From an uncultured Gemmatimonadaceae bacterium (GTDB lineage Bacteria; Gemmatimonadota; Gemmatimonadetes; Gemmatimonadales; Gemmatimonadaceae), in assembly GCA_963790305.1 (NCBI GenBank), contig CAWBOC010000006.1, positions 64,001 through 128,000 of the forward strand: a DNA stretch of 64,000 nucleotides, written 5' to 3'. Each line of letters starts with the position of its first letter. The first letter of the stretch is position 1. The notes under the pieces are model-generated. The model was not told where the DNA came from. It did not search any database and saw only the letters and a list, made by a program, of their open reading frames with translations. Of the stretch, positions 1 to 64,000 are shown in pieces. The position numbers were made by a program, and so were the translations under genes.

Positions 1-54
1 AGCAGGAACGCTTGTGCGGGGTTCGCGTACTGCCTTACGAGTGATACGACTGAA

Positions 55-975
55 TCAGCGTGGCGGTGTTGCGGCGGTGTCCGCTCGCACTGCGTCGGCA
101 ACCGTCCCGGCGCCGACGATCACGATCTCGACTCGCCGATTCTGCTGCCGACCGGCAGCGTTGTCATTGCTGGCGACGGGACGGCCTTCGCCGAAGCCTT
201 CAGCGCTGATCCGCCCAGCTTCCACGCCTCCGGCGACCAGGGCAGTGCGCACCGAGTTCGCGCGGTCACGCGAGAGCTGGAGGTTGAACTCGTCGCCCCC
301 CGTGGCGTCGGTGTGGCCTTCCACGAGAATCTGGTGCTGCGGGTACTGGGTGAGGACGACGGCGATTCGCTGGATACTCGCCTGTGCGCCTGACTTGAGT
401 GTGCTCTTCCCAACATCGAACAGAATGTCGCTCAGGCTGATGACCAGACCACGCTGCGTTTCCTGAAGGTTGGTGATCTCGGCCACCAGGGAGCGCAACT
501 GCCCCACCGCCTCGTTCAGCCGGCGGTTCGCCTCTTCCGCCGCTTGCCGTAACGAGTCGTTGCGCTGACGGAGCGCTTCCGTTTCCTGCTCCGAGAGCTG
601 CCGCTTCGTCTCGAGGTCGGCGCGCTGTGCCTCGCTCAACGTGAGCAACCGCTGCAAACGCGCCGTGCGCAGGCTGTCCGAGACGCGCTCGGCGAGCTGG
701 CGCGCATTGTTCGCTTCCGCCGTCTGCGCGAGTCGGAGTGCGATGTGGCCAAGGGCGTCGATGTCGCTCTGGTGCTTGTGCGTGGTGAACGCGGCCTCGG
801 CCTCGGCGATGGCGGTGTTCGTCCGCAGCATGTCGGCCTCGACTCGGCGGTCGGCGCCCGAGGAGACGAGCCCCTGGTGGATGGCGCGGGCCTGAGCCAG
901 CTCACCCGAGGGTCGGGCCGTCGCGCAGGCCGCGACCATCAGCACGGCCGCGAGCTTCAGGAAACGCGCGGTCAT
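55..975 (-). CDS. OmpA-family peptidoglycan-binding lipoprotein with N-terminal DUF4398-like/coiled-coil region
   Basis: Lipobox-like MVAAC; C-terminal OmpA motifs LFDVGKS, VEGHTD, NLQLSRDRA, NRRVEI. Confidence 0.9.
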   Translation of the reverse strand: MTARFLKLAAVLMVAACATARPSGELAQARAIHQGLVSSGADRRVEADMLRTNTAIAEAEAAFTTHKHQSDIDALGHIALRLAQTAEANNARQLAERVSDSLRTARLQRLLTLSEAQRADLETKRQLSEQETEALRQRNDSLRQAAEEANRRLNEAVGQLRSLVAEITNLQETQRGLVISLSDILFDVGKSTLKSGAQASIQRIAVVLTQYPQHQILVEGHTDATGGDEFNLQLSRDRANSVRTALVAGGVEAGRISAEGFGEGRPVASNDNAAGRQQNRRVEIVIVGAGTVADAVRADTAATPPR

Positions 976-1334
976 CGCGCACCTCCCGGCGGGAGCGCCG
1001 CGAGCGCGGCACGCGCCCTCGTCTCTTCCCGCTGTGCCAGGTCCCGCTCAGCCGCGGCACGTGCATAACGAGCCTCGGCCTGGGCGCGAAGCGCCTCGAC
1101 CTGCGCCCGACCGCGCTCGCCTCGCTGCTCGAAACCGCGTGCGGCCTCGAGTGCCTGGCGCGCGGCCGTGATCGGCTCCGACGCCAACGAGTCCGCGCCC
1201 GCTTGCTGGGCGTCGGCGATCAGCCGCGCCGCCTCGGCGATGGTTGGCGTCGGGTTGACGTCGTTCATGTATGCCCGGCCGGGTGTGCACGCGACGAGCA
1301 ACAGCGCCCCGACCGTCAATACGGTATGTCGCAT
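972..1334 (-). CDS. Small DUF4398-like lipoprotein, partner of the OmpA gene
   Basis: ATG at 1334 preceded by GGAAGGAG; signal peptide LLLVAC; Ala-rich helical body; 4-bp overlap with OmpA start. Confidence 0.75.
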   Translation of the reverse strand: MRHTVLTVGALLLVACTPGRAYMNDVNPTPTIAEAARLIADAQQAGADSLASEPITAARQALEAARGFEQRGERGRAQVEALRAQAEARYARAAAERDLAQREETRARAALAALPPGGAR

Positions 1335-1450
1335 GGACGGCTCCTTCCGAGTGGAGTCGGGGAACCGTGCTGCAAAGGATGGGCCGAGAAGGATCGCCCG
1401 TCGGCATCCCCCTTCTATCAAACGGGCGTCGCGGGCATATTCCTCCACCG

Positions 1451-2002
1451 ATGCCTTCCAAGAATTCTGTCGTGCTCGATGCGCGCGCGGTCGACCGCGC
1501 CCTCAAGCGCATGGCCGACGAGATCGTCGAGCTCCACAACGGTACCGAGGATCTCATCCTCGTCGGCATTCAGCGGCGCGGGGTGCAGTTGGCCACGCGC
1601 ATCGTCGAGGCGATTCGCGAGCGCGAGAACGTCGAGGTACCGCGTGGCGCGCTCGACATCACGCTGTATCGGGACGATCTGCAGACCGTGGGCCCGCGAC
1701 CGGTCGTTGGCCCCACCGATCTCCCGTGGAACCTCGAAGGAAAGCACGTCGTGATCATCGATGACGTGCTCTACACGGGCCGCACCGTACGCGCCGCGCT
1801 CGACGAGCTCGCGGACTTTGGACGGCCCGCGCGCATCGCGCTGGCGGTCCTCGTCGACCGAGGTGGCCGTGAGCTTCCCATTCACGCCGACATCGTGGGG
1901 AAGAAGATCGAGGTCGCGCCCACCGACCGGGTCGACGTGCTCGTCGACGAGCTCGATGGCAAGGACGCCGTCGTCGTCGTGCCCCGAGACGAGGGCGCAT
2001 GA
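1451..2002 (+). CDS. pyrR: Bifunctional pyr regulator / uracil phosphoribosyltransferase PyrR
   Basis: [32 protein letters not shown] motifs; start trimmed to ATG 1451. Confidence 0.95.
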
Positions 2003-2961
2003 CGAGAACGCTCGGCAAGGACCTGCTCGGGCTCGAGCCCCTCTCGACGGAGCAGATTCGATTGATCCTCGATACCGCCGAGCCGTTCAAGGAAGTCAGC
2101 GAGCGCCAGATCAAGAAGGTCCCCGCGTTGCGCGGGATGATGATCGCCAACCTCTTCTTCGAGGCGTCGACACGGACGCGCATCTCGTTCGAGTTCGCGG
2201 AGAAGCGCCTGTCGGCCGACACCGTGAACGTCGGCTCATCGGGGTCGAGCGTGCAGAAAGGGGAGACCCTCGTCGACACCGCGCGCAACCTCGAGGCGAT
2301 GCGGATCAACATGGTCGTCATCCGCCACTCGGCGTCCGGGGCCGCGCACTTCCTGGCCGACCGCATCCAGTCGAACGTCATCAATGCCGGTGACGGCACG
2401 CACGAGCATCCCACGCAGGGGCTCCTCGATCTCCTCACGCTGCGCGATCACTTCCGCACCCTCGAGGGGCGTCGCGTGTGCATCGTCGGCGATGTGCTGC
2501 ACTCGCGCGTCGCCCGCTCGAACATTTGGGGACTCACGAAAATGGGGGTCGAGGTCGCGGTATGCGGGCCTCGCTCACTCCTTCCCAAGGACGTCGGCGA
2601 ATTCGGCGTGAAGGTCTTCAAGCGCATCGAGGAGGCCATCGAATGGGCGGAAGCCCTCAACGTGTTGCGGCTTCAGCTGGAGCGGATGGAGGCGGGATAC
2701 ATCCCCTCGCTGCGCGAGTACAACCGCGTCTTCGGCGTGACACGCGAGCGGCTCGAGCACGCCGGTCACGAGGTGCTCATCATGCATCCCGGGCCGATGA
2801 ATCGCGGCGTCGAAATCGATTCCGATGTCGCTGACGGCGCGCAGAGCGTGATTCTCGACCAGGTGACGAACGGTGTCGCGGTGCGCATGGCCGTGCTCTA
2901 CCTGCTCGCCGGCGGACGTCCCGAGCTGGCGGACGCCGCGAAAGGAGGGAGCGAGCGGTGA
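1999..2961 (+). CDS. pyrB: Aspartate carbamoyltransferase catalytic subunit
   Basis: [19 protein letters not shown] motifs. Confidence 0.97.
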
Positions 2962-4274
2962 CGACACGAGAGCGCTCGGGACATATGCGCCGCGATGTCC
3001 TCCTGCGAGGCGGTCGCATTCTCGATCCATCGCAAGGCATCGATGAGCTGGGCGACCTGCTGTTGCGCGGCGGCGTCGTGGAAGCGCACGGGCGATCCCT
3101 GGGGACGCCTGACGATGCCGACGTCATCGACTGCGGTGGGGCCGTGATTGCGCCAGGCTTCATTGACGTCCACTGCCACCTCCGCGAGCCTGGGCGCGAG
3201 GATGTGGAGACGATCGCGACCGGCGCGCGCGCCGCCGCCGCCGGTGGCTTCACGGCGGTGTGCGCGATGCCCAACACCGAGCCGGTGACCGACAATCAGG
3301 CTGCCGTCGGGTTTATCCTGCGCCAGGCGATGCGCGCCGGTGCGGCGCGCGTCTATCCGATCGGCGCGATTTCGCTCGGACAGCGCGGCGAGCAGCTGGC
3401 GGAATTCGGCGAGATGGTCGGGGCAGGGGCCGTCGCGGTCAGTGACGACGGCAAACCCGTCGCCTCCGCGCACCTCATGCGGACCGCACTCGAGTATGCG
3501 CAGTCGTTCGGCATTCCGGTGATCGATCACTGCGAGGAGCCGACGCTCGCGGCAGGCGGCGCGATGCACGAAGGCATCGTCAGCGCGCGTCTCGGCATCA
3601 AGGGCATTCCGAGCGAGGCCGAGGAGGTCATGGTCGCGCGTGACATTCTTCTGGCACGGCTGACCGGCGGTCACGTGCACTTGGCGCATATGAGCACTCG
3701 CGGATCGGTCGAGCTCATTCGATGGGGGAAGGCACAGGGCGTGGCGGTGACGGCCGAGGTCACGCCGCACCATTTGACGCTTACCGAGAATGCCTGCGAG
3801 GGCTACGACACGCACGCGAAGATGAATCCGCCGCTGCGCACCGCCGACGATCTCGAGGCGCTGCGGGAGGGGGTTCGCGACGGTACGATCGACGTCATCG
3901 CGACGGATCACGCGCCGCACCACTACGACGCGAAGGAACGCGAATTCGCTGACGCACCGTTTGGGATCGTCGGTCTCGAGACAGCGCTTGGCGTACTGCT
4001 CACCGACCTCGTTCACACCGGTATCGTCGACTTGTCGGTGCTGGTCGATCGCTTGGCGTGCGCGCCCGCGAGGCTCTTTCATCTGCCGGGCGGTACACTC
4101 GCGCGAGGCACACCCGCGCACGTCACGGTGTTCGATCCCACGCGGGAGTGGTCGGTGGAGCCAACGGCGTTCGTGTCGAAAGGTCGCAACACACCATACG
4201 CCGAGCGCTTGCTCCGTGGCCGCGCCATCGCCACGATCGTCGATGGGCACGTGATCTATCGACTCGAGGAATGA
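2958..4274 (+). CDS. pyrC: Dihydroorotase
   Basis: [28 protein letters not shown] motifs. Confidence 0.95.
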
Positions 4275-4280
4275 TTCGAA

Positions 4281-4973
4281 GTGCCAGGCGCGGTCACCAC
4301 TCGGCGCGAGATCGTCACCGTTTGCCACCGCTTGTGGGAGCGCGGGCTGATCGCCGGCCCCGACGGAAATGTCTCCGTGCGCTTGAGCACGGATCGCATT
4401 CTGGTGACGCCGGCGGGGATGGCGAAGGTGGATGTTCGGCCCGAAGATCTGGTTGAAGTCGGTTCTGACGGTCGGCGCCTACGCGGGACCCGTCACCCGT
4501 CGAGCGAGCTAGCGGTGCACCTGCGCATCTACGCTCAGCGTCCCGATGTGGGCGCGATCGTCCACGCGCATCCCCCGATCGCGACGGGGTTCGCCGTTGC
4601 GGGAGAGGGGTTTGCCTCGTGCGTACTCCCGGAGGTTATCTTTCAGGTGGGCTGGGTGCCGCTCGTTCCGTACGAGATGCCGGGAACGGAGGCGCTTGCC
4701 CGGCAATTCGATCCGTTCATCCCGATGCACGACGCCTTCCTCATGGCGAATCATGGCGCGGTGACGGCCGGACCGACGTTGTCGATTGCACACCAACGGA
4801 TGGAAAGCCTGGAGCACGCGGCGCGCATCCTGCTCACTTCGCGGCTGCTCGGCCGTGTGAACGAGCTCTCGGCCGATCAGGTAGCTGCCCTCGTCGCGGC
4901 ACGCGGGCGCGCGGGATTCCCGGGACCGTATCCCGGGTGTCCGGCACCGGATGACCAGCGGAGACACGAATGA
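4281..4973 (+). CDS. Class II aldolase/adducin family protein
   Basis: DGNVS, PSSE, HAHP, NHG metal-binding motifs. Confidence 0.88.
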   Translation: MPGAVTTRREIVTVCHRLWERGLIAGPDGNVSVRLSTDRILVTPAGMAKVDVRPEDLVEVGSDGRRLRGTRHPSSELAVHLRIYAQRPDVGAIVHAHPPIATGFAVAGEGFASCVLPEVIFQVGWVPLVPYEMPGTEALARQFDPFIPMHDAFLMANHGAVTAGPTLSIAHQRMESLEHAARILLTSRLLGRVNELSADQVAALVAARGRAGFPGPYPGCPAPDDQRRHE

Positions 4974-5806
4974 CCAATCCGCCCACGAACACTGCGTCGA
5001 ACGTCGCATTGCTCATGGCGGAGCGTGCGCGGTTCGAATCGTGGCTCGCCGCGCTCGAGGCGCGCCGCGATTCGACACCCGCGCACATCTATCAGCGCGT
5101 TCATGGCGACTACGCGCTCCGATTGCAGAAGGTGGTCGATCAGCTGCTCACGCACATGTCGGACATCGAGGCGGCCGCGAAATCGCTCGCCGAGCGGCTC
5201 GGGGAGCTCGAGCGCGGCGAGGCGAAGCATCGCGACGAGCGGTCGGAAGCCGAGTTGCGCGCCTCGGTTGGCGAATTGTCGGCTGATGCCTACGACGAAA
5301 TCCTGCGACGCACCGATGAGGCGACAGCGTCGATCGCGCTGGAGCGAACGCAGGCGAGCGTCGAGCTGACGCGGCTGCGCGAGGTGCTGGCGCTGAACGC
5401 GCCGAAGAGCGGGACGCCGCGTGAGGCCATGACTCGTGAGGCACGCACCCCGGCCGCGCCGATCGCGCCGACGAAAGCGACGCCGTCACGCCCGGAAAGC
5501 GGTGGGGTCGGCTTCGACGAGCTGGAGTTTCTCAAATCGGTGGTCGACTCTCGTGGCCGGCCGGTGAACCCCACGCCGTCGGCGGGTCAGGCAGCGAGCG
5601 AAGCGCAGAGCAATCCATTTGGGCTCGGCATTCCCTCGGAGCCAGCGTCGCCGCATATGCCTCGGCAGTCCACCCAGGTGCCGTCATTCCTCAAGGATGT
5701 GCCGAGCGAGCAGGTGAAAACGCTCAAGTGCCAGGAGTGCAGCACCATGAACTACCCGACGGAATGGTACTGCGAGCGATGCGGCGCTGAGCTCGCTGCG
5801 CTGTAG
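4970..5806 (+). CDS. Hypothetical coiled-coil protein with C-terminal zinc ribbon
   Basis: Helical N-terminal half, Pro-rich linker, C-terminal CQEC...CERC; coupled to the aldolase stop. Confidence 0.75.
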   Translation: MTNPPTNTASNVALLMAERARFESWLAALEARRDSTPAHIYQRVHGDYALRLQKVVDQLLTHMSDIEAAAKSLAERLGELERGEAKHRDERSEAELRASVGELSADAYDEILRRTDEATASIALERTQASVELTRLREVLALNAPKSGTPREAMTREARTPAAPIAPTKATPSRPESGGVGFDELEFLKSVVDSRGRPVNPTPSAGQAASEAQSNPFGLGIPSEPASPHMPRQSTQVPSFLKDVPSEQVKTLKCQECSTMNYPTEWYCERCGAELAAL

Positions 5807-5809
5807 CAC

Positions 5810-5846
5810 AAAAAAAACCCGGGCACCTGCCCGGGTTTCATTTTTG
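5810..5846. terminator. Bidirectional intrinsic terminator
   Basis: AAACCCGGGC-ACCT-GCCCGGGTTT hairpin with A tract 5' and T tract 3', between convergent genes. Confidence 0.85.
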
Positions 5847-5860
5847 TCGATCGGTACGAT

Positions 5861-6097
5861 CTACTTGGACGCCTTCGCGAGTCGGCTCTTGTACCGCGCG
5901 GCGGCGTTGCGATGAATGAGGCCCTTGCGAGCGGCGCGATCGAGCAGGCTGATCGCTCCGAGACGGTTCTCGTTGGTGGCGTTCGCGTCGGTGGCCTTCT
6001 TGAGGGCGGTGCGAAGGGCCGAGCGCTGCGCGCGATTGCGCACCGCGGCGGCACGCGACTTCCGCATGTTCTTCTCGGCGGACTTGATATTCGGCAC
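5861..6097 (-). CDS. rpsT: 30S ribosomal protein S20
   Basis: MPNIKSAEK... and KGLIHRNAAARYKSRL signature. Confidence 0.97.
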   Translation of the reverse strand: MPNIKSAEKNMRKSRAAAVRNRAQRSALRTALKKATDANATNENRLGAISLLDRAARKGLIHRNAAARYKSRLAKASK

Positions 6098-6147
6098 GAC
6101 GAAACTCTCCGGAGAGGCGATGATGCGACTGCGATTTCGGAGGGCGA

Positions 6148-6176
6148 AAGCTAGGCCGCGAGATCACGGATGTCAA
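6148..6176 (-). promoter_or_regulatory. Sigma70-type promoter for rpsT
   Basis: TTGACA-17 nt-TAGCTT on the minus strand. Confidence 0.7.
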
Positions 6177-6190
6177 GGCGCCACATGGCT

Positions 6191-6219
6191 TTGACATCAT
6201 TTCACGCGGCGGGTACCTT
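6191..6219 (+). promoter_or_regulatory. Sigma70-type promoter for the S2P-scpAB-rluB operon (back-to-back with rpsT promoter)
   Basis: TTGACA-17 nt-TACCTT. Confidence 0.7.
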
Positions 6220-6266
6220 ACGCGCGGTCCAATGCGTGGACCGCGCTCACTTCCACCGCGCCGCGC

Positions 6267-6947
6267 TTGAATCTTGAACAGTTCCTGCTTGCACTGCCGG
6301 TCCTCCTGTTCTCGATGATCGCGCACGAGTATGCGCACGGATACGCGGCGCTCAAGCAGGGCGACCCCACGGCATACCAGCTGGGCCGGCTGACGTGGAA
6401 TCCGATCAAGCACATCGATCCTTTTCTGACGATCCTCATGCCCGCGTTGACCTTCTTCTGGTCGAATGGGGGAATGATCTTCGGCGGCGCCAAGCCAGTG
6501 CCGGTGGTACCGCGTAACTATCGCAACTTCAAGCGCGGCGACATCATCGTGTCGCTCGCTGGCGTCGCCGCCAATGCGGTGATCGCGCTCGTATGTGTCG
6601 TGCTCGCCGTCGTCGTGGGTGCCATTGGTCGAAGCGCGCCAGGCGCGGCGGAAGTGCTCGGGTATGCGCAGGACATGTTGCGGTTCGGCATTCTGATCAA
6701 CCTCGTGCTGATCATGTTCAATCTGCTGCCGGTGCCGCCGCTCGACGGATCGCACGTGATGAAGTACCTGCTGCCACCTGCATGGGCGCTGCAGTACCAG
6801 CGCATTGGAGCGTACGGATTGCTGATCCTCATCCTGCTGCTCTCCTTTGCGCCGGCCGTGATCGCGACCTGGATGGCGCCGGTCCGTCTGTTGATGGGCG
6901 TCGCGACGCGCCTCATCGCGCCATTTGACCTTCGGGAGCCGACGTGA
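6267..6947 (+). CDS. Site-2 protease (peptidase M50 family)
   Basis: HEYAH and NLLPVPPLDG motifs, multiple TM segments. Confidence 0.92.
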   Translation: MNLEQFLLALPVLLFSMIAHEYAHGYAALKQGDPTAYQLGRLTWNPIKHIDPFLTILMPALTFFWSNGGMIFGGAKPVPVVPRNYRNFKRGDIIVSLAGVAANAVIALVCVVLAVVVGAIGRSAPGAAEVLGYAQDMLRFGILINLVLIMFNLLPVPPLDGSHVMKYLLPPAWALQYQRIGAYGLLILILLLSFAPAVIATWMAPVRLLMGVATRLIAPFDLREPT

Positions 6948-7678
6948 GCGCAACCCTCGAGGCGGAAGCCACCAGAACGTTCATCGTCGAGCTCGACCAA
7001 TTCTCCGGTCCGCTCGATCTTCTCCTCGCCCTCATTCGCGAGGAGGAAGTGGAGATCACCGACATTCCGATTGCGCGCATCTGCGAGCAGTTTCTCGCCC
7101 GCATTCACGGGCTCGAGCTGAGCGATGCGGCGGAATACCTCGAGATGGCGGCGCGGCTCCTTCGCATCAAGGCGCAGATGCTGCTGCCGCGGTCGCAAGA
7201 CGACGAGAGTTGGGAGGATCCGCGTGCCGAGCTGGTACGGCGGCTCCTCGAGTACCAGCAGATGCGCGAAGTCGTCGACGTGCTCGAGGATCGGTCGGAG
7301 GATCGGCGCAACCGCTTCGCGCGCGGCTGGCTCCCGGCCGAGCCGAGTCCGCCCTCGAGCCCGCTCGCGCTGTCGCTTCCGGAGCTGCTCTCCGCGGTTG
7401 ATCGAGTGCTCCGCGTCGCCACGCGACCGCTGCTGCATGACATCGTGCCGCGCGCGCTCGACGTCGACGGTGCGATGGCGGCCATTCGTGCCGTACTCAG
7501 CCTGCGCGCCGTCGCGCGCTGGTCCGATGTCGTTCGCCCTGGCGCCGAGCCCTGGCAAGTACTCTCCGCGTTACTGGCGCTGCTCGAGCTGGCGCGCCGC
7601 GGTGAGCTCAAGCTCGCGCAGGTTCGCCCCTTCGCCATCGTCGAGATCTCGCGTGACGCCGCTAGCGAAGCTGCTTGA
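6944..7678 (+). CDS. scpA: Segregation and condensation protein A
   Basis: FSGPLDLLL, EYLEMAARLLRIKAQMLLP, DPRAELVRRLLEY. Confidence 0.93.
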   Translation: MSATLEAEATRTFIVELDQFSGPLDLLLALIREEEVEITDIPIARICEQFLARIHGLELSDAAEYLEMAARLLRIKAQMLLPRSQDDESWEDPRAELVRRLLEYQQMREVVDVLEDRSEDRRNRFARGWLPAEPSPPSSPLALSLPELLSAVDRVLRVATRPLLHDIVPRALDVDGAMAAIRAVLSLRAVARWSDVVRPGAEPWQVLSALLALLELARRGELKLAQVRPFAIVEISRDAASEAA

Positions 7679-8222
7679 GGCGGCGCTGTTCGCGAGCGGC
7701 CGTCCGATCCCGACGGACGAGCTCGCGGCGCTCGACGAGGATTCAAGCGCCGCCGCCGTTGCCGCGGCCCTCGATGAGATACGCGAGCATTACGACGTCG
7801 AGGGCCACGGCGTGGAGCTGGTGGAGATCGCTGGCGGCTGGCAGATCCTGACTCGGGCGGAGTACACCGAGGCGATCGAGCGGGCGCAGCTCGCGGCGCG
7901 GCCGCAGCGGCTGTCCGGCGCGGCGCTGGAGACACTCGCCATCATCGCCTATCGCCAGCCGATCTCGCGCGCCGACATCGAGGAGATCCGCGGTGTCGCG
8001 GTGGGCGGTGTCCTCAAGTCCCTGCACGAGCGTGGACTGATCGACGTCGTCGGTCGTGCCGAGGGGCTGGGACGTCCGCTGCTGTACGGAACGACTCCAC
8101 TTTTCCTCGAGCATTTCGCGCTCCGGCACCTGGAGGAGCTCCCGCGGGCCGACGAGCTCGCGATCGCGCTCCGGGTGGTTGCGTCCTCCGACGCCACGCC
8201 GTCGCCTAACGCGGCCGAGTGA
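7653..8222 (+). CDS. scpB: Segregation and condensation protein B
   Basis: [39 protein letters not shown]; start trimmed to GTG 7653. Confidence 0.93.
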
Positions 8223-8227
8223 GGCCG

Positions 8228-8948
8228 ATGGTGGCGATGCGCATCCAGCGGGCGTTGGCTCGCGCCGGCGTCGCATCACGGCGCGGGGCGGAAGCGCTCG
8301 TCGTCGCCGGACGGGTGACCGTCAACGGCACGCCCGCCCGCACCGGGCAGAGCGTGGATCCGGAGCGGGACAGCATCGCCGTCGATGGGCGCCCGGTCGT
8401 CGCGCAGACGGTCACCGCCTGGCTGGTGATGAACAAGCCCGGCGGAGTGCTCACCACGCGGTCCGACCCCCAGGGTCGTCGCACGATCTTCGACCTGGTC
8501 CCCTCGATGCCGGGGCTCACCTACGTGGGCCGGCTCGATTATCTGACCGAAGGCGTTCTGTTGTTGACGACGGACGGCGATGGCGCGCACGCGCTCACGC
8601 ACCCCAGTCGTGCGGTCGAGCGCGAGTACGTCGCGACAGTGCGAGGGAATGCCGCAGCGGCGGTTCGCATCGCCCGCCGGGGCGTGGACCTCGAGGACGG
8701 GCCGGTGCGGTTGCAGGACATTCGATGCCACCTCGCTCGGGGGCGGGCGGTGGGAGGTTCGCGTGCTCATTGCCGAAGGGCGGAACCGTGAAGTGCGCCG
8801 GCTCTGCCTCGCGTTAGGCCTGGAAGTCGACCGCCTCGTACGGACGCGCTTTGGCCCGGTGACGCTCGGCAAGCTCGCCCCCGGAGCGACGCGCAAGCTG
8901 ACCGCGCGCGAACGGGAGATCATCGACGCGCTCGTTCGCGAGCGCTGA
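8228..8948 (+). CDS. rluB: RluB-type pseudouridine synthase (apparent +1 frameshift near 8721)
   Basis: S4 domain [25 protein letters not shown]-terminal EGRNREVRR lies in the adjacent frame. Confidence 0.85.
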
Positions 8949-8953
8949 GCGTC

Positions 8954-10579
8954 ATGGAAATCCGCGACTCGACGGTGCTCCTGCTGGGCGGCGCAGGGCT
9001 GGTTGGCACGGCGGTGGCGCGCCGGCTCGCTCAGCATCAGCCGCGGCGGCTGGTCATTACCGCGCTCACGCGCGCGGAGGCGGAAGCGGGAGTTCGCGAG
9101 CTCGAAGGAGAGTTGGGCGTCCCCGTCGAGGCCCGGTGGGGGAACATCTTCCTGCCCAGCGACCTCGCCGAGCGGAGCCGCGACGATCTCATGCGCGATC
9201 CCGCCGCTCGGCGACGCATGACCGATGACGTGTTCCGCCCGGCGAGCGCGGCCTTCGACGAGAATCTCCTCTTTCAGTGGCTGACGACGATTCGCCCCGA
9301 CGCCGTCGTCGACTGCGTCAACAGCGCAACCGCCCTGGCGTACCAGGATGTCTTCGCGAGCTCGTCGCGTCTGATGGACGCGGCGACGCGCGGAAGTGCG
9401 AGCGTCGAGGAGGTCGAGCGCCACCTGCTGACGCTACCGTTGCCACAGATCATTCGACACATGCAGACCCTGTTCGAGGGACTGCGGCGTGCGGGGACCA
9501 AGGCGTATGTGAAGATCGGGACCAGCGGCACGGGCGGGATGGGGCTGAACATCCCGTACACGCACAGCGAGGAGAAGCCGTCGCGGACGCTGATGTCCAA
9601 GTCCGCGGTCGCGGGCGCGCAGAGCATGTTTCTCTTTCTCATGGCGCGGACGCCGGGTGCACCCGCCACGATCGAGATCAAGCCGACGGCGGTGATCGGG
9701 TGGAAGGAGATCGGCTATGGGCCGGTGCGGCGGGGTGGGCGTCCCGTCGAGCTCGTCGACTGCGAGACGCCAATGCGTGTGGCCGACGCCTTCGCTCCTG
9801 GCGCTGACGGATGGACGAAGACCGGGCGCCACCTCGAGAGCGTCTTCATTAATGTCGGCGAGAACGGCGTCTTCGCGCGCGACGAATTCGAGACGGTCAC
9901 GGCGCTCGGACAGATGGAGCTGGTGACGCCGGAAGAGATCGCCGACGCCGTGATCATGGAGCTCACGGGGCATCCGACCGGGAAGGACGTCGTTGCGGCA
10001 TTGGACGGCGCGACGTTCGGTCCGACCTATCGTGGCGGGTACCTTCGATCGGTCGCCATTGCCGGCCTCCGAGCGCTCGAGGAGCGGCATGGCGTGCGGT
10101 CGGTCGCCTTCGAGATGCTGGGACCGCCGCGACTCACCAAGCTGCTCTTCGAAGCGTACCTGATCGGTCGGCTGTATCCCTCGGTGCGCGCGCTGGCGAT
10201 GGCTGATGCGGACTGCGCGGCGCGCGATTGCGAGCGCCTCGTTCGCGAGACGGAGCCGATGGTGCGGCGGCAGATCCTGTCCGTGGGCATCCCGATCCTG
10301 CTCGCGAATGGCGAGCACGTCCTGCGAGGCGAGAAGGTCGTCGTTCCGCCCGAGGATCGTGGCGCGGACATCGCGTATCGGGGGTGGGTGGACCTGCGGC
10401 CGGCCAATCTGGCGCTCTGGATCAAGCGAGCCGCCGGAATCGCCGCGGTCGAGCCGGACCCGCGAACGGGCTCGAGCGCCCGCTGGACCGCGATCGATCC
10501 GGACGCGCCGATCGAGCCTGCACGCATGGCGGTGTGGGTGTTCGAGGAAGAAGACGAGGGGTATAGGATAAAGCGCTAG
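8954..10579 (+). CDS. Uncharacterised Rossmann-fold (SDR/epimerase-like) protein, 541 aa
   Basis: N-terminal LLGGAGLVG nucleotide-binding motif; long ORF in operon orientation. Confidence 0.7.
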
Positions 10580-10645
10580 AGGCGCTAGAGGCGCTAAAGG
10601 CGCTTGTCTCAGCGCCTTTAGCGCCTCTAGCGCCTTTAGCGCTTT
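10570..10645. repeat. Inverted tandem-repeat element, 9-nt unit GCGCTARAG, 35-bp arms, 6-nt loop
   Basis: AAAGCGCTAGAGGCGCTAGAGGCGCTAAAGGCGCT / AGCGCCTTTAGCGCCTCTAGCGCCTTTAGCGCTTT, one mismatch. Confidence 0.95.
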
Positions 10646-10679
10646 GATACACTGCACCGAACCGTTCACGAGGATCTCA

Positions 10680-11658
10680 ATGGCCACCCGCACCGCCGCC
10701 CCCGCTGCCGACACCGCGCTCGTCCAGGGCATCATCACGCAGGTCGGCAAGCGTGTCGTGGGTCAGGAGTACATGGTCGAGCGCCTGCTCATCGGGCTCC
10801 TCACCGGCGGACACGTGCTGCTCGAGGGAGTTCCAGGGCTCGCCAAGACGCTCACGGTGAAAACGCTGGCCGAGACGATCAGCACCTCGTTTCAGCGCAT
10901 CCAGTTCACGCCCGATCTTCTTCCGGCCGACGTCATCGGGACGATGGTCTTCGATCAGGGCACCGGTCAGTTCAGCGCCAAGAAGGGACCGATCTTCGCC
11001 AACATCATTCTCGCCGACGAGATCAACCGTGCCCCGGCGAAGGTGCAGGCGGCATTGCTCGAGGCGATGCAGGAGAAGCAGGTGACGATCGGCGGAACGA
11101 CGCATCGTCTCGAGGAGCCCTTCCTCGTGCTCGCGACGCAGAATCCCATCGAGCAGGAAGGCACATATCAGTTGCCCGAGGCGCAGGTCGATCGCTTCAT
11201 GCTCAAGCTGCACGTCGGACTACCCCACGCGCGACGAGGAAAAGGAGATCATGCGCCGCATGGCGAGCGGCGATCCGATTCCGGTCCAGCACGCCTCCAC
11301 GCCGCAGCAGGTGCTCGATGCGCGCCGTCGCATCGCCGACCTGTACGTCGACGAGCGCATCATGGACTACATCGTTGACATCGTCCACGCGACGCGCAAA
11401 CCGGAAGAGGCGGGGCTCAAGGAGCTCGCTCCACTCATCGAATACGGCGCCAGTCCGAGAGCCACGATCTTCCTCGCGCAGGGCGCCCGCGCGCACGCCT
11501 TCCTTCGCGGCCGCAACTTCGTGACGCCGGACGACGTGAAAGCCATCGGTCCGGACATCCTGCGGCATCGCGTGCTGACGACGTACGAAGCGGAAGCCGA
11601 GGAAGTCACGAGCGACGTCATCGTCAAGAAGATCCTGGCTGCGATCGAGAGCCCGTGA
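10680..11658 (+). CDS. moxR: MoxR family AAA+ ATPase (apparent +1 frameshift near 11217)
   Basis: [46 protein letters not shown]-terminal GASPRA...LRHR in the next frame. Confidence 0.9.
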
Positions 11659-12683
11659 GCAAGCGCGGAACGGAGCGCGCGGCTGCCGCCACGGCCGACC
11701 GGGGCGACCGCCGGCGCGAGGCGTCGCGCGCGTCGGGGAGCGTGCCGGTCGCGTCGGCCCCACCCGCGCGGGCGCGCACCGCAACATCGGCCCGCGCCGT
11801 TCCACCGGAAGTCTTGCGGCAGGTCAAGCTCCTCGAGATTCGAACACGCGGCCTCGTGAACTCCCTCTTCACCGGCGAGTATCACTCGGTATTCAAGGGG
11901 CAGGGGATGGAATTCGCGGAGGTCCGCGAGTATCAGCCCGGTGATGAAGTGCGCACCATCGACTGGAACGTCACGGCGCGCATGGGCCACCCCTACGTCA
12001 AGCGCTACATCGAGGAGCGTGAGCTCACCGTGATGCTCGCCATCGATCTGTCCGGCTCGGAGCGGTTCGGCACCCAGGCGCGATTCAAGAGCGAGCTCGC
12101 GAGCGAGCTGAGCGCGGTGCTCGCCATGTCCGCGGTGCGCAACAACGACCGTGTCGGCGCTCTGCTATTCACCGACCGCGCGGAGCACGTGGTGCCCCCC
12201 GGCAAGGGACGGCGGCACGTCCTCCGCCTCGTGCGTGACGTGCTCGCCTTCGAGCCCGAAGGGCGAAAGACCGACATTGCCGCCGCCGCCGACTATCTGG
12301 CGAAGATGCTCTCGCACCACACCATCATTTTCCTCATCTCCGACTTCATCGCCCAGAACATCGAGCGCCCGCTCAAGATTCTGGCCCAGCGCCACGACGT
12401 GGTCGCGGTGACCATGGAGGACCCGCGCGAGATCACGCTCCCCAACGTCGGCCTTGCGCGGTTCGTCGATCCGGAGAGCGGCACGACCGTCACGGTCGAC
12501 ACGAGCGACACGGGCGTGCGCAAGGCGTTCGAGGAGATGGCGGGCGCGGAGCGCGCCGAGCGGCGCCGTCTCTTTCGGCGTCTGGCGATCGACGAGATCG
12601 TCGTTCGCACCGACGCGAGCTACATCGAGCCGCTCATGAAATTCTTTCGCGCGCGTGAGACGCGGGGCGGGCGACGCCGGTGA
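11655..12683 (+). CDS. DUF58 family (VWA-like) protein
   Basis: GMEFAEVREYQPGDEVRTIDWNVTAR, DLSGS, ISDF. Confidence 0.92.
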   Translation: MSKRGTERAAAATADRGDRRREASRASGSVPVASAPPARARTATSARAVPPEVLRQVKLLEIRTRGLVNSLFTGEYHSVFKGQGMEFAEVREYQPGDEVRTIDWNVTARMGHPYVKRYIEERELTVMLAIDLSGSERFGTQARFKSELASELSAVLAMSAVRNNDRVGALLFTDRAEHVVPPGKGRRHVLRLVRDVLAFEPEGRKTDIAAAADYLAKMLSHHTIIFLISDFIAQNIERPLKILAQRHDVVAVTMEDPREITLPNVGLARFVDPESGTTVTVDTSDTGVRKAFEEMAGAERAERRRLFRRLAIDEIVVRTDASYIEPLMKFFRARETRGGRRR

Positions 12684-13639
12684 TCGGGATTACCCTGGTG
12701 CTCGTTATGCAGGCCGGGGCGCCGCCACCGGCGCCCGCGGCACAGGAGCAACCTGCTCAGGGGGTTCAGCTGGGCGTCGCCGTTCGTCCCGAGACGGTGA
12801 CCGTCGGCACCCGGTTCATCGTCTCGGCGCGCCTGCGCGCACCCGACGGCGCGACGATCGCCTGGCCCACCGCCCCCGACACCTCGGAGACGATCGAGAT
12901 CGTCAGCTCGCGCATGCTCGATTCCGCGAGCGATTCGCTGCGCACGGAGGAAACGGCTCGCTGGCGGCTCGCCGCTTGGGACACCGGCACGATCACCATC
13001 GTGTTCGAGGATGCGGTCGTGACGGGAATGGACCTCGAGCGACGTGTCCCGCTACGGGCGCACGTATACGTTCGAAGCGTCCTCCCACCCGACACGGCGC
13101 TGCACGTTCCGAAGCCCCCGCGCGACATCATGGCAGCCGATCCGCCGTGGTGGCGCTGGGTGGCGCTCGCGCTCCTCGTGCTCGCGATCATCGGCCTGCT
13201 CCTCTGGTGGTACCTCCGCCGCCGGCGTCGAAAGCCGGCGCCGATACCGGTCGACGCGATGCAGTACGCCGAGCGCGAGTTTACGCGAGTCGAGCGCATG
13301 GGGCTGCTCGAGGCGGGAGAGCGCGGTCGCTTCGTCGCGCTCATGGTCGAGGTGCTCCGGGACTACCTGGCACTTCGCTTACCCGGTGCGGCACCATCGT
13401 TGACGAGCACGGAGCTCATACGCTTCCTGCGATCGCGTTCGGATCTTCCGGTGCAGCGGCTCGCCGCCATCCTCAACGAAGCCGATCTCGTCAAGTTCGC
13501 GCGGCGCTCGGTTACCGGCGAACGTGCCCGCGAGATTGGCCAGGAAGCGCGCACGATTGTTCGTGAGGTCGAGGAGGTTACCGCTCGAGACCGCGCGCTC
13601 GCGGCGGCTGCTGCGGCAGCGGCGGAGAAGGCGGCGTGA
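12680..13639 (+). CDS. Bat-cluster membrane protein (signal peptide, single TM)
   Basis: Lies between DUF58 and batA; TM followed by RRRRRK; ADLVKFA motif. Confidence 0.75.
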   Translation: MIGITLVLVMQAGAPPPAPAAQEQPAQGVQLGVAVRPETVTVGTRFIVSARLRAPDGATIAWPTAPDTSETIEIVSSRMLDSASDSLRTEETARWRLAAWDTGTITIVFEDAVVTGMDLERRVPLRAHVYVRSVLPPDTALHVPKPPRDIMAADPPWWRWVALALLVLAIIGLLLWWYLRRRRRKPAPIPVDAMQYAEREFTRVERMGLLEAGERGRFVALMVEVLRDYLALRLPGAAPSLTSTELIRFLRSRSDLPVQRLAAILNEADLVKFARRSVTGERAREIGQEARTIVREVEEVTARDRALAAAAAAAAEKAA

Positions 13640-14628
13640 TTCGTATCTTCGGGCTCGAGTTCGCGGCCCCATGGGCGCTCCTTCTCCTGCTCGCCATCCC
13701 CGCGTGGTGGCTCTGGCGGCGCCGCCGGCATCGCCCCGCGATCGTGTTCTCCCGTGCCGACGTCCTGGCGCGCGGGCCGCGCGCCGGGCGTGGGATCGCG
13801 CGGCTGCTGGTGCTCCTCCGCGCGCTGGCCATCGGCGCGCTCGTGATCGCTCTGGCGCGCCCTCGCTCGGGAGCGCGTGCGGAGACGATCACCAGCGAAG
13901 GGATCAACATCGTGCTCGTCGTCGATCTGTCGAGCTCGATGCTGGCTGAGGACTTTCAGCCCCAGAACCGCCTCGAGGTCGCGAAGGACGTCGTGAAGCA
14001 GTTCGTCAACGGGCGGCGAAGCGATCGCATCGGGCTCGTCGCCTTTGCTGGCGAGGCGCTCACGCAGACGCCGCTCACCCTCGACTATCCCGTCATCCTC
14101 GCCGCCGTCGATCACCTGCACGCTGGTCTTCTCGAGGACGGCACCGCCATCGGCACGGCGATCGCGACCGCCGCCAACCGGCTGCGCGACGCGCCCGGAC
14201 GCTCGCGTGTGATGATTCTTCTCACTGACGGAGAGAACAACCGCGGCAACATCGACCCGCGCACCGCCGCGCAGGCCGCCGGCGCGTACGGCATCAAGAT
14301 CTACACGGTGGGGGCGGGAACGGAGGGCGTCGCCCCGGTTCCCGTGGGCCGCGGTCTGACGGGACTGCGATACGAGAATCGGCCGGTGCGCATCGATGAG
14401 AAGCTGCTCACCGACGTGTCGCGCACGACGGGTGGGCGCTACTTCCGCGCCCGCGATGCCGCCGCGCTGCAACGGATCTACGAGCAGATCGATCGGCTCG
14501 AGCGCGTACCCGTCACGACGCGCACGTACACGCAGTACACCGAGCAGTACCGGTGGCCTCTTGCCCTCGTGCTCATGGCGATCGCCGCCGAGATGGCATT
14601 GCTCGCCTGGCGGGGCCCGCTGCCATGA
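13636..14628 (+). CDS. batA: BatA-like VWA domain protein
   Basis: N-terminal TM, MIDAS DLSSSM, GTAIG, LLTDGENNRG. Confidence 0.88.
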   Translation: MIRIFGLEFAAPWALLLLLAIPAWWLWRRRRHRPAIVFSRADVLARGPRAGRGIARLLVLLRALAIGALVIALARPRSGARAETITSEGINIVLVVDLSSSMLAEDFQPQNRLEVAKDVVKQFVNGRRSDRIGLVAFAGEALTQTPLTLDYPVILAAVDHLHAGLLEDGTAIGTAIATAANRLRDAPGRSRVMILLTDGENNRGNIDPRTAAQAAGAYGIKIYTVGAGTEGVAPVPVGRGLTGLRYENRPVRIDEKLLTDVSRTTGGRYFRARDAAALQRIYEQIDRLERVPVTTRTYTQYTEQYRWPLALVLMAIAAEMALLAWRGPLP

Positions 14629-16310
14629 TTCCGTACTTCGACATCCCCTGGGCGCTCGTAGCGGCCCCGGCTCTCGCGGTCCTCGTCGCGGTGCTGCTCG
14701 TGGTCGCCTTTCGCAAGCGTCGCCGCCGCCTCGCCGCGTTAGGCCAGGAAGGAATCGTCGCACGCCTCATCCCCTCCTCGGCCACCCGCTCGCCCACCGC
14801 GCGCGTAATCCTGCTCTCGCTCGCGACGATCTTCGCCGGAATCGCGTTCGCCGGCCCGCGATGGGGGACCGAGCGGGCGATCGTGCGCGCGGGAGGGGCG
14901 GACATCGTGCTTGCGCTCGACGCGTCACTCTCGATGCGCGCTACCGATGAGCGCCCCGACCGGCTCGAACGGATGAAACAGGAGGCTCGGCGCTTCCTTG
15001 CCGGCTCGCCGAGCGACCGATTCGGATTGATCGCCTTCGCCGGACGGAGCTACATCCTCACCCCGCTGACGGTCGACAAGGGGGCCCTCGAGCTCTACCT
15101 CGACAATCTCGATCCGAGCGTCGTGGGCCAGGCCGGAAGCTCCCTCGCCCGCGCCATCCGACAGGGAACAGATCTCTTACTTACCTCACGTAGCGGAAGC
15201 GACCGCGCGCTCGTCATCATGAGCGACGGGGAAGCGTTCGAGCCGGAAAGCGACGTCGTCGAGGCTGCCAAGCGGGCCGCCGAGGCTGGAATCACCCTGG
15301 TGACCGTTGGCTTTGGAACACCCGCCGGAGCGACGATCCCCGAGCGGGGCGCGGGAGGGCAGACGTTGAAGCGTGACGAGAACGGAGAGATCGTCGTATC
15401 GCGGCACTCGTCGGAGCTGCTCGAAGCTGCGGCGCGCGCGGCGAACGGTGTCTACATCGCTGCCTCGGCCACCGACAAGGCGGCGAACATTCGCCGCTCC
15501 CTGGCCACGTTGCGGCGTCAGGGCCGGATGGCCCAGGCGGGTGCGGAGCGACGCCCGCAGTTTCAGCTCTTTCTCCTTCCCGCTTTCCTCTGCCTGCTCG
15601 CCGATACGCTGCTTGCGGAGCGCCGAGGCGCCCGACGCCGCGCACCCGCGGCGGCACGCACAGCAGCGACGGCCCTGCTCCTCGCCCTCGCACTCCCGTC
15701 GCGGGCCTACGCCGCTGACACCGAGGGCGACGACCTCTTCCGGGCGCGTCGTTATGCAGAGGCCGCCGAGGCCTATCGCCGGGAGATCATGCGGGGGGAC
15801 CGGTCAGCGCGGGTACAGTACAACTACGGGACTGCGCTCATTCTCGCCGGCCGTGCCGACGAAGCGGTCGAGACGCTGGAGCGCGCCGCCCTTTCCACCG
15901 ACCTCGAGACGCGCTATCGGGCGCTCTTCAATCTCGGGTACATCTTCCTGCAGCGCGGTCGCACACTCGAGGGCGATCCCGCGACGCAAGCGTACGCCGC
16001 GGCGGTGGACGCGTACAAGCGCGCCCTGCGTGCCCGTCCCGATGAGCTCGACGCCAAGTGGAACTACGAGCTCGCGCGGCGACGCCAGCAGTCCTCTGGC
16101 GGCGGTGGTGGTGGGGGAGGTGAGACGCCGGAGCAGGAAGAGGACCCCGTCTCACCCGCGCGAGAACCCATCCCTCGGCCCAGCGGCGGCCTGTCCGAGC
16201 GACAGGCGGAGGCGATCCTCAACAGCGCCGCGCGTGATGAGCAGGAAGTGCAGGGGCGGAAGCAGCGCACGAATCAGCCTGACACGCCGCCGAGGGGGAA
16301 GGACTGGTGA
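14625..16310 (+). CDS. BatB-like VWA protein fused to BatC-like TPR region
   Basis: DASLSM, SDGE; TPR-like YNYGTAL, FNLG, AKWNYELA; C-terminal KDW. Confidence 0.85.
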   Translation: MIPYFDIPWALVAAPALAVLVAVLLVVAFRKRRRRLAALGQEGIVARLIPSSATRSPTARVILLSLATIFAGIAFAGPRWGTERAIVRAGGADIVLALDASLSMRATDERPDRLERMKQEARRFLAGSPSDRFGLIAFAGRSYILTPLTVDKGALELYLDNLDPSVVGQAGSSLARAIRQGTDLLLTSRSGSDRALVIMSDGEAFEPESDVVEAAKRAAEAGITLVTVGFGTPAGATIPERGAGGQTLKRDENGEIVVSRHSSELLEAAARAANGVYIAASATDKAANIRRSLATLRRQGRMAQAGAERRPQFQLFLLPAFLCLLADTLLAERRGARRRAPAAARTAATALLLALALPSRAYAADTEGDDLFRARRYAEAAEAYRREIMRGDRSARVQYNYGTALILAGRADEAVETLERAALSTDLETRYRALFNLGYIFLQRGRTLEGDPATQAYAAAVDAYKRALRARPDELDAKWNYELARRRQQSSGGGGGGGGETPEQEEDPVSPAREPIPRPSGGLSERQAEAILNSAARDEQEVQGRKQRTNQPDTPPRGKDW

Positions 16311-18430
16311 TGCGGCGCCTGTTGGTCGCGGTGGCGGCGTTCGCGCTCGCATGGTCGCCAGGAGCGGCCAATGCACAGCTGCGTACGCGGCGCGATTACT
16401 CCCGGGCGCCGGCGATCACGCGCAATCCGGTGCTCGATACGATCGCGCCAGTGCAGGTCCGCGCGCTGGTTCTTCCCGAGACGGTGTATGTGGGTCAGCA
16501 AGCGACGTATCAGGTGGCAGCGTTTTTTGCCCGAGCGGTTCGCGATCGCGTGCGGCGCCCCGAGTTCTTTGCGCCCGAGATGCGCGGCATGTTGGCCTAC
16601 GAGTCGCCCTCCGATCTTCCCGCCTACACGGTCTCGTCGCGAGGAAAGTCATTCGAGGCCTTCGTCTATCAGCGCGCGATCTTTCCCGTCGCCGCGGGGC
16701 GATTCACGATCCCGCCCGCGCGCCTCACCTATGCGCTGCCACTGACACCCAGCTTTTTCAGTCGCGATGAAAGCTATGAGTCGCGGAGTGACAGCATCGT
16801 GATCGTAGCAATCGACCCGCCCACCGCCGGCCGTCCGCCCGAGTATCAGGGCGCCGTTGGTGCCTTGAGCATCGCTGCCGATCTCGATACCGCCCGTGCC
16901 CGCGTGGGCGATCCTTTGCTGCTTCGCGTACGCGTTGCCGGTGTCGGCAATGTGAAGCTATTGCCGCGTCCCCCGCTTCGAGTCCCCTGGGCGACGGTCG
17001 TCCCGGCCGACGAGCGTGTCACCGTCGCCACCGACCGGGATACGGTGCGGGGAGCCAAGGAATTCGACTGGGTGCTCACTCCGACCCGCCCCGGAATGCG
17101 GACGCTGGCACCGGTGCGCTACTGGTATTTCGATCCGTGGACCGAGAGCTATCAGCTCGCGGAAGCCGCCTCCGATTCCGTTCTGGTGGCGCCGGGAATG
17201 CTTGCGAGCTCCGATACCGGAACGACGGTCATCCCTCCGCTCACCATTCGCACGGCCTACCGCGGGGAGCTGCCGATGCCGCCGCACGAGCGGCGGGAAT
17301 TCTGGCTGCTTCTCGGTCTGGCGCCCATTCCCGCCACGCTGCGGCGCCTGACGAGTCGCCGACGTGCTCGCTCGCGCCCGGAGCTGGTGTCGCGGGATCT
17401 TCGTGCGCTGGCGCGGCAGCGCCGACCCGTGTCCGCGGGTGAGCTGCGACGCGCGCTCGTGCGTGCGCTGGCCGATCGCCTCAACGTGAGCGCATTGACG
17501 CTGTCGTCCAACGGTGCGCTCGCTCGCGTGGCCCGGCGCGCGGGAGTCTCGGCCTCTGTTGCCCAGGAGGCGAATGTCCTCCTTTCCGAGCTCGACCACG
17601 CCGCGTTTGGCGAGGCACACTCGGCGGTGCAGGATCACGCGAAGCGCGCCTGGCGCATCTATCGCGACATCGATCGTGAGGCGCGGTCCCGTGACTCGCT
17701 GCGAGCGACGGTTACCACGCTGCTCATCGGTGGGATGCTGCTCGTCGCCGCGCACACCGCCACCGCGGTGCAGGGAACGGAGCTCGATCCGACGCGCCGC
17801 TTCGCTGCCGGCGTCGCCGATTACCGGGCTGGTCGGTACCTCGATGCGGCGCGCGAGTTCGGCGCGGTCGCCAACGCCGAACCCCGAGCTCCCGACGCGT
17901 GGATGAACTACGGCACCGCGTCGTGGCAGGCGGCGGACACGGCGCGCGCGGTCGTGGGATGGCAGCGCGCCCTCCGTCTCGAGCCCCTCGCCAGCGACGC
18001 GCGCGAAGCGCTCATTCGCGTCGACCTGCCCGTAGACGAGTCGCTCGGCAATGTGCCTCCGCTTCCGGTCGAGGTGCTTGCCCTCGTCGCGGCCTCGCTG
18101 TGGTGTCTGGCCTGGCTCCTCGTCGCGCTTCGCATTCGGCGGTCGGGGGCCACCGCCCTCGCGCTGGGCGGCATTTCACTGTCGGTCGCGCTCGCGGCCG
18201 TGGCCTTCACTGCACACGCCGCTGTCACGGGGCGCGGCCTGGCGGTAATGGACGCGACTGGAGCGCTGCGGATGCTTCCCGCTTTGGCCGCGGAATACGG
18301 CGCGGTCGCCCGCGTCGGTGAGGTCGCGCGCATCGAGGAGCGACGAGGGGACTGGTCGCGCATCGCCCTTGCTGGCGCACGCGAAGGCTGGGTCGAGCAC
18401 GCGCTGTTGGTACCGCTCACGCGCAATTGA
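16307..18430 (+). CDS. BatD-like protein fused to BatE-like TPR/SH3 region
   Basis: Signal peptide, GAVG motif, TPR-like AWMNYG...RALRLEP, C-terminal SH3-like WSRI...EGWV. Confidence 0.8.
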   Translation: MMRRLLVAVAAFALAWSPGAANAQLRTRRDYSRAPAITRNPVLDTIAPVQVRALVLPETVYVGQQATYQVAAFFARAVRDRVRRPEFFAPEMRGMLAYESPSDLPAYTVSSRGKSFEAFVYQRAIFPVAAGRFTIPPARLTYALPLTPSFFSRDESYESRSDSIVIVAIDPPTAGRPPEYQGAVGALSIAADLDTARARVGDPLLLRVRVAGVGNVKLLPRPPLRVPWATVVPADERVTVATDRDTVRGAKEFDWVLTPTRPGMRTLAPVRYWYFDPWTESYQLAEAASDSVLVAPGMLASSDTGTTVIPPLTIRTAYRGELPMPPHERREFWLLLGLAPIPATLRRLTSRRRARSRPELVSRDLRALARQRRPVSAGELRRALVRALADRLNVSALTLSSNGALARVARRAGVSASVAQEANVLLSELDHAAFGEAHSAVQDHAKRAWRIYRDIDREARSRDSLRATVTTLLIGGMLLVAAHTATAVQGTELDPTRRFAAGVADYRAGRYLDAAREFGAVANAEPRAPDAWMNYGTASWQAADTARAVVGWQRALRLEPLASDAREALIRVDLPVDESLGNVPPLPVEVLALVAASLWCLAWLLVALRIRRSGATALALGGISLSVALAAVAFTAHAAVTGRGLAVMDATGALRMLPALAAEYGAVARVGEVARIEERRGDWSRIALAGAREGWVEHALLVPLTRN

Positions 18431-18456
18431 CCGCCTGCGGCAAACGCGCGTAGCTT
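18427..18456 (+). promoter_or_regulatory. Putative promoter for a leaderless mutL transcript
   Basis: TTGACC-18 nt-TAGCTT ending 5 nt before the ATG; no Shine-Dalgarno. Confidence 0.5.
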
Positions 18457-18461
18457 GCTAC

Positions 18462-20192
18462 ATGCCGCGCATCGCCGTCCTCCCCAATACCGTCGTCGAC
18501 CAGATCGCCGCAGGAGAAGTCATCGAGCGACCGGCATCGGTCGTGAAGGAGCTGCTCGAGAACGCCCTCGATGCCGCCGCGCGCGCGGTCGAGGTCGAGG
18601 TCATTGACGGCGGCCGCTCACGGATTCGGGTTGCGGACGACGGAACGGGTATGGCGCGGGACGACGCAGTGCTCGCTCTCGCGCGACATGCAACCTCGAA
18701 GATTCGCCGCACCGACGACCTCGTTGGTGTTGCAACGTTCGGCTTCCGCGGCGAGGCACTCGCCGCCATCGCATCGGTCTCGGCCATCGAGATCGAGACC
18801 GCGGCGGCTGATGGGGCAGGCACGCTGGTCCGCGCCGAAAACGGGGAAGTGCGTGAGGTCGGCGAATGCAGCCGCCGGCGCGGGACGACCGTGACGGTGA
18901 CGCGCATCTTCTCCAGCACCCCAGCACGACTCGCCTTTCTTCGATCGCCGCGGTCGGAATGGCGCGCAACCGCTGAGGCGCTCACGAGCGTCGCTCTCGC
19001 GCGCCGGGACGTGCGCCTCACGGCGACGCACGACGGCCGACCGTCGTTCGCGCTTGCACCCGCAACCTCGTTGCGCGCGCGCGTCGCGGCGCTGTGGGGC
19101 GGCGCATTTGCCGACGGGCTCGTCGAAGTCGAAGACGTGAGCGGCTCGATCCAGGTGTCCGGCCTCGTCGAGCGACCTGGCGATGCGGGCACTGCTGCCC
19201 GGCGAATCTTCCTGACCGTGAACGGCCGTGCCGTGCGCGACCACGGGATCGTGCGAGCCGCCGAAGCCGCGTACCGGTCCACTTTGCCGGCCGGCGTCCG
19301 TCCGTCGCTCCTTCTCGAGCTGGCCATTCCCGGCGGTCTCGTCGACGTCAACGTGCACCCGATGAAGGCCGAGGTGCGCTTTCGCGACCGCTGGATGCTG
19401 GAGCGCGCGGTCGAAGCGGCTGTCCGTCGCGCGCTTGGGACCCCCGAAAGCGCCTCCTCGCTTGGCTACCGCGCCTGGACGTTTGGCGGCGCGCAAAACG
19501 GCGGTGTCGGCACCGTCGTCGACACTGAGGTACTGCGGCGCGCCGATGGCGGATTCGGTCCGCTTCTGGATCATCCCGACGGCTCGACAATCCCGGGCAC
19601 GCCGAGCCTGCCTGACGACGTCGCCGTGCCTCCGCTCGTTCAGCTCCGCGACACGTATCTCATGTTCGAGCGAGACGACGGGCTCGTCCTCATTGATCAG
19701 CACTCGGCGCACGAGCGCGTGCTGTTCGAGCGATTCCTTGGAACGCTCGAGCGCGGCGAGGCCCCTTCGCAGCGACTCCTCTTTCCGCTGACGCTGCACC
19801 TCGGACCAGCGGAGGCCGACGCGTTCGAAGAGCACCAGGACCTGTTCACCGCGCTGGGGTTCGAGGTCGAGGGCTTTGGCGGACATACCCTCATCATTCG
19901 GGCCGTTCCCATGCCGCATCCGCGCTTCGACGCTGAGCGGTGCGTTCGCGAAACGCTCGACGCGCTCGCTGGCAGCCGGTTCGCGAGTGCTGCCCCGCGC
20001 CACGAGCGCCTGGCGGCGACTGTCGCCTGCAAGGCCGCCATCAAGGCGGGGGACGCCCTGTCGCCCGGCGAGATGCGAGCGCTCTACAGCGCGTTAGGCG
20101 CCACGGCACTCCCGGCGCACGACGTGCATGGGCGTGCGACGATCGTCCACGTACCGTGGGACGAGGTCGATCGCCGGTTTGGCCGACGCTGA
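18462..20192 (+). CDS. mutL: DNA mismatch repair endonuclease MutL
   Basis: IAAGEVIERPASVVKELLENALDA, FGFRGEAL, DQHSAHER, ACKAA. Confidence 0.96.
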   Translation: MPRIAVLPNTVVDQIAAGEVIERPASVVKELLENALDAAARAVEVEVIDGGRSRIRVADDGTGMARDDAVLALARHATSKIRRTDDLVGVATFGFRGEALAAIASVSAIEIETAAADGAGTLVRAENGEVREVGECSRRRGTTVTVTRIFSSTPARLAFLRSPRSEWRATAEALTSVALARRDVRLTATHDGRPSFALAPATSLRARVAALWGGAFADGLVEVEDVSGSIQVSGLVERPGDAGTAARRIFLTVNGRAVRDHGIVRAAEAAYRSTLPAGVRPSLLLELAIPGGLVDVNVHPMKAEVRFRDRWMLERAVEAAVRRALGTPESASSLGYRAWTFGGAQNGGVGTVVDTEVLRRADGGFGPLLDHPDGSTIPGTPSLPDDVAVPPLVQLRDTYLMFERDDGLVLIDQHSAHERVLFERFLGTLERGEAPSQRLLFPLTLHLGPAEADAFEEHQDLFTALGFEVEGFGGHTLIIRAVPMPHPRFDAERCVRETLDALAGSRFASAAPRHERLAATVACKAAIKAGDALSPGEMRALYSALGATALPAHDVHGRATIVHVPWDEVDRRFGRR

Positions 20193-21102
20193 GCTGCGCA
20201 TCATTTGTGGCCCGACGGCGGCCGGAAAATCGGCGATCGCCCTCTCGCTCGCCGAGCGCGGGCCAACAACCATCATCAGCGCCGACTCGCGGCAGATCTA
20301 CCGTCGTTTCGACGTTGGCACCGCCAAGCCGACGGCCGTGGAGCGGCGTCGCGTCCCGCATCGAGGTATCGACATCGTCGATCCCAGCGAGCGCTACTCG
20401 GCGGCTTCGTGGGCGGAGGAAGCCAATCGTTGGATCGGCGAGGCTGCGGACGCGCGGCGAACACCACTGGTGGTCGGCGGCACCGGCTTCTATCTCCGAG
20501 CGCTCGCGATGCCTCTGTTCGAGCAGCCGCCACTCGATGCCGATCGTCGTGCAGCGCTGGCGCGAGTGCTCACTCCGATGACCACGCCCGAGCTTCGGCG
20601 TTGGTGCGAACAGCTCGACCCGGCACGGACGCACCTCGGTCGCACACAGCTTCTGCGCGCGATCGAGATCGCGGTCCTCACCGGCCGTCCTATCAGCGAA
20701 TGGCATCGGGAGCGACCACGAAGCCCGACGATTCGGGCTCGCTGGCTCGTGGTCAGCCCACGATCATCGGCGGCCCTCGCCCACCGAATCGAGCAACGCG
20801 CCGCGGCCATGGTTCGAGCGGGTTGGGAGGAGGAGGTGCGCGAGCTGACGCAGACCGTTCCCGAGGATGCTCCGGCCTGGAACGCGACCGGGTACCACAC
20901 CGTTCGAGAGCGTGTGCGTGGAACGTTGACCCGTGACACGATGCTGGCGCGCATCATTGTCGAAACGCGTCAGTACGCCAAGCGACAGCGAACCTGGTTT
21001 CGCCACCAGCTCCCCGCGGAAGGAGTAACGCACATCGATCCGGAGGACGAGCGCGCGATCGACATGGCGATCCACTGGTGGACCGATGCGGAGGCGCAGT
21101 GA
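20179..21102 (+). CDS. miaA: tRNA dimethylallyltransferase
   Basis: GPTAAGKS, SADSRQIY, VGGTGFY, YAKRQRTW; start (TTG 20179) uncertain. Confidence 0.95.
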   Translation: MADAELRIICGPTAAGKSAIALSLAERGPTTIISADSRQIYRRFDVGTAKPTAVERRRVPHRGIDIVDPSERYSAASWAEEANRWIGEAADARRTPLVVGGTGFYLRALAMPLFEQPPLDADRRAALARVLTPMTTPELRRWCEQLDPARTHLGRTQLLRAIEIAVLTGRPISEWHRERPRSPTIRARWLVVSPRSSAALAHRIEQRAAAMVRAGWEEEVRELTQTVPEDAPAWNATGYHTVRERVRGTLTRDTMLARIIVETRQYAKRQRTWFRHQLPAEGVTHIDPEDERAIDMAIHWWTDAEAQ

Positions 21103-22226
21103 GAATCGGAATCAGCTGCTACCCGACGTATGGCGGATCGGGCGCCGTCGCCACCGAGCTTGGTATTGCGCTCGCGGGCCGCGGCCACCTCGTGCATTTC
21201 ATCACCTACGCGCAGCCATTCCGGCTTCCCTCGTTTCTTCCCCGCGTGTTTTTCCACGAGGTCGATGTCGGCCGCTATCCGCTGTTCGAATACCCGCCCT
21301 ATGACCTGGCCCTCGCCGTTCGCATGCACGAGGTCGTGCGCACTCACAAGCTCGATCTCTTGCACGTGCACTACGCGATCCCGCACGCGACGAGCGCCTG
21401 GATCGCACGTGAGATGCTCGAGGACGGTGGCTCGGGCGTGCGCATCGCCACCACGCTGCACGGCACCGACATCACGCTCGTCGGGCAGGATCCGTCCTTC
21501 CACGCGATCGCGAAGTTCTCGATCGAGCGGTCCGACGCGCTGACGGCCGTCTCCGAATACCTGAAGCGCGAGACGTTCAACGCCTTCGGATGCACCGGGT
21601 GCGCGGTCGAGGTCATTCATAACTTCATCGACCCCGACGTGTACGATCGGAGGAAATACACCACGACCATCCGCGATCAGGTACAGCCCGGACGGAAGGT
21701 GCTCATGCACATCTCGAACTTCCGGCCGGTGAAACGCGTCCGCGATGTCGTGCGCATCTTCGCGCATGTCGCGCGGACAATGCCGAGCGTTCTGGTGATG
21801 GTCGGTGACGGTCCGGAGCGCGTGACCGCCGAGAAGGAAGCGGAAGCGCTGGGTGTCTCCGATCAAACGATGTTTCTCGGCCGGCTCGACGCGATTGCGC
21901 CACTGCTCGCGGGCGCTGACCTCTTTTTGCTCCCGACCGAGCGTGAATCGTTCGGGCTTAGTGCGCTCGAAGCGCTGGCGTGTGGCGTACCGGTGATCGG
22001 GGCGCGCGCCGGCGGGCTCCCCGAGGTCGTGCGCGACGGCGTCACCGGCGCGTTGCGCGATGTGGGCGACGTCGAGGGAATGTCCGCGGCCGCGGTGGAG
22101 ATCCTGTCCTCGTCCGAGAAGTGGCAGGCCATGAGCGACGCCGCGGCCGCCGACGCACGCACGCGGTTCTCGCAAGAGGACATGGTCACGCGGTACGAGA
22201 ATTTCTACTCGCGTGTCCTCGCCTGA
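21099..22226 (+). CDS. bshA: N-acetyl-alpha-D-glucosaminyl L-malate synthase
   Basis: CYPTYGGSGAVATELG, HVHYAIPHA, TTLHGTDITLVG, SNFRPVKR, ESFGLSALEA. Confidence 0.92.
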   Translation: MRIGISCYPTYGGSGAVATELGIALAGRGHLVHFITYAQPFRLPSFLPRVFFHEVDVGRYPLFEYPPYDLALAVRMHEVVRTHKLDLLHVHYAIPHATSAWIAREMLEDGGSGVRIATTLHGTDITLVGQDPSFHAIAKFSIERSDALTAVSEYLKRETFNAFGCTGCAVEVIHNFIDPDVYDRRKYTTTIRDQVQPGRKVLMHISNFRPVKRVRDVVRIFAHVARTMPSVLVMVGDGPERVTAEKEAEALGVSDQTMFLGRLDAIAPLLAGADLFLLPTERESFGLSALEALACGVPVIGARAGGLPEVVRDGVTGALRDVGDVEGMSAAAVEILSSSEKWQAMSDAAAADARTRFSQEDMVTRYENFYSRVLA

Positions 22227-23016
22227 CGAGTGGCTGGCGCTCATCCGCTGGCGGAATGCGCTGCTCGCGGGGGCCGGAGTGTCGGCGGGGGCGTGGTGGA
22301 GTGCCGGACATGTCAGCGGGCGCGTGGCCCTGGCCGTCGTGGCGGCGTTTGCCCTCACCGCCGTCGCCAACACGACCAATGACATCGCCGACGTGAACAT
22401 CGACCGGGTGGCACATCCCGAACGTCCGCTGCCGTCCGGCGCTATCGCGCCCGGCGAGGCAAGGTCCTTCGCCATCGCGTGCTCCGTCGTCGCGCTGGTG
22501 TTGGCGACCCTGGTGGTGTGGTGGCTCGCCGCGCTGACCCTCCTCGTCCTCGTGATCATGTGGACGTACAGCACGCGCCTCAAACCGCACGGCCTTCCCG
22601 GCAACGTGGCGGTCGCCGTGCTCGGGTCGCTCCCGTTCCTGTACGGTGCTACCGCGGTCGATGAGGTGGGGAAGGGCATGCTGCTCGTCGCCGTAGCAGC
22701 GCCTCTGCACTTCGCGCGCGAGGTGGCGAAGGACCTCGACGATCTCCCGGGCGATGCCGGGCTCCGGCGCACACTTCCGGTAACCGCCGGGCTGCCCAGA
22801 GCCCGTGCTGGCGTAGCGGGCGGGGTCGCGGCGTACTCGGTTGCCGTCGTCCTCCTCGCGACCGCATATCCCCTCTTCGCGTTGCTGCTCGTGCCCACCA
22901 TCTTTCTCGCCGTTCTCTCCGTCCACCGTCTGTATCGCGATCGCGCGGGTGCGGCGGGGCTGCTCAAGGCCGCGATGGTCCTGGCCATCGCGGCGCTCGT
23001 CATCAGCGGTCGCTGA
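22213..23016 (+). CDS. UbiA-family prenyltransferase, DGGGP-synthase-like
   Basis: NDIADVNIDRVAHPERPLPSG and REVAKDLDDLPGD motifs; multi-TM. Confidence 0.8.
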   Translation: MSSPDEWLALIRWRNALLAGAGVSAGAWWSAGHVSGRVALAVVAAFALTAVANTTNDIADVNIDRVAHPERPLPSGAIAPGEARSFAIACSVVALVLATLVVWWLAALTLLVLVIMWTYSTRLKPHGLPGNVAVAVLGSLPFLYGATAVDEVGKGMLLVAVAAPLHFAREVAKDLDDLPGDAGLRRTLPVTAGLPRARAGVAGGVAAYSVAVVLLATAYPLFALLLVPTIFLAVLSVHRLYRDRAGAAGLLKAAMVLAIAALVISGR

Positions 23017-23046
23017 TCGCGTGCATGCACTCCATGGAGAAGCGCA

Positions 23047-23850
23047 TTGACCGTCTGGCAGGCGATCATCCTCGGCGTGCTGCAGGGACTGGCCGAGTTC
23101 CTTCCGATCAGCAGCTCGGCGCACCTGGCGCTCACGCCATGGATTCTCGGGTGGCAGAGTCCCGGGCTCGCCTTCGACGTCGCGCTTCACGTCGGCACGC
23201 TCGCGGCGGTTCTGTGGTTCTTCCGAGCACAGTGGGTCGCGCTCGCTCGCGCCGCCTGGCGCATCGTAGCCACGCGTCGCGTCGACACGGAGGAGGAGAA
23301 GCGTGTTCTGTTCCTCATCATCGCCACGATACCTGGCGGTATCGCTGGTTTGCTCCTCGCTGATTACGCGGAGACCGTGTTCCGTACGCCTGCCCTCATC
23401 GCGACCACGCTGATCATCATGGGCGTCATTCTGTGGGCGGTCGACCGGTTCGCACCGCACGAGCGCCCGCTCGGACAGATGCGGTGGACGCACGCGCTGC
23501 TCTTCGGCCTCGCGCAGGTCCTCGCGCTCGTGCCCGGCGTCTCACGGTCTGGATCGACGATGACGGCGGGGCGGGCCATGGGCTTTCACCGCGAGAGCGC
23601 AGCGGTGTTTGCGTTTCTCATGAGCATGCCGATAACGGCCGCCGCAGCCGTGTATGAGGTGCCCAAGGCAATCGCCGAGGGTGGCCTGGGCGCGCCGATC
23701 GTCGCTGGCGTGATCGCGTCCGCGCTGAGCGGATGGTTGGCGATCAGCGTGCTCCTCAAGTACGTCGCGCGGCACGGCTTTGGTGTGTTCGCCGCCTACC
23801 GGATCGTGCTGGGACTCGGCGTTCTGGCGCTCGTGGCGATGCGCACATGA
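23047..23850 (+). CDS. uppP: Undecaprenyl-diphosphate phosphatase
   Basis: QGLAEFLPISSSAH, PGVSRSG. Confidence 0.95.
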   Translation: MTVWQAIILGVLQGLAEFLPISSSAHLALTPWILGWQSPGLAFDVALHVGTLAAVLWFFRAQWVALARAAWRIVATRRVDTEEEKRVLFLIIATIPGGIAGLLLADYAETVFRTPALIATTLIIMGVILWAVDRFAPHERPLGQMRWTHALLFGLAQVLALVPGVSRSGSTMTAGRAMGFHRESAAVFAFLMSMPITAAAAVYEVPKAIAEGGLGAPIVAGVIASALSGWLAISVLLKYVARHGFGVFAAYRIVLGLGVLALVAMRT

Positions 23851-24596
23851 TCGACGCGCCCGCGGTGTGGGAGGCCGAAACGGGTGGGACGCTCGCCCGT
23901 CTCCTGGACCTCCCTCGGGTCGAGGTCCTCGCGTCGGTGCGCTCGACGATGGACGTCGCGCACGCGTTGGGCGAGGAAGCCGCGGCGCCGGGAACGCTCG
24001 TGCTTGCCGACGAGCAGACGGCTGGCCGTGGTCGGAGCGGAAAGCCGTGGCGCTCACGAGCCGGCGCAGGCATCTGGATGACGCTGCTGGAGCGGCCTAA
24101 CGATTCGGAGGCGCTGGGCGTGCTCTCGATCCGCCTTGGCCTCAAGGCGGCGCCGGTCCTTCAGCGGTACGCCGATGGGGCGGTGTGGCTCAAGTGGCCG
24201 AACGACGTGCTCGTCGACGGGAGGAAGCTCGCGGGCATCCTCGTCGAGACGCGCTGGCGCGAGGGGCAGGTCGACTGGGTCGCGATCGGCATCGGTATCA
24301 ACGTCGGCACGCCTGACGAGCCGAATGCGACCGCCCTGCGCGACGGGACGCGACGCCTCAATGTGCTCGCCGAGCTGGTGCCGGCGCTGCGGGCTGCGGC
24401 GCGCGCGCGCGGTCCGCTGTCCGAGAAAGAGCTGGAGCACTGGGCCTCCCTGGATGGCGCGGCGGGCCGGCGCTGTCGGTCACCGCTCGCCGGTGTCGTG
24501 CGCGGGCTCGCGTCCGATGGGTCACTTATCGTCGAGCGCGACGGTCAGACAGCGCTCGCACGTGCAGGATCGCTCGTGCTCGAGGAGGAGTCGTGA
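23847..24596 (+). CDS. birA: Biotin--protein ligase (no N-terminal HTH seen)
   Basis: QTAGRGR, KWPND, KLAGIL, GIGINV. Confidence 0.92.
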   Translation: MIDAPAVWEAETGGTLARLLDLPRVEVLASVRSTMDVAHALGEEAAAPGTLVLADEQTAGRGRSGKPWRSRAGAGIWMTLLERPNDSEALGVLSIRLGLKAAPVLQRYADGAVWLKWPNDVLVDGRKLAGILVETRWREGQVDWVAIGIGINVGTPDEPNATALRDGTRRLNVLAELVPALRAAARARGPLSEKELEHWASLDGAAGRRCRSPLAGVVRGLASDGSLIVERDGQTALARAGSLVLEEES

Positions 24597-25417
24597 TCAT
24601 CGTGTTCGATGTCGGCAATACCGAGACGACCGTTGGCATCTTCGACGGCGAAGCGCTGCGTGCCCACTGGCGCATCACGACTGGTGTGGTCCGCACGGCG
24701 GATGAGTACGGGGTGCTCCTCACCGAGCTGGTACGATCGGCGGAGGTCACGGCGTCCTCACTTGGCGGGGCCTCGATCGGCTCGGTGGTACCGGGCGTGA
24801 CGGGCCCTCTCGCCGAGGCCTGCGAGCAATGGCTAGGTGCCCCGGTCACGCAGATCGACGCGCGCAGCAAGCTCCCGATTACGCTGGACGTCGAAGAGCC
24901 GTTGACCGTTGGCGCGGACCGCATCATCAACACGCTGGCCGCGAGCCGCATGTACCGGAGCGACTGCATCGTCGTGGACCTGGGGACGGCCACGACCTAC
25001 GACTGCATCACCGCCGATGGGGTCTTCCTCGGTGGCGTCATCGCCCCCGGGGTCACGACCTCGGCCGACACACTCGTCAGGCGAACGTCGAAGCTACCGG
25101 CGACGGAGCTCGTGCCTCCGGTGCGGACGATCGGCAGACGGACGGAAGAGTGCATCCGCGCGGGCGTGATGCTCGGCGCCGCCGAGTCGATCGATGGCCT
25201 CGTGAGGCGTATCAAGCGGGAGTGGCCCACGCGCGCGATGCCCAAGGTGGTCGCCACCGGCGGTCTGGCCCACGTGCTGGCGCCGCTCTGCACGGAGATC
25301 GATCTGGTCGAGCCGCACCTGACGCTTCACGGCCTCCGTATGGCCTTCGCGATTGTGAATGGAGGGGAAGCGGCGGGTCCCCAAAAAGGCCGCGTCCGCT
25401 CGCGAAAAAAGCGGTAA
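24593..25417 (+). CDS. coaX: Type III pantothenate kinase
   Basis: DVGNT, VGADR, DLGTATT, ATGG. Confidence 0.95.
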   Translation: MIIVFDVGNTETTVGIFDGEALRAHWRITTGVVRTADEYGVLLTELVRSAEVTASSLGGASIGSVVPGVTGPLAEACEQWLGAPVTQIDARSKLPITLDVEEPLTVGADRIINTLAASRMYRSDCIVVDLGTATTYDCITADGVFLGGVIAPGVTTSADTLVRRTSKLPATELVPPVRTIGRRTEECIRAGVMLGAAESIDGLVRRIKREWPTRAMPKVVATGGLAHVLAPLCTEIDLVEPHLTLHGLRMAFAIVNGGEAAGPQKGRVRSRKKR

Positions 25418-25484
25418 AGGGCGCGCCTGTAAGTACTTGTGTCCCAAATATTTGCCGGCCGTCGTGCCGACGGCCCGGCGCCCC

Positions 25485-25513
25485 TTGACTCGCGCCCTGG
25501 GAAGGCGTAACTT
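25485..25513 (+). promoter_or_regulatory. Sigma70-type promoter of groESL
   Basis: TTGACT-17 nt-TAACTT directly upstream of CIRCE. Confidence 0.7.
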
Positions 25514-25521
25514 CGGGGCTG

Positions 25522-25548
25522 TTAGCACTCCCATAGTCTGAGTGCCAA
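25522..25548 (+). promoter_or_regulatory. CIRCE element (HrcA operator)
   Basis: TTAGCACTC-N9-GAGTGCCAA, one mismatch to consensus, upstream of groES. Confidence 0.95.
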
Positions 25549-25598
25549 CCCCCTATAATCCATTCACACTGAACCCTAGAATCGGAGGGGCGCAAGTC

Positions 25599-25898
25599 AT
25601 GGCCACCAAGAGCAGCGTTAAGGTCAACCCGTTGGCGGACCGAGTCGTCGTCAAGCCGCTCGAAGAGACGGAGCAGATGCGCGGCGGTCTCTACATCCCC
25701 GACACCGCCAAGGAAAAGCCTCAGCAGGGCGAAGTCATCGCTGCGGGGCCGGGCCGTTTCGAGAAGGACAAGCGTGTGCCGATGGAAGTGAAGGTCGGCG
25801 ACAAGATTCTCTACGGAAAGTACAGCGGCACCGAGGTCACCCTCGATGGCGACACGTATCTCATCCTGAGAGAGTCCGATATCCTCGCGATCGTCTGA
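25599..25898 (+). CDS. groES: Co-chaperonin GroES
   Basis: [37 protein letters not shown]. Confidence 0.98.
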
Positions 25899-25914
25899 GA
25901 GGTCCTGGAACCGG

Positions 25915-27641
<1,727 letters not shown>

Positions 27642-27646
27642 GACGC

Positions 27647-27729
27647 AGATTGCGGATTGCGGAAGAAACCCCCGGGGCGCTGAGCTCCGGGGGTTTTCGT
27701 TGTAATCCGCAACCCGCAATCCGCAATCT
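27647..27729. repeat. Heptamer (ATTGCGG) inverted-repeat element enclosing a terminator
   Basis: AGATTGCGGATTGCGG ... AATCCGCAACCCGCAATCCGCAATCT; perfect 16-bp outer IR. Confidence 0.9.
27665..27700. terminator. Probably bidirectional intrinsic terminator after groEL
   Basis: AAACCCCCGGGGC-GCTGA-GCTCCGGGGGTTTT between convergent genes. Confidence 0.85.
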
Positions 27730-28537
27730 AGAGCTCCAGCCGCAGCTGCTCGACGCGCCCTCTCCGGACCTTGGGCTCGAATGGGCCAATCACCGCGTCC
27801 TGTGGCGCTGCGTGCACCGCGCCGGTGAACCGCGTTGGAGCGAGGCCCTTCCGGACCGCGCTGCGCGCCAACGCCGCGTCGTTGCATTGGTCGCTGAGGT
27901 GCGCCAGGACGACATGCGCCAGGGATGGGTGCGCCAGGTCGCGCGCGAGATTCGCCGCGGCGGTGTTGCTCAGATGCCCTCGGCGGCCAGCGATGCGGTC
28001 ACGCACCGTCGGCGGATACGGGCCCGTGCGCAGCATCCCTTCGTCATGGTTGGCCTCGAGCACGAGCACGTCGAGATCGCCGAGTGCGCGGCGCAGCGCT
28101 GCACCCGCATGCCCGAGATCGTAGACGATTCCCACGCGACCACCAATGTCGTCGGTGGCGACGATGGCCACCGGCTCCACTGCGTCGTGGGGGACCGCGA
28201 CGGACTGCAGCTCCATGCTCGAGAAGCGCAGCGTGGCACCCGCGTCGAAGGTGCGGACGTCAGCATCGCGCAACGTCGGATACGCGGCGACAGTGCCACA
28301 GGACGCATGCAGCGCCCAGCCCCACGCGCGCGCCGCGGCGCAGGCACCGCGCACGTGGTCATGGTGCTCGTGCGTCACTACCAGAGCTTCGATCGATTCG
28401 CACGGCACATCGACAGCGGCGAGCCGCTGTTCCAGCGCCTTGGCGTGGAATCCCGCGTCGACCAGCACCCGCGATCCCCGGTGCTCCAATAACACGGCGT
28501 TGCCGCGACTGCCGCTGCCTAACACCCAGACTCTCAT
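27728..28537 (-). CDS. MBL-fold metallohydrolase (YycJ/WalJ-like)
   Basis: LGSGSRGNA, THEHHDH, LEANHD, GHLSN, HLS. Confidence 0.9.
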   Translation of the reverse strand: MRVWVLGSGSRGNAVLLEHRGSRVLVDAGFHAKALEQRLAAVDVPCESIEALVVTHEHHDHVRGACAAARAWGWALHASCGTVAAYPTLRDADVRTFDAGATLRFSSMELQSVAVPHDAVEPVAIVATDDIGGRVGIVYDLGHAGAALRRALGDLDVLVLEANHDEGMLRTGPYPPTVRDRIAGRRGHLSNTAAANLARDLAHPSLAHVVLAHLSDQCNDAALARSAVRKGLAPTRFTGAVHAAPQDAVIGPFEPKVRRGRVEQLRLEL

Positions 28538-29736
28538 CCCAACTCCTGCTGCGCGCGCTCGAACGCTCGCTTCAGATGACGACGCCCGCGATCGCCGAGC
28601 GCGACATGGCGCCGCGCCATGGCGCGGCTCGCGACCTCGAGAAACTTATCGATCTGGTACGTGCTCCGGGATCGTCCATCGCCCCACGCGAACGGGGGAA
28701 CATACTTCGGCGGCGTGTCCGCACCAAAGATGTTCGCCCCAGCGCCGACGACGCTCCCCGTCGTCAGTCGCAAGCCGATGCCGGTTTTCACATGATCCCC
28801 GAACAGCGTGCCGAGCTTTTGTACCCCGGTGTCGCGCATTCCCGCCGGCGTCCACAGGGGAACGGTGCCGTACGTGTTCTTGAGATTGCTGGTGATGGTC
28901 CCGGCGCCAAGGTTCACCCAGCGGCCGAGGTACGAGTGACCGACGAACCCATCGTGGGACTTGTTGGAGTGACCAATGACGACCGTCTCGCTCAGCTCGC
29001 CATGGATGATGCTCGATTCGCCGATCGAGCACCCGTGGACACGCGAGCCGAGGATCGTCGACCCCCCGTCGACGACGCAGGGTCCCACCATGCGTGTGAA
29101 TGCGCGCACCGTTGCGCCGCGGCGGATCACAATCGGACCGGCGGTCACATCCAGCACCACGTAAGGCTCGACGGTTGCGCCCCGCTCCACGAACGCCGGG
29201 TGGCTCCCGATGACGGTGGCATGCGCCGGGGTTTCACATGTCAGCTCCGGCCCCAATAGCGCGACGTCTTCGCCGAGCTGGATAAGGAGATCCGTGACGA
29301 GCTGCCATACCTCGTCGACCCAGCGCCCACCCACCGTCGCCACGGAACCGCCGTCCCGCGCGAGCTCTTCGAGAGGAACCCGCCCATCGGCGAGCACCGA
29401 CAGGCGCACCTCCTGCGCAAGCTTCACCGCAGCGACTCGGCCGTCACACATCCAGACGTCCGCGTCGTGTCGCGCTGCCGTCAATGACACCGCGCATCGT
29501 GAATTCGCGATGATCGAGCCGGCGGGGAGGTCTCGCGCGATGGGTGGCCAGCCATGTTCGTCGAATTCCGCGTGCACGGGCGCGGTGATTGTGCCGACCG
29601 GCGGCGCTCCCCATGCGCGCGTCCATCGGTCGCGCGCGAGCAGAGCGCCAATGCGCATGGCGCTCATCGGGCGCGTAAGGGCGAACGGCTCGAACGCGCG
29701 AGCCCGCTCGTCGTCATAGAGGTAGAGTGCGCTCAT
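28534..29736 (-). CDS. Putative sugar nucleotidyl/acyltransferase (GlmU-related)
   Basis: FEPFALTRP N-terminus; hexapeptide repeats; HDGFVGHSYLGRWVNLGAGTITSNLKNTY. Confidence 0.82.
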   Translation of the reverse strand: MSALYLYDDERARAFEPFALTRPMSAMRIGALLARDRWTRAWGAPPVGTITAPVHAEFDEHGWPPIARDLPAGSIIANSRCAVSLTAARHDADVWMCDGRVAAVKLAQEVRLSVLADGRVPLEELARDGGSVATVGGRWVDEVWQLVTDLLIQLGEDVALLGPELTCETPAHATVIGSHPAFVERGATVEPYVVLDVTAGPIVIRRGATVRAFTRMVGPCVVDGGSTILGSRVHGCSIGESSIIHGELSETVVIGHSNKSHDGFVGHSYLGRWVNLGAGTITSNLKNTYGTVPLWTPAGMRDTGVQKLGTLFGDHVKTGIGLRLTTGSVVGAGANIFGADTPPKYVPPFAWGDGRSRSTYQIDKFLEVASRAMARRHVALGDRGRRHLKRAFERAQQELG

Positions 29737-30767
29737 CGCGCCTCACGCACGTCTTGCGGCAGCCGCTCGAGGAGTGTCTTGAGATCGGCCGCGCGATCTC
29801 GCGTCGTCACCAGCGTGAGTCCCGGTCGCGTTACCACCACCAGATCGTGCACCCCGTAGAGCACGACTGTCCCCGAATCCGCATGAACGACGTTGTCGCG
29901 CGCCTCGACGGCGTGTACACGTCCAGCGACAGCATTGCTCGCGTCGTCGAGGGCGCGCACGCAATGCAAGGCGCCCCAGGTTCCTACGTCGTCCCACCCG
30001 AAGTCACCGGGCACGACGAGCACGCGCGCACTCCGCTCCATCACGGCGTAGTCGACGGCGATTGGCTTCACCGCAGTGAAGAACCGCTCGAGGTCCATCG
30101 CCGCAGCCGTCGATAACACATCGGCGATTTCGGGTGCGTGCGCCTTCACCTCGTCGAGGAAATCCTTCACCCGCCATACGAAGATCCCGGAATTCCAGAG
30201 GTATCCTTCGCGCACCATGCGCTCGGCGCTGTCGCGATCCGGTTTCTCGACGAACCGCGCAACGCGCAGCGCTCCGTCGACCGCTTCGCCAGGCTGGATG
30301 TAGCCAAGTCCCGGGTCGGGGCGCCGGGGAACGACCCCGACCGTGACGAGGGCCGCGTGCTGTTCGGCGACGCGTGCCGCCCGCTCCAGGGTCGCGCGAA
30401 AGACGTTCTCGTCGCCGATCGCCCAGTCGGCGTGCACACAGAGCATGACTGACGTGTCGGCATCGCGTCGCTGGATCTCGAGCGCTGCCCACGTGAGCGC
30501 CGGTGCGGTCCCCGCCGCGCGCGGCTCGGCGATGACGTTCTCGGCAGGGAGTGTGGGGAGCAACGACCGGACGGCGTCGGCCAGGCTTGCATTGGTGATG
30601 ACGAGGGTGCGCTCCGCGGGTACCGCCGGGGCGAGGCGCCGAACGGTGTTGACGAGAAGGGGCGCGTCATCGACCAGCGGAAGGAGCTGCTTTGGTCGCT
30701 GCGGCGTGGAGAGGGGCCAGAAGCGTGAGCCTACGCCTCCGGCGAGAATGACGGCCCATCGATTCAC
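29733..30767 (-). CDS. manC: Mannose-1-phosphate guanylyltransferase
   Basis: ILAGGVGSRFWPLS, PKQLL, FVEKP, WNSGIF, WDDVGTW. Confidence 0.92.
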   Translation of the reverse strand: MNRWAVILAGGVGSRFWPLSTPQRPKQLLPLVDDAPLLVNTVRRLAPAVPAERTLVITNASLADAVRSLLPTLPAENVIAEPRAAGTAPALTWAALEIQRRDADTSVMLCVHADWAIGDENVFRATLERAARVAEQHAALVTVGVVPRRPDPGLGYIQPGEAVDGALRVARFVEKPDRDSAERMVREGYLWNSGIFVWRVKDFLDEVKAHAPEIADVLSTAAAMDLERFFTAVKPIAVDYAVMERSARVLVVPGDFGWDDVGTWGALHCVRALDDASNAVAGRVHAVEARDNVVHADSGTVVLYGVHDLVVVTRPGLTLVTTRDRAADLKTLLERLPQDVREAR

Positions 30768-31195
30768 CGCTCGCTACCGCTGTTCTCCGCACCCACGCCG
30801 GCCAGCTCCGCGGCGCGCGCGTAGAGCTTCTTCGGACTGAATGGCTTGGTCATGAAGTCGCTCGCCCCCGACTCGACGGCGAGTCGATGCTGCTGTTCCT
30901 GGCCGGCTGCGGTGAGAATGATGCAGGGCAGCCGTTGCCACCGCGCGTCGCTGCGCATCGTTCGCAGGACATCGAGGCCGCTCATCACCGGCATCATGAG
31001 ATCGAGGAGCACGAGCGCGAAGTCCTCGTGCTTGGCCAGGGCGTCGAGCGCCTCACGGCCGTCGTAGGCGAGCGTGACGCGAAATGCGCCTTGCTCGAGC
31101 TTCATCTTGATGATCCGGCCAATGTGTGGCTCGTCATCAGCCACCAGGACGTGCAACTTTTCCATAACGTCAGGCGCGGTGGCGCCGCCGCTCAA
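30764..31195 (-). CDS. Single-domain response regulator (CheY-like receiver)
   Basis: VADDE, LDLMMP, LTA, KPFS; start may be the internal ATG. Confidence 0.9.
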   Translation of the reverse strand: MSGGATAPDVMEKLHVLVADDEPHIGRIIKMKLEQGAFRVTLAYDGREALDALAKHEDFALVLLDLMMPVMSGLDVLRTMRSDARWQRLPCIILTAAGQEQQHRLAVESGASDFMTKPFSPKKLYARAAELAGVGAENSGSER

Positions 31196-31548
31196 ACGAG
31201 CGACGAGATATGCTGCCGGTTCCGGCGCAGCTCGAACAACAGGGAACCGACGTTGGCGTCGGTTCGGGCCAGGACGAGCAATACGGCTTCGGACGACAGG
31301 ACCGAGACGATGGCGAGCCCTCGCGCATACTCGAGGATGACGGTGGTGACGTTCCCGTGCGTGCTGTCCCGGCCGAACTCATCGGCCGCGCTCACGATCG
31401 AGGGGACCAGCGCCGCTACGCTCTCGACATCGATGTTGGGCACCGACTGTCCGTCGATGACAAGGCCGTCGCGGCCGAGCACGATCGCGGCGTCGACGCC
31501 GTCCCGACCGCGCAGAGCGCCGACGAGGTCGCGGATGGTGGCCACCAC
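31192..31548 (-). CDS. Roadblock/LC7 (MglB-like) domain protein
   Basis: GVDAAIVLGRDGLVI, ILEYARG, ANVGSLLFELRR; about 118 aa. Confidence 0.85.
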   Translation of the reverse strand: MVATIRDLVGALRGRDGVDAAIVLGRDGLVIDGQSVPNIDVESVAALVPSIVSAADEFGRDSTHGNVTTVILEYARGLAIVSVLSSEAVLLVLARTDANVGSLLFELRRNRQHISSLV

Positions 31549-31683
31549 TACGCTCCAGGTGAAGTGGTGGGAAGCATAACGTCGAGAGGGCCGAAGTCAA
31601 GCGATATGAATCACTTGAACTCATCGTGCACGCGCGGTATTCTACGCCTCCGCACCCACGTTTGCGCACACCCGGGCGTTCCC

Positions 31684-32247
31684 ATGACAGCGAGAGTGTT
31701 CGCGCTGGCGATCGCGTTGCTTGCGGTCGCCGCGTGTGAAGATGTTACTCGCAGCGTCGATCCGACCCTCGACGTTGTCGAAGACACGCTGGTCGTCTTC
31801 CCGCTGCGGGGGAGCCCGCTGAGCGCGCCGACCGCGCTGGATCTCTATAGCCTTCGCACCCTGCGCATTGGCGACGCGAACGCGCTGTACGACCTGGCGA
31901 TCGACACCGCGGCCGGGACGGCCGTGCTGTATCCGTCGCAGCTCGTCGACAATGAAGCACCCCGCACTGGCGTCATCGAGTCGGCGGCGACCTTTGAATC
32001 GATCCTCGAGGCACCCACCACCGGCTATCAGGACACGGCCGCCGTCGCGGTGAGCGTTGGCGAGACCATCATCGTCCGTGCGCGGAATATCTGCCTGGGA
32101 GGGTTCCCCGGCCGCGACTTCTTCCACGCGAAGGTTCAGCTGCTCGAGCTTGGGATGTCCAGCGGCTTTCGCACCGCGCGCTTCCGCATCCGCACCAATC
32201 CGAATTGCGGGTTCCGCTCCTTCGCTGACGGCCTGCCGGAGTTCTGA
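31684..32247 (+). CDS. Hypothetical lipoprotein
   Basis: ATG 31684, signal peptide with LAVAAC lipobox; C-terminal NPNCGFRSF. Confidence 0.7.
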   Translation: MTARVFALAIALLAVAACEDVTRSVDPTLDVVEDTLVVFPLRGSPLSAPTALDLYSLRTLRIGDANALYDLAIDTAAGTAVLYPSQLVDNEAPRTGVIESAATFESILEAPTTGYQDTAAVAVSVGETIIVRARNICLGGFPGRDFFHAKVQLLELGMSSGFRTARFRIRTNPNCGFRSFADGLPEF

Positions 32248-32249
32248 TC

Positions 32250-33524
32250 GTGCACGACCTCCGGGCGCTGCGCGAAGATGCCGACGCCATTCGTGGGGGC
32301 CTCGAGCGGCGTGGAAAACTCGACGCTCTGGGACCGCTCGTCGACCGTGCCCTCGCCCTCGACCTCGAGCGGCGTGCGCTCATTCAGGCGACGGAGGAGC
32401 GGAAGGCCGCGCGCAACGCCGCCAGCCAGGAGGTGGCCCGCCGCAAGAAGGCCCGCGAGACCGCGGACGACCTCATCGAGCAGACTCGCGCATTGGGCTT
32501 GGAGATCGCCCGGCTCGAGGGCGAGCTCGCCGAGATCGAGGGCAAGCTCGAGCAGATCATGTACGAGCTGCCGAACGTCCCGTTGCCGGATGTGCCGCCC
32601 GGTGGTGAAGGCGACGGCCGCGTACTGCGATCGTGGGGAACACCCCGCGAGGACGACGGGTTGCGGATGCATTGGGACATCGGCGCCGCCCTTGGCATTC
32701 TCGATCTCGCCCGTGGCAGCAAGATCGCCGGGTCCGGGTTCATCGTCTTTCGCGGGAACGGCGCACGGCTGACGCGCGCGCTCATCTCTTTCATGATCGA
32801 CGTGCATGCGCGCGAACACGGGTACGAGGAAGTGTGGGTCCCCTTTCTCGTCAACCGCGCGACCGCGACGACCACGGGACAGCTGCCGAAGTTCGAGGAC
32901 GACATGTACGTCGTCACCGACAATGACCTGTTCCTCGTGCCCACCGCGGAAGTGCCGGTCACGAGCCTCCATCGCGATGAGATCCTTGACGGGTCGGAGC
33001 TGCCCAGGGCGTACGTGTGCTACACGCCATGTTTTCGTCGTGAGGCCGGCGCACATGGCAAGGACACGCGCGGGCTTCTGCGGGTGCACCAGTTCGACAA
33101 GGTCGAGCTCGTGCGCCTGACGACTCCGGAGGACAATGCCACGCAGCACGAGCTGCTCACCGGGCATGCGGAAAAGATCCTCCAGCTCCTCGAGCTCCCG
33201 TACCGCGTCAAGGTGCTCGCCGCCGGCGACACCGGCTTCTCCAGCGCGAAGACCTACGACCTCGAGGTGTGGGCGCCCGGTGTGCGCACGTGGCTCGAGG
33301 TGTCGTCGTGCAGCACGTTCACCGATTTCCAGGCGCGTCGGGGCAGCATTCGCTTTCGGGGCGCGCGCGGAGAGAAGCCCCGGCTCGTGCACACCATCAA
33401 CGGATCGGGACTCGCGCTCCCGCGCACGATCGCCACGCTGCTCGAGCACCACCAGCGACCCGACGGCACGGTCACCGTTCCCGAAGCACTTCGTCCGTAT
33501 CTCGGCGTAGACGTTCTCGCCTGA
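32250..33524 (+). CDS. serS: Serine--tRNA ligase
   Basis: PTAEVP, FRREAG, RVHQFDKVE, EVSSCS, HTINGSGLA. Confidence 0.98.
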   Translation: MHDLRALREDADAIRGGLERRGKLDALGPLVDRALALDLERRALIQATEERKAARNAASQEVARRKKARETADDLIEQTRALGLEIARLEGELAEIEGKLEQIMYELPNVPLPDVPPGGEGDGRVLRSWGTPREDDGLRMHWDIGAALGILDLARGSKIAGSGFIVFRGNGARLTRALISFMIDVHAREHGYEEVWVPFLVNRATATTTGQLPKFEDDMYVVTDNDLFLVPTAEVPVTSLHRDEILDGSELPRAYVCYTPCFRREAGAHGKDTRGLLRVHQFDKVELVRLTTPEDNATQHELLTGHAEKILQLLELPYRVKVLAAGDTGFSSAKTYDLEVWAPGVRTWLEVSSCSTFTDFQARRGSIRFRGARGEKPRLVHTINGSGLALPRTIATLLEHHQRPDGTVTVPEALRPYLGVDVLA

Positions 33525-33530
33525 CCGACA

Positions 33531-34679
33531 ATGCGTCGCGGCGCGCCGGTCGTTCTCCTCGGTCTCCTCCTCGCGCTGGTGCTCGGCTCGTTCATCGTGT
33601 ACTCCCAGCGTGTCGTCGTCGAGTTGCGTCGCGATGCATCGCTGTCGAGCCGGATGCACGCGCGGATCTTGAGCGCGCTCAACGATACCAACCCGGATGC
33701 CGCGAACGCAGCACTCCTCGATCTTGCGAGCGCCATTCGCGAGCTCGGCGTTCCGGTCATCGTCACCGATGTGCGCGGCCGGCCGACGTGGGCCATCAAT
33801 CTCCCGTTCGAGGCACCGGTGGATGATCCGCGCGTGGCCGCGCATCTCGTCGTGCTCGATCGCGAGAATCCGCCGCTCGTCGAGCCGACGATCGGCACGA
33901 TTCACTTCGGCGATTCGCGTCTCGTGAAGAGTCTGCGCTTCATTCCTGCGTTGCAGGCGCTGCTCGTGGCGTTCGTCTTCCTCGCCGGTGTCTACGTCCT
34001 GCGGACGCGTGGGCGAGCCGACCGCGAGCGCGTGTGGGCGGGCATGGCGCGCGAGTCCGCGCACCAACTCGCGACTCCGCTGTCGAGTCTCGCCGGCTGG
34101 ATCGAGCTCATCGCTGACCGCGCCGAGGCCGATCCCACGGCGGCGCGCGCGGTGGAGTACATGCGCGGCGACCTGGATCGCCTCGAGCGCGTGGCGCATC
34201 GCTTCGAGCGCATTGGGCGGCCCGCCAGGGAAGCACCCGTAGACGTTGGGGAGCTGGCGGAGCGCGTCGCCCATTACTTCCAGGCTCGCGTGCCGACGCT
34301 TGCACACACGGTGGAGGTCAAGCTTGTGCTGGGGCAGGGACCGTTGGTGGTGAAGGGCGACGCCGTCCTCCTGGAATGGGCGCTCGAGGCAGTCGCGAAG
34401 AACGCGATCGATGCGCTCGCCGGTCACGGCGGCACGCTCGAGATCTCCGCCGAGCGAACGGCGGATGATGAGGTCCGCATCCGCATCGCCGACGATGGAC
34501 CTGGAATTCCTCGTGAGCTTCGGACCCGTGTCTTCGAGCCTGGCTTCTCGACGAAAGAATCGGGGTGGGGGATCGGACTTTCGCTCGCGCGACGGATCGT
34601 GGAAGAAGCGCACAATGGCCGGCTCGAGCTCGCGCCATCGAGCCAGGGCGCAACGTTCGACGTTATACTTCACGGATGA
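33531..34679 (+). CDS. Membrane sensor histidine kinase
   Basis: Two TMs, H-box AHQLATPLS, KNAIDA, DDGPGI, GWGIGLS. Confidence 0.92.
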   Translation: MRRGAPVVLLGLLLALVLGSFIVYSQRVVVELRRDASLSSRMHARILSALNDTNPDAANAALLDLASAIRELGVPVIVTDVRGRPTWAINLPFEAPVDDPRVAAHLVVLDRENPPLVEPTIGTIHFGDSRLVKSLRFIPALQALLVAFVFLAGVYVLRTRGRADRERVWAGMARESAHQLATPLSSLAGWIELIADRAEADPTAARAVEYMRGDLDRLERVAHRFERIGRPAREAPVDVGELAERVAHYFQARVPTLAHTVEVKLVLGQGPLVVKGDAVLLEWALEAVAKNAIDALAGHGGTLEISAERTADDEVRIRIADDGPGIPRELRTRVFEPGFSTKESGWGIGLSLARRIVEEAHNGRLELAPSSQGATFDVILHG

Positions 34680-36928
34680 CATTGGTCGTTCCCGCGCGCG
34701 ACACGCGCGTGTCCTTGAACACGGCCCAGCGCGAGGCCGTGGAGCATTTCGAAGGTCCCCTGTTGGTTCTCGCCGGCGCCGGATCGGGAAAAACCCGTGT
34801 CCTGACGGCGCGCATCGCCCGTCTCATCGAGCATCACGGCGTCGCGCCCGCCCACATCCTCGCCGTCACCTTTACCAACAAGGCCGCGGGGGAGATGCGC
34901 GCGCGTGTGGCGCACCTGCTGGGCGAGGAGCCGTCGGGTATGTGGATTGGGACCTTCCATTCCATTGGCGCCCGGATGCTCCGCCGTGAAGCGCGGCTGG
35001 TCGGTCGCACGCCGGCCTTCACGATCTACGATGAGGACGACTCTCTGGCCGTGGTTCGCCGGATCATGGATCGCCAGAAGATCTCGCCGAAGCAGTTCGC
35101 GCCCCGTGGGCTACGCGCCGCCATCTCCAATGCGAAGAACGCGCTGGTGATGCCCGCCGAGTACGAGCGCCTGGCGATGGACCCGCATGCCAGGGCCGCG
35201 GCGTCCGTCTACCACGAGCTCGAGGCGACGCTGCGCGAGTCGAACGCCGTGGACTTCGATGATCTCCTGCTCCTGCCGGTTCGTGTGCTTCGCGAGAATG
35301 CGGCACGACTCGCGGACTATCGGGAGCGATTTCAGTTCGTCCTCGTCGATGAGTACCAGGACACCAACCGCGCGCAGTACGAGTTCGTCACGCTCGTGAG
35401 TGGCGAGCACGGGAACGTGGCCGTCGTTGGCGACGACGACCAGTCGATCTATGGCTGGCGTGGCGCCGATATCCGAAACATTCTCGACTTCGAGAAGGAT
35501 TTCCCCAGCGCGCGCGTCGTGCGGCTGGAGGAGAACTACCGCTCGCTCCCGCCGATCCTCGATGTGGCGAATGTCGTCATTTCAGGGAATCTGGCGCGCC
35601 GCGGAAAGACGCTCCGGCCAACGCGCAGTGGGGGAGAGCGCGTGGCCGCCGTAGGAGCGCTCGACGAGCGCGATGAAGCGGAGTGGGTCGCCGAGGAGAT
35701 CGGGTCGCGGCTGTCGACCGAGCGCGATCTCACACGCCGCGACGTCGCCATTCTATATCGAACCAACGCCCAGAGCCGCGCGCTCGAGGAAGCGCTTCGA
35801 CGCCGCGCAATTCCGTACCGGATCATCGGGGCCGTCCGCTTCTACGACCGCCGCGAGATTCGCGACCTCATGTCGTATCTCAAGCTCATTGCGAATCCTG
35901 CCGACGATGAGGCCTTTGCGCGCGCGGTCGCCGTTCCTCGCCGAGGGTTGGGAGAGACCACCCTCGACTCCCTCGGTGGAATCGCCCGACGTGCTCGCAC
36001 GTCACGGCTCGAAGCGTCGCGCCGCGAGGAGCTGCTTGGGGAGCTCCGGCCCGGTGTCCGCCAGGCGCTGCGCGACTTCGCGGCGTTGATCGATCGATAT
36101 CGGGCTCGCGCGCAGGACGCGAGCGTCAATGAGCTGATTCGGGAGCTCATTGAGGAGATTCGTTATGCCGAGTACCTCCGTGCCGAGGGCCCGGAGGGCG
36201 CCGAGCGGCTGGAGAACGTGCAGGAGCTCGTCGATGGTGCCGCCGAGGTCGTGGCCGACGAGGGCGGGGAGCTCGGACTCACTCCGCTCGACCACTTCCT
36301 GCAGCGCGCCTCGCTCATCGCCGACGTCGATCGCAATGACCCGAACGCCGACGCCATTCCGATGATGACGCTGCATAACGCGAAGGGGCTCGAGTTTCCG
36401 GTCGTGTTCATCACCGGACTCGAGGAAGGGCTGTTCCCGCTGTCACGCGCCCACGACGAGCCCGCGATGCTCGAGGAAGAGCGTCGGCTCTTCTACGTCG
36501 GAATAACGCGAGCGGAGCGGAAGCTCTACCTCGTTCACGCCCGGAGCCGTCGCCGCAACGGCGAGATGCTGCCCTCGATCCCGTCCAGCTTTCTCGCCCC
36601 GATTCCGCGAGAAATGCTCGAGGAGCGCTCGACCATTCGCTTGCGAGCGACCGGCCGCTCCGTGCTTCTGACGACTCCCTCGGCGCGTCGGCCCGGTACG
36701 CCGGTTCGACGCGCGAGCGCCGACGACATCGATGTGGCCGCGTCGCAGCTTGCGCCCAGCTTCGTGAAGGGTGCCCGCGTTCGCCACCCACGATTTGGCA
36801 GCGGCACCATCGCGGAGCTGGGGGGCACGGGACGGGATACGAAGGTCACCATCGACTTCGACGACGAGACCATCGGACGGAAACGGCTCGTCGTCGCCTA
36901 CGCTGGCCTCGAGCGGGAGGACGACTGA
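34676..36928 (+). CDS. pcrA: UvrD/PcrA ATP-dependent DNA helicase
   Basis: AGAGSGKT, VDEYQD, GDDDQSIY, TLHNAKGLEF, EERRLFYVGITRA, C-terminal HPRFGSG. Confidence 0.95.
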   Translation: MTLVVPARDTRVSLNTAQREAVEHFEGPLLVLAGAGSGKTRVLTARIARLIEHHGVAPAHILAVTFTNKAAGEMRARVAHLLGEEPSGMWIGTFHSIGARMLRREARLVGRTPAFTIYDEDDSLAVVRRIMDRQKISPKQFAPRGLRAAISNAKNALVMPAEYERLAMDPHARAAASVYHELEATLRESNAVDFDDLLLLPVRVLRENAARLADYRERFQFVLVDEYQDTNRAQYEFVTLVSGEHGNVAVVGDDDQSIYGWRGADIRNILDFEKDFPSARVVRLEENYRSLPPILDVANVVISGNLARRGKTLRPTRSGGERVAAVGALDERDEAEWVAEEIGSRLSTERDLTRRDVAILYRTNAQSRALEEALRRRAIPYRIIGAVRFYDRREIRDLMSYLKLIANPADDEAFARAVAVPRRGLGETTLDSLGGIARRARTSRLEASRREELLGELRPGVRQALRDFAALIDRYRARAQDASVNELIRELIEEIRYAEYLRAEGPEGAERLENVQELVDGAAEVVADEGGELGLTPLDHFLQRASLIADVDRNDPNADAIPMMTLHNAKGLEFPVVFITGLEEGLFPLSRAHDEPAMLEEERRLFYVGITRAERKLYLVHARSRRRNGEMLPSIPSSFLAPIPREMLEERSTIRLRATGRSVLLTTPSARRPGTPVRRASADDIDVAASQLAPSFVKGARVRHPRFGSGTIAELGGTGRDTKVTIDFDDETIGRKRLVVAYAGLEREDD

Positions 36929-37242
36929 TGGCGGTCACGCGTGAAGACGTGTTGCATGTGGCCTCGCTGGCCAGGCTCGCGCTCGACGAGCAATCCGTTC
37001 CCCGACTCGTGAGTGAGCTCAACGGAATTCTCGAGCACATGGACGTGCTTCGGAAGGTGGACACCAAGGGCGTAATCGGCGCCGAAGGCGTCGGCGATGC
37101 GGGGATGCCGCTGCGCGCGGACGGCGGCCCGCCCTATCCACTTGCGCATGCGCGCGAGCAGTTTGCTCCGGAGATGCGCGATGCCTTTTTCCTCGTGCCC
37201 CGGCTGTCGACACACGAGGACGCCATCGAGTCCGTGGAATGA
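36928..37242 (+). CDS. gatC: Asp/Glu-tRNA amidotransferase subunit C
   Basis: VLHVASLARL, FFLVPR; precedes gatA. Confidence 0.92.
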   Translation: MAVTREDVLHVASLARLALDEQSVPRLVSELNGILEHMDVLRKVDTKGVIGAEGVGDAGMPLRADGGPPYPLAHAREQFAPEMRDAFFLVPRLSTHEDAIESVE

Positions 37243-38669
37243 TCGGGCCCCGAGACCCGCGGGATGCCTCGCTCTCGGCGATCGACGCCGTCGCCGACGC
37301 ATTCGATCGCATGAAGGCGGTCAAGGCCGGACCCGAAGGCTTGAACCTCATCCTGTGGACCGATCGTCCGCGCGCGGCTGAAGCGGCGAGGGTCTGTCAG
37401 CGCGACGTCGATGCCGGGCGAGAGGGCGGCCTCCTCGCCGGCATTCCGTACGTCGCCAAGGACAACATTGCGACCACCGAGCTGCGAACCACCTGCGGCT
37501 CGCGCATGCTCGAGAACTACGTGAGCGCGTTCGAGGCGACCGTCATCACGCGGCTGCGCAACGCCGGGGCGATCCTCATCGGCAAGTCGAACTGTGACGA
37601 GTTCGCGATGGGATCCTCCACCGAGTACAGCGCATTCGGTCCCGCGCGCAATCCGATCGATCCCGGTCGCGTGCCCGGCGGCTCGTCAGGCGGATCGGCC
37701 GGCGCCGTCGCCGCCGACATCGTGCGCTTTGCGCTCGGATCCGAGACCGGAGGGTCGGTGCGTCAGCCAGCCGCCTTCTGCGGAGTCGTCGGCGTCAAGC
37801 CCACGTATGGGCGCGTCAGCCGAAACGGGCTCGTGGCGTTCGCCTCATCGCTCGACCAGGTGGGCGTCTTCGGCAAAACGGTCCAGGATGCAGCGACGGT
37901 GATGGAGGTGATCGCCGGGCACGATCCTCTCGATGCGACCAGTACCGACGATCCGGTCCCGCGGTACCGCGACGGCGACGAGCGCGGGATCAAAGGGATG
38001 GTGATTGGACGCCCCAAGGAGTATTTCCCGGCGTCGCTCGATCCCCGCATCGCGGCGCTCTGCGATCGCGCACTCGAGCGGATGCGCGCACATGGCGCGA
38101 CCATCAAGGAGATCTCGCTTCCCTCGACGGACCTCGCGATCCCCGTGTACTACATCATCGCGCCGGCCGAAGCGTCGTCGAATCTCGCGCGCTTCGACGG
38201 AGCGCGGTACGGACTGCGGGTCCGCGACGGCACTCTGCGAGACATGTACGAGCGAACCCGGTCTGCCGGGTTCGGCCCGGAGGTCACGCGCCGCATCCTG
38301 CTCGGCACGTACGTGCTGAGCGCAGGCTACTATGACGCGTATTACAAGAAGGCGCAGGAGGTGCGCACACTCATCGCCGAGGAGTTCCGCCGCACGTTCG
38401 CCGCGGGCGTGGATCTGATCTTCACGCCAACGACGCCGAGCGTGGCATTCGCGCACGGCGCGAAGTCGGATCCTTACGAGATGTATCTCAACGACATCTT
38501 CACCGTGACGGCGAATCTCGCCGGGATTCCCGGCGTATCCGTTCCGATTGGGCGGCTCGATGGCCTGCCGGTGGGCGGTCAGTTCCTCGCCGCCCATTTC
38601 GATGAGATGGGGATGTTCCGCGGCGCGTACGCCCTGGAGCGTGCGTTGGGCGCGGAGGCGCATCGATGA
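37239..38669 (+). CDS. gatA: Asp/Glu-tRNA amidotransferase subunit A
   Basis: [45 protein letters not shown]. Confidence 0.97.
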
Positions 38670-40114
38670 GCCTGGACAGCTACGAGATGGTGGTCGGCCT
38701 CGAGGTGCACGTGCAACTGAAGACGCGCACCAAGGCGTTCTGCGCCTGCTCGACGATGTACGGCGCCCCGCCGAACGTGAACACCTGTCCCGTATGCCTC
38801 GCCCTTCCGGGAACGCTCCCGGTGCTCAACGCGGAGGCGGTGCGGCTGGCGGTGCGTGCTGCGCACGCGCTCGGATGCACGGTGAACCCGCTCTCGGTAT
38901 TCGCGCGGAAGAACTATTTCTATCCCGATCTTCCGAAGGGATATCAGATCTCCCAGTACGATCGGCCACTGGCGGCCAATGGGATCCCTTCGCATCGGCG
39001 ACAACGCCGATGGGCACGCCGATTACGATCGGGATCACGCGCCTGCATCTCGAGGAGGATGCGGGGAAGTCGATTCACGATCGGTATCCGTCGGCGACGG
39101 CCATCGATCTCAACCGGTCCGGCGTACCACTGGCGGAGATCGTCAGCGAGCCCGACATGCGATCGGCGCAGGAGGCCGGCGCGTACCTGCGCGCGCTCAA
39201 GCAGATTCTCGAGTTCACCGACGTCAGCGACGTCAACATGGAGGAGGGAAGTCTCCGCGTCGACGCGAACGTCTCCGCGCGACGACGTGGCGAGACGAAG
39301 CTCGGCACCAAAGACGGAGGTCAAGAACATGAACTCGTTCTCCGGGGTCGAGCGCGCCGTCGAAGCGGAGTTCGCCCGTCAAGTGGGCGTTCTCCAGAGC
39401 GGCGGTCGCGTGGAGCAGCAGACCATGCTTTGGGATGGCGTGCGCGGTGTCGTGCGCCCCGCGCGGTCGAAGGAAGCAAGTCACGATTATCGGTATTTTC
39501 CGGAGCCCGACCTGCCACCGCTCGTGCTGTCGCGGGAATGGATCGAGGAACAACGTCGCTCGCTGCCCGAGCTTCCAGCGGCGCGCCGCACGCGATTCGA
39601 GACAGAGTACGCACTGTCACCGCGTGAGGTGGAGGTTCTCACATCGTCCGTCACGCTCGCCGACTACTACGAGCAGGCCGCTCGCGCACACGGCCACCCC
39701 AAGACGGCGGCGAACTGGGTCATGGGCGAGGTGCTGGCGGCGGTGAACGCGGCGGGCATGAGCCTCCGTGAATTCCCGGTCCGCCCATCCGACCTTGCCC
39801 AACTCCTGAATCTCGTGCGCGATGGCAAGGTGAGCCACACCGCTGCCAAGCGAATCTTCGGAGAGATGCGCCGCTCCGGTGAGCCGCCAGCGCAGATCGC
39901 CGAGCGTGAGGGACTGCTTCAGGAGGGTGGCGACGACGCGATCGGCGTGTGGGTCGATGAGGTGTTGGCCGAGCACCCCGAGGAGAGCCGTCGCTTCCTC
40001 GCCGGCGAGCGGAAGCTGCTCGGTGTCCTCGTCGGCGCCGTGATGAAGAAATCGAAGGGGCGCGCCGACCCCAAGCGCGTGAATCAGCTATTGTCGTCGC
40101 GCGCTGGCGGATAG
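38666..40114 (+). CDS. gatB: Asp/Glu-tRNA amidotransferase subunit B (three apparent +1 insertions that restore the overall frame)
   Basis: [42 protein letters not shown]; the conserved HLEEDAGK...EIVSEPD segment lies in another frame. Confidence 0.95.
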
Positions 40115-41007
40115 AGCGGCTCGTCCAGCAGCGACGCGATCGCGAGCTGTGTGTCGGGCATTCCGAAGTAGCGCAGCGCTTCCTCGTTCACGCGAATGTC
40201 CGATCCGCTGCGCCGCGCATCCCGACGCACACGCTTCGCCATGCGAAGCGGCTCCTCGCCCGCCGGGTCGAGCGCGAAGGCCTCGGCCGCGTGGAAGCGA
40301 CGGAGCAGGTCCATGATGTAGTCGAAGGAGCGCACGAGGTAGCGCCCCACATCGGGATCGGCGAGATCCCACCGGCTCCGCTCCGAGGCGAGCTGAAAGA
40401 TCCGCTGCCACGACTCGGTGTCCGTCACGTACACCATGCCGCGAAAGATCCGCCGGTTCGTCGAGGTGCTGAAGATCGTCGGGCTCAGAATGCGGTCGAG
40501 ATGCTCGTCCGATCGCGCGTGGTCGAGCAGAATCACCTCGCGGGCCCGCCGGCTGAAGCGCTCCCCGAGATGGGTCTCGAAGCGGCTTTCCCAATAGCTG
40601 TGGCCGAGGGCGCTCGAGCTCGAGGTGATGGCGAGATAGCGCGGGACGAAGTAGTTGTGCGCGACGGTGTCGGCGGCGAGATGCGCGAGGTAGCCTAACG
40701 CAAAGGCGCGGAGCGGCTCGTCGCGTGCCCGCTCATGAATTTCGAATCCGACGTTCCAGGAATGACAGTGCCGTCCGGCGGGCGCGTATTTCTTGGCGAT
40801 GCTGGTATCGGCGGCGATCGAGCCGTACAGGAAATCGTACGGGAAGGCCGCCAGCAGCTCGGCAACGCCGCCCGGCAGGTGAGCGAGTGCGCGCAAGACC
40901 GCCTCGCCCAGGAAAATGTGCGTTCCCGGCGTCCATGCCCACGCTTCGGATGGAAACGCGGCGACCGCGAGAATGCCTAACGCGGCCGCCGCCCATGGTC
41001 GCCACAC
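40084..41007 (-). CDS. Zinc-dependent phospholipase C family protein
   Basis: Signal peptide then W-x4-H (WTPGTH), [25 protein letters not shown]. Confidence 0.82.
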
Positions 41008-41013
41008 GAGCCG

Positions 41014-41463
41014 TTACAGGCCCAGCTTGCGCCGCCGCCGCCGAATCGCCTTGCGGAGATCGCTCACCTCGTGCGACACCGCGTCATCGATCGCCTCCCG
41101 CGCCGACTCGAGATACCCGCCGACCCGATCAGCGATCTCATCCCGCGGAATCCGGTCCCACAGCTCCTCGCCCCGGTCGCCCAGCCAGCGCGCGCCCTTT
41201 GCACTGGCGACGCCGGCCGTGCGCAGCCCGCGTCCGGTCATCTTCATGATCGGACCGACCGGCCGGTATCCCTTTGGACCGCGTCGGAAGAGCATCGTCA
41301 TCCCGGCGCCCACGAGGGCGCCGAGGAGGGCCGCCGTCAGGAGATCATATTCGTCCCGCGAGATCTCATCTTCTTTGGCGCGGGCGGATGCGCGGCGCCG
41401 CGCGGTAGAGTTCCCCGGGCGCGTCGTCGTCGTCGAATTCGTCGTTCGTGCCGTCGTCCCCAT
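41014..41463 (-). CDS. YtxH-like membrane-anchored hypothetical protein
   Basis: GAGGAGG RBS before ATG 41463; LLGALVGAGMTMLF hydrophobic helix followed by amphipathic helices. Confidence 0.65.
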   Translation of the reverse strand: MGTTARTTNSTTTTRPGNSTARRRASARAKEDEISRDEYDLLTAALLGALVGAGMTMLFRRGPKGYRPVGPIMKMTGRGLRTAGVASAKGARWLGDRGEELWDRIPRDEIADRVGGYLESAREAIDDAVSHEVSDLRKAIRRRRRKLGL

Positions 41464-42037
41464 CGAGTTCCTCCTCGAGCGGCTCGTCATCCATCATGTC
41501 CGCCTCGGGCAGCGCGTGTCCTTCGAGCGTCTGCCGGCGGAAAGTTGCTGCACCTTCGCGTACCCCTCGCACTGTGGACGCAGTGGACACGAAGGTGTCC
41601 TCCGCCTCCTGCTGCACGACCTGGATCAGCGCGTTGAACTCGTTCAGCCGCTGCTCGGCGAGCGCGACGGCGTGATTCAGCCGCTGATTCGCGCCCGCGA
41701 TCGTCTGATTCACCTGCTGCACATCGACCCGAATGGACGTCGTGATGTAATCGACGTTGTCCGCGATCGTGCTCAGGTGCCGCACGATCGGGTTGATGTC
41801 GCCGTACACCCGGTCCAGTAGCGCGCTGACCTTCTTGTGGCTCTTCCGAAAATTCCAGGCGGCCGGCACGAGCGCGACGGTCAACGCGAGCAGCGCCAGC
41901 GTCATGATTCCGCTCGCCGCGCCCGTCACCGTCTCGAACCACCCCCGTTCGGACGACACCATTCGAACGACCGGCGTGTCGACCGCCGCCTGTCCAAGCT
42001 GGAGCAGCCACGCGCTGTGCGCGATCCACAGACTCAT
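41366..42037 (-). CDS. DUF948-like membrane-anchored coiled-coil protein
   Basis: TM segment followed by a long heptad helix and an acidic tail; adjacent to the YtxH-like gene. Confidence 0.65.
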
Positions 42038-42130
42038 GCGATCCCCAATGGGAAAGACGGCCGTCTCCGGGCCGCGAGTGCGCCCCACGTGAGTGCAAAC
42101 GCGGGGCCACCGTCCATGTCCCGAATGGCG

Positions 42131-42472
42131 CTACCCCTCGAGCTCCGGGGCCAATCCGACCACCTGGGTCACCGGGATCGTGAAGACGATCCCCGCACCC
42201 GGGGAATCGAGGTCGCCGCAGACATCCTGAATCAGCGCGATGGCCGCGTCGACGAGCGAATCATCGATCACGCTGAACACCGTTTGATTCGTGGGACGGG
42301 ACCGCTGCGACAGCGAACGGACGCCGGCGAAGATCGGGACATCATGACTCAGCACGTGGCCCATCCCTTCACTCCCCAGGACGGTCGCCCCCGTGATGCC
42401 AAGCTCCACGAAGCCGGCCAGCACGTCGTCGACCTTCTCTTCGTGATTGATGACGGCGACGAGCAGCTGCAT
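42131..42472 (-). CDS. P-II-like (GlnB superfamily) protein
   Basis: 113 aa; [29 protein letters not shown]. Confidence 0.8.
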
Positions 42473-42511
42473 TCGTCCAGAGAAGGGCAGTGGTCAGGGG
42501 TGGGGCAAGGG

Positions 42512-42553
42512 CAACACCCGAAGACGTCTGACCTCGGACGTCTTCGGGTGTTG
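42512..42553. repeat. 17-bp perfect inverted repeat in the leader of the P-II-like gene
   Basis: CAACACCCGAAGACGTC-TGACCTCG-GACGTCTTCGGGTGTTG. Confidence 0.9.
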
Positions 42554-42585
42554 AACACACGCGGCCGAATCGCCCGATGCGCGCC

Positions 42586-42614
42586 ATCGTACCGGTCATC
42601 CATCACGATGTCAA
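42586..42614 (-). promoter_or_regulatory. Sigma70-type promoter for the P-II-like operon
   Basis: TTGACA-17 nt-TACGAT on the minus strand. Confidence 0.65.
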
Positions 42615-42688
42615 GCAAGGCATTGACTTGCGCGCTCGACGATCGTCATCCTTCGCGCCGATTCAACGCTTCACCACGAGAGTACGCG

Positions 42689-43987
42689 ATGGCCGCCGTC
42701 CAGTTCGTCGTCGAGGGAGAACGTCCCCTCAAGGGCTCGATCCGCCCTTCCGGAAACAAGAACGCCGCACTTCCGATCATTTGTGCGGCACTGATTTCCG
42801 ATCAACCCGTCACCCTTCACAACGTCCCGCGCATCCGCGACGTCGAGACCCTTCTCGATCTCGTGCGCTCGCTCGATGTGAAGGCGGACTGGCGCGGCCC
42901 GAATACCCTGGAGCTCCACGCGAAGACCGTTCGCGCGGCGGCAATCGATCGCGCGCTCTCGGCGAAGATACGCGCGTCGATTCTCCTCGCGGGACCCTTG
43001 CTCGCACGCTGCGGCGAGGTGACTCTGCCGCCGCCCGGGGGCGACGTCATCGGTCGGCGTCGCGTCGATACCCACTTCCTCGCCCTGGAGCAGCTCGGGG
43101 CGACGTACGAGGTGGGCGACTCCTTCCACCTTCGGGCAAAGCAGCTCAAAGGCGCCGACGTGTTTCTCGATGAGCCGAGCGTTACGGCCACTGAGAACGC
43201 CCTCACGGCTGCCGTCGCGGCCACGGGAACGACGGTGCTTCGCAACGCCGCCAGCGAGCCGCACGTCCAGGATCTCGCGCATTTCCTGACGACGCTCGGC
43301 GCCCACATCGAGGGCATTGGGACCAACACGCTGACGATCCACGGTGGACACGCCGTTCGCGGCGGAACGCACACGATTGGCCCCGATCATATCGAGGTCG
43401 GATCGTTCATTGGGCTCGCTGCCGTGACGTGCTCCGAGATCCGGATCGAGAACGCCGGGCTCGAGCACCTGCGATCGATTCGCATGGGCTTCGAGCGGCT
43501 TGGGATCGTGTGCAAGGAAGATGGCCACGACCTCATCGTCCCAAAGGATCAGGACAAGGAGATCCGGAGCGATCTGGGCGGGCACGTGCCCAAGCTCGAG
43601 GATCAGCCCTGGCCTGCGTTCCCTGCCGACGTGATGTCGATCGCGATCGTTACCGCGACGCAGTGCAAGGGACTCATCCTGATGCACGAGAAGATGTTCG
43701 AGTCGCGGCTGTTTTTCGTCGACAAGCTCATCGGGATGGGCGCGAAGATCGTGCTCTGCGACCCGCACCGCGCCCTGGTTGCCGGACCGTCCGCGCTGCG
43801 TGGCTCAACCGTCGAATCCCCCGACATTCGCGCCGGCATGGCGATGCTGCTTGCGGCACTCTGCGCCCGCGGCACGAGCACGATCAACAACGTCGGCCAG
43901 ATCGAGCGCGGGTACGAGCGCATCGACGAGCGGCTCCGCGCGCTCGGCGCGCAGATCACGCGCGTCGAGGAGCGTCGTGGCGGCTGA
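42689..43987 (+). CDS. murA: UDP-N-acetylglucosamine 1-carboxyvinyltransferase (Asp-type active site)
   Basis: [45 protein letters not shown]. Confidence 0.96.
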
Positions 43988-44681
43988 CGGGGTTCGCGAA
44001 GTCGTCGACGACTTCGCTTCGTTTGGCATTCGCGCGTTCACCACGACCCGGGCTGCCGGCACGTACGGCATGAACGGGCCCGAGCCGGTGTCGGAGGTGA
44101 TGCCCCGCTGGTACGCGATCGTCGACGAGCTGCATCCGGTCGCGCCGCGCTTCGCCACGGCTCGTCAGGTTCACGGCGCACGCGTCGTTGTGCATTCCGC
44201 CGACTGGGAAGGGTGGCTGCGCGTCGCTGAGGCCGATGGTCATGCTGCCCCCGCGCGGGGCACCGGCGCGGCGGTGTCGATTGCCGACTGCGTTCCGATC
44301 TTCATCGCGCACCCCTCGGGCGCGACGGCGCTGCTCCACTCGGGATGGCGGGGCACCGCCGCGCGGATTCTCGAGCAGGGCGTCACGTCCCTCGCGCACC
44401 GGGGCTTCGTGGCATCGGAGCTACGTGTTCATCTCGGGCCGGCGATCTGCGGGAAGTGCTATGAAGTGAGCCCCGATGTGTACCGGCTGCTGACTGGAAG
44501 AGAAGTCTCCGTCCCCACGACCGTGGACCTCCGAGCGCGCCTCGCCGAGGCGGCCCGAGATCTTGGCATCCGGCACGTGTCGACCAGCCCCTGGTGCACC
44601 CGTTGCCACAACGACCGATTCTTCTCGCACCGCGCGGGGGACGCGGGGAGGCAGATAGCGGTGATCGCGGCGGAGATCTGA
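43977..44681 (+). CDS. pgeF: YfiH/PgeF (polyphenol oxidase-like) family protein
   Basis: [31 protein letters not shown]. Confidence 0.9.
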
Positions 44682-44715
44682 GGCACGTCCGCGTTTCGGT
44701 GCGCAAGGGTACACC

Positions 44716-44812
44716 GCATTCACCACAGAGGCACGGAGGACACAGAGAACGGCAACTGCAAACGTTTTGCAGTTGCCGTTCTCTGTGTCCTCCGTGCCTC
44801 TGTGGTGAATGC
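44716..44812. repeat. Perfect 47-bp-arm palindrome built on 9-nt CACRGAGRR-like units
   Basis: GCATTCACCACAGAGGCACGGAGGACACAGAGAACGGCAACTGCAAA-CGT-exact reverse complement. Confidence 0.97.
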
Positions 44813-44867
44813 AATGAGACTCGTTGCGAGATCACCTACGCCATCGCGATTTGCAGGGGCGCTCAAC

Positions 44868-44896
44868 TTGACTCAATCCGCCGTCCCTCTTACCTT
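44868..44896 (+). promoter_or_regulatory. Sigma70-type promoter of rimP-nusA-infB operon
   Basis: TTGACT-17 nt-TACCTT. Confidence 0.7.
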
Positions 44897-44928
44897 TACC
44901 TCCGTCTCGCCGTGGTCGGGGCGAGTTG

Positions 44929-44960
44929 AATGTGGGGAAGCTCCCCCACATTTTTTGTTT
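44929..44960 (+). promoter_or_regulatory. rimP leader terminator-like hairpin (attenuator)
   Basis: AATGTGGGG-AAGCTC-CCCCACATT followed by TTTTGTTT, between promoter and rimP; position matches the known rimP leader. Confidence 0.8.
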
Positions 44961-44980
44961 CTTGTACCCTGCGATCTTAC

Positions 44981-45439
44981 GTGAACGACGCGCTGGAAGG
45001 GCTTGTCAGGGCGACACTTGACGAAATGCAGCTCGATCTCGTCGAAGTGCGTCGCGGCGGGTCCAGGTCCCGTCCGACGATCGATGTTCGCGTCGACCGC
45101 CGCGACGGACAGGCAGTGACCGTGGATGATTGTGCGCGCGCATCGCGTGCGCTCGAAGCGCGGTTCGACGCCGATGGAACGCTCGGCGAGCGATACGTGC
45201 TCGAGGTGTCGTCGCCCGGTGTCGAACGGCCGCTGCTCAAGCCGGCAGACTGGCAACGTTTTACCGGACGCAAGGCGAAGGTGCTGAGCGACGCGCTGGG
45301 CGGCCGCGCAGAAGTGGAAATCGTTGCGCTCGAAGGGGACACGGGCGCTGAGATCGTAGTCGTGCGCGACGGACGCGGCGCTGAGCGCCGGGTACCGCTC
45401 GCGCAGGTTCGCGAGGCGCGCCTCGCGTTTCATTGGTAG
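44981..45439 (+). CDS. rimP: Ribosome maturation factor RimP
   Basis: VTVDDCARASR, YVLEVSSPGVERPL. Confidence 0.95.
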   Translation: MNDALEGLVRATLDEMQLDLVEVRRGGSRSRPTIDVRVDRRDGQAVTVDDCARASRALEARFDADGTLGERYVLEVSSPGVERPLLKPADWQRFTGRKAKVLSDALGGRAEVEIVALEGDTGAEIVVVRDGRGAERRVPLAQVREARLAFHW

Positions 45440-45454
45440 CACTAGGAGTGGTCG

Positions 45455-46795
45455 ATGGTCAGCTCGTCTGACATCCTGAATGCGATTCGCGAGCTCGCGA
45501 ATACGAAGCAGCTCGACAAGGCCGAGCTGCATGGTCTCTTGTCCGACGGCATCTTCGCGGCCCTCGCGAAGAGCTACGGGCCGACCGTGCAGGCGGAGGT
45601 CGAGATCGATGAGGGCACCGGCGACATCCATATCGTTCGCCTGCGCACCGTCGTCGATGGCGTGACCGACGCCAGTCGCGAGATCTCGCTCGAGGAAGCG
45701 AAGTTCTACGACGAGAGCTTCGAGCCGGGCGACGTCATGGAGGATGAGATCGACTTCGCGCAGTTCGGCCGGAACGCCGTCCAGGCGGCGAAGCAACGCA
45801 TCATCCAGCGCGTTCGCGAGCGCGAGCGCACCCGCATTCGCGACGAATTCGCGACGCGCGTGGGCGACCTGCTCTCCGGTGAAGTGCAGCAGATCGAGCG
45901 CGGCAAGCTGGTCGTCATGCTGAACAAGTTCCGCGAGGCGGAAGCGATCATGCCGTATCGCGAGCAGAACCATCGCGAGCACTTCCATCAGGGCGAGCCC
46001 ATCCGTGCGGTGCTCAAGCGCGTCGAGGAGACGCCCAAGGGCCCACGACTCATCTTAAGTCGCGCCGACGGTCTCTTCGTGAAGGCGCTGTTCAAGCTCG
46101 AGGTGCCCGAGATTCAGCAGGGCATCGTCGACATTCGCGCCGTCGCGCGCGAAGTAGGCAGCCGTACGAAGATCGCCGTGTTCTCGCGCGATGACTCGAT
46201 CGACCCGGTCGGCGCCTGCGTCGGGCTCAAGGGCTCGCGCGTGCAGGCCGTTGTGAACGAGCTCGGGGGCGAGCGTATCGATATCGTCCCGTGGTCCTCG
46301 GATCCGGAGCGCTTCGCCAAGCTGGCGTTGGCGCCCGCGCGCATCGCGCGCGTGTTCAGCGACCCTGCGGCGAAGACGATTCAGGCGGTGGTCGACGAGG
46401 ATCAGCTCTCGCTCGCCATCGGCAAGAACGGGCAGAACGTTCGCCTCGCGTCGGAGCTCACGGCGTGGAAGATCGATCTGTACTCCAGCCGCGAATGGCT
46501 GGAGCGCGGTGGCGAGACGCCCTTGTTCGCCCCGCTTCCGGAAGAGGCCGATACGTCGGCGGACGTCAAGCTCTCGGAGATCCAGGGCCTTGGTCCCGCG
46601 ACGGTCGCGGTGCTCGAAGACGCTGGCTATCGCACGCTGAACGACATCATCGACCTCGAGCGCGAGGATTTCCTTCGACTGCCCGGCATTGCTCCGGAGG
46701 AGGCCGATCGCATCATGGCGATGCTGGACGAGCTCACCGAGGAAGGGAGTGGCGAAGAGAACGCCTCACAGCCTGGCGAGGGCACGACGGTCTGA
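45455..46795 (+). CDS. nusA: Transcription termination factor NusA
   Basis: FGRNAVQAAKQ, DPVGACVG, LAIGKNGQNVRLAS, C-terminal HhH-like region. Confidence 0.98.
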   Translation: MVSSSDILNAIRELANTKQLDKAELHGLLSDGIFAALAKSYGPTVQAEVEIDEGTGDIHIVRLRTVVDGVTDASREISLEEAKFYDESFEPGDVMEDEIDFAQFGRNAVQAAKQRIIQRVRERERTRIRDEFATRVGDLLSGEVQQIERGKLVVMLNKFREAEAIMPYREQNHREHFHQGEPIRAVLKRVEETPKGPRLILSRADGLFVKALFKLEVPEIQQGIVDIRAVAREVGSRTKIAVFSRDDSIDPVGACVGLKGSRVQAVVNELGGERIDIVPWSSDPERFAKLALAPARIARVFSDPAAKTIQAVVDEDQLSLAIGKNGQNVRLASELTAWKIDLYSSREWLERGGETPLFAPLPEEADTSADVKLSEIQGLGPATVAVLEDAGYRTLNDIIDLEREDFLRLPGIAPEEADRIMAMLDELTEEGSGEENASQPGEGTTV

Positions 46796-47136
46796 GTGCG
46801 GGAGGACGTCGCGCAGAGAGTGCTTGGCCTGCTGGGTCTCGGAGTCCGGGGGCGACGCGCCGTCGTCGGGGTCGAGAACGTGCGCGAAGCAGCAAAACGC
46901 GGCAAATTGGTGTTGGCGGTGGTTGCGCCCGATGCGTCGCGACACAGTTTGGCAAAGGTGAAGCCTCTGCTCGAGGCGAAGCGGGTACGTATTATTGAAG
47001 GACCGGGTGCGATACAGCTCGGTGGTGCGGTGGGGCGCGACTCGACGGCGGCGGTAGGCGTAGTCGATCGCGATCTCGCGCGAGGCATTGTCGCGATCGT
47101 GGATGGGGCTCCGTCGAGCCCGACAGGAGGTAGGGT

Positions 47137-47140
<4 letters not shown>
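46796..47140 (+). CDS. L7Ae/L30e family RNA-binding protein (YlxQ-like)
   Basis: LGLLGLG...VVG, APDAS, LGGAVGR; between nusA and infB. Confidence 0.85.
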
Positions 47141-49863
<2,723 letters not shown>

Positions 49864-49868
49864 GCCAC

Positions 49869-50150
49869 ATGATCATCGGCGTCGTGTCCTGGGCGCTCCA
49901 CATCGCGGGCGCCCAGTCGTTGAAGGACAAGCGCGGCGTCATCAAGAGCATGAAGGACCGGATGCACAACGAGTTCAACGTGTCGGTGGCCGAGACGGCG
50001 CACCACGACACCTGGCAGACGGCCGAGCTCACCGCATGCGTCGTCGCGGTCGACCGCGTGCACGCCGAGAAGGTGCTCCGTCAGGTGGACCGATTCGTGG
50101 AGAGTAATCCGCTGTGTCGAATTACCGATTCGCAGACGAGCTTCTTGTGA
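49869..50150 (+). CDS. DUF503 (YlxP) family protein
   Basis: [18 protein letters not shown]; between infB and rbfA. Confidence 0.9.
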
Positions 50151-50155
50151 CCGAC

Positions 50156-50257
50156 GTTGTCGAGGTTGTCGAGGTGATCAAGGTGATCGAGGCGACTTCA
50201 CCTTGTTGACCTCGACATCCTCGACACCTCGACGACCTCGACGACCTCGACGACCTC
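50156..50257. repeat. Inverted tandem-repeat element, 9-nt unit GTTGTCGAG / GACCTCGAC
   Basis: Four GTKRTCRAG units, short spacer, then about five ACCTCGACG-like units. Confidence 0.9.
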
Positions 50258-50265
50258 TGAAGTTC

Positions 50266-50646
50266 ATGGCTGACGCCCGCCGCGCCGACCGTGTCGCCGA
50301 AGCCATCCGCGAGGAGGTCGCGACCTTCCTCGCCGATGGCGCCAAGGACCCGCGCATCGTGGGGCTCGTGACCGTCACGGGCGTCGATGTCACGCAGGAT
50401 CTCCGGCACGCCAAGGTGTTCGTCAGCGTGCTGGGCTCCGACGTCGAGAAGAAGTCGACGCTCGAGGGACTGCAGAGTGCGGCGGCTCACCTGCGCTCGC
50501 GGCTTGGGCGGTCGCTGCGCCTGCGCTTCGCCCCCGAGCTCATCTTCCAGTCCGATGCCAGCGTCGCTCGCGCGGCACGCATTGAGACACTCCTCGAGCA
50601 GATTCGCGATGGCCGCGTCCCCGCCGACGAGGAGCCCCTCGACTGA
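50266..50646 (+). CDS. rbfA: Ribosome-binding factor A
   Basis: [36 protein letters not shown]. Confidence 0.96.
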
Positions 50647-51490
50647 GGGGCTCCTGCTCGTCGACAAGCCGGCCGGCATGACGTCGCACGATGTCGTTGC
50701 AATCGCCCGCCGCGCGTTAGGCGAGCGACGGATCGGGCACGCGGGCACCCTCGACCCGTTCGCGACCGGACTCCTCGTGCTGCTGACCGGCCGGACGACG
50801 CGACTCCTTCCGTACCTCGACGGCGAGCCGAAGGTATACGAGGCCCGCATCCAGTTCGGCAGCGAAACCGACACCGACGATGCCACGGGCCGCGTCGTTC
50901 GCGAGGCGCCGCCGCCGATCAGGGCGGACGTCGATCGCGCCATCGCCGCGCTCACCGGCGCCATCGATCAGGAGCCGCCCGCCTATTCCGCCAAGCAGGT
51001 GGGCGGGCAGCGCGCCTATGACGCCGCGCGCCGGGGCGTGCCAGTGAAGCTGCCGCCCTCGCGCGTCACCGTGCATTCATGGGAGGTCAAGGCACGCGCG
51101 AACGACACGCTCGACGCCGTCATCACGTGCTCCGGCGGAACCTACGTGCGCGCGCTGGCGCGCGACCTCGGGCGACAGGCGGCGAGTGCCGCGCACCTCG
51201 CGACCCTTCGTCGAACGCGTAGCGGCCCCTTCCGCGTCGGTGATGCGTGCGCGCTCGACGCATTGCGCGACGGACGCTGCGGCGCCTTACCGCCACTCCA
51301 GGCGCTGACCTCGCTCGCTGTCGAGCAGCTCGACGCAGCGAGTGCCGACCGCGCTGCGCGCGGGAACCTGGTCGATGCGACGGTGATCGGCGAGCAGGCG
51401 GCCCTCGTGGGGCCTAACGGCGAGCTGGTGGCGGTCGCGGTCCGTAGCGGAACGAGTTGGCAGCCGCGGACGGTGCTTCGCGATGCGTGA
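50609..51490 (+). CDS. truB: tRNA pseudouridine(55) synthase
   Basis: [39 protein letters not shown]; start uncertain. Confidence 0.95.
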
Positions 51491-52448
51491 GCGCTTCCAG
51501 GCGTGGGAGGACTCGGGCCTCCCGCCTGATACGCCGGGGACCGTGCTCACCGTCGGCACCTTCGATGGAATCCATCGCGGGCATCTCGACATCCTTCGAA
51601 CGGTTGCGTCGCGCGCCGACGCCTCCGGCATGCGCTCGGTCCTCGTCACCTTCGACCCCCATCCGCTCGAGGTGGTGAACCCGCCCGCCGCGCCCCCGCT
51701 GCTCACGGTCGGGGTCGAGAAAAGCGAGATCGTCGCCGAGAGCGGCGTGGCGTTCCTCGCCGTGCTTCCATTCGATAGGCAGCTCGCCTCGTACAGCGCG
51801 GAGCAGTTCGTCGAGGAAGTGCTTCGACACCGCTTTCTGATGAAGGAGCTCGTCATTGGATACGATCACGGCTTTGGCCGGGGTCGGGAGGGCAACGTCG
51901 ACACGCTCCGCGCCATGGGCGACGCCCGGGGGTTTCAGGTCCACGTGATCGCGCCGGTCTCCGTCTCGGATGGGAGATCGCCGCGGCCGGCGTCGTCCAC
52001 TCTCATCCGGCGCGCCGTCGCGGGAGGGGATCTCGACACCGCCGCCCGCGAGCTCGGCCGGCGGTATTCCGTGAGCGGCACCGTTCGCCCCGGCGACAGT
52101 CGGGGGCGGCTGCTCGGCTTCCCGACGATCAATCTTGGGGCCCCGCACCCAAGGAAGCTTTTGCCGCCCGAAGGGGTATATGCGGTCCTCGTCCAAACTC
52201 CCCGCGGCCCGTTCGGAGGGATGATGAACCTCGGAACACGGCCCACCTTCGGGGACACCACCGTGACGCTGGAGGCGCATCTGTTCGACGCGGATGTCGA
52301 GCTGTACGGAGCGACGGTCAAGCTGGAGTTCGTAGCGCGGCTCCGCGATGTCCGTCGGTTTCCGTCCCCGGACGCCCTGGTCGCACAGCTGCGCACCGAC
52401 GAATCGCATGCACGTCGTGCGTTGACTCTCGTCGCGGCGGGGCATTAA
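51483..52448 (+). CDS. ribF: Bifunctional riboflavin kinase/FAD synthetase
   Basis: GTFDGIHRGH, GRLLGFPTINL, NLGTRPT, LEAHLFD. Confidence 0.96.
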   Translation: MRERFQAWEDSGLPPDTPGTVLTVGTFDGIHRGHLDILRTVASRADASGMRSVLVTFDPHPLEVVNPPAAPPLLTVGVEKSEIVAESGVAFLAVLPFDRQLASYSAEQFVEEVLRHRFLMKELVIGYDHGFGRGREGNVDTLRAMGDARGFQVHVIAPVSVSDGRSPRPASSTLIRRAVAGGDLDTAARELGRRYSVSGTVRPGDSRGRLLGFPTINLGAPHPRKLLPPEGVYAVLVQTPRGPFGGMMNLGTRPTFGDTTVTLEAHLFDADVELYGATVKLEFVARLRDVRRFPSPDALVAQLRTDESHARRALTLVAAGH

Positions 52449-52492
52449 CCTTCATGACTCTCCGCGCTTACATCACCTCTCTCCAGTAGCGC

Positions 52493-54163
52493 ATGAACAT
52501 CAAATCCCGCGTGGCGCTCATCGTCGCGCTGACCTTGGCATCGATCTGGGCGCTCTGGCCGCGCACGATCACCGTCCGGGAGCGCAATCCCCAGACGGGC
52601 GCCGCCGAGTACCGTGAGGTCAAGCGCATCCCGCTGAAGCTCGGTCTCGACCTTCAGGGAGGGATGCATCTCGCCCTCGAAGTCGATGAATCGAAGGGCG
52701 CCGTCGGCGACAAGTCGGATGCGCTGGACCGGGCGCTCAAGGTGGTTCGCAATCGCATCGACCAGTTCGGGGTCGCCGAGCCGGTAGTTCAGCGCGTCGG
52801 CGAGGATCGCATTGTGGTCGAGCTGCCGGGTATCGATGATCCGGAACGTGCGGAAGCGCTCATCAAGACGTCGGCGTTTCTGACCTTCCAGATCGTCGAC
52901 AAGGCGAATTCGCTCGAGCGCGCCCTCCCGCGCATCGACGCCCACCTGAAGGCCCGCAACCTCGACAGGCCGGCGGCACGCGGCGTCTCGGGCGGTGACA
53001 CCGCACGGTCGGGCGGCCTCGCCGACCTCCTCACCCCAAGCAGTGACAGTGGCGCACGCGTCGCTCAGGATTCGGCCACTGCCGATACCGGCCTGCTGTC
53101 CGGCACACGCGACGGCGCGTTCTCGCGCCTGCTGCAGCCGGGCGGGATGCCGGGCGAGTATTTCGTGTCGTTCTCTGACACCGGCCAGGTGGCGCGGTTC
53201 CTCGACATGCCTGAGGTCCAGGCGCTCGTCCCACCCGGACGCGCCATTCGGTGGGGTGCGCTGGACGACAATGCCCGGCGATCTGGATTCCGGCCGCTGT
53301 ACGTGCTCGAGTCGCGCGCGATCATTCGCGGCGATCAGCACCTCAAGGATGCCCGCCCGAACACCGATCCGATCGAAGGCAACCTCGTGTTGTTCGAGCT
53401 CACCAACGAGGGCGGTCGACGGTTCGGCGCGGAGACGGGGAAGCACATTGGGGATAACCTGGCGATCGTGCTCGACGATGTCGTGATGGGCACGCCGCCG
53501 GTCATTCAGGATGTCATTCGCACCCGCGGCCAGATCACGATGCGTGGCAAGCCGCTGCAAGAAGCGCAGGACCTTGCCCTCGTACTGCGTGCCGGCTCGC
53601 TACCCGTTCCGCTCCGCATCATGGACGTGCGGAGCCTGGGTGCAAGCCTGGGTGAGGACGCCATCGAGCAGGGCAAGCGCGCAGGCATCCTCGGCATCGT
53701 GCTCGTCGTGGCGATCATGGTGATCTACTATCGCTTCTCCGGTGTGCTCGCGGTTGCGGGGCTGGTGTTGTATGTGCTGATCACACTGGCCATTCTCGCT
53801 GGATTCGACGCTGCGCTCACGCTTCCCGGCATCGCCGGCTTCGTGCTGTCGATCGGTATGGCGGTCGACGCCAACTTCCTGATTTTCGAGCGAACACGTG
53901 AAGAGCTCGCCCGCGGGAAGACGGTGCGAACCGCCATCAACGAAGGCTTCGATCACGCGCTGAGCGCGATCATCGACACGCACGCCACGACGGCATTGAC
54001 GGCGCTGATTCTCTATCAGATCGGAACCGGTCCAGTGCGCGGCTTCGCGGTGACGCTCATCGCCGGTATTGCGGCGTCGCTGTTCACCGCGGTGTTCGTC
54101 GTGCGCACGCTCTTTCTCATCTGGCTCAACCGCTCGCGCGGCGCCCAAACCCTGAGCATCTGA
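52493..54163 (+). CDS. secD: Protein translocase subunit SecD
   Basis: LGLDLQGG, RIDQFGVAEP, LTLPGIAG, GMAVDAN..IFER. Confidence 0.97.
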   Translation: MNIKSRVALIVALTLASIWALWPRTITVRERNPQTGAAEYREVKRIPLKLGLDLQGGMHLALEVDESKGAVGDKSDALDRALKVVRNRIDQFGVAEPVVQRVGEDRIVVELPGIDDPERAEALIKTSAFLTFQIVDKANSLERALPRIDAHLKARNLDRPAARGVSGGDTARSGGLADLLTPSSDSGARVAQDSATADTGLLSGTRDGAFSRLLQPGGMPGEYFVSFSDTGQVARFLDMPEVQALVPPGRAIRWGALDDNARRSGFRPLYVLESRAIIRGDQHLKDARPNTDPIEGNLVLFELTNEGGRRFGAETGKHIGDNLAIVLDDVVMGTPPVIQDVIRTRGQITMRGKPLQEAQDLALVLRAGSLPVPLRIMDVRSLGASLGEDAIEQGKRAGILGIVLVVAIMVIYYRFSGVLAVAGLVLYVLITLAILAGFDAALTLPGIAGFVLSIGMAVDANFLIFERTREELARGKTVRTAINEGFDHALSAIIDTHATTALTALILYQIGTGPVRGFAVTLIAGIAASLFTAVFVVRTLFLIWLNRSRGAQTLSI

Positions 54164-55164
54164 TGCTGCGCATTCTGCACGATACCAAAGTCGACTTCAT
54201 TCGCCTGTGGCGATGGAGCACCGCGATCACGGCGCTGTTCATCGTGCCGGGACTCATCATGATCGCGATTGCCGGGTTTCGGTACAGTATCGAGTTCACC
54301 GGCGGGACGCTGATGCAGCTCGAGTTCACGACGGCGCCCGATGTCGGTGAGGTGCGCTCGGCGCTCTCCGACGCGGGGATCTCCGGCGCGGAGATCCAGA
54401 CCTTCGGATCGCCGCGTGAGCTCCAGGTGCGTGCGCAGGACGAGCAGCACGTGGAGCAGCAGTCCCTCGGTGCCGAGTCCGTCGCGCAGCGTATCCGTAC
54501 CGCGCTGGATGCGCGGTACGGCGCGAATGCCTACCGCGTGGTGCGAATGGAGGGCGTCGGCCCTCGCGTTGGTGCGGAGCTGCGTCAACAGGCGCTGCTC
54601 GCCATCGTGCTGTCGTTCGCCGCGACGTTGATCTATCTGGCGTGGCGCTTCGAGTGGCGCTTCGGCGTCGCGGCGATCATCGCCACCGTCCACGACATTC
54701 TCGCGACGCTCGCGTTCATGAGGTACATGAACCTCGAGGTCTCACTGTTCGTCGTCGGCGCGGTCCTGACGGTCATCGGCTACTCGCTCAACGATACCGT
54801 GGTGGTGTTCGACCGCGTGCGTGAGAATCTCAAGCTGCAGCGGCGCATGTCGCTCTACGACATTCTCAATCTGTCGGTGAACGAGACGATGCCGCGTACG
54901 GTCATGACCGGCTCCACCACGTTGGCGACGCTGCTCGCGCTGCTCATCTTCGGGGGCGAAGTCATTCGGCCGTTTGCGTGGGTGCTCACGTTCGGTATTC
55001 TCGTCGGTACCTTCAGCTCGATTTTCGTCGCCGGACCCGTGTTGCTCTGGATCGAGCGCAAGTGGCAGCGCCGCGCGGGTGAGAAAGGCGGGGTCTCTCA
55101 TACGCAGCTCGAGCAGTCGGGTGAAAAGAAGCGACGTGACCCGGAGCCTGTGGCCACGCGCTGA
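54163..55164 (+). CDS. secF: Protein translocase subunit SecF
   Basis: IEFTGG, HD, IGYSLNDTVVVFDRVREN. Confidence 0.97.
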   Translation: MLRILHDTKVDFIRLWRWSTAITALFIVPGLIMIAIAGFRYSIEFTGGTLMQLEFTTAPDVGEVRSALSDAGISGAEIQTFGSPRELQVRAQDEQHVEQQSLGAESVAQRIRTALDARYGANAYRVVRMEGVGPRVGAELRQQALLAIVLSFAATLIYLAWRFEWRFGVAAIIATVHDILATLAFMRYMNLEVSLFVVGAVLTVIGYSLNDTVVVFDRVRENLKLQRRMSLYDILNLSVNETMPRTVMTGSTTLATLLALLIFGGEVIRPFAWVLTFGILVGTFSSIFVAGPVLLWIERKWQRRAGEKGGVSHTQLEQSGEKKRRDPEPVATR

Positions 55165-55215
55165 CGCGCCACACCCCCGCCGCCGAAAGGCGGCGGGCGT
55201 GCATCGGAGAGCCGC

Positions 55216-55986
55216 ATGATCGACAGTCACGCGCACCTGGCGGACACGGCCTTCGGGGACGAACGCGACGACGTGCTGCGTCGCGCCCGCGCGGCCGGCG
55301 TGGACGGCATTGTCTGCATCGGGGAGTCGCTCGCCGCGGCGGCTCGCGCGCGAGCGATTGCCGAGTCCAATTCGGGCGTGGTCTGGTGGACCGCGGGCGT
55401 ACATCCACATGATGCGGCGTCCTTCGACGCGCCGCGCGATCTTGCCGCGATTCGCGAGCACGTGAGTGCCGGAGCGGTGGCCGTCGGCGAATGCGGCCTC
55501 GACTACCACTATGACCATTCGCCCCGCGCCCAACAGCGTGCCGCGTTCTCCGAGCAAATCGCGCTCGCCCGCGAGCTTGGCTGTGCCGCGGTCGTGCACA
55601 CGCGCGACGCGGAGGATGACACGCGAGCGATCGTGTCGGATGCCGGTCGTCAGGGCGTGCGTGGCGTGATGCACTGCTTTACCGGCTCTCGCGATCTCGC
55701 TCGGACGGCACTCGATGCCGGCTGGTTCATCTCGTTCGCCGGAATTATCACGTTCAAGCGGTGGACCGATGACGACGTGCTGCGTCTCGTTCCTGACGAC
55801 CGGCTGCTCGTCGAGACCGACGCGCCTTACCTCGCCCCGGTGCCGCATCGCGGGAAGCGCAATGAGCCGGCGTACCTGCCGCTGACGATCGCGCGCCTCG
55901 CCGCCGCACGTGGGTCCATGCCGGAGCGTATCGCGGAGCTGACTGCCGCTAATGCGCGTAGCCTGTTCGGTCTGGCGGGCGAATAG
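55216..55986 (+). CDS. tatD: TatD family hydrolase
   Basis: DSHAH, GVHPH, GECGLDY, HCF, ETDAPYL. Confidence 0.93.
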   Translation: MIDSHAHLADTAFGDERDDVLRRARAAGVDGIVCIGESLAAAARARAIAESNSGVVWWTAGVHPHDAASFDAPRDLAAIREHVSAGAVAVGECGLDYHYDHSPRAQQRAAFSEQIALARELGCAAVVHTRDAEDDTRAIVSDAGRQGVRGVMHCFTGSRDLARTALDAGWFISFAGIITFKRWTDDDVLRLVPDDRLLVETDAPYLAPVPHRGKRNEPAYLPLTIARLAAARGSMPERIAELTAANARSLFGLAGE

Positions 55987-55988
55987 CG

Positions 55989-56108
55989 GAACGACAAAGA
56001 CGTCAGATGTCAGAATGCAGATTTCAGGAACGGCACACGCCCGCCGCGCCACGGGGGGTCATCCGAGCGCTGAATTCTGCACTCTGATATCTGACGTCTT
56101 TGCCGTTC
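55989..56108. repeat. Heptamer inverted-repeat element, 39-bp arms around a 42-nt spacer
   Basis: GAACGACAAAGACGTCAGATGTCAGAATGCAGATTTCAG / CTGAATTCTGCACTCTGATATCTGACGTCTTTGCCGTTC, 4 mismatches. Confidence 0.93.
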
Positions 56109-56145
56109 TCCAACTAGTTTACCCGCGCCCGTAACCCGCCCGAGG

Positions 56146-57833
56146 ATGCTCGTGCCCAACGTTCCCACCGACATCGAGATCGCACAGCGCGCGAAACCGC
56201 GCCCGATCGTTGATATCGCCGCGGACATCGGTCTGTCCCCCGATGACCTCGATCTGTACGGGAAGTACAAGGCAAAGGTCCCCCTCGAGATTTCCTCGCG
56301 ACCACCGCGCGGGCGGCTCGTGCTCGTCACCGGGATCAATCCAACCGCCGCGGGAGAAGGGAAGAGCACCGTCACGGTCGGCGTCACGCAGGCGTTCCGG
56401 CGTCTCGGAGTCAACGCCGTGATGTGCATGCGGGAGCCAAGCCTCGGTCCCGTCTTCGGCGTGAAGGGCGGTGCGGCAGGCGGGGGGTACGCGCAGGTCA
56501 TTCCGATGGAGGACATCAACCTCCACTTCACCGGAGACTTTCACGCGATCTCGAGCGCGCACGCTCTGCTGTCGGCGATGATCGACAATCATCTCCACCA
56601 CGGCAACTGCGCTCGGGCTCGATCCGCGCCGCATCACGCTGGCCGCGGACTATCGACATGAACGATCGCGCGCTCCGGGATTGCGTCATCGGATTGGGCG
56701 GCGTCGCCAACGGCATCGCGCGCGAAGAGCGGTGGGTCATCATTCCCGCCAGCGAGGTAATGGCCATCGTCGCGCTTGCGACGAGCCGGCAGGATCTCGA
56801 GGAGCGCCTGGGGAGGATCATCGTCGGCGCGACCGCGGGCGCCAAGCGAACACCGGTGCGCGCGCGCGACTTGAAGGCCGCTGGCGCAATGACGCTCCTC
56901 CTCAAGGATGCGATCAGACCCAATCTCGTGCAGACGCTCGAGGGCGGGCCCGCTTTCGTTCATGCGGGCCCGTTCGGCAACATCGCCCATGGTTGCAACA
57001 GCATCCTCGCCACGAAAGCGGCGCTCGCGCTCGCCGACATCGTCGTCACCGAGGCGGGCTTCGGCTCCGATCTTGGGGCGGAGAAGTTCCTCGACATCAA
57101 GTGCCGCTTCGGCGGCCTTACGCCCGAAGCGGCGGTGCTCGTGGCTACGGTGCGCGCGCTCAAGCTCAATGGCGGCGCCGACAAGAAGCAGCTCGGCACC
57201 GAAGACCTTGCCGCCCTCGAGCGCGGCCTCCCGAATCTCGACAAGCACATCGAGAACGTGCGACAGTTCGGCCTCCCCGTCGTCGTCGCGCTCAACCGGT
57301 TCGTGACCGACAGCGAGCGCGAGCTCACGATGGTAGCCGACCGCGCACGCGCGGCGGGCGCGCGAATCGCACTCACCGAAGTCTGGGAAAAGGGAGGGGC
57401 CGGGGGCGAGGCGCTCGCGCGTGAGGTCCAGGCAATACTCGGCGAGCGGGAAGGCGGCGCTACGCGCCGCTTGTACGACGCGTCGCGGCCGATCAAGGAG
57501 AAGATCGAGACCATCGTCCGCAAGGTGTACGGCGGTGACGGTGCGGACTACGCCCCCAAGGCCGATCGCGCCATCGAGTATCTTGAATCGATCGGACTCG
57601 GCGGCACTCCGGTCTGCATGGCGAAGACGCAGTATTCACTCACCGACGATGCAACGAAGCTCGGCCGGCCCACCGGGTTCCGGGTGACGATCAACGATGT
57701 GTATCCTTCGGCGGGTGCGGGCTTCGTGGTCGCGCAGGCGGGGGATATCATGACCATGCCGGGGCTTCCCAAGGAGCCGGCGGCGGAGCGTATGGCCATT
57801 CAAGCCGATGGCCAGATCGTCGGACTCTTTTAA
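56146..57833 (+). CDS. fhs: Formate--tetrahydrofolate ligase (two apparent +1 insertions near 56608 and 56639)
   Basis: [49 protein letters not shown] split over frames. Confidence 0.93.
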
Positions 57834-57842
57834 GGAGGAGCC

Positions 57843-58231
57843 GTGAGCGTTAGGCGGGTCACGACGGCGAACGCGCCGCAGGCGATCGGTCCCTACTCGC
57901 AGGGCGTCATCGCGAACGGGCTGCTCTTCACCGCGGGTCAGATCGCGATCGACCCGCAGACCGGTCGCCTCGTGGAAGGGGGCTTCGCCGAGCAGACGGA
58001 GCGCGTCCTCAGCGAACCTGAGCGCCGTCCTCGAAGCCGCCGGCGCCAGCTGGGCGGACGTGGTGAAGACCACCGTGTACCTGCACGACATGGCCGACTT
58101 CCCGACGTTCAACGACATGTATGCCCGGCACATCGGCGACGCCCGCCCCGCGCGCTCGACTGTGCAGGCCGCCGGCCTGCCACGCGGCGCCCTCGTCGAA
58201 ATAGATGCTGTCGTTAGGGTCGCATCCTTGA
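57843..58231 (+). CDS. ridA: RidA/YjgF family deaminase (apparent insertions near 58011 and 58228)
   Basis: APQAIGPYSQG, AGQI, then VVKTTVYL, PARSTV, LPRGALVEID in the next frame; end inferred. Confidence 0.85.
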
Positions 58232-58261
58232 TCGCCTACCACCTCGAGCGCCTCGACTACC

Positions 58262-59304
58262 ATGCCCCCCAACAACACACGCGACCAGCTCTTCCGGCTC
58301 ACCGCCTTCGCCCGCTGCGCGGGTTGAGCCGCCAAGATGGGTCCGGGCGACCTTGCGCGTGCCCTGGCCCCGCTTCCGCATCGCGATGATCCGCGCTGCT
58401 CGTCGGGCGTGAGACGTTCGATGATGCGGGAGTCTTTCTCGTGTCCGACGATCTCGCGCTGGTCCAGACGGTGGATTTCTTTGCGCCGATCGTCGACGAC
58501 CCCTACACCTTCGGCCGCATCGCCGCCGCGAACGCGCTGTCGGACGTGTATGCCATGGGGGGCGAGCCGCTCACCGCGCTCAACATCGTCGGCTTTCCCG
58601 CCAGCGCCGCTCCACTCGAGGTGCTCACTGAGATTCTGCGCGGCGGCCAGGACGCGGTGCACGAGGCGGGCGCGCTCATCGTCGGCGGGCATAGCATCAT
58701 CGATGAGGAGATCAAGTACGGCCTCGCCGTCACCGGACGCGCCGATCCACGCCGCCTCCTCACGAACGCCGCCGCGAAGGCGGGTGATCGACTCGTTCTC
58801 ACCAAGCCGCTCGGCACCGGGCTGCTCTCGACGGCCGCCAAGTCGCGAGCGGTCCCGGAAGACATGTACCGCGAAATGATCGCTTCGATGTCCGCGCTGA
58901 ACCGCGATGCGAGTCGCGCCGCCCTCGCGCTGGGTGCGACGTGCGCGACCGACATCACCGGCTTTGGGCTGCTCGGACACGCATCGCACATTGCGCGGGC
59001 GAGCGACGTCTCGCTCGAGATTCGGGCGCGGGACGTCCCCGCGCTGCGCGGCGCACGCGAGGCGTGGCGCGATGGTGCTCGGACGGGCGGCGCCGAGCGC
59101 AACGTCCGCTATCTCGAGTCGCTCGTGCGATGGGGCACCGTGAGTGCCGAGGATCGCGCGCTGCTCACCGACCCGCAAACATCGGGCGGGCTCCTCATCG
59201 CGCTGCCAGCCGCCGCGGCGCGCGATTACATTGCGCGGGTGGCCGGCGCCGTGGAGATCGGCGCCGTCATCACACGCGGGACGCACGCGATCGTTCTCGC
59301 GTAA
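58262..59304 (+). CDS. selD: Selenophosphate synthetase, selenocysteine-containing (UGA 58325-58327; apparent 1-bp deletion near 58396)
   Basis: MPPNNTRDQLFRLTAFARCAG-U-AAKMGP; DDAGV, QTVDFF, NALSDVYAMGG, TDITGFGLLGH, DPQTSGGLL. Confidence 0.93.
58333..58355 (+). promoter_or_regulatory. Candidate bacterial SECIS element of selD
   Basis: GGTC-CGGGC-GACC hairpin starting about 13 nt after the UGA, G-containing apical loop. Confidence 0.65.
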
Positions 59305-59308
59305 GCGT

Positions 59309-59405
59309 GGGGGCGGATGGGGCCTGGTGGCTTCCCTGGTCTTCAAAACCAGTGTGACCTGACCACGTCGGGTTGGGTGGGTTCGATTCCCGCACGCTCC
59401 CGCCA
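59309..59405 (+). tRNA. selC: tRNA-Sec (anticodon UCA)
   Basis: CTGGT-CT-TCA-AA-ACCAG anticodon arm, long variable arm, GTGGG-TTCGATT-CCCGC T arm, G discriminator plus CCA; 4 nt after the selD stop. Confidence 0.95.
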
Positions 59406-59431
59406 CGCGATCCTCGAACCGTCTCTCTGAC

Positions 59432-60011
59432 ATGCGAACTCTCGCGCTGCCCGCGCTCGGCGTCCTTCTCGCGGTGTCGGCGGTCGGCGCTCAGGTCCCG
59501 GCCGATACCGTGCGTGCGGACAGTGCGCGAGCCGACAGCGCTCGCGCCGCGGTTGTCGTCCGCGCCGGTCGCCGTCAGCCGCGACACGGTGAGCGGTCCG
59601 CCGATCTCCCCGCGGAGTGCCTTCCTGAGATCGCTGATCGTCCCTGGCTTGGGACAGGCGGCGCTCGACCGCGGAACGGCGGGCGGCATCTTCGTTTCGC
59701 TCGAGGCCCTTTCGCTCCTCATGACGATCAAATCGAAGCGGGATCTGCGTGTCGCTCGTCGCCTCGAGGCAGACAGCGTGTTCTCTGGCTTCGGACCTCA
59801 GGGCGACACCGTGTTTGTCGCGAGTCCAGTCGCCGGTCGCGTGCGAGCGCGCAAGCAGCATGTCGAGGATTGGGTGGCCTTGTTGATTTTCAATCACCTG
59901 TTCGCGGCGGCCGACGCGTTCGTTGCCGCGCAACTGTGGGACGTTCCTGCGCGCGTCTCCGTGACGCGTGACGGCGACAACACTCGGCTCACAGCGACCG
60001 TTCAATGGTGA
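59432..60011 (+). CDS. Hypothetical exported/membrane protein, DUF5683-like (apparent +1 insertion near 59551)
   Basis: Signal peptide in ORF 59432; SPRSAFLRSLIVPGLGQ and ADAFVAAQL in the adjacent frame. Confidence 0.65.
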
Positions 60012-60824
60012 TGGCGACCGGGAATGCGAGCGCGCCGGTCGGCGTCTTCGACTCGGGCATTGGCGGGCTCACCGTCGTGCGCGAGCTCATGCGACAGCTG
60101 CCTGACGAGCGCATCATCTACTTTGGCGACACGGCTCGCGTCCCGTACGGTCCCAAGAGCCCGGATACCGTCCGACGCTACGCCCGCGAGATCGCGACCT
60201 GGCTTCAGCACCAGGGTGTGAAGACGATCGTCGTCGCGTGCAATACGGCGACGGCGCATGCGCTGGAAACGCTGACGCAGGAGTTCGACTTTCCGATCAT
60301 CGGCGTCGTCGAGCCCGGCGCGCGCGCCGCGGTGCGCGCATCCCACGGCGGCGCGATCGGGGTCATTGGCACGGCGGGGACGATCGGGTCAGGCGCGTAC
60401 GAGCGCGCGATCCGCACGCTTGCACCACAGGCTCGAATCGCGGCACGCGCATGCCCGTTGTTCGTACCGCTCGTGGAGGAGGGATGGCTCGACCGCGATG
60501 CCACCCGGCTCATCGCCGACGAGTATCTGGTCCCGCTCCGCAGACGAGCAGGTGGACACCCTGGTCCTCGGCTGCACACACTACCCGCTGCTCAAGCCGT
60601 TGATCGCCGAGGTGATGGGCCGCGAGGTCGAGCTCATCGACAGCGCCCATGAGACGGCCGCGGAAACCGCGCGCGTTCTCGACCAACGCGGACTTCGTGC
60701 GGAGGGCCGCCTAACGTGCCAGCACCGCTTCGTTGCCTCCGACGCGGCGGAGCAATTCCTACGGATGGGCCAGCGCTTTCTCGGGACGGCGATCGATCGC
60801 GTCGAGACGGTGACCCTCGGCTGA
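60005..60824 (+). CDS. murI: Glutamate racemase (apparent +1 insertion near 60538)
   Basis: FDSGIGGLTV, PYGPKS, VACNTAT; LGCTHYP in the next frame. Confidence 0.93.
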
Positions 60825-61544
60825 GTCCTCCCACGAGCGCAGCTCCACGCGCTCCGGCGTCACCACCAGATACGTCGGCGCATCGAGCCACGAGCCCGCG
60901 TTCGCGTACACGCTTCCGTTCGACAGGCGCTCCAGCGCCGGCACATGCGAATGTCCAAAGACGAGAAGGTCGAGGTCGGGCCGGGCCTCGAGAGTCGCCC
61001 GAGCGACCGAGCGCAATCCCGCCCCGGCATCGCGCGCCCGATAGGTACGACTGGCCGTCGACGAGCCCCGCGCCAGGCGCGTCCCCCAATCAGGATGCAG
61101 CCACCGGAACGCCCGCATCGACAGCGGATGACGCAAGACGCGGCGCAAGGCGCGGTACTTTCGATCCTCTCGCGCGCGGAGCCCATCACCATGATCGATG
61201 CGTGTGCGCCATCCGGCTGCCGACCCTTCCCAGGCGCCGAGCTGGTATCGAACGCCGACGTCGCGGGAGAGAAACTCGCCGCCCCAGCAGTCATGATTGC
61301 CCGCGACCATGAGGACGTCGACACCGGCGTCTCGCAGATCGGCGAGGGCAGCCAACGTTCGGAAGTGGTCGCGCGGAATTACCGTTCGCCACTCGAACCA
61401 GAAATCGAACAGGTCGCCATTGATGACCAGCGTCCTGGCCTGCGCCGGGACGTGGCGCAGGAAGGAGACGAGTCGACGCTCGAGGTCGAGCGGTCCGACA
61501 CCGAGATGCGTGTCCCCAATGATGTAGCACGGCGAGGCGAGCAC
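60759..61544 (-). CDS. UDP-2,3-diacylglucosamine hydrolase-like metallophosphoesterase
   Basis: GDTHLG, GDLFDFW, GNHD, HGD, FGHSH, NAGSW. Confidence 0.85.
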   Translation of the reverse strand: MLASPCYIIGDTHLGVGPLDLERRLVSFLRHVPAQARTLVINGDLFDFWFEWRTVIPRDHFRTLAALADLRDAGVDVLMVAGNHDCWGGEFLSRDVGVRYQLGAWEGSAAGWRTRIDHGDGLRAREDRKYRALRRVLRHPLSMRAFRWLHPDWGTRLARGSSTASRTYRARDAGAGLRSVARATLEARPDLDLLVFGHSHVPALERLSNGSVYANAGSWLDAPTYLVVTPERVELRSWEDSAEGHRLDAIDRRPEKALAHP

Positions 61545-61550
61545 GCGGTC

Positions 61551-61579
61551 ATTCTATCGACCATTCACTCGCTTTACAA
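61551..61579 (-). promoter_or_regulatory. Promoter for a probably leaderless lpxH-like transcript
   Basis: TTGTAA-17 nt-TAGAAT ending 6 nt before the GTG start. Confidence 0.65.
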
Positions 61580-61628
61580 ACCAATTCGCACGACGAATTT
61601 CCGCCGCCGTGGCTCGCGAATCCTGGTG

Positions 61629-61808
61629 CACCGCCTCGGGAGTGCCACCATCGCGTGGCGGGAGACCGCCAGGGCGAACGAGCACGAGCGGCGTCTGTGG
61701 CCCCGGGAAGGGGAGCCTCCCCCTCCACGGAGAGAGCCCGTGCCCCTACCTTAGAGTAGCTCGTCTCCCAGGGCCGTGCCCTGGTTTCCTGTCACTCCGT
61801 GGTGGTGG
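61629..61808 (+). ncRNA. Candidate structured RNA / leader upstream of deoC
   Basis: Nested complementary segments found by eye (see findings); no family recognised; strand not established. Confidence 0.3.
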
Positions 61809-61810
61809 TC

Positions 61811-62864
61811 ATGTCCGCTAAGCGGTTCATCGAGCCAGTCGCGCCGTCGGCGTCCGCCGCGCCTGCCACATCCGAGGCCGGGCCGCGCCTCCACCGGGCC
61901 GAGCCTTCGGACCACCCTGCGCGCAACCCTGGCGTACCACTCGATCTGGACATCGTGCGCGCCATCCGCGTGAACCGGAGTGCCGTCGAGCGACGGGCCG
62001 CCACGATTCCGACACGGCGCACGGTGAAGAAGCAGTGGCAGGCGGCGTGGCTGCTGCGCGGCGATCACCCTCATGGATCTGACCACGCTCTCGGGCGACG
62101 ATACGCCGGGCACGGTGCGGCGCCTGTGCGCGAAAGCGCGGCGCCCGCTGCGCGACGACCTGGCGAGAGCGTTAGGCGTCGACGAGCTCGGCATCACGGT
62201 CGCCGCGGTCTGCGTGTACCACGCGATGGTTCCGACGGCCGTCGAGGCGCTCGCCGGCACCAATGTTCCGGTGGCCGCTGTGTCCACGGGTTTCCCCGCC
62301 GGCCTCAGCCCACTCGAGGAGCGAATCGCCGAGATCCGCGCTTCCGTGGCCGCGGGAGCGCGCGAAATCGACGTCGTCATCACCCGCGCCCACGTGCTCA
62401 CCGGGAACTACACGGCGCTCTACGACGAAGTGCACCAGTTCCGCGAGGCGTGCGGCGACGCCCACATGAAGGCGATCCTCGCGACCGGGGAGCTCGGCAC
62501 GTTAGGCAACGTGGCACGCGCCAGCATGGTGGCGATGCAGGCCGGCGCCGACTTCATCAAGACATCGACGGGGAAGGAGGGAGTGAACGCGACGCTGCCC
62601 TTCGCCCTCGTCATGTGCCGAATGATCCGCGAATACCACGAGCGCACCGGCTACGCCGTCGGCTTCAAGCCCGCCGGCGGTATCCGGTCGGCGAAGACGG
62701 CGCTCGAGTACCTGTACCTGATGAAGGACGAGCTCGGGGACCGGTGGCTGCGTGCCGACCTGTTCCGCTTCGGCGCCAGCACGCTGCTCACCGACATCGA
62801 GCGGCAGCTCGAGCACTTCGTCACGGGACGCTACGCGGCGGCGTACCGCATGCCGATGCCCTAG
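61811..62864 (+). CDS. deoC: Deoxyribose-phosphate aldolase (apparent +1 insertion near 62060)
   Basis: TRRTVKKQWQAAWLLR in the first frame; MDLTTLSGDD, GFPAG, DFIKTSTGK, GFKPAGG, RFGAS. Confidence 0.93.
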
Positions 62865-62872
62865 AGGATGAG

Positions 62873-64000
62873 ATGACTACCGTCCAGGAGATCTTCGAGA
62901 CCATGGAGTACGGCCCCGCGCCGGAGTCGGATGCGGAAGCCCGACAGTGGCTCGCGTCGCACGCGGGGCTGTTCGGGCATTTCATCGACGGAGCGTGGAC
63001 GACCCCGGGAAAAGCCTTCGAGGTCATCGATCCGTCGACCGCGGCCGTGCTTGCGCGCGTGTCGCAGGGAACGCAGGGCGACGTGGACGCCGCCGTCGCG
63101 GCCGCGCGGCGGGCTTTCCCCGCGTGGATGGGCCTCTCGGGGCACGCGCGCGCACGACACCTGTACGCGCTCGCGCGCGAGGTCCAAAAGCACTCCCGAC
63201 TTCTTGCCGTCGTCGAGAGCATGGACAACGGCAAGTCGATTCGCGAGACGCGCGACCTCGACATCCCGCTCGTCGCCCGGCATTTCTACCACCACGCGGG
63301 ATGGGCGCAGCTATTCGAAAGCGAGTTCGCCGGATACACGTCCGTCGGCGTCATCGGTCAGATCATTCCGTGGAACTTCCCGCTGCTCATGCTGGCGTGG
63401 AAGGTCGCGCCAGCGCTCGCGGCGGGAAACACGGTCGTGCTCAAGCCGGCGGAATTCACGCCGCTCACCGCGCTGCTCTTTGCCGAGATCGCGGCCGGGG
63501 CGGGTCTTCCCGCCGGGGTGCTCAACATCGTGACCGGCGACGGCGAGACGGGAAAGTACATCGTCGAGCACGCCAACGTCGACAAGATCGCGTTCACGGG
63601 CTCGACGGAAGTCGGACGCATCATCCGCCGCGCCACGGCGGGGAGCGGCAAGAAGCTCTCGCTCGAGCTCGGCGGGAAGAGTCCCTTCATCGTCTACGAC
63701 GATGCCGACCTCGATAGCGTCGTCGAGGGGGTAGTGGACGCGATCTGGTTCAACCAGGGGCAGGTGTGCTGTGCTGGCTCCCGCCTCCTCGTGCAGGAAG
63801 GCATCGCCGATCGTCTCGTCGCGAAGCTGCGCGCGCGCATGGAGAAGCTGCGCATAGGCCGGCCGCTCGACAAAGCGATCGACATGGGCGCGATCGTCGC
63901 GCCGGTGCAGCTCGAGCGCATTCGCGGGCTCGTGCAGCGTGGCGTAGATGAGGGAGCGACGATGTGGCAGCCGTCGTGGGCCTGTCCGACGGACGGCTAC
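62873..64000 (+). CDS. Aldehyde dehydrogenase (runs off the window end)
   Basis: MEYGPAPES, IIPWNFPL, KPAE, FTGSTEVG, LELGGKSP, NQGQVCCAGSR read from ATG 62873. Confidence 0.93.
   Translation, partial: MTTVQEIFETMEYGPAPESDAEARQWLASHAGLFGHFIDGAWTTPGKAFEVIDPSTAAVLARVSQGTQGDVDAAVAAARRAFPAWMGLSGHARARHLYALAREVQKHSRLLAVVESMDNGKSIRETRDLDIPLVARHFYHHAGWAQLFESEFAGYTSVGVIGQIIPWNFPLLMLAWKVAPALAAGNTVVLKPAEFTPLTALLFAEIAAGAGLPAGVLNIVTGDGETGKYIVEHANVDKIAFTGSTEVGRIIRRATAGSGKKLSLELGGKSPFIVYDDADLDSVVEGVVDAIWFNQGQVCCAGSRLLVQEGIADRLVAKLRARMEKLRIGRPLDKAIDMGAIVAPVQLERIRGLVQRGVDEGATMWQPSWACPTDGY

Follow-up and report, generated by a model that had tools for sequence, protein, structure and literature searches.

Gene-end hairpins of a Gemmatimonadaceae genome as candidate gene-less copies of a small gene-plus-hairpin system

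The window, a 64,000-nt stretch of DNA from an uncultured Gemmatimonadaceae bacterium (genome G000), contains six hairpins. We consider them, with a probability of roughly 0.55, to be copies without a gene from a two-part system that consists of a small single-copy gene and the enclosing arms, made of that gene's own 7- to 10-nt word. We hold with the same confidence that this is a REPIN/RAYT-like gene-plus-hairpin system built on proteins other than transposases, the copying step of which we infer. We observed directly that the hairpins form families, that there is one gene per word, that gene and word are present together across genomes, that the four-helix genes are under purifying selection, that sites are reused, and that the two arms of a hairpin mirror each other. 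The cassette protein likely recognizes its word and likely promotes the copying and rewriting, at the DNA level, of the hundreds of hairpins that follow stop codons.

Six hairpins in the window

The original prediction described six inverted tandem-repeat elements in the window, and all six were confirmed, element 2 being half decayed (left arm decayed, right arm intact):

10570..10645, no strand assigned: element 1, gene-less 9-mer hairpin of family C9 (GGCGCTAGA)
25915..25969, no strand assigned: element 2, decayed 7-mer hairpin of family E7 (TCAGAAT) in the groES/groEL spacer
27647..27729, no strand assigned: element 3, arms of 7-mer family B7 (ATTGCGG/ATGCGGA) flanking a GC-rich terminator-like stem
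44716..44812, no strand assigned: element 4, perfect 47-bp hairpin of 9-mer family F9 (CACAGAGG) in the pgeF/rimP spacer
50156..50257, no strand assigned: element 5, 9-mer hairpin of family D9 (GTCGAGGTT) in the DUF503/rbfA spacer
55989..56108, no strand assigned: element 6, 7-mer hairpin of family E7 (TCAGAAT) in the tatD/fhs spacer

The predicted start on or near a stop codon held throughout, given that element 1 includes the stop (10577-10579) of an upstream 541-aa Rossmann-like gene and elements 2 to 6 lie 16, 5, 34, 5, and 2 nt from the upstream stop. Element 1 precedes a gene that we named a MoxR-type ATPase from its sequence (NCBIfam gave weak AAA matches only). Of the elements, which had been placed mostly inside housekeeping operons, five lie between codirectional genes; element 3 is flanked by the convergent groEL and a metallo-beta-lactamase-fold gene, and element 4 allows no plain operon reading, with a promoter-like TTGACT (read by eye) downstream of it. 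All six lie between protein genes and not within an rRNA gene, and none itself encloses a PF05635/TIGR02436 open reading frame. The elements had also been taken for different units rather than copies of one REP. They do represent five dispersed families, but elements 2 and 6 share family E7.

Five of the six elements rank, themselves or as sub-matches, among the six longest inverted repeats of the window (I1, 44716-44812, 47 nt, 100%; I2, 55989-56108; I3, 10570-10645; I4/I14, 50152-50249; I5, 27645-27717). The RNA folding z-scores of elements 1 to 6 were -12.4, -2.0, -7.6, -17.8, -8.7, and -10.0, and for five elements none of 200 shuffles reached a fold as good, compared to 9 of 200 for element 2. 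Contig C6 has 20 strong short-range inverted repeats, whereas each of three shuffles by hexamer blocks gave 0. No element matched Rfam, the sole Rfam match in the window being a tRNA-Sec.

Hairpin families and their cassette genes

A shared process behind the elements, as originally proposed, is supported by the genome-wide scan, which found hundreds of family copies. There are approximately 494 paired hairpins in G000, in 12 profile families; the hairpins occupy 1.1% of the genome and lie at a median of 5 nt past the stop codon. Occupied gaps are enriched at 3' ends (convergent, 111/338; tandem, 163/1,375; divergent, 34/533). Tandem arrays were present in 384 of the 458 inverted repeats found, and the expected restriction to periods of 7 or 9 nt applied to most (202 and 167, respectively); the others were 10-mers (12) and two further classes (2 and 1). 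The elements had been pictured as inverted microsatellites. Rather than being freely written, they are copies from about ten REP-like families, each tied to one gene, with uniform polarity in all 312 family-assigned hairpins (of 327) and a conserved unit order; G9 bodies are conserved over about 200 nt.

Variants private to one hairpin were mirrored in its own second arm at a rate of 0.29 to 0.89 versus 0.05 to 0.38 in shuffles, exceeding every shuffle in 8 of 10 families, values that are inflated because pairs were picked by complementarity. Target-site duplication was absent at 22 G9 copies (direct-repeat flank score of 9.0 versus 8.95 shuffled), a test confined to G9; the other families are without sharp ends. 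The outer flanks of G9 showed weak complementarity (13.3 versus 11.5 shuffled, maximum of 14.5). Whole elements were found nested within others, and in one case an IS3-like element lies inside; the automatic nesting count was 0, and thus nesting rests on cases read by eye.

Versions of the arms that carry cargo had been suspected from other bacteria, and in this genome the same arms enclose four-helix-bundle and GxxExxY genes. All PF05635 (6/6) and PF13366 (4/4) genes of G000 are enclosed by arms or adjacent to them, no two having the same word, and the PF05635/TIGR02436 open reading frame is within the terminal stem in 6 of 6 cases. The four-helix protein is the only cargo in 6 of 10 cassettes, and B7 arms additionally enclose one ordinary-looking small gene. 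Each window element scores best against one G000 cassette:

C9:787676-788209: cassette matching element 1, with a PF05635 gene
C9:163271-163785: cassette matching element 2 (E7)
C10:203200-203840: cassette matching element 3 (B7)
C5:638.8-639.5 kb: cassette matching element 4 (F9), with a GxxExxY gene
C7:227884-228415: cassette matching element 5 (D9)

Among loci with full flanks, flank pairing exceeded the 95th percentile of 298 control genes at 83 of the 91 four-helix loci and at 31 of the 43 GxxExxY loci; locus L008 (G015) was excluded from all claims. Protein clades track arm words in a quick tree, with all 15 four-helix proteins that have nine-mer arms in one clade (SH-aLRT of 98). The nearest protein neighbor from another genome shared the word in 46 of 49 cases (shuffle mean of 3.7). 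The tree match is partly simple linkage, since many of the proteins that share a word are encoded at a single orthologous locus. Purifying selection was evident in nine four-helix groups (dN/dS of 0.09 to 0.16). The GxxExxY cargo matched PF13366 (E = 3e-42), has the acidic and lysine motif residues by eye, and is predicted to be a PD-(D/E)XK nuclease-like protein. To our knowledge, the four-helix protein has no catalytic activity, and no job has been assigned to either of the large families PF05635, for which structures have been available since 2006, and GxxExxY. The predicted four-helix model (pLDDT of 97) has the Avd fold, with TM scores of 0.94 to 2GSC and 0.81 to 4DWL.

Words and sites in congeners

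Across nine congeners, three test words reached high counts only in genomes in which we found the matching gene. Word O7 occurred 78 to 221 times in the five genomes with its gene versus 0 to 1 times in the four without it, M7 occurred 49 to 85 times in two versus 0 to 3 times in seven, and J9 occurred 120 to 210 times in three versus 0 times in six, a co-presence for which the host tree implies only about three to four independent gains or losses. A fourth word, A7, fits only partly, with counts of 85, 69, and 12 in three congeners that yielded no A7 cassette. The same-genus PF05635 comparison covered 47 of 49 matches. Whole families drop from about 200 matches to 0 or 1 between genomes that are approximately 92% identical in protein sequence.

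The expected empty or differently filled alleles were seen at orthologous spacers; we cite displayed sites, having set aside an automatic synteny count (51 versus 22) that took in matches of arms to unrelated hairpins. Congeners have fuller alleles at the groES-groEL site of element 2; at the element 3 site, other words surround a similar inner stem in G004 and G008. The element 4 site (pgeF/rimP) is empty in G003 and G006, the element 5 site (DUF503/rbfA) bears other words, and the element 6 site (tatD/fhs) has a 34-nt empty allele in G002 and different families in other congeners. Some sites retain the inner stem while the word changes, and unit number varies. No clean empty/filled junction was found among the congener sites compared. 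Orthologous sites bore the arm of another family in G000 in 28 of 36 cases versus 10.3 expected (p = 1.5e-9). This reuse favored words from within one protein clade (8/10 and 5/5), and it could equally reflect selection for a hairpin at those positions. Among the sequencing runs searched, the best matches, which were contigs only, shared at most 0.28 of the words, and what four runs contributed at groES-groEL came mostly from conserved parts of groEL in other organisms and was uninformative about processing.

Copying models and known repeat systems

We propose that the cassette protein binds its word array and that hairpin or cruciform DNA at gene ends would then be opened or cut, with a different copy or the hairpin's own second arm serving as the template for repair. 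Such repair could lead to replacement, nesting, and in-place word change without target duplication. Families would decay after the loss of their gene, and copies would be tolerated at gene ends, where some may double as terminators.

A serious but rather unlikely alternative is a host regulon, in which the proteins bind gene-end word arrays, either in mRNA or in DNA, and protect, process, or organize transcripts, possibly replacing RNase III; the host selects for a hairpin at certain ends, and spread is passive gene conversion. Site reuse, 3'-end enrichment, and purifying selection on the four-helix genes agree with it, as do the fold common to Avd, part of a ribonucleoprotein in PDB 8UBE/8UBB, and the failure to find RNase III in 35 genomes of the order; the available parts of the Geobacter (PMC2700814) and Beggiatoaceae (PMC4679880) papers hold similar ideas. 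However, stem mismatches showed no G-U excess on the sense strand (G.T:A.C of 124:121, compared to 13:4 in terminator-like controls, a small set [Fisher p = 0.046] whose T-tract filter may favor G.T), a T-tract lies outside the arms in only 92 of 494 hairpins, sites are often empty in congeners, whole families vanish between close relatives, and Xanthomonas carries both the repeats and RNase III. The role as mRNA-processing hairpins in the original prediction gained no support, with no G-U excess and no RNase III gene found in the order; a stability or terminator role is possible at some sites, and element 3 has an inner terminator-like stem. Intervening-sequence-like inserts cut from transcripts by RNase III, as in 23S rRNA, are very improbable, even though the Coxiella insert has the same protein family and a heptamer-built, RNase III-cleaved stem in the available passages of PMC4990558, and the stems here are long and perfect. 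RNase III was detected neither in G000 nor in 34 further genomes of the order by a search that was positive in 8 of 14 controls and Xanthomonas, rRNA-like flanks were seen by eye at 0 of 6 G000 PF05635 genes, and the mismatches have no RNA-stem bias.

Ordinary MITE- or REP-like elements moved in trans by an HUH transposase, an IS transposase, or a reverse transcriptase, in which the small genes travel as passengers, would account for the REPIN-like size, palindromy, and gene-end location and for the nested elements, including the IS3-like one; Y1_Tnp matches were present in 3 of 5 congeners and reverse transcriptase in 2 of 5. We nevertheless consider this improbable, given that PF01797 (RAYT/Y1 transposase) had no match in G000 (94% complete), G003, or G004 and PF00078 (reverse transcriptase) none in G000, G003, G004, or G008, that G9 copies lack target duplication, and that passengers predict neither one gene per word nor co-presence. 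That the hairpins have no common origin and arose in ordinary terminators through local slippage and template switching is scarcely credible. Variable unit number, mirrored arms, and inner stems kept under changed words fit it, but family structure largely refutes it: polarity, unit order, and the long G9 bodies are conserved, and words match cassette genes.

If the gene-plus-hairpin reading is true, the PF05635 and GxxExxY families would gain a job, and unrelated proteins would underlie a second REPIN-like system, one that shapes about 1% of this genome as well as the ends of core operons (groESL, rbfA, and fhs). No cause has been given for the abundant intergenic heptamer repeats reported over the years; G000 has ten gene-word pairs side by side, and its congeners supply natural gains, losses, and overwritten sites. 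We advance only tentatively the broader idea of a widespread transposase-free replicator, in which an Avd-like four-helix pentamer or a predicted GxxExxY nuclease would read its own 7- to 10-nt word and drive self-templated hairpin copying and overwriting at gene ends, the repeat vocabulary being rewritten whenever the tiny gene is gained, lost, or changed. Such a replicator would account for the heptamer repeats of bacteria in different phyla and offer a programmable word-reading scaffold. In the main texts of the literature searched, mostly openly readable, we found no paper linking PF05635/PF13366 genes to genome-wide word hairpins.

REPs carry a tetranucleotide tag of the GTAG type at their arm ends. 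Here, GTAG/GTGG is at only 151 of 988 arm ends, mostly where the word itself includes it. REPINs are described, in the available part of the source, as extragenic hairpins of about 100 nt that reach hundreds of copies, have as their partner a single-copy RAYT gene, inherited mostly vertically and flanked by its own repeats, and decay without it (bioRxiv 10.1101/2021.07.10.451892). Our hairpins are similarly extragenic, number in the hundreds, and are paired with a single-copy gene in the same repeat, but the partners are PF05635/PF13366 proteins with no HUH/Y1 transposase found, the arms are tandem 7- to 10-nt words rather than short palindromes, ten gene-word pairs share one genome, and old sites are rewritten. 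In the Coxiella S23p intervening sequence, according to the passages available, a stem with tandem heptamers likewise carries a PF05635 gene in its loop (PMC4990558); the present elements differ in lying outside rRNA, in having hundreds of gene-less sisters, and in the lack of a detectable RNase III gene. The fold of the predicted model is that of XCC0516 (2GSC) and of Avd (4DWL) from diversity-generating retroelements (PMC10053308, in part), but no reverse transcriptase was found in G000. Several lineage-specific tandem heptamer or octamer families are reported for Geobacter metallireducens, there with opposite-strand pairs (PMC2700814), and for Beggiatoaceae (TAACTGA; PMC4679880); the authors, in the sections available, read the sites instead as binding regulators (IHF/HU or RNA-binding proteins). 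The Xanthomonas GGGAATC and Nostoc heptamer repeats also form intergenic arrays, often inverted pairs, near the upstream gene and rarely between divergent genes, and the passages available interpret them as G-quadruplex motifs, with no mention of a partner gene (PMC4692102). A homologue in Dokdonella soli (L389) has GGGAAT arms and forms an independent gene-word pair. In each of three Xanthomonas genomes, we found one PF05635 gene, and it lies inside GGGAAT-type arms of the published GGGAATC repeat.

Hairpin families in the window and its genome

All six intergenic elements of the original prediction were found where it had placed them, and each begins no more than 34 nt from a stop codon, as had been claimed. 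Their neighbors are groES, groEL, pgeF, rimP, DUF503, rbfA, tatD, fhs, a metallo-beta-lactamase-fold gene, and a Rossmann-like gene. Five of the six belong to the window's strongest inverted repeats, and as RNA they fold much more stably than shuffled sequences (z −7.6 to −17.8); decay of the left arm leaves the groES-groEL element folding only weakly (z −2.0). Each aligns best with a cassette (a four-helix-bundle or GxxExxY gene in or beside arms built on one 7- to 10-nt word, which defines the hairpin family) as follows:

10570-10645, C9
25915-25969, groES-groEL, E7
27647-27729, B7 (small margin, 14 versus 10)
44716-44812, pgeF-rimP, F9
50156-50257, DUF503-rbfA, D9
55989-56108, tatD-fhs, E7

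A lone, weak D9-like arm (15 bits) at 7267-7289, within a called gene, is probably due to chance.

A genome-wide scan for inverted plus tandem repeats revealed hundreds of further copies in G000, the genome of the window. A tandem array overlapped 384 of 458 strong inverted repeats (searched within 3 kb), and one contig had 20 strong inverted repeats versus 0 in its shuffle control. The proposed restriction to periods of 7 or 9 held for most of the 384 (202 and 167, respectively), but periods of 10 (12), 8 (2), and 11 (1) also occurred. Profile pairing sorted 494 hairpins (median, 92 nt) into 12 profile families, together covering 1.1% of the genome; a further 12 long pairs and 201 arms without a partner were also detected. 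Polarity was fixed, with 312 of 327 hairpins assigned and none reversed. Based on a purpose-made simple gene caller and gaps of at least 50 nt, these hairpins were present in 111 of 338 gaps between convergent genes, 163 of 1375 between tandem genes, and 34 of 533 between divergent genes, at a median distance of 5 nt from the stop and 47 nt from the start; 19 lay within called genes.

Cassette genes and their words

G000 carries six PF05635/TIGR02436 (four-helix-bundle) and four PF13366 (GxxExxY) genes. The suggestion that the same arms enclose an ORF elsewhere was borne out, with all 10 lying in or beside arms and the word different for each. PF05635 was present in 31 of 35 relatives (164 matches) and PF13366 in 26 of 35 (85 matches). 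In a set of 90 PF05635 and 50 PF13366 loci of relatives plus the ten G000 genes, flank pairing exceeded the 95% control cutoff at 83 of 91 and 31 of 43 loci with full flanks, respectively. The predicted four-helix structure resembles XCC0516 (TM 0.94) and Avd (TM 0.81), and dN/dS was 0.09 to 0.16 across nine four-helix groups. Several G000 cassettes look frameshifted, likely through assembly error, since two genes of the window are frameshifted too:

10680-11658, MoxR-type ATPase, spread across two reading frames, probably through indels in the assembly
56146-57833, fhs, spread across two reading frames, probably through indels in the assembly

Contigs of relatives often break within hairpins (loci L033-L036, L038, L059, and L060), and short-read assemblies therefore undercount hairpins and may lose cassettes. 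Between B7 arms at C7:189556-189903 of G000 lies a small gene of ordinary appearance, read by eye as heavy-metal-binding-like. In genome G025 (locus L029), neither PF05635 nor PF13366 gave a match, and the repeat that follows groEL is of a different kind, palindromic but not tandem.

In a quick tree with arm words assigned by eye from flanks, four-helix proteins clustered by word, one clade held all nine-mer-armed proteins, and the nearest neighbor had the same word in 46 of 49 cases. Much of this match is linkage at orthologous loci, and genome-wide word counts are the stronger test. Among nine same-genus genomes (47 of 49 PF05635 genes examined), O7 word matches numbered 78 to 221 in five with the gene versus 0, 1, 0, and 0 in four without; M7, 85 and 49 versus 0 to 3; and J9, 120 to 210 in three versus 0 in six. 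A7 fits only in part (169 to 355 with the gene; 85, 69, 12, and 0 where it was not found). Going by the host tree, only a few independent events underlie this co-presence. Beyond this phylum, the only PF05635 gene in each of three Xanthomonas genomes is close to XCC0516 and lies within arms of the GGGAAT type, the word of the Xanthomonas repeats described in PMC4692102. We found no paper linking genes to words in the literature searched (main texts of openly accessible papers). The Coxiella IVS has its protein and stem design in common with the G000 cassettes, and Xanthomonas, Geobacter, and Beggiatoaceae repeats resemble the G000 hairpins.

Site reuse and mechanism

Alignment of orthologous spacers, proposed as a check, showed the same family, another family, or an empty site in congeners. 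At groES-groEL, all seven same-genus loci carry the G000 family, and visual inspection of 22 loci from other genera showed no such arm. Sites are empty at tatD-fhs in G002 (34 nt), at pgeF-rimP in G003 and G006, and at DUF503-rbfA in G011 and G017 (10 and 14 nt); at DUF503-rbfA, seven congeners have their own cassette word (by eye). We took 40 O7, M7, and J9 hairpin sites, first among the matches listed in G005 and G004; 36 mapped to G000, where 28 carry another family's arm versus 10.3 expected from matched gaps. The protein clade of the replacing word tends to be that of the old one (8 of 10, P = 3e-4; 5 of 5, P = 0.007). By eye, replacement took three forms: a new word around an inner stem that was retained, exchange of the entire element, and nesting that left old-word relics outside. 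G9 elements are nested within E7 or K7 arms at C7:121217-121579, C9:282289, and C10:270957 of G000. Among the matches listed, gene-cassette sites of relatives are gene-less hairpins of another family in G000, and A7 and C9 cassettes each occur at two different loci; cassettes therefore also move at times.

We favor, at a probability of roughly 0.55, a two-part system like REPIN/RAYT, in which the small protein would read (bind) its own word, hairpin DNA at gene ends would be cut, and repair would copy or overwrite the hairpin from another copy or its own second arm. The G000 system appears to work like REPIN-RAYT but falls outside that class. The main rival, a host regulon with passive spread, is unlikely in our estimation, and site reuse fits it and the two-part system alike. 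Movement by another enzyme fits worse and seems improbable, in that neither a RAYT-type transposase nor a reverse transcriptase was found in G000 (94% complete), nor target duplication around 22 G9 copies. Local slippage, the original prediction's refuting case, is the least credible explanation: inner parts and unit order are specific to each family, which marks the hairpins as dispersed copies.

Excision by RNase III also fits worse and is very unlikely, as the enzyme (PF00636; PF14622) was not found in G000 (94% complete), nor was PF00636 in 34 same-order genomes, with 8 of 14 controls and Xanthomonas positive. A review calls RNase III highly conserved (PMC3071783); the order as a whole may have lost it, and such a loss could favor the survival of long, perfect stems in mRNA. 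Sense-strand mismatches in 163 elements between codirectional genes were G.T 124 and A.C 121, versus 13 and 4 in 60 terminator-like sequences, a weak control (Fisher P = 0.046). Private variants of one arm were mirrored in the partner above shuffle level, a measure inflated by ascertainment. At C12:2432-3919 and C7:4632-6120 of G000, a G9 hairpin carries an IS3-like element (named from translation) in its loop; the flanks on the two contigs are the same and the IS orientation opposite, which could be an inversion, strain mixture, or assembly artifact.

Other features of the window

59309-59401, selenocysteine tRNA (Rfam RF01852)

Just upstream of rimP (~44930-44960) lies a short hairpin (ATGTGGGG...CCCCACAT plus a T-run), with no match in Rfam. 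It is kept, by eye, in all 26 relatives shown (L086-L111) and might act on the rimP operon as an attenuator or leader.
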